Source: an uncultured virus (IMG/VR IMGVR_UViG_3300022879_000001) (lineage: Duplodnaviria; Heunggongvirae; Uroviricota; Caudoviricetes). Taken from it: a stretch of DNA of 20,000 nucleotides. A program made the translations under genes and the position numbers. The notes beneath the pieces were generated by a model that saw nothing but the letters and a program-made list of their open reading frames with translations, had not been told where the DNA came from and made no database searches. Each line of letters opens with the position of its first letter. Positions within the stretch are counted from its first letter, which is position 1. Shown here piece after piece: positions 1 through 20,000 of the stretch. The DNA lies in IMG/VR virus record IMGVR_UViG_3300022879_000001; one strand, written 5' to 3'.

Positions 1-468
1 GAAGGAGATAAAAAATTTGCTATGTTTCCAGAAGCCTACGATTGGATGGTAGATCAAATGGAAAAGCGCATAGTTAATTGTAAAATGGAAAATAACCCTA
101 TATGGTTATGGCAAAGAAAACCAAGCGGAAATGAAAAAGCACTTGCAACAAAAGGAGAAAGATGGGTTATTTTAAAATTAGATGTTCCAGAAGATAAAAT
201 TTTATGGACATCATTCGATGATTGGCATTCCATTCTAAATAATAATCCAATAACTTATAATGAAAAAGAATGGGATTCTTTTAACGAAAGAGGATTTACA
301 AAGGAAGAAGTTTCAAAAACTTGGGATCGATTATTTGACCATGAGTGGTTAGCAAGTAGACCAACTGAATGGGCAGGTAATTATAACGAGCATTGGATGC
401 AAGGTGTTACTCAACGAATTACAATGGAACAAGTTAAGAAAGTTACACGCTTTATAGGCAAAGGATAA
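1..468 (+). CDS. DUF3841-family protein, probably 5'-truncated by the window edge
   Basis: Frame is open from base 1 (EGDKKFAMF...). The motifs AYDWMVDQM, PIWLW and LKLDVPEDKILWTSFDDWHSILN are typical of DUF3841. Confidence 0.7.
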   Translation, partial: EGDKKFAMFPEAYDWMVDQMEKRIVNCKMENNPIWLWQRKPSGNEKALATKGERWVILKLDVPEDKILWTSFDDWHSILNNNPITYNEKEWDSFNERGFTKEEVSKTWDRLFDHEWLASRPTEWAGNYNEHWMQGVTQRITMEQVKKVTRFIGKG

Positions 469-572
469 TGGTTGAAATTCTTAATTCTTATAAAAAGAAT
501 TGGTTGTAAGGCAAAATAAGAATGGAGGTATTCTGTGTTTTAATAAACAATATACATAAAGGTTGAATTGAA

Positions 573-1193
573 ATGAAAGAGAATAATAAAATATGGCTGC
601 AAGTACCAACTGAAATTGTTAGAAATATTGGATTTAAAATTGATGAGAAGTCTTTTGCTGTTTATGCATTTTTACTTTTTAAGAAGTTTAAAGCATTTAA
701 TATTAGTGAAATAGACGTTTTACTTAAAGATATAAAAGTTGTAACAGGAATTACTGATAATAGGACTATTAAGAAATGTTTTTTGAATCTACATAATCAA
801 GGGCTAATTATGAATAAAATTGATAAATTACCTATTAATAATCCTCTACAAATTACAATGTTAAAACCTTATAAAGATGACTTTTTTACACAAATGCCAT
901 TAAATTTAATCAAATCAATTGATAGTATAGGTTTAATTGGATTTAGATTAATGTACTATTATGAGTCTTATATAAACAGGAACGACATGGCAAAGCTATT
1001 TTGTTATCCAAGTTATGAAACTATTCAAATTGATTTAGGAATAAGTAATTTCTCTGTAACAAAGTACAATAAAATGTTAGTAAAAGAAAAGCTAATTACT
1101 ATTACTAAACACAAAGCAGAATATGATCCATTTGGAGATTGCGGATTAGAGAAGTTTAATAACCATTATAGTGTCAATCTACATAAAATATAG
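573..1193 (+). CDS. Tandem winged helix-turn-helix DNA-binding protein (HTH_36 / phage replication-organiser-like)
   Basis: Two similar halves (WLQVPTEIV...AVYAFL...IKVVTGITDNRTIKKCFLNLHNQGLI and FTQMPLNLI...LMYYY...CYPSYETIQIDLGISNFSVTKYNKMLVKEKLI). CYPSxxTIxxDLGIS is a classic wHTH signature. Confidence 0.65.
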   Translation: MKENNKIWLQVPTEIVRNIGFKIDEKSFAVYAFLLFKKFKAFNISEIDVLLKDIKVVTGITDNRTIKKCFLNLHNQGLIMNKIDKLPINNPLQITMLKPYKDDFFTQMPLNLIKSIDSIGLIGFRLMYYYESYINRNDMAKLFCYPSYETIQIDLGISNFSVTKYNKMLVKEKLITITKHKAEYDPFGDCGLEKFNNHYSVNLHKI

Positions 1194-1238
1194 AAACCTA
1201 AAAAGGAAGAAAATAAAGGATAATTAACACGATTAGAA

Positions 1239-1420
1239 TTTTACCTGAAAAGGTGAAATTATGAATCGTAAATACTGTATATTATGTATCTTATATATTA
1301 TTCTTTATATACAAAGATTTATGCAACCTTTGCTAGTAATTCGCTTTATGAGATATGGTAATTGAACTAGGCAATAGTTGCATTTGGCTTTACTAATGAA
1401 TTAACGCTTATTTAATTCAT
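1239..1420. repeat. Cluster of three inverted repeats in a 366-bp non-coding region
   Basis: TTTTACCT-GAAA-AGGTGAAA (1239-1258); bulged hairpin ATGCAAC...GTTGCAT (1321-1383); perfect ATGAATTAA-N7-TTAATTCAT (1396-1420). Confidence 0.75.
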
Positions 1421-1559
1421 AGAGAGCTCCAATTTATTTGATATATAAAGTGTGCTGAATAGTAATAAAACGTCTAAAATCAATTGGAAATTATATTAAA
1501 AGTTAAATAAAAGATAAATATTATCAAACCAATACATAATCAAGAATAGGTGAATTATT

Positions 1560-1967
1560 ATGAGTGGTAAAATTAAAGTAAATAAAGACATAAAAAATGC
1601 ATTAGATGGTCTCATCTTTAAAGGTGAAGAAATCATATCTGAGAGAACTAAAAAGAAACGCATAGAAAACATTATTCAGTGTCATGCAAAATACGGGCAT
1701 TGGAATGGTTATAAACAATTGAATAATTTAACATTAATAGAATTAACGAAAATGTTGATTAATGGATATGAAGTTGAGCCGTCACTAGAAGAAAAATTAG
1801 TTAAACATTTCTCTGACCATAAAGAAATAGTAAAATTTTATGATGGAAAGAAAGAGTTAGATAAATGTGAAATTGAACAATATAACTTTTCTAGAGGGTA
1901 TGTTACTGCATATGAAGATTTACTGTCAGGAAAAGTGGACTTAAATAAGATTAAAATCACTAAATAA
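1560..1967 (+). CDS. Hypothetical phage protein (135 aa)
   Basis: ORF with AGGTG RBS. LINGYEVE motif is seen in Bacillus phage proteins. Stop TAA lies inside boundary element 1964. Confidence 0.75.
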   Translation: MSGKIKVNKDIKNALDGLIFKGEEIISERTKKKRIENIIQCHAKYGHWNGYKQLNNLTLIELTKMLINGYEVEPSLEEKLVKHFSDHKEIVKFYDGKKELDKCEIEQYNFSRGYVTAYEDLLSGKVDLNKIKITK

Positions 1968-2012
1968 AAACTGAATATTACGGAATGGACACTAATATAA
2001 GGAGTAAGATAT

Positions 2013-2333
2013 ATGACAATAATAGTAAATGTTAATGATTTAAAGAGATTATCTGAAAATTTCTATTTAACGGTGGAGTCACAATTAACCGATGAGATAT
2101 TAGAAAAATGCAAAGAGTATGCTTCAAATGGTCTTTATCGTTATTATCATAAATTTGAAGATTCAGTGGAACAAAATGAAATATTAATTGTTAAGAAAAA
2201 GCTAGAATCAATGGGTTTTACAGTTGAAAGCAGAATCATGTCTTATCCTAAAACAAAAGTACGTTGGTATACTCGTATGAAAAATGTAGAATATCATAAT
2301 GACAAAGTAATGACAGTTACTTGGAGTGATTAA
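2013..2333 (+). CDS. Hypothetical protein (106 aa)
   Basis: AAGGAG RBS upstream, ATG start. Confidence 0.75.
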   Translation: MTIIVNVNDLKRLSENFYLTVESQLTDEILEKCKEYASNGLYRYYHKFEDSVEQNEILIVKKKLESMGFTVESRIMSYPKTKVRWYTRMKNVEYHNDKVMTVTWSD

Positions 2334-2401
2334 ATAAAAGTGATTTTTTTTATTATAAAAAATACATATAACTAAAAAGATAAAAGGGGTAAGCTATACA
2401 T

Positions 2402-2629
2402 ATGATGAAAAAGATTACATTTACAATGTCTGTTATTTATGACGAAGAAGACATTAACGCCAATAACGCATTGGATGCTATTGAGCATGAAATATTTAAT
2501 ATTGAAGGTGTTAAACAATGGGATGTAGATGATCAGAATGTAGTAATTGAAAATATAGAGGTTGAATATGACGATGAAGAAGAATATGACTTTCACCAAG
2601 AGGACTATGTTATACACAATGAAGATTAA
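2402..2629 (+). CDS. Small, very acidic hypothetical protein (75 aa)
   Basis: AAGGGG RBS; 24 D/E versus 3 K and no R. Confidence 0.7.
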   Translation: MMKKITFTMSVIYDEEDINANNALDAIEHEIFNIEGVKQWDVDDQNVVIENIEVEYDDEEEYDFHQEDYVIHNED

Positions 2630-2686
2630 TTAATATGTTCATTTTATGAAATAAAAATATTGTACAGAACTGAAAGGGTGGAGGAA

Positions 2687-3127
2687 ATGGCATTTGAAGT
2701 ATGGAAATGCGTAGAGAAAGATTGTAAAGGATTTGTTGTATTCGATAATGCAGATTTTGATTTTAATAACATCCCAATACTAGATGGCATTTATGCATTT
2801 TATGATCCGTCTTGTACTGAATGTGGTAAGGAATATAAAGTTGTTCCACATTACACTGTAGTAACGGCAGAGGACGAATTTAAAGAAGCTACTAGTACAT
2901 GTATAACTAAATTTGAGAAACGAGAACAAGAGCGTAAATTCGAAAACGAAACAGTTCCTTATTTCAAGGTGGAGAAATTTATCCAATTACGAGGATATTC
3001 TTACTCAGTAGATTCTGTTATGAATGGGTATCGTGCAAAACAACGAGGTGAATACATCAGTTATACAATGAAAGATTGTGTAAATAATTTGGAAAAGGAA
3101 TTACAAGAGTTAGTAGGTATTTGCTAA
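2687..3127 (+). CDS. Zinc-ribbon-containing hypothetical protein
   Basis: GGAGG directly before ATG 2687, though the ORF-track TTG at 2660 is also possible. CVEKDC and CTEC motifs. Confidence 0.7.
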   Translation: MAFEVWKCVEKDCKGFVVFDNADFDFNNIPILDGIYAFYDPSCTECGKEYKVVPHYTVVTAEDEFKEATSTCITKFEKREQERKFENETVPYFKVEKFIQLRGYSYSVDSVMNGYRAKQRGEYISYTMKDCVNNLEKELQELVGIC

Positions 3128-3171
3128 ATGGATAAATAAAAGATTCGTATTATGAAATGGTTTGTGGAATA

Positions 3172-3201
3172 TTGGAAAAACAAATAGTAGCTTGATATAA
3201 T
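3172..3201 (+). promoter_or_regulatory. Sigma-A-like promoter of the nuclease gene
   Basis: TTGGAA-N18-TATAAT with extended -10 TG (TGATATAAT). Confidence 0.6.
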
Positions 3202-3232
3202 TGGTATAAAAATATAGGAAGGTTGTTGTTTT

Positions 3233-4447
3233 TTGTACTATAAAGAGGAAAACTTATTCTTTAAAGGGGATTTATATAATTTTTTAGAAATGAAAAAGCG
3301 AGAGATTAAAAATCACATTGAATCTGAAGAAGAGAACTATATTTTAAATATAGGTCAAGAGCAATTCATAGATTATTTAATAAAAAAATTTAAAATAGAT
3401 ACTATAGAGATACTAGAAGGCGGAATATATGGGGATGAGGTGGAGGAATTAGTTACGTCTCTTTATGGAAACAGAACAAACTTAATTAAAAAGCCTGTAA
3501 TATACTACAATATCCCTTTTAACGGTGATAAAAACCTATTACATTGCGTACCATCGACATATTACAGTATCTTTCCAAAAGCTCATGTCGAAGAAGGAAA
3601 GATAATAAAGTACTTTGTAGTTTATGAAGATTATCAAACAGTTGAAAACAATTTCCAAAAATTCAAAAATGATTTGATGGATTATGTTAGAAATGTTAAT
3701 GCTGATTTAGAGGTATATAATTCTAATCTCCAAAATTTTATTTCAAATATTTTCATAACGAGGAAAACTGAGTTCTTGAGAAGAATGGAATTAAAATCTG
3801 GATTATCTATTCCAATAAAAAAGAAATCAGGCGTCCCAAGTACTTTTTCTATACCTGATGTAAAAGTTAAAAAGAAAATATTTGTTAAACCAATTGAAAC
3901 TGAAAGTAATTTTGCTCCTGATCCAACATTAGACGACAAAACTTATAATGACATATTGAAAATAATAAATGATATGGGTAAAGAGTTTGAACGTAAACCT
4001 GCCGTTTATGGAAATAAAGGAGAAGAGGCATTGAGGGATCATTTCTTAGTGTTGTTAGAACCACACTTTGATGGTAGCGCTACTGGAGAAACATTTAACA
4101 AAAGTGGTAAAACAGACATTTTACTAAGATATGAAGGTGAAAATGTATTTGTTGGCGAGTGTAAATTTTGGACAGGTGAAAAAGGATTCTTACAAACGAT
4201 TGACCAATTATTAGGATACTTAACTTGGAGAGATTCTAAGACTTCTGTGATAATGTTTGTAAGGAATAAAGATATTACAAGCGTCATTGAGACAGCGAAA
4301 GAATCAATTCAAAAGCATGAAAACTTTATTAAGTTTGTGGATGAAAAAGATGGTAGTTGGTTTAATTATATCTTCCACTTAAATGGAGATAAGAATAAAG
4401 AAATAAAAGTTGCAGTTATGCTTTATCATACACCAAAAGATGAGTAA
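3233..4447 (+). CDS. PD-(D/E)xK restriction-endonuclease-fold protein with helical N-terminal region (candidate defence/moron gene)
   Basis: C-terminal E-ALRD...GKTDILLRYEGENVFVGECKFW gives a D...ExK catalytic pattern, followed by IDQLLGYL. AGGAAGG RBS and TTG start. Confidence 0.7.
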   Translation: MYYKEENLFFKGDLYNFLEMKKREIKNHIESEEENYILNIGQEQFIDYLIKKFKIDTIEILEGGIYGDEVEELVTSLYGNRTNLIKKPVIYYNIPFNGDKNLLHCVPSTYYSIFPKAHVEEGKIIKYFVVYEDYQTVENNFQKFKNDLMDYVRNVNADLEVYNSNLQNFISNIFITRKTEFLRRMELKSGLSIPIKKKSGVPSTFSIPDVKVKKKIFVKPIETESNFAPDPTLDDKTYNDILKIINDMGKEFERKPAVYGNKGEEALRDHFLVLLEPHFDGSATGETFNKSGKTDILLRYEGENVFVGECKFWTGEKGFLQTIDQLLGYLTWRDSKTSVIMFVRNKDITSVIETAKESIQKHENFIKFVDEKDGSWFNYIFHLNGDKNKEIKVAVMLYHTPKDE

Positions 4448-4485
4448 TCAATTTAATACTCGTCTAAATAAGAGTATAGTATTAA

Positions 4486-4513
4486 GCAGGGTAGATTAAT
4501 TTCTACTCTGTTT
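4486..4513 (+). terminator. Rho-independent terminator after the nuclease gene
   Basis: GCAGGGTAGA/TCTACTCTGT stem followed by a short T run. Another inverted repeat, TTAATACT...AGTATTAA (4453-4485), precedes it. Confidence 0.6.
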
Positions 4514-4521
4514 AATTAACA

Positions 4522-4567
4522 AAATACATAAATTATTATTGAATTAAATGGATTGTGGTGTTAATAT
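4522..4567 (+). promoter_or_regulatory. Sigma-A-like promoter with upstream AAATACATAA box
   Basis: AAATACATAA 4522-4531; TTGAAT 4539-4544, N17, TG-n-TAATAT 4562-4567. Confidence 0.7.
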
Positions 4568-4612
4568 GACTATAAGAAGTAAACTACTACTAAAATTTAG
4601 GAGGTTTTAGAA

Positions 4613-4801
4613 ATACATAATCATTGGACTTTCACACAAGCAGACGATATCGAATGGGTACATGAAGCATTTTATAGCAAAATAGACGCTAGAGCAGAAG
4701 GAAAGAAAATGTTTAAAGGTAAAGACATTATAATAGGGCAGTTGAAGGATCATGGAAATAGGTATGTTGTAGTAAATCAAGAAGTAATTAAAGTTAGTTA
4801 A
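4613..4801 (+). CDS. Small hypothetical protein (~62 aa) with non-canonical ATA start (not in ORF track)
   Basis: AGGAGG at 4599-4604; open frame IHNHWTFTQADDIEWVHEAFYSKIDARAEGKKMF...IKVS; stop TAA inside element 4798. Confidence 0.55.
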   Translation: MHNHWTFTQADDIEWVHEAFYSKIDARAEGKKMFKGKDIIIGQLKDHGNRYVVVNQEVIKVS

Positions 4802-4834
4802 AAGAACCGTTTTATAAAGAATAGGAGGTGTAAA

Positions 4835-5026
4835 ATGAATTATCAAGTGAAGTTAAAGGAAATCGATTTAAGGGAAGCTGTAAGAATAATGGATCGATTC
4901 ACAGTGTTTTATAGCTATGAAATTGGCACTGGTGTGTTTTTACTAAACAAAGAAAACTTATCTACAGCAATTAATGGAGATGCAATCTATTTAACTCCTT
5001 ATGGATGGTTAGAGTTAGAAGAATGA
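4835..5026 (+). CDS. Hypothetical protein (63 aa)
   Basis: Strong AGGAGGT RBS. Confidence 0.7.
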   Translation: MNYQVKLKEIDLREAVRIMDRFTVFYSYEIGTGVFLLNKENLSTAINGDAIYLTPYGWLELEE

Positions 5027-5072
5027 TGTTTCATTGATAGAGGAGTTTTATTGAAACTAAGGAGGATGAAAT

Positions 5073-5372
5073 ATGCGCAGCTCTAGTTTTAAAACAACAG
5101 AAGAAGTAATTGAGTATGCTAAGTCATTAGGAATGATGAAAGTCGAGTATGATGATGGAATTTATTATGATTTATGTTTTGAATTTCACTCAGGATTAAG
5201 ATTAGTCAATCATGATCCAGATATAAATTGTTGGATTTTACAATTCAAAGAAGATATATCTTATGCTCAAATTGTAAATACAAGCTTGGATTTTAAGGAA
5301 ATCAGTATTGATGAATGTTTAAGCAGTGTGGTAAAAATTAAAGAGATTGTAGAATTAACTAATCTACAATAA
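5073..5372 (+). CDS. Hypothetical protein (99 aa)
   Basis: AAGGAGG RBS. Confidence 0.75.
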   Translation: MRSSSFKTTEEVIEYAKSLGMMKVEYDDGIYYDLCFEFHSGLRLVNHDPDINCWILQFKEDISYAQIVNTSLDFKEISIDECLSSVVKIKEIVELTNLQ

Positions 5373-5408
5373 ATTATTTAATTAAATAATAAAAGGAGAA
5401 AATACATA

Positions 5409-5681
5409 ATGGAACGAAAATTAGTATTAGTTGGAATGTTAGGATTTACAGTTTTATTTGGATGTAGTCAGAGTGATGAGGGGAATGTAAGTGCTAGTGA
5501 TCAAGGTGAGATGAATGTAATGTCAGTAGATAGAGTACACAATGGAGAAGCAGTTATACTTAAACATAAAGATACAGGTTGCTACTATACATATGTCAGA
5601 GGTACTGGCAGTAGTACATCTTCTGCTCCAACTCAGATGATGCTTGTAAAAGAAGGTGTAGTTGTTCCGTATTGTGATTAA
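5409..5681 (+). CDS. Small lipoprotein, DUF6440-like
   Basis: Signal peptide MERKLVLVGMLGFTVLFG|C with a lipobox; ILKHKDTGCYYTYV motif. Confidence 0.7.
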   Translation: MERKLVLVGMLGFTVLFGCSQSDEGNVSASDQGEMNVMSVDRVHNGEAVILKHKDTGCYYTYVRGTGSSTSSAPTQMMLVKEGVVVPYCD

Positions 5682-5742
5682 TTAAATAAATTGATTCTAT
5701 TATCTAAAGTAAAAATTACACAAATGAAATGAGGAGTTAAAT

Positions 5743-5901
5743 TTAAACATTAATAAACAAGAGATTTTTGAAAAAGCTATGGAAGAAGCATCTAAAGTTT
5801 TAGGAGCTGACCCTGCGTATTTCGGTGAAGAAGGAAAAGAAGAAGTTGAGAAACAATTAATTAAAATGGGGTATACACTAGATGAATTAAGAGAGAATTA
5901 A
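5743..5901 (+). CDS. Small hypothetical protein (~52 aa), start uncertain (TTA/ATT; not in ORF track)
   Basis: GAGGAG at 5731-5736; open frame LNINKQEIFEKAMEEASKVLGADPAYFGEEGKEEVEKQLIKMGYTLDELREN*. Confidence 0.5.
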   Translation, partial: LNINKQEIFEKAMEEASKVLGADPAYFGEEGKEEVEKQLIKMGYTLDELREN

Positions 5902-5929
5902 AATAGATAGAAAAAGGGGAGTTGTTTAG

Positions 5930-6208
5930 ATGGAATTTAAATTCGAAGAAGCAGTTTCACGAGGTAGCGTATTTAAAACATTACAAAAACAATATGTAGA
6001 ATTAGACTCTACTCAGAAAAAGATAATCGACAAACTGTTGATGAGCTTTAACTATTCTGAAGAATCTACTGAAATACTTAACTCGATTATTGAGTTAGTT
6101 GCTATTACAAATTATCATCTTGGTGCGGATCGTCAGAAAGATGCTTTAATTGAAAATGCAAAACGCAAAATAGAGGAACTAGAGCATACTTATATTAATC
6201 GAGGTTAA
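5930..6208 (+). CDS. Hypothetical helical protein (92 aa)
   Basis: AGGGGAG RBS. Confidence 0.75.
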   Translation: MEFKFEEAVSRGSVFKTLQKQYVELDSTQKKIIDKLLMSFNYSEESTEILNSIIELVAITNYHLGADRQKDALIENAKRKIEELEHTYINRG

Positions 6209-6246
6209 ATAATAGTCACGTTTTATAAAAGGAGGGAGGGGTTAGT

Positions 6247-6414
6247 TTGGAGAAATGTGAGCATAAATCCATTACTCTTTATAATACTACAGGTAAGAAA
6301 ATTGAATCAGGAGGATATGAAGTTGATTTTGCAATTAGATGTCATGATTGCGATGAAGAGTTATTTCGTATAAGCGAATACAAAAGAGAAATTATCAATC
6401 TATCTAAACATTAG
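6247..6414 (+). CDS. Small zinc-ribbon protein (55 aa; not in ORF track)
   Basis: GGAGGG RBS, TTG start, MEKCEH...RCHDCDEEL (CxH...CxxC). Confidence 0.65.
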   Translation: MEKCEHKSITLYNTTGKKIESGGYEVDFAIRCHDCDEELFRISEYKREIINLSKH

Positions 6415-6472
6415 AAGATGTTGAAATTTAAGGTTAAAATATTAAATACATAATAAAAGGAGAATTATTTTT

Positions 6473-6811
6473 ATGACAAACAAAGATGTAATTAATAAAT
6501 GGAGAAAAGTTATTGAGGGTGATTTTATTGCGGTTAAGAATGAGTGGACTATTCCGAAGCGTGTTTCAGTTGAACAGATTAAAGCGAAGATAAATGCTTT
6601 AAATGATGAGCATGCAGGTATTTTAGTGAGACACAAGGCTACTACAAACTTATACAGAATCACACATTTCAGCGTATTAAATGAAAAAGGTGAAGCTGAA
6701 TATGCGGTAAACTATCATCCTTTTGACGAAAATACATTACGTGATCATGATAAGGTTAAATTTACTAGACCTGCTTCTGAATTCTTTGATGGTCGATTTA
6801 AGTTTAATTAA
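6473..6811 (+). CDS. DUF1653-like protein
   Basis: VRHKATTNLYRI...AVNY...FTRPASEFFDGRF matches the DUF1653 pattern (YRHxKxxxY...VxY...RPxxxF). Confidence 0.6.
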   Translation: MTNKDVINKWRKVIEGDFIAVKNEWTIPKRVSVEQIKAKINALNDEHAGILVRHKATTNLYRITHFSVLNEKGEAEYAVNYHPFDENTLRDHDKVKFTRPASEFFDGRFKFN

Positions 6812-6859
6812 TATATTTGTATTATAAAGTACATATCAGATACAATAAAACAAACAATC

Positions 6860-6890
6860 AGAGTAGGATAAATATTATCTTACTCTTTTT
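6860..6890 (+). terminator. Rho-independent terminator
   Basis: AGAGTAGGATA/TATCTTACTCT stem followed by a T tract. Confidence 0.8.
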
Positions 6891-6898
6891 ATATAATA

Positions 6899-6943
6899 AA
6901 ATACATAAAATATGTTGCGTTTATGTTTATTATGTGGTAATAT
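6899..6943 (+). promoter_or_regulatory. Sigma-A-like promoter with upstream AAATACATAA box
   Basis: Box 6899-6908; TTGCGT 6915-6920, N17, TG-G-TAATAT 6938-6943. Confidence 0.7.
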
Positions 6944-6963
6944 TTAGTTAAATAATAAAAGGA

Positions 6964-7179
6964 GTGATTGAAATGAACGAACAAGAAAGAATTCAATACA
7001 TAAAAGGGTTATCAGAAAATGGATTAATGCACGAAATTGATTATCAGGATATTAAGTTTTTAATTGATATTGCAGACAGATTAGGACAATTTGCAAATGA
7101 ATTTGATCCAATGATTAGCGAAGGTCAAATGAATGCTTATGCTGAAGCATATAAAGCAGGTATGTTGGAGGGTAACTAA
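6964..7179 (+). CDS. Hypothetical protein (~68-71 aa)
   Basis: AAGGAG RBS; real start may be ATG 6973. Confidence 0.7.
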   Translation: MIEMNEQERIQYIKGLSENGLMHEIDYQDIKFLIDIADRLGQFANEFDPMISEGQMNAYAEAYKAGMLEGN

Positions 7180-7180
7180 T

Positions 7181-7406
7181 ATGGAAAAATACAAAAATGA
7201 ACTAATGGAAATGATTGATAAAGCTGAAAAATATGACGAACTATTATTCATCAACAAAGAGAAAACATTAAATTGTTCTTTTTTGTGGTAAACGACAAGA
7301 AGATGTACGAAAACTGGTAGCGAGTCCAAGAGCTATTATTTGTGATGAATGTATCAACTTGTGCAATGAAGCTCTTGAATATGAAGCAAAAGAAGAAATG
7401 AAATAA
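7181..7406 (+). pseudogene. ClpX C4-type zinc-finger domain protein with a one-base frameshift in a T6 run
   Basis: ATG 7181 reads ...LNCSF, then stops at 7289-7291. Removing one T from 7279-7284 gives [34 protein letters not shown], the ClpX N-terminal zinc-binding motif, ending at TAA 7404-7406 inside element 7403. Confidence 0.8.
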
Positions 7407-7442
7407 AACCAATATATTATTTAGATTATGAGGAGGAGAAAT

Positions 7443-7733
7443 ATGTATTTCTATAAAATTTCTGAGGGATGTTATGATCAATATGAAAGCATTACATTAA
7501 TGCACGAAAAAGAATACCCTAATATTAAATTTGCTATTATGTACAATACTGTCATTGGGAAAAAGGATAGTTTAGACTTGGATGAAATTGCAAAGCAAAT
7601 GGTCGATAGATACGGATTCAAAATTGTTAAGCCTAAAATTGAAATTAATACCGATTATGGTTGGTGTAAGAAGGTGAATTTAGAAAAATTTGATAACGAT
7701 TCAGAGTACCATATAGTTAATTGGAAAGATTAA
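7443..7733 (+). CDS. Hypothetical protein (96 aa)
   Basis: GAGGAGGAG RBS favours ATG 7443. Confidence 0.75.
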   Translation: MYFYKISEGCYDQYESITLMHEKEYPNIKFAIMYNTVIGKKDSLDLDEIAKQMVDRYGFKIVKPKIEINTDYGWCKKVNLEKFDNDSEYHIVNWKD

Positions 7734-7780
7734 GTAATATCATGCTTTTATCTAAGTAAATACATAAAAACGAAAGGAGA

Positions 7781-8677
7781 ATGTTAATGAGTAATTTATC
7801 AATTAAAGAGGTAGATTTTCAAGGATCAACGTTGATGGCATGTGAAGTAGACGAAAAGATTTACGCAGGAGTAAAATGGGTGTGCCAAGGAATAGGGTTA
7901 TCAAGAGGTCAAATTAATAATGAATACAATAAAATTCAAGAAGACTTAGTACTAAAACAAGGTGCACGAAATTTAGTGCTCCCTACAAATGGTGGACATC
8001 AAGATGTTTTGTGTATTGAATTAGAATTCCTTCCATTATGGTTAGCAAAAATATCAATTACACCAAAGATGCAAAGTGAAAATCCATTCCTAGTCGCCAA
8101 GTTAGTAGAATATCAATTAAAAGCTAAAGATGTATTAGCCAAAGCATTCATTGAAAATAATCAACTTTCAAGTAATTTAATGTTCTTACAAGGAATATTA
8201 GATGGAATGAAGGAAAATGAGTTGCGAGTTAGAAAGCTAGAAGAAGAGTCTTCTTTAACAAATAACAAGGTTGTTCATCTTGAAACAGAATTTAATAAAG
8301 AGACAGTAACAGACGGATTCAAAACGAGTAATAATATTGCACGTAGCTTAGATATATATTCATCTACAGATAAACCTCACTTCGGTTTTATTGATAATAT
8401 TGCGAAGTACTTACAAATTTACAGCACCCAAGTCGGATATAAAGACGAATATGTGAATGTGGTTCGTACAACTGTTCATGGTGGAAACGTAGGTACTGCT
8501 GTTTATTATTCAGATAAAGCTATAGGTTTAATTAAAGAATTTGTAACAAATAAATTTAAACCCAAAGCATCTTATATCGTAAAAGGAACTAGGAAAGGTC
8601 AAATCAAAGATATCACATTTGAATTAAATGATAAGAAATACAAATTTAACGAGAATACATATAAAAAATATAATTAA
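7781..8677 (+). CDS. Phage antirepressor (P22_AR N-terminal domain) with coiled coil
   Basis: VDFQGSTL...IYAGVKWVCQGIGLS...KIQEDLVL...LPTNGGHQDVLCIELEFLPLWLAKI matches the P22 Ant N-terminal domain. Confidence 0.85.
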   Translation: MLMSNLSIKEVDFQGSTLMACEVDEKIYAGVKWVCQGIGLSRGQINNEYNKIQEDLVLKQGARNLVLPTNGGHQDVLCIELEFLPLWLAKISITPKMQSENPFLVAKLVEYQLKAKDVLAKAFIENNQLSSNLMFLQGILDGMKENELRVRKLEEESSLTNNKVVHLETEFNKETVTDGFKTSNNIARSLDIYSSTDKPHFGFIDNIAKYLQIYSTQVGYKDEYVNVVRTTVHGGNVGTAVYYSDKAIGLIKEFVTNKFKPKASYIVKGTRKGQIKDITFELNDKKYKFNENTYKKYN

Positions 8678-8685
8678 TACATACG

Positions 8686-8712
8686 TCTTCCCTAGCATTA
8701 CACTAGGGAGAA
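8686..8712 (+). terminator. Hairpin after antirepressor (possible terminator, weak U tract)
   Basis: TTCCCTAG-CATTACA-CTAGGGAG stem-loop. Confidence 0.45.
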
Positions 8713-8772
8713 ATTTAATGATACTAAACTTTTATAAAGTTAAAGAAAATTTATGAAAAGGAGGAATGATTC

Positions 8773-8922
8773 TTGAAGTTTTATATTGAGTGGGAGAATT
8801 CATTACGAAAAATATATTGTAAAGAAATAAGAGCAGTTAATTTAGAAGAGGCTGAAAAACTTTTTGCAGTACAACATCCAGATGGTAAAATACTAAAAAT
8901 CGAAGGGAGGAATGGTGTATGA
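8773..8922 (+). CDS. Small hypothetical protein (49 aa; not in ORF track)
   Basis: AGGAGG RBS, TTG start, MKFYIEWENSLRKIYCKEIRAVNLEEAEKLF...; ATGA overlap with the next ORF. Confidence 0.6.
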   Translation: MKFYIEWENSLRKIYCKEIRAVNLEEAEKLFAVQHPDGKILKIEGRNGV

Positions 8923-9092
8923 AATTTGAAATTGTAGATGATATTTTTAAATCTAATCACGAATATCTTTCTAAATTACATCAATTAGATGTAAATAGCA
9001 TAAAGGGTGGGGAAGGCAATATTCATCGAAGTAAATTATTTAATACAGAGAAAGCAAGAGCAATCCTTTTAGAAAATACAAAAATGAAATGA
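8919..9092 (+). CDS. Small hypothetical protein (57 aa; not in ORF track)
   Basis: GGGAGG RBS; translationally coupled via ATGA. Confidence 0.55.
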   Translation: MKFEIVDDIFKSNHEYLSKLHQLDVNSIKGGEGNIHRSKLFNTEKARAILLENTKMK

Positions 9093-9093
9093 G

Positions 9094-9288
9094 GTGTGGG
9101 TGATGGATAAACCATTTACAATAATACTGAATAATCAAGGAAAAGCAATTGTAACAATGGACAATAGGGTTGCCGATGATGAAAGTGTAATGATTCAACG
9201 ATTTATAGATGATGGATACATAGTGAAAAATGTTTCTGTAGATGAATATGATGAAATTCATATGAATGGAAATTTTAATTCATTCTAA
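9094..9288 (+). CDS. Hypothetical protein (~61-64 aa)
   Basis: GAGGTG RBS; likely start at 9100 or 9103. Confidence 0.6.
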   Translation: MWVMDKPFTIILNNQGKAIVTMDNRVADDESVMIQRFIDDGYIVKNVSVDEYDEIHMNGNFNSF

Positions 9289-9321
9289 TTAAAAGAGACT
9301 TATCATTGAAAGGGATGATGA

Positions 9322-9708
9322 ATGATGGAATTTAAAGTAGAGGATAAAATCAAGCATTATAAGGGTGGTATTTACACCTTTCTTGGTATTGGTACAGAAT
9401 CAGAGACTGGTGACGAAGTAGGCATATACCGTAACGATAAAGATAATCGAATATGGGTAAGACCAATTGATATGTTTTATGAAGAAGTGAAATATAAAGG
9501 CGATTGGGTTCAAAGGTTTGAGATTCATAAGACTAGAAGTGTATTTGTTATGTGCGAGAACTGTGACTTTGAAATGTCAGCAGAAGGAATAAATCATCTA
9601 CAACATGAACTTACAGATATTGAAGGTGCATTAGTTTCTGATGGTGGAGGAGGCTATTACAGTATATGCCCTAAATGTCAAAAAGACAGTCTAGTTTTTG
9701 AAGACTGA
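9322..9708 (+). CDS. DUF1653 domain fused to a C-terminal zinc ribbon
   Basis: KHYKGGIY...ESETGDEVGIYR...IWVRPIDMF...RF; then CENC...CPKC. Confidence 0.8.
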   Translation: MMEFKVEDKIKHYKGGIYTFLGIGTESETGDEVGIYRNDKDNRIWVRPIDMFYEEVKYKGDWVQRFEIHKTRSVFVMCENCDFEMSAEGINHLQHELTDIEGALVSDGGGGYYSICPKCQKDSLVFED

Positions 9709-9752
9709 ATATAGTTAATGTAGATTTATTATTAAAAATACATAATGAAGGA

Positions 9753-10199
9753 TTGATTGATAAAATGAAGAGAGTAAACGAATTACGCGAATCGTATATT
9801 GAGTTGGAGAAAAAGAGTGGAGTTATATACAGCATGATTGACACTGAGTTAAACAAGCAGTTCATTTATAACGGTGTTGGGTGCTATGTTACTGGCTATG
9901 ACTTAGAAGATGATTATATTAATATTCATCCAATTGATGGAGAAACAACTTTAAGTACCAATGGAAAAAATTTAGGAATTACTTTTAAGCAATTTGATGC
10001 GCATTTTGGAAATCGTAAATATAAAATTCACTTCTATAAAGGTAAAGAGGCGTTTGGTGATGTATTAGAGTTTTTGAAGACAGTAGAAGTTGATTTTGAC
10101 TATATACCTAAATCTGATTCTGAGATCATTAAGCAAGGATTAAAGGAACTTGGTTCGTATCCTAAAAGCTATACTGCAAAAATCTATGAAATTAAATAA
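9753..10199 (+). CDS. Hypothetical protein (~148 aa)
   Basis: Long ORF with GAAGGA RBS; exact start uncertain. Confidence 0.75.
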   Translation: MIDKMKRVNELRESYIELEKKSGVIYSMIDTELNKQFIYNGVGCYVTGYDLEDDYINIHPIDGETTLSTNGKNLGITFKQFDAHFGNRKYKIHFYKGKEAFGDVLEFLKTVEVDFDYIPKSDSEIIKQGLKELGSYPKSYTAKIYEIK

Positions 10200-10233
10200 T
10201 ATTGGATTTTTATAAAAAGAAAGGATGATTTAG

Positions 10234-10458
10234 ATGGGAGTTATTCAACCGAAATTTGAAATTAAATTAAATACAGAACTTGAGGATTTTGATTTACAAT
10301 TTGACAGCATTGATGAAAACAAGATGTTTTTATCTCAATTTAATGGAAATAAAGATTTAGTGTATATGACATTGAATGATAAGCAGTTAAGTATGAATAT
10401 TAATGAATTAAAGTTAGCTGTAGATATGTTACATAGTTCAAATAGTGAAATTAAATGA
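10234..10458 (+). CDS. Hypothetical protein (74 aa)
   Basis: AAAGGA RBS; stop TGA inside element 10455. Confidence 0.7.
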   Translation: MGVIQPKFEIKLNTELEDFDLQFDSIDENKMFLSQFNGNKDLVYMTLNDKQLSMNINELKLAVDMLHSSNSEIK

Positions 10459-10503
10459 TATCGCTCTATCATTAAAAATACATATATTAAAAGGAGATTT
10501 ATA

Positions 10504-10947
10504 ATGAAAACAAATACAGAAAAACAAGATGAATTATTTAACGATTTGAATAAAGAATATAAGCGTAGAGGTCGGAAATATGTATACAACATCATACATC
10601 AAATGAATATCGTTCCTAAAAATACATATGTAGAAACAAATTTTACACCTTTAGTGATGGATGGGATTATGGCTTATATTCAACATGTAGCTTGGGAAAC
10701 TACTCATGAATGTTGTTATTCACTTGGTGAAGAAGAAGTCCTGGAAATCATTAATAAATTCTATACAGAAGTTAAATTTTTAGATGAACCTTACAAGTCA
10801 TATTACGAAATTGATCTTTATGAAAATTGGGAAGCTAATGCTGCATTTGACTTTGAGAATTGCATGACAGAGTTTCAACAAGATGGATTATTAGAGTACA
10901 TAAAAGCGATGTCTATTCGTAACAATTGGAAGCAGCAAGTATCATAA
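10504..10947 (+). CDS. Hypothetical protein (147 aa)
   Basis: AAGGAG RBS; stop inside element 10944. Confidence 0.8.
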   Translation: MKTNTEKQDELFNDLNKEYKRRGRKYVYNIIHQMNIVPKNTYVETNFTPLVMDGIMAYIQHVAWETTHECCYSLGEEEVLEIINKFYTEVKFLDEPYKSYYEIDLYENWEANAAFDFENCMTEFQQDGLLEYIKAMSIRNNWKQQVS

Positions 10948-10989
10948 TACAGTCATTTTATAAAATAAAGGAGAAATGAGGAGTTAACA

Positions 10990-11244
10990 ATGAATTGGGT
11001 TAATACAATGGATAGAATTGAGAGAATTAAAATACTAATCGATCAAAATAATAATTATTATCAAAGCTTAGTAGGAAATGAATATACAGCAGATAACTTC
11101 GGAACTGTAGTGAAAATAGATAGCTTTGATAAAGAAACAGTAATGTTTAAATTATCGGTTGTTGATGGATATAGAATATGGTGGGATGGGGCTGAAGATT
11201 TTCTAAAGAGTGTAATAGCAAAACAATATCTATACAAGGTATAA
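10990..11244 (+). CDS. Hypothetical protein (84 aa)
   Basis: GAGGAG RBS. Confidence 0.7.
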   Translation: MNWVNTMDRIERIKILIDQNNNYYQSLVGNEYTADNFGTVVKIDSFDKETVMFKLSVVDGYRIWWDGAEDFLKSVIAKQYLYKV

Positions 11245-11290
11245 GAATTTTATAAAAACAAAGTATTATTAAATACATAAAAGGAGATAG

Positions 11291-11623
11291 ATGAATATGT
11301 CAAATTATAAAGTTTTTGAAATGAATGATTGTGATTGGGTAGCTTCAAAAAGTGAAGAGGAAGCGAAAAAGTGGTATGATCAATTCATCCCAAGAGAAGA
11401 AATCAAAGAATATTTTGAGGGTGAAGTATCTCTAGACAAACAAATTGTTATTTCAGTAAGTGAATTAACTGAAAGTGAACTAGATAAAGCTATTGAGATT
11501 CTTGGTGAAATGATTCCGCAAGATGAGGACTCTTTTAATGTCTCACTCAATGACTGGCTAAAAGTTATGTTGCCAAAACAAAATGACGAAACGTTTATTA
11601 TTGCATCGACGGAGGGTTATTAA
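11291..11623 (+). CDS. Hypothetical acidic phage protein (110 aa)
   Basis: AAGGAG RBS; N-terminal YKVFEMNDCDWVASKSEEEAKKWY. Confidence 0.75.
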   Translation: MNMSNYKVFEMNDCDWVASKSEEEAKKWYDQFIPREEIKEYFEGEVSLDKQIVISVSELTESELDKAIEILGEMIPQDEDSFNVSLNDWLKVMLPKQNDETFIIASTEGY

Positions 11624-11624
11624 G

Positions 11625-11852
11625 GTGAACATAAGATACAATACATCTAAAAATGATGAAGGTAATGTAACAATAGAGGTGATTGTTGATGATTTAATCG
11701 TAGCAGTACTAAAACAAAAAGAGTCAAATGTTTTAACATTAGTACAAAAAGTGGATTTGAATACTGCTACAATTAGTGTGATTTTAAATGATTTTGTAAA
11801 GAGTAGTTATGATATAGCTGTTGCTAGACTGAGATTTGAATTAGATTTCTAA
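11625..11852 (+). CDS. Hypothetical protein (75 aa)
   Basis: GGAGGG RBS favours GTG 11625 over the ORF-track start at 11583. Confidence 0.65.
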   Translation: MNIRYNTSKNDEGNVTIEVIVDDLIVAVLKQKESNVLTLVQKVDLNTATISVILNDFVKSSYDIAVARLRFELDF

Positions 11853-11890
11853 TAAAATGAGAATATTATTAAAAATATAAAATAAAAAGT

Positions 11891-12085
11891 ATGGCAATAA
11901 GTCATAGGGAGAATGGAAATATGAAGATTAACTTTAACAAAAAAGAACTCATGTTACTTCTGGAAACTGTAAAAGATTATCGGTGGGTAGGGGATTTTTC
12001 TAATAATGAATTAGAGAAAATGAAGCGTAAATTAAAATACAATATAAATAAATGTATGAATGGAGTTAATGCCCATGAAGATTGA
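11891..12085 (+). CDS. Hypothetical protein (~54-64 aa)
   Basis: ORF; AGGGAG before ATG 11921 suggests a later start. Confidence 0.6.
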   Translation: MAISHRENGNMKINFNKKELMLLLETVKDYRWVGDFSNNELEKMKRKLKYNINKCMNGVNAHED

Positions 12086-12545
12086 TGAGATAGTTATATC
12101 TAGAGTCATTAAGTCTATATACATGGGTTTTATTCTAGACAAAAAATCCAGTGAATATTTAGGAAAACATTATAAGGTAGCAAAAGAAGATATTTTAAAA
12201 TTTATTGATGTGTTCAATAAAAATACAGATTTAAAATTTAATCATATTAACATCGAATTTGATGAAAACAGTTATGGTACAGGAATTAGAGTTAGAGCGA
12301 TAGGGAACACTACATATCTGACAAAAGAGAAATTAAATATACTATACTCAGGCATCGAAGAATTGATTAATAGGAATTTAAAATTAGCAACTACTTCGAA
12401 TGAACATATTGAAGTTTACGACTTAAATACTTTTGATTTATTGGACAGACATACATGGAATACAATGGGAGACAAATATTTGGCAAGCATCAGTAAACGA
12501 TACATGGTTAATTTTATTCATTTGTATTCAGTTTCAGACTATTAA
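12075..12545 (+). CDS. Hypothetical protein (~156 aa)
   Basis: GGAG RBS before ATG 12075. Confidence 0.7.
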   Translation: MKIDEIVISRVIKSIYMGFILDKKSSEYLGKHYKVAKEDILKFIDVFNKNTDLKFNHINIEFDENSYGTGIRVRAIGNTTYLTKEKLNILYSGIEELINRNLKLATTSNEHIEVYDLNTFDLLDRHTWNTMGDKYLASISKRYMVNFIHLYSVSDY

Positions 12546-12576
12546 TAAAAATACATATCTAAAGGAGAGTATCATA

Positions 12577-12828
12577 ATGTTTTTTAAAGTGAAGGATAAT
12601 GAAGGTAATATTTATACAAACAATATGTCACCTGATGCCGATAAATGGATTTTAGAAATTCATTTCGGAACATCTTATACACAAGTAATTGTTCAAGATA
12701 AGATTTCAAACGATCAAGGAGAAATTATATATCCAGAGAAGAATATTATTATTCCTATGAATGAACTACATTGGGTGGATATGATTGCTGTTAATAGTAA
12801 TGAAATCGGAGAATGGGTAGTTCAATAA
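12577..12828 (+). CDS. Hypothetical protein (83 aa)
   Basis: AAGGAG RBS before ATG 12577; stop inside element 12825. Confidence 0.7.
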   Translation: MFFKVKDNEGNIYTNNMSPDADKWILEIHFGTSYTQVIVQDKISNDQGEIIYPEKNIIIPMNELHWVDMIAVNSNEIGEWVVQ

Positions 12829-12848
12829 AAGTTATCTTTTATTTAAAC

Positions 12849-12893
12849 AAATACATAAAAATGTATTGATGATAATTAGAATCGTGGTACAAT
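12849..12893 (+). promoter_or_regulatory. Promoter of the Prs/Nampt operon with AAATACATAA box
   Basis: Box 12849-12858, part of the palindrome ATACAT-AAAA-ATGTAT; TTGATG 12866-12871, N16, TG-G-TACAAT 12888-12893. Confidence 0.65.
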
Positions 12894-12961
12894 AAGTAAT
12901 AGATAAGGAAAGAATAGGTAATTAACTCTTTATCAAAATTGGATAAATACATAAAAGGAGA

Positions 12962-13786
12962 ATGGATATGATTAAACTTAACGATGTAGAAATTGTATTT
13001 GAGAAATTTCCTAATGGTGAAACAAGAATGTTGTCAACGGACATTAAGGATACTGTGAAAAATGATAATAAAATAAGTTTCAAGTATGGAGATGATTCTG
13101 ATTTAATCAAATTAATGTTCCTGAAAGAGTATTTAAATGAACATTTTGAATCGAAAAATCACTTACTTATTTATTACATGCCATATTCAAGAATGGATAG
13201 AGTAGAAGGTGATTCTGCTTTCACACTGAAGTATGTAACAAGTTTTATTAACAGTTTGAACTTTGATTCTGTAGAAGTTATAGAGCCTCATTCAAATGTA
13301 ACACCTGCACTACTGAATAAGGTCAATTCAAATTACATTAACAACGATCTAATTACTAAGGTGATTGAGGAAATCAACTTTAATGAAGATGTGGATTCAA
13401 TCATGTTCCCTGATAATGGTGCATCACAACGATATAAAAATATGAAATTTAAAAATGTCTTAATCGGAAATAAAACTCGAAACTTCCAAACAGGAGAAAT
13501 TACAGGTTTAGAGTTAATTGGTAGTAAACATTCTCAAGGTAAGAAAGTATTAATCTGCGATGATTTAAGTTCATACGGTGGAACGTTTGTTAAATCGTCA
13601 ATTGAACTAAAGAAAGAAGGATTTGAAGAGGTCTACTTACTAGTAGCTCATGCAGAAAACTCAATATTTAAAGGTGAATTATTCAATCATATCGATAAAT
13701 TGTTTACTACAGATAGTATTTTAACTGAACAAGACAATTGGGAAAATCAGAAGTTCAAAAATCAATTAGTTATTTATAAACTATAA
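12962..13786 (+). CDS. prs: Ribose-phosphate pyrophosphokinase-like protein (probable Adps, ADPR-PP synthetase of NARP1)
   Basis: FPNGE, YMPYSRMDR, EPHS, FPDNGA and the PRT loop VLICDDLSSYGGTF; adjacent to a Nampt homologue. Confidence 0.9.
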   Translation: MDMIKLNDVEIVFEKFPNGETRMLSTDIKDTVKNDNKISFKYGDDSDLIKLMFLKEYLNEHFESKNHLLIYYMPYSRMDRVEGDSAFTLKYVTSFINSLNFDSVEVIEPHSNVTPALLNKVNSNYINNDLITKVIEEINFNEDVDSIMFPDNGASQRYKNMKFKNVLIGNKTRNFQTGEITGLELIGSKHSQGKKVLICDDLSSYGGTFVKSSIELKKEGFEEVYLLVAHAENSIFKGELFNHIDKLFTTDSILTEQDNWENQKFKNQLVIYKL

Positions 13787-13812
13787 AATACATAATAAAA
13801 GGAGAAAATAAT

Positions 13813-15495
13813 ATGAATAATTATATCTTACCATCAACATTACTATGCGATTTCTACAAAACGAGCCACAAGGCGGTATATCCAAAAGGAACTGAAGTCA
13901 TTTATTCAACATTTACACCACGAAGTAATAAGTATTTTCCGATTGCAAATGAGGTAGTCGTATTTGGAATTCAAGGATTTGTTAAGAAATATCTTGTTGA
14001 TTACTTTAACGAAAACTTCTTCAAACGATCAAAAAATGAAGTTGTGAATGAATATAATCGAATTATCAAATTTACTCTTGGTGAGCAGTACGTTGATTCG
14101 GGACACATTGAAAAACTACATGATTTAGGGTGCTTACCAATCAAGCTAAAAGCATTAAAAGAGGGAACTTTAGCACCAATCAAAGTTCCTGTTATGACAA
14201 TTGAAAATACGCATTCAGACTTCTTCTGGTTAACTAATTACCTAGAAACTCTAATTTCTACGGAGATTTGGCAACCAATGACTAGCGCAACTATTTCACA
14301 TCAATACCGCAAACTATTTGATGATTATGCACTAAAGACCGTAGGAAATACTTTAGGAGTCGATTTTCAAGGACATGATTTCTCAATGCGAGGAATGTCT
14401 AGTTTAGAATCAGCGATGACAAGTGGAGCAGGGCATCTATTATCATTTACAGGCACAGATACAATACCTGCGATCATGTATCACGAGAAATATTATAACG
14501 CTAATGTTGAGAATGAATTAGTCGCTTCATCAATCCCTGCCACGGAACATTCTGTAATGTCAGCAGGGACTTCAGCAGACGGAAACAGAGATGAGTATGA
14601 TACGTTTAAACGGATTATCACAGAAGTTTATCCTGAAGGTTTTGTTTCCATTGTAAGCGATACATACGACTTCTGGAAGGTAGTTACGGAAACTTTGCCT
14701 CAATTAAAAGAAGAAATCATGAATCGTAATGGTCGCTTAGTTGTTCGTCCAGACAGCGGTAATCCTGTAGATATTTTATGTGGTAAAAATTTACCTGAAT
14801 TTGATGATATTGAAGACGCATTTGCAGAATACGAATTAGGATTTAGTCATGATGCAAAATTAATGATTAATGATGAGTGTACATCTTACAAAGAGAGTTA
14901 TGATGTTAGAGTCGGAAATAAAGTAGTAACTCTTCAATTTAAAGCGTATGATTCTGAATATGAAATTGATACATATCAAGACTACACTTCACGAAATATT
15001 ACAGCAGAAGACAAAGGTTTAATTGAATGCTTATGGGAAACTTTTGGTGGAAATATTACAGATCAAGGATACAAGGTATTAGACTCACATATTGGTGCAA
15101 TTTATGGTGATTCAATTACTTATGAACGTGCTAAAGAAATTTGTGAGCGACTAGAAAATAAAGGATTTGCATCAACTAATGTAGTGTACGGAATAGGATC
15201 TTACACGTTCCAGTATAATACACGAGACTCATTTGGCTTTGCCATGAAAGCTACTTATGCAGTGATTAATGGTGAAGAAAAACTATTGTTCAAAGACCCG
15301 AAAACAGATGATGGTACTAAGCGTAGTCAACGTGGTAAGGTGAAAGTTTATGAGACCAACGGTAGTATTGCTTATGTTGATGGGCTATATAGTGAATCTG
15401 ATTACAGTGACGACTTATTGGAAGATGTATTTATCGATGGTGAATTAGTGCGTGATCAAACATTAGCTGAAATTAGAGCAGTCCTTAATAAGTAA
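13813..15495 (+). CDS. nadV: Nicotinamide phosphoribosyltransferase-like protein (probable Namat of NARP1)
   Basis: CDFYKTSH, GHDFSMRG, FTGTDT, IPATEHSVM, SIVSDTYD, VVRPDSG, IYGDSIT, YGIGS, KDPKTDDGTKRSQRG. Confidence 0.93.
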   Translation: MNNYILPSTLLCDFYKTSHKAVYPKGTEVIYSTFTPRSNKYFPIANEVVVFGIQGFVKKYLVDYFNENFFKRSKNEVVNEYNRIIKFTLGEQYVDSGHIEKLHDLGCLPIKLKALKEGTLAPIKVPVMTIENTHSDFFWLTNYLETLISTEIWQPMTSATISHQYRKLFDDYALKTVGNTLGVDFQGHDFSMRGMSSLESAMTSGAGHLLSFTGTDTIPAIMYHEKYYNANVENELVASSIPATEHSVMSAGTSADGNRDEYDTFKRIITEVYPEGFVSIVSDTYDFWKVVTETLPQLKEEIMNRNGRLVVRPDSGNPVDILCGKNLPEFDDIEDAFAEYELGFSHDAKLMINDECTSYKESYDVRVGNKVVTLQFKAYDSEYEIDTYQDYTSRNITAEDKGLIECLWETFGGNITDQGYKVLDSHIGAIYGDSITYERAKEICERLENKGFASTNVVYGIGSYTFQYNTRDSFGFAMKATYAVINGEEKLLFKDPKTDDGTKRSQRGKVKVYETNGSIAYVDGLYSESDYSDDLLEDVFIDGELVRDQTLAEIRAVLNK

Positions 15496-15504
15496 CAAGC
15501 GTAT

Positions 15505-15535
15505 GGAGAGTCTTAAGTGACTCTCTTTTTCTTTT
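15505..15535 (+). terminator. Rho-independent terminator after Nampt
   Basis: GGAGAGTC-TTAAGT-GACTCTCT stem followed by TTTTCTTTT. Confidence 0.85.
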
Positions 15536-15569
15536 ATAATATTTCCCTTTTAACTAAAATTAAATAAAG

Positions 15570-15615
15570 AAATACATAATTAACACTTGATTTTATGTAT
15601 TTTATTAATTATACT
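15570..15615 (+). promoter_or_regulatory. Sigma-A-like promoter with inverted AAATACATAA boxes on either side of the -35
   Basis: Box 15570-15579; TTGATT 15587-15592, N17, TATACT 15610-15615; reverse copy TTATGTATTT 15593-15602 in the spacer. Confidence 0.75.
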
Positions 15616-15661
15616 TAGATTAAGAAATCAAACATTGCTAAATTTTAGGAGGATTTTACAT

Positions 15662-16120
15662 ATGGAAATGACTACTGTGTATCACGGTACATCTTCTCAC
15701 TATTTGGATAAAATTGAACAAGAAGGATTAGTAGCTCAGAGACATAGGAACCATGTTTACGTTACTACTGATTATGAAAAGGCAAAAGAATATGCTTTTA
15801 TTTGGACAGGTGGACTTCTTTATGAAGAACAAAAATCATTAGACGCAGGTGAAATAGAATTTCCTATGATCGAAACTGAAGGTGTAATTTTTACTTTAAG
15901 TGTTCCCAAAAATTTATTGAAAGTGGATGATTATAATTTAGAGGGAGAGCCAAATCAATATAAAGTACAAAATAGTCTTTCTCCAGATTATATAGTTGAT
16001 ATTGAGGAAATAATTTTCGATGCTTTTTCAGATGAAGACTTTGATGAAGAGAAATATAATAGTGAAATTTTAAGAGCTAGAGCTTTATTAGTAGGTGTTT
16101 CTCAATGGGGAGAAGATTAG
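15662..16120 (+). CDS. ADP-ribosyltransferase-fold protein (Tpt1/KptA C-terminal or PARP-like catalytic domain)
   Basis: AGGAGG RBS before ATG 15662; VYHGTS...IEQEGL...VYVTTDYEKAKEYA...EGEPNQY...LSPDYI is an NAD-binding ART pattern. Confidence 0.7.
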   Translation: MEMTTVYHGTSSHYLDKIEQEGLVAQRHRNHVYVTTDYEKAKEYAFIWTGGLLYEEQKSLDAGEIEFPMIETEGVIFTLSVPKNLLKVDDYNLEGEPNQYKVQNSLSPDYIVDIEEIIFDAFSDEDFDEEKYNSEILRARALLVGVSQWGED

Positions 16121-16158
16121 ATAATATTCGTATTTTACTAAAAGAGTAAGGAGAGTTA

Positions 16159-16899
16159 ATGATGAATGCAAAACAGTTATATAAATTGGCTAATGAATTA
16201 AATACAAAAGGAGATAATCAAATTTATGATGTGATTGATATTTTAAATCAATATGATAGTAGTATTGACCATCATGACACTAAGGTTTATTTAAATGAAA
16301 AAGTCGCTACAAAACGAGTTCATTATCAAGACTTAGAACATGGAGGTAAATATACATGGGAACTAACTACATTATGGTTTGAAAATAACCCTGTAGCAAT
16401 CATTCAAATGGCAGGTAGATATGGTGAATCACATCAAGAACTATTTGTAACTAATAAAACTCTAATGGATAACGCAATTGACTACTTACGCAAGTTGATC
16501 GATGAGGAAGAAGTTGAGACTGACAAATTCATGATTGACGAAGAGGTAGAATTAGATAAATTAACTAATTTTCATAATCATAGTTTAGACGAGTTTTACC
16601 AAGAAAACTTAAATCCTGAATATAAAAAAGATGACAAGGTTATTGCTTCTGTTGTAGAAGAAAAATCATACGGATATATTTTCGATAATACTCCCATAAT
16701 CAATAGTCTGGTTAAAATCACTAATGTAGAAGAAACCAATCCTTCTGAAACATATCGATTTTATGAGGTTGGAAGAAAGTACGATAGTGTTTGGAAAATG
16801 GGCGAAACTCGAAATATCATTACAAATATGGATACAGATGTTGAAGATGGATATCGTATCTTCGGAATTTTAAACAGTGATTTAGTACAAGTTAAATAA
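16159..16899 (+). CDS. Hypothetical protein (246 aa)
   Basis: AAGGAG RBS; stop inside element 16896. Confidence 0.8.
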   Translation: MMNAKQLYKLANELNTKGDNQIYDVIDILNQYDSSIDHHDTKVYLNEKVATKRVHYQDLEHGGKYTWELTTLWFENNPVAIIQMAGRYGESHQELFVTNKTLMDNAIDYLRKLIDEEEVETDKFMIDEEVELDKLTNFHNHSLDEFYQENLNPEYKKDDKVIASVVEEKSYGYIFDNTPIINSLVKITNVEETNPSETYRFYEVGRKYDSVWKMGETRNIITNMDTDVEDGYRIFGILNSDLVQVK

Positions 16900-16930
16900 T
16901 AATTCGATTTTATAAAAAGGAGAAATAAAA

Positions 16931-17881
16931 ATGAGAATAGCAAAAGTGAATTTTAATCTGATTAGTAATCAACGTACAAACAAGAAGAAATATTACTTTA
17001 ACACTGATATTGAAGGTTTAGAAAAGGGTGATATTTTAGTTGTTGATAGTCAAGGTAAAGAACAATATGCAAATTTCTTAGGTTACTATGAAGGTCAACG
17101 AGAGGTATCTAAGAATGTAATACGCAAAGCAACCAACGAGGAATTAACTGATTACTGGTTGTTGGTTGAGGAAAACTTATTAAAATATCCATTATACATA
17201 TCTGATGAAGTTTATAACCAATATCGATTTGGATTCAAGAATAATTTCCAGACAAGTAAAGAAGAAGCAACTCTTAAATTGACACGAAATGTATTGCTGT
17301 CTAATAACTTTACTAAAGGCAAAATTATTAAGAATAATCATGTATTTAATTACGGTACACAAGAGATCACTGTAAAAGGAAATGAAATTGTTTCAGTAAG
17401 AATAGATATGAGTGATGTAGAATTTAATATTACAGACGAACGTAGAAAATATATAGAAAGTAAACTCAATTTAATTTCATTTGGTGAAAATAATAATGAG
17501 CATTATAAAATTAAACTACCAACAAAAGAAGAATTGACTTCTAAGGGCTTCACTAATCGAATAAAAATAAATCCCAACCAGACTGTTGAAAGTTTATCGA
17601 AGTATGGATTTAGTAATCATCATGAGCCTACTTTATATTTCTGTAAAATGCTGATCGATGAGATTTCATTTAGTATCAGTATAGATAAGAAGTCACTAGA
17701 GATCACAAACATTGATGTATTGGATGAAAATTTCTTACAACCTTATGATTATCAAGCTATTTTAATGAGAGATACAAGTTATAAATATGCAAAAATGGTG
17801 TTTGATAAAGTGGATAGTGTTATAAATAAGCTACAAAATGATGGTGTAATTGAAGGTTATACAAGAGGAATGTATATTTAG
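16931..17881 (+). CDS. Hypothetical multi-domain phage protein (316 aa)
   Basis: AAGGAG RBS; N-terminal beta-rich KKYYF...LEKGDILVVDS module. Confidence 0.8.
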   Translation: MRIAKVNFNLISNQRTNKKKYYFNTDIEGLEKGDILVVDSQGKEQYANFLGYYEGQREVSKNVIRKATNEELTDYWLLVEENLLKYPLYISDEVYNQYRFGFKNNFQTSKEEATLKLTRNVLLSNNFTKGKIIKNNHVFNYGTQEITVKGNEIVSVRIDMSDVEFNITDERRKYIESKLNLISFGENNNEHYKIKLPTKEELTSKGFTNRIKINPNQTVESLSKYGFSNHHEPTLYFCKMLIDEISFSISIDKKSLEITNIDVLDENFLQPYDYQAILMRDTSYKYAKMVFDKVDSVINKLQNDGVIEGYTRGMYI

Positions 17882-17915
17882 TTAATAAAATAATTATTTA
17901 AAGGAGTTTTAGTCA

Positions 17916-18116
17916 ATGAATGAGATCAATGACGTATACGTGGTGTTTGAGACAACCGAAGGAATCGATTGGTATGTGAGTGATTACAGCGTTACTCAAG
18001 GACAAGTTGCTGTTTCAGAACTAATAAGAGATGCGAGAAAGCTAAACAAATATGAAGCTGATTATGTTGCAGAATACTTTGGAATGCATTCATTAAAAAT
18101 CGAAGTTATGATTTAA
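17916..18116 (+). CDS. Hypothetical protein (66 aa)
   Basis: AAGGAG RBS. Confidence 0.7.
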   Translation: MNEINDVYVVFETTEGIDWYVSDYSVTQGQVAVSELIRDARKLNKYEADYVAEYFGMHSLKIEVMI

Positions 18117-18154
18117 ATAATAAGTTGATTTTATCAAAGCTAGGAGGAGTTAAT

Positions 18155-18484
18155 ATGTTACAAAAAGGAGATAAAGTAGTTGCAACTGAACATGAAAATG
18201 TTGAAGATATGCGAGGAAAAGTTTTTGAAGTAGATTACACGTATGATACAGGTAGTCAAAATTTAGTTATGTTGAAAGGCAGACATGCATTTGTATCAGA
18301 ATGTTACTTGCAAAAACGAGACGATGTTCAAGGTAAATTAAAAGAGAATGATCCTTATCACAAATACTACGACTGTATGTCATGTGGACATAGTATGAGT
18401 ACAGATGATAATAAACTAATGTGTGTGTTCTATAAAAAGCATTTTCAAGCTGATGAAGAAGCAGTTTGTGGGAATTGGAATTAA
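18155..18484 (+). CDS. SH3/KOW-like domain plus Cys-rich C-terminal domain (109 aa)
   Basis: AGGAGG RBS before ATG 18155; MLQKGDKVV...GKVFEV; CMSCGH...C...CGNW. Confidence 0.7.
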   Translation: MLQKGDKVVATEHENVEDMRGKVFEVDYTYDTGSQNLVMLKGRHAFVSECYLQKRDDVQGKLKENDPYHKYYDCMSCGHSMSTDDNKLMCVFYKKHFQADEEAVCGNWN

Positions 18485-18508
18485 ATAATATAACGATTTC
18501 AATGAAAG

Positions 18509-18724
18509 TTGGAAAGGGTGGGAGTAGTGTCAAAAACAATTAAATATGAAGTCTCCAGTGGTAGCATGTACATACAACCAAGTAGATTTGATTCATTAGA
18601 GGAAGCTGAAGCTTATTATAACGAAGAGAAGCAATGCCGAAGTTTTGGTTATATAGCTATTACAAAAGTCATTGAGGAAGTAGTTAAGCGAGAATGGATT
18701 CCAGAAATGGAGGATGAATCTTGA
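18509..18724 (+). CDS. Hypothetical protein (~65-71 aa)
   Basis: ORF with FDSLEEA motif; start may be GTG 18527. Confidence 0.65.
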   Translation: MERVGVVSKTIKYEVSSGSMYIQPSRFDSLEEAEAYYNEEKQCRSFGYIAITKVIEEVVKREWIPEMEDES

Positions 18725-19182
18725 AATTTGAACAAACGGTACAACATTATTTTGATACTATGCCTAAATTATTTCAGACACGAGTGCAGGTATTAGAGCA
18801 TTTATTTGTAGTAATAGGAAATGGTTATGACTGGATTGATGGTCAACTGGTGTATGACAGTTATTATATTAATGAGGACGAGATTGTATTAAAAAGTGGG
18901 TACAAGGCTAAACAGAACATTATTAAAGATGATTATAATTTTGTTTGGAATACAATGAATAAAGATATCGAATCAATTAGCTATCCATTATATGACACTT
19001 CAAACTTATTTACATTTACAGATGACATTAAAGAGGATTGGTTAGAAGGGGTAAGGGAAACAGTAATCCTATTGTTGCAAAGAGAGGTTGATAAAACTAG
19101 ATTTAACGATTATTTGAATGAAATGGATAAGAAGACATCTACAATGTTAAATCAATTAGCAAATAAATTAGGAATTGTATAA
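18721..19182 (+). CDS. Hypothetical protein (153 aa)
   Basis: GGAGG RBS, TTG start overlapping the previous stop; stop inside element 19179. Confidence 0.75.
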   Translation: MKFEQTVQHYFDTMPKLFQTRVQVLEHLFVVIGNGYDWIDGQLVYDSYYINEDEIVLKSGYKAKQNIIKDDYNFVWNTMNKDIESISYPLYDTSNLFTFTDDIKEDWLEGVRETVILLLQREVDKTRFNDYLNEMDKKTSTMLNQLANKLGIV

Positions 19183-19223
19183 TAGAGCGCTTTTATGAAA
19201 AATAGATAAGGTGGAATTTAATT

Positions 19224-19496
19224 ATGGGAGAAAAATTTGAGGTAGGTTATGTGGCACAAAACGAGAAGGGTCGATACCTTAATATTGCTTTTGGACAAGA
19301 TGAGATTGTTATTGGTGAATATCAAGACATTAAAATGGCGACAGTATTTGAATTTGCAGATGACATTGAAGCAGACTTAGTTTTTGATTCAGGCACTAAT
19401 CCTAAGTGGGTAAACAAAGTTGATGAGAGCTATAACATTGTTGCGAAAGTACATATTGATAATCTATACGATGCAGTTATGAATGATGATTTTTAA
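19224..19496 (+). CDS. Hypothetical acidic protein (90 aa)
   Basis: AAGGTGG RBS. Confidence 0.7.
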   Translation: MGEKFEVGYVAQNEKGRYLNIAFGQDEIVIGEYQDIKMATVFEFADDIEADLVFDSGTNPKWVNKVDESYNIVAKVHIDNLYDAVMNDDF

Positions 19497-19530
19497 TAAT
19501 AAATTACTTTTATGAAGGATGGGCGGATAA

Positions 19531-19656
19531 ATGCTTGAATTAGTTTACGTATATTTTACAGATTTACGCTTCTTTATAAAAGTCAATTTAATTTTAGGAG
19601 GAGTGTATATATTATGGAGATGCTTTGATGTAATGTCTAAATGGGGAGAAAATTAA
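19531..19656 (+). CDS. Small membrane peptide (41 aa; not in ORF track)
   Basis: MLELVYVYFTDLRFFIKVNLILGGVYILWRCFDVMSKWGEN* has a hydrophobic core and lies between elements 19496 and 19689. Confidence 0.5.
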   Translation: MLELVYVYFTDLRFFIKVNLILGGVYILWRCFDVMSKWGEN

Positions 19657-19737
19657 CCATATTGTTGAAGCCAACAAAATGGTATTGAATAATAATTTCA
19701 TTTTACAAAAACAAATACATAAAAAGGAATGTGGATT

Positions 19738-19962
19738 ATGAATAAATTAAAAGGTGAAGTAGTGTTTCGAGGAAAAGTAGTTCCAGTAGAAGTTGATATA
19801 AATTTTAATTGGTTAGGTGCTATGGGAGTAGTTATAAATCTTCCAGAAAGCCTTATACACGAAAATGACATTGTACATTTACTTGACTTCAATTTTAATC
19901 TCAAAGAAGAGACTAGACCTTTGTCAGAAGAAGATAAAAATAGATACATAAAACGAGCATAA
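19738..19962 (+). CDS. Hypothetical protein (74 aa)
   Basis: AAGGA RBS; ATG 19738. Confidence 0.65.
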   Translation: MNKLKGEVVFRGKVVPVEVDINFNWLGAMGVVINLPESLIHENDIVHLLDFNFNLKEETRPLSEEDKNRYIKRA

Positions 19963-20000
19963 TAAAAGTCATAGAAGATTGGAGGATTTGAATGTTCAAA

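Follow-up and report, generated by a model that had tools for sequence, protein, structure and literature searches.

Tyrosine recombinases act at core sites, such as dif, loxP and FRT, in which inverted arms surround a central region. On Acinetobacter plasmids, pdif sites border small sets of genes (pdif modules) and alternate in arm class, while the attC site of integrons, which is 60-140 bp long, travels with its cassette. Botstein's modular theory of phage evolution invokes linker or boundary sequences between modules; these linkers are short, ad hoc conserved stretches between large, interchangeable functional modules whose order is kept during exchange. T4-type phages carry PeSLs (promoter-early stem-loops), short conserved intergenic motifs among variable, mostly ORFan early genes. 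According to the portions of the reports available to us, PeSLs are composites of a sigma-70 promoter and a terminator stem-loop, lie at exchange points between unrelated sequences, are proposed drivers of modular shuffling, and have copies within one genome that are alike enough to recombine (mini-circles) (PMC2839356, PMC4122927). SPBRE of SPbeta is a repeated intergenic element bound by the recombinase-fold protein MrpR and, in the available part of its description, is present in about ten copies per genome, at promoters (PMC10516654).

The element considered here, termed J, recurs in the window, a stretch of 20,000 nucleotides from an uncultured virus (IMG/VR IMGVR_UViG_3300022879_000001). 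This stretch is the early arm of an SPbeta-like soil phage, the kinship hinted at by an earlier description made from the letters alone (the sequence-only reading). No description of J elements was found in the literature searched. Exact matches to ATAAWA-N6-TWTTAT number 13 at spacing 6 and 0-1 at each other spacing from 0 to 20; with at most one mismatch there are 25 at spacing 6 compared with 2-10 at other spacings. In 200 local shuffles (30-bp blocks) the exact count had a mean of 0.2 and a maximum of 3, and the count with at most one mismatch a mean of 5.6 and a maximum of 13. A reversed-pattern control gave 1, 1 and 0 matches where the true pattern gave 37, 36 and 34. The element is real: it is spacing-specific, exceeds shuffled expectation and is kept at orthologous positions. 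The sequence-only reading counted at least 27 copies, which holds because 29 junction copies, from 1507 to 19706, were counted via collinear copies in six related phages. Seven other rows (1268, 1279, 4519, 6896, 15579, 15784 and 16056) were dropped as promoter regions or as lying inside coding sequence homologous in the relatives. All nine of its example coordinates were recovered, seven of them exact or with one mismatch; the copy at 10455 has two arm mismatches yet is confirmed by orthologues. The TAA and NAA flanks that it noticed recur as T at -4 and -3 (22 and 21 of 25 copies) and as A at +2, +3 and +4 (18, 23 and 19 of 25). The mismatch profile between phages is symmetric, and the conserved positions form a 26-bp palindrome, TTnnATAAWA-N6-TWTTATnnAA. 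J is not a simple palindrome: the two W positions carry the same top-strand base (A..A or T..T) in 12 of the 13 exact window copies, which would be a mismatch in a hairpin.

The copies are named here by spacer, and fractions give the relatives, among six, with the same spacer. The series begins with gataaa (1507..1524), which has exact arms and a 1-nt variant, gataga, collinear in 5/6, and continues with actgaa (1964..1981; collinear in 5/6) and gtgatt (2334..2351; 4/6). In gtgatt the right arm is shifted by an insertion of five T, so that TATTAT then lies at 2346-2356; in one relative (G006) this J is missing together with its preceding cassette, and the sequence is joined at the right arm. 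There follow tgttca (2630..2647; 4/6), gattcg (3136..3153; exact, 2/6), gaaccg (4798..4815; 2/6, within a blastn island at 4779-4818), gaggag (5034..5051; two arm mismatches, 6/6), tgattc (5686..5703; 6/6), gtcacg (6209..6226; exact, 6/6, with all 18 bp identical throughout), tatttg (6808..6825; 5/6), ccaata (7403..7420; exact, 6/6, the upstream ORF having its stop codon within the left arm), tcatgc (7734..7751; 6/6), ctaaac (8718..8735; 5/6), gagact (9289..9306; two arm mismatches, 4/6 plus 1-nt variants) and tagatt (9715..9732; two arm mismatches, 2/6). Farther along are ttggat (10196..10213; exact, 5/6), tcgctc (10455..10472; 2/6), whose arms ATGATA/TATCAT are a perfect palindrome, cagtca (10944..10961; exact, stop codon within the left arm, 3/6), acaaag (11252..11269; exact, 4/6), tgagaa (11852..11869; exact, 6/6) and gttatc (12825..12842; exact, 6/6), the sole ATAAAA/TTTTAT copy of the window. 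The spacer tttccc (15536..15553; 6/6) belongs to a copy directly 3' of a GC-stem terminator at 15505-15526. At ttcgta (16121..16138; 5/6) homology to G002, G005 and G006 stops 0-5 nt past J, and at attcga (16896..16913; exact, 4/6) homology to G002 begins at the first base of J. The last copies are agttga (18117..18134; exact, 5/6), taacga (18485..18502; two arm mismatches, 5/6), gagcgc (19179..19196; exact, with a 1-nt variant, gaacgc, collinear in 5/6), aattac (19496..19513; exact, 2/6) and atttca (19689..19706; 5/6).

The window phage and its six relatives make up seven phages and 21 phage pairs. Core genes are 68-91% identical among them; over yopP-yopQ-mrpR, G002 is 90.6% identical to G005 and 67.8-72.9% identical to the other four. 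Only 14 of the 48 window ORFs have a homologue in the six other arms by blastp, and only 5 have one in L002, of which 4 are collinear. The same J spacers are nevertheless found in the same order in all six relatives. In any single genome the arms are of a common type and no two 6-bp spacers are the same; compared across genomes, each slot keeps a near-invariant spacer and the slots keep a fixed order. With J defined by its arms only, 663 collinear matches with identical spacers are counted over the 21 pairs; these, like the flank and arm tallies below, are non-independent because only seven phages were compared. In 35 intervals with exactly one site per phage, spacers differ by 1 nt in nine, by 2 nt in one and by at least 3 nt in 20. 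The arms wobble around the spacer, as at agttga, where they are ATAATA/TTTTAT in the window and ATAAAA/TATTAT or ATAAAA/TTTTAT in relatives, and often just 8-10 contiguous bases remain identical. Such a stretch is short for general homologous recombination. The spacers are slightly richer in GC than the genome (0.38 and 0.30). They do all differ, but this is not beyond chance, since random 6-mers of the same composition would give only about 1-2 twins among 63-67 spacers; the suggestion that unique spacers guard against deletion between neighbouring sites is not supported at this chance level. Nor do spacers travel with the adjacent gene, a behaviour that the sequence-only reading had proposed to look for. 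Each spacer is tied to its slot although the genes on either side change, and in 518 of 680 J pairs both flanks are unrelated.

Each J comes after the stop codon that closes one cassette, a codon often within the left arm, and before the ribosome-binding site that opens the next. The idea that such elements delimit interchangeable cassettes of 1-3 genes is supported. Where both neighbouring genes are conserved, 1 of 36 junctions has a J, compared with 198 of 478 other junctions (p 4e-7). Of the 37 exact copies in G002, 35 fall within the early arm at 1-72 kb, and the structural block at about 72-119 kb has none. In contigs of relatives that come from the same soil samples, J islands are the only parts that match the window (15 J-to-J joints listed). 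These comparisons show J elements to be collinear islands associated with variable genes. Sequence conservation ends 0-6 nt past the J arms. Of 46 pairs, 5 differ in the arm beside a shared flank and 21 in the arm beside an unrelated one (p 4e-4). Each arm thus goes with the cassette next to it and the spacer with the slot, and the exchange point lies between the two arms, in line with the earlier idea that it is within the element. That breakpoints fall at J is correct in that homology ends there, but others fall elsewhere: of about 22 distinct breakpoints in the window, about 10 are at junctions or promoters that lack a J. A gene can also occupy different slots without J-bounded homology, which counts against J-driven exchange.

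J resembles dif, loxP and FRT in its inverted arms, 6-bp centre and total length of about 26 bp, and in that partner sites agree in the centre but may vary in the arms, with the exchange point between the arms. It differs in that dozens of heterospecific sites stand in fixed order on one replicon. To our knowledge the J arms have no obvious match to dif. Like pdif sites J flanks small gene modules, but its two arm classes follow no alternating order in the array. As in integron attC arrays, imperfect palindromes separate small, promoter-poor genes of one orientation, with a tyrosine-recombinase-family gene nearby. Unlike attC, J is only 18-26 bp long and its spacer stays with the slot as genes on both sides change, and neither a shared attI site nor a shared promoter is evident in the array. 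Botstein's linkers share with J their position between interchangeable modules and the preserved module order; J, however, is a single structured family, a palindrome of fixed geometry, at dozens of gene-level junctions. PeSLs are similar in setting and in their association with exchange points, but J is a 26-bp AT palindrome with no promoter or terminator signal, and its own spacer is conserved by slot across divergent phages. SPBRE comes from the same phage family and is likewise repeated between genes; the described copies are at promoters, whereas J lies between stop codon and SD.

On balance, it seems somewhat probable that J elements serve as recombination linkers, or docking points, for ordered cassette exchange in the early arm of SPbeta-like Bacillus phages. 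Related phages and prophages would exchange DNA at J sites, with the arms as a common recognition surface and a spacer that must match between partners. Given shared arms and a required spacer match, crossovers would join equivalent slots, and cassettes would reassort while gene order stays unscrambled; rare exchange between different J sites would add or remove a cassette. J sites would cause the exchange through a dimeric site-specific enzyme. The sequence-only reading expected a recombinase encoded outside the window, and tyrosine-recombinase-fold genes are indeed found there in the relatives, where a YopP-like gene and an MrpR homologue begin about 3.3 kb past the window end. The YopP-like protein (PF00589, E 1e-12) occurs in all six relatives, and this conserved tyrosine recombinase is a candidate enzyme for exchange at J. 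In its family Arg I, His, His and Tyr are invariant, but against such a role Lys replaces the second catalytic Arg (Arg II) in 6/6 members. YopP has been reported, in the portion of the source available, to be expressed in lysogens beside the repressor (10.1101/2021.11.22.469490), which would fit a regulator too. Spacer invariance through selection for exchangeability would be a lineage-level argument, the alternative being a direct function of each spacer.

A possible but unlikely alternative is that J is primarily a cis-regulatory DNA site, which a dimeric protein of phage or host would use as an operator, roadblock or insulator where cassettes meet. On this view exchange would be a side effect, given that unrelated genes have nothing conserved between them other than J. 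The palindrome, with its 10-6-10 layout, is built like a site for a dimer, the copies are restricted to the early arm, and their place is fixed: of 289 cases, 171 have a stop codon in the left arm or directly next to it, and of 382, 203 have an SD-like tetramer no more than 15 nt away. YopP, which has Lys at the Arg II position, might bind DNA as MrpR does, and PeSLs offer a precedent in T4-type phages as far as the available accounts describe them (PMC2839356, PMC4122927). A common binder, however, leaves slot-wise spacer invariance unexplained where core genes are about 70% identical and arms wobble, and that wobble leaves very short contiguous identity for homology-driven exchange. In addition, no sigma-70 promoter or terminator signal was detected at J sites.

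An action in mRNA, where a weak hairpin would be a terminator, processing site or translational coupling device between cassettes, is improbable. J does lie in the transcript between stop codon and SD, its arms are inverted repeats, and two perfect-arm window copies fold at -4.3 and -5.0 kcal/mol (z about -2.6). As a stable RNA hairpin J was rejected: the arm hairpin is absent in 6 of 8 tested copies, with energies no better than those of shuffles, and 177 of 220 exact copies across the seven phages have an A.A or U.U stem mismatch. The conserved outer TT and AA are set off from the arms by two non-pairing positions, a loop sequence need not be slot-specific and invariant, J is not terminator-like, and no Rfam family matched it.

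The identity of J with SPBRE, as an operator array of the repressor MrpR, had been raised earlier and is highly improbable, even though the relatives have a gene for an MrpR homologue next to the array. We derived the SPBRE motif from ten published MrpR peak regions (PMC10516654, as far as available). Among the ten MrpR ChAP-seq targets, 9 share a 13-mer in their upstream regions when up to one mismatch is allowed; it is part of a motif of about 22 bp, ACAAATACAAAWAATATGTATA, which contains ATACA..TGTAT and is unlike J. The available part of that report gives only ten MrpR peaks, all at SPBRE promoters (PMC10516654), against 14 exact J copies in SPbeta, and an SPBRE-like motif in the window (12851-12866) stands apart from J. 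That J is a functionless by-product of AT-rich intergenic composition has almost no likelihood: stop codons do occur in the left arm, and an A-rich leader follows the right one, but the 6-bp spacing is strict, neither shuffles nor the reversed pattern reproduce the counts, and copies are kept at orthologous positions.

J is also found in described phages. The 14 exact SPbeta copies at spacing 6 compare with 0-1 at other spacings, and 13 of the 14 have perfectly complementary arms, which would suit a role in mRNA. SPbeta, Goe11 and SPbetaL1 have common J islands at homology breakpoints, and the ends of blocks in which phi3Ts and SPbeta are identical lie 1-7 nt or less from J sites. In the laboratory-evolved hybrid Hyb2phi3Ts-SPbeta, both crossovers fall somewhere inside parent-identical blocks of 1.4 and 4.9 kb, so ordinary homologous recombination is enough there.

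The window is 29.6% G+C, and its + strand encodes about 45 small genes. Its junction element, the palindrome ATAAWA-N6-TWTTAT that lies between cassettes of one to three small genes, occurs in 13 exact copies with a 6-bp spacer (the central N6) and in 0 or 1 copy at each other spacer length from 0 to 20. When up to one mismatch is allowed, 25 copies are found at spacer 6 versus 2 to 10 at other lengths, and the mean exact count in 200 shuffles of 30-bp blocks is 0.2. The recurring 18-bp element proposed in the sequence-only reading is therefore genuine, with a strictly kept spacing of 6 bp. The flanks of the 25 copies carry T at -4 and -3 (22/25 and 21/25) and A at +2 to +4 (18/25, 23/25, and 19/25). 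A per-position mismatch profile over seven phages (the window and six relatives) gives a symmetric 26-bp palindrome, TTnnATAAWA-N6-TWTTATnnAA, in which TT at -4/-3, the arms (the A/T halves), the spacer, and AA at +3/+4 are conserved; conservation stops 0 to 6 nt beyond the arms. The W positions are non-complementary, as 12 of the 13 exact window copies are either ATAAAA..TATTAT (n = 5) or its reverse complement ATAATA..TTTTAT (n = 7), and one copy is a perfect palindrome. Spacers are unique within each genome (67/67, for example), and no reverse-complement spacer pairs were found within a genome. Uniqueness is not evidence of selection because random 6-mers would be nearly as unique, with just one or two twins expected, and it was rejected as a selected trait.

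Pfam searches of the window returned scattered domains only (DUF3841, a ClpX zinc finger, P22_AR_N, DUF1653, a phosphoribosyltransferase domain, and NAMPT), and in a megablast comparison with named phages the NAMPT gene was the sole match. A 316-amino-acid window protein has weak relatives in SPbeta-like phages. In IMG/VR, the contigs L001 and L003 are identical to parts of the window, and L002 is a 132.6-kb relative, G002, that encodes a YonO-like RNA polymerase, a YomG-like tail protein, a large serine recombinase, YolD, and an MrpR homologue with an adjoining PF00589 protein. By this gene set, the window is identified as the early arm of an SPbeta-like phage. Five further relatives (G003 to G007) were obtained by scans with two junction 18-mers, and their early arms were compared. 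The relatives among the 22 loci from the viral-contig scan with the tgagaa 18-mer were L012, L015, and L020, along with copies of the window only. The genomic-contig scan, made with one 18-mer, required of an array four or more exact copies that no other spacing came near in number; among the matches listed, no fetched locus had such an array and no prophage relatives were found. One of these genomic contigs, L050, has four copies at spacing 6 versus 2, 3, and 1 at spacings 5, 7, and 8 and was rejected as an AT-rich chance case.

The element is concentrated where gene content is variable. Exact copies number 37, 36, and 34 in G002, G003, and G004, against 1, 1, and 0 for a reversed-pattern control, and in G002 the 1-72 kb small-gene arm holds 35 of the 37 while the structural block holds none. 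Where two conserved genes adjoin, the element is present at only 1 of 36 junctions, compared with 198 of 478 elsewhere (p = 4e-7). An ORF end lies near 289 of 382 copies (at most one mismatch); among these 289, 91 have the upstream stop codon in arm positions 2 to 4, 58 have it immediately next to the site, and 22 have it overlapping position 1. An SD-like tetramer begins within 15 nt downstream of the element in 203 of the 382.

In L002, the elements of the window recur, spacers included, in unchanged order. Homology between the two comprises three DNA segments by blastn and five related ORFs by blastp, four of them collinear, and in a junction-by-junction alignment each 18-bp element stands as an island of identity between unalignable flanks. 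Dozens of spacers are common to the seven phages and collinear, and inter-site distances vary. With sites defined by arms alone, 663 collinear identical-spacer matches were counted over 21 phage pairs. The 35 intervals with exactly one site in both phages have spacers that are identical (5), 1 nt off (9), 2 nt off (1), or at least 3 nt off (20). The yopP-yopQ-mrpR DNA of G002 is 90.6% identical to that of G005 and 67.8-72.9% identical to that of the other four relatives, and 14 of 48 window ORFs have any match in the other six arms, some of these in other slots (a slot being the fixed ordered position of one element). The idea that a spacer might move with its adjacent gene was not borne out, as the spacer remains with the slot and the genes on both sides are unrelated in 518 of 680 element pairs. 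This comparison indicates that the elements are structured, slot-specific, better conserved than SPbeta-family core genes, and located exactly at cassette changes. Contigs containing the window stretch come from 24 soil runs (19 filed as RNA), four of which cover it fully. The same runs also hold contigs that match the window only from element to element, with sides of 21-36 nt at 15 listed joints; these are read as co-occurring relatives that share just the islands, neither deletions nor circles, and they give no sign of expression or of excision. One slot in the window, between sites gttatc and tttccc, holds a phosphoribosyltransferase-domain protein (274 amino acids) and a nicotinamide phosphoribosyltransferase (560 amino acids) at 12962-15495, which together look like a NAD-salvage cassette; the slot contains other genes in the relatives (YolD and a DNA ligase in G002).

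The point of exchange was examined in pairs sharing one flank, a flank being counted as shared at 85% identity or more across the neighbouring 60 nt. When the left flank alone is shared (31 pairs), the left arm differs 4 times and the right arm 15 times; when the right flank alone is shared (15 pairs), the left arm differs 6 times and the right arm once. Pooled, the arm by the shared flank differs in 5 of 46 pairs and the arm by the unrelated flank in 21 of 46 (p = 4e-4, the pairs being non-independent); the linkage was uninformative under a looser definition of a shared flank. The pooled counts indicate that each arm goes with its neighbouring cassette and the spacer with its slot, which locates the putative exchange switch between the two arms. 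The relative G006 has one cassette and one element fewer than the window, and the join is at a right arm. The proposal that breakpoints fall at the sites held for about 12 of the roughly 22 distinct homology ends in the window, which lie within 25-30 nt of an element, and failed for about 10, which coincide with promoter regions or with gene junctions lacking the element.

Related sites are present in SPbeta of Bacillus subtilis itself (NC_001884, L033-L035), where 14 exact copies occur at spacing 6 versus 0-1 at spacings 3-10. Of these 14, 13 are ATAAAA-N6-TTTTAT with perfectly complementary arms, whereas 177 of 220 exact copies in the window clade (seven phages) pair one ATAAAA-type with one ATAATA-type arm in either order. 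This contrast suggests a symmetric binder in the SPbeta clade and an asymmetric requirement in the window clade, where the arm class can flip at one slot between phages without spacer inversion (agttga). SPbeta, Goe11, and SPbetaL1 carry the same spacers as identical islands at homology ends (e.g., gtttta, ggatga, ttctaa, tgttga, and tcggtc). The SPbeta GenBank record annotates stem-loops, two of which overlap copies of the element (2622-2651 and 116406-116431). The 100%-identical blocks of phi3Ts and SPbeta (L185, 3973-5370 and 13513-18403) have edges 1-7 nt from sites gatcaa, tttgtc, and gaatac, and it looks as if whole site-to-site blocks were recently exchanged between the ancestors of these phages. 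In the laboratory hybrid Hyb2phi3Ts-SPbeta, each of the two crossovers can be narrowed down only to a block in which the parents are identical (1.4 and 4.9 kb), and neither can be assigned to an element or away from one. In the parts of the SPbeta literature covered (including PMC8270828, PMC10516654, and 10.1101/2021.11.22.469490), the junction palindromes are undescribed.

Arms that are generic within a genome, slot-specific and near-invariant spacers, flank-linked arms, and avoidance of conserved junctions are together expected of exchange sites that need a matching centre. On balance, the elements probably serve as recombination linkers for ordered cassette exchange. Tyrosine-recombinase core sites (dif, lox, and FRT) have inverted arms around a 6-8 bp centre, and the central bases, within which exchange occurs, must match between partners. 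The junction element shares the layout of the arms, with a strict 6-bp centre and a symmetric profile. In the comparative data, its spacers are identical at the 663 collinear matches, and each arm segregates with its own flank. Within the linker reading, it is doubtful that a dedicated site-specific enzyme is involved. Arm wobble often leaves only 8-10 contiguous identical bases at the element, which makes plain homologous recombination less likely as the only mechanism.

The main rival, rated unlikely, is that the element is a regulatory protein-binding site that recombination merely exploits. The sequence-only reading had raised an operator array of the MrpR type, the SPbeta repressor whose operator is SPBRE. 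MrpR ChAP-seq identified ten target regions (PMC10516654). Comparison of these regions gave, in 9 of the 10, the shared motif AAWAATATGTATA inside ACAAATACA..TGTATA. A 13-mer taken from upstream of the ten targets is present with at most one mismatch in 9 of them; it belongs to ACAAATACAAAWAATATGTATA and is unlike the junction element; the identification with SPBRE is rejected on that motif.

Sigma-70 promoter-like sites are unenriched in the window (114, with a mean of 124.5 for shuffled sequence) and show no association with the element, and a promoter reading is rejected on these counts. An intrinsic terminator, which combines a GC-rich stem with a U tract, is rejected as the arms are pure A/T, 6 of 8 copies fold at 0 to -2.2 kcal/mol, and the four terminator-like sites found by scanning all lie elsewhere. 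A stable RNA hairpin is rejected as well: 6 of 8 copies form no arm hairpin and do no better than shuffles, only the two perfect-arm copies fold, a stem mismatch is present in 177 of the 220 exact copies of the seven-phage set, and an Rfam search matched no family.

Among described systems, as far as the sources covered go, the PeSL motifs of T4-type phages, pdif modules, and integron cassettes come closest, and the junction element lacks defining features of each. PeSLs are described as lying at exchange points between unrelated variable-region genes, as the junction element does, but they combine a strong sigma-70 early promoter with a terminator stem-loop, and it has neither. The Xer-dependent pdif modules have arms that match the XerC/XerD (CodV/RipX) binding sequences of the host, and the sites flanking a module stand in opposite orientation (C/D then D/C), whereas the two asymmetric arm classes of the junction element show no alternation across the window. 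The integron attC moves with its cassette, unlike the junction element with its unrelated genes on both sides (518/680 pairs), and is a long imperfect palindrome, R''-L''...L'-R', used by IntI with attI and Pc; attC dimensions are greater than the 18-26 bp of the element.

A tyrosine-recombinase-family gene was anticipated outside the window, and the relatives supply a candidate. A 354-amino-acid PF00589 protein (E = 1e-12) is encoded beside the MrpR homologue, about 3.3 kb past the window end; the gene occupies the middle of the arm and has junction elements on both sides. This YopP-like protein is present in all six relatives (63-85% identity) and corresponds to YopP of SPbeta, to which it is 29-31% identical. 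Its family profile gives a weak match to the archaeal XerA structure 4a8e (E = 2e-4), and the alignment locates Arg I, the Gly-Lys-Gly lysine, two His residues, and the Tyr nucleophile. The second catalytic Arg is replaced by Lys in 6/6 members (HxxK versus HxxR), and a phmmer search of the protein against PDB sequences gave no match. In the SPbeta literature covered, YopP is a core gene without an assigned role, and it is reported to be expressed in lysogens (10.1101/2021.11.22.469490).

A natural form of recombinase-mediated cassette exchange in SPbeta-like phages, carried out by a dedicated enzyme for which YopP, an orphan core protein perhaps acting together with a partner, is the most plausible choice, is a tentative proposal that we regard as unlikely. 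In this scheme, the enzyme would recognize the generic 10-bp arms and exchange strands across the 6-bp spacer only if the partner spacers match. Because exchange would require a spacer match, the dozens of heterospecific sites would act as addresses, and co-infecting phages and resident prophages could trade accessory or counter-defence cassettes one slot at a time, with gene order never scrambled. Clean gene-border swaps in phage mosaics are mostly attributed to random illegitimate recombination followed by selection. If active, the junction elements would provide a built-in, ordered reassortment of accessory genes, possibly for counter-defence, a function for the orphan recombinase-like core gene yopP, and a natural heterospecific site set for engineering large phages.

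A second motif, AATACATA or (A)AATACATA(A), is separate from the junction element and occurs 23 times in the window (21 on the + strand) versus 3.0 expected. It spans 552-19721 (e.g., 1531, 5401, 6445, 7759, 9737, 11272, 12946, 13787, and 19714), usually lies a few bases upstream of a ribosome-binding site, and tracks transcription direction in both genome arms of G002. The motif resembles one half of the SPBRE operator; candidate roles are those of a promoter element, a repressor half-site, and an RNA signal. An SPBRE-like inverted repeat, ATACATAAAAATGTAT, at 12851-12866 (within 12846-12925) is likely an MrpR-type operator; it is followed by a sigma-A-type promoter read by eye (TTGATG ... 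TGGTACAAT) ahead of the PRPP-synthetase-like and NAMPT genes. Similar conserved promoter islands are found at about 1268-1300, 4511-4604, 6861-6960, and 15558-15652. A frame change in a six-T run at about 7279-7284 splits a small ORF (7133-7406) with a C4 zinc finger of the ClpX type (PF06689, E = 3e-12 for the downstream frame); the gene could be a pseudogene, or the split could stem from programmed frameshifting or from a sequencing error. The early arm of G002 also encodes a 207-amino-acid protein containing Sigma70_r2 (L027:11423-12046) and, on the minus strand, an IS605 OrfB/TnpB-like gene (PF01385 and PF07282; L027:13551-14774).
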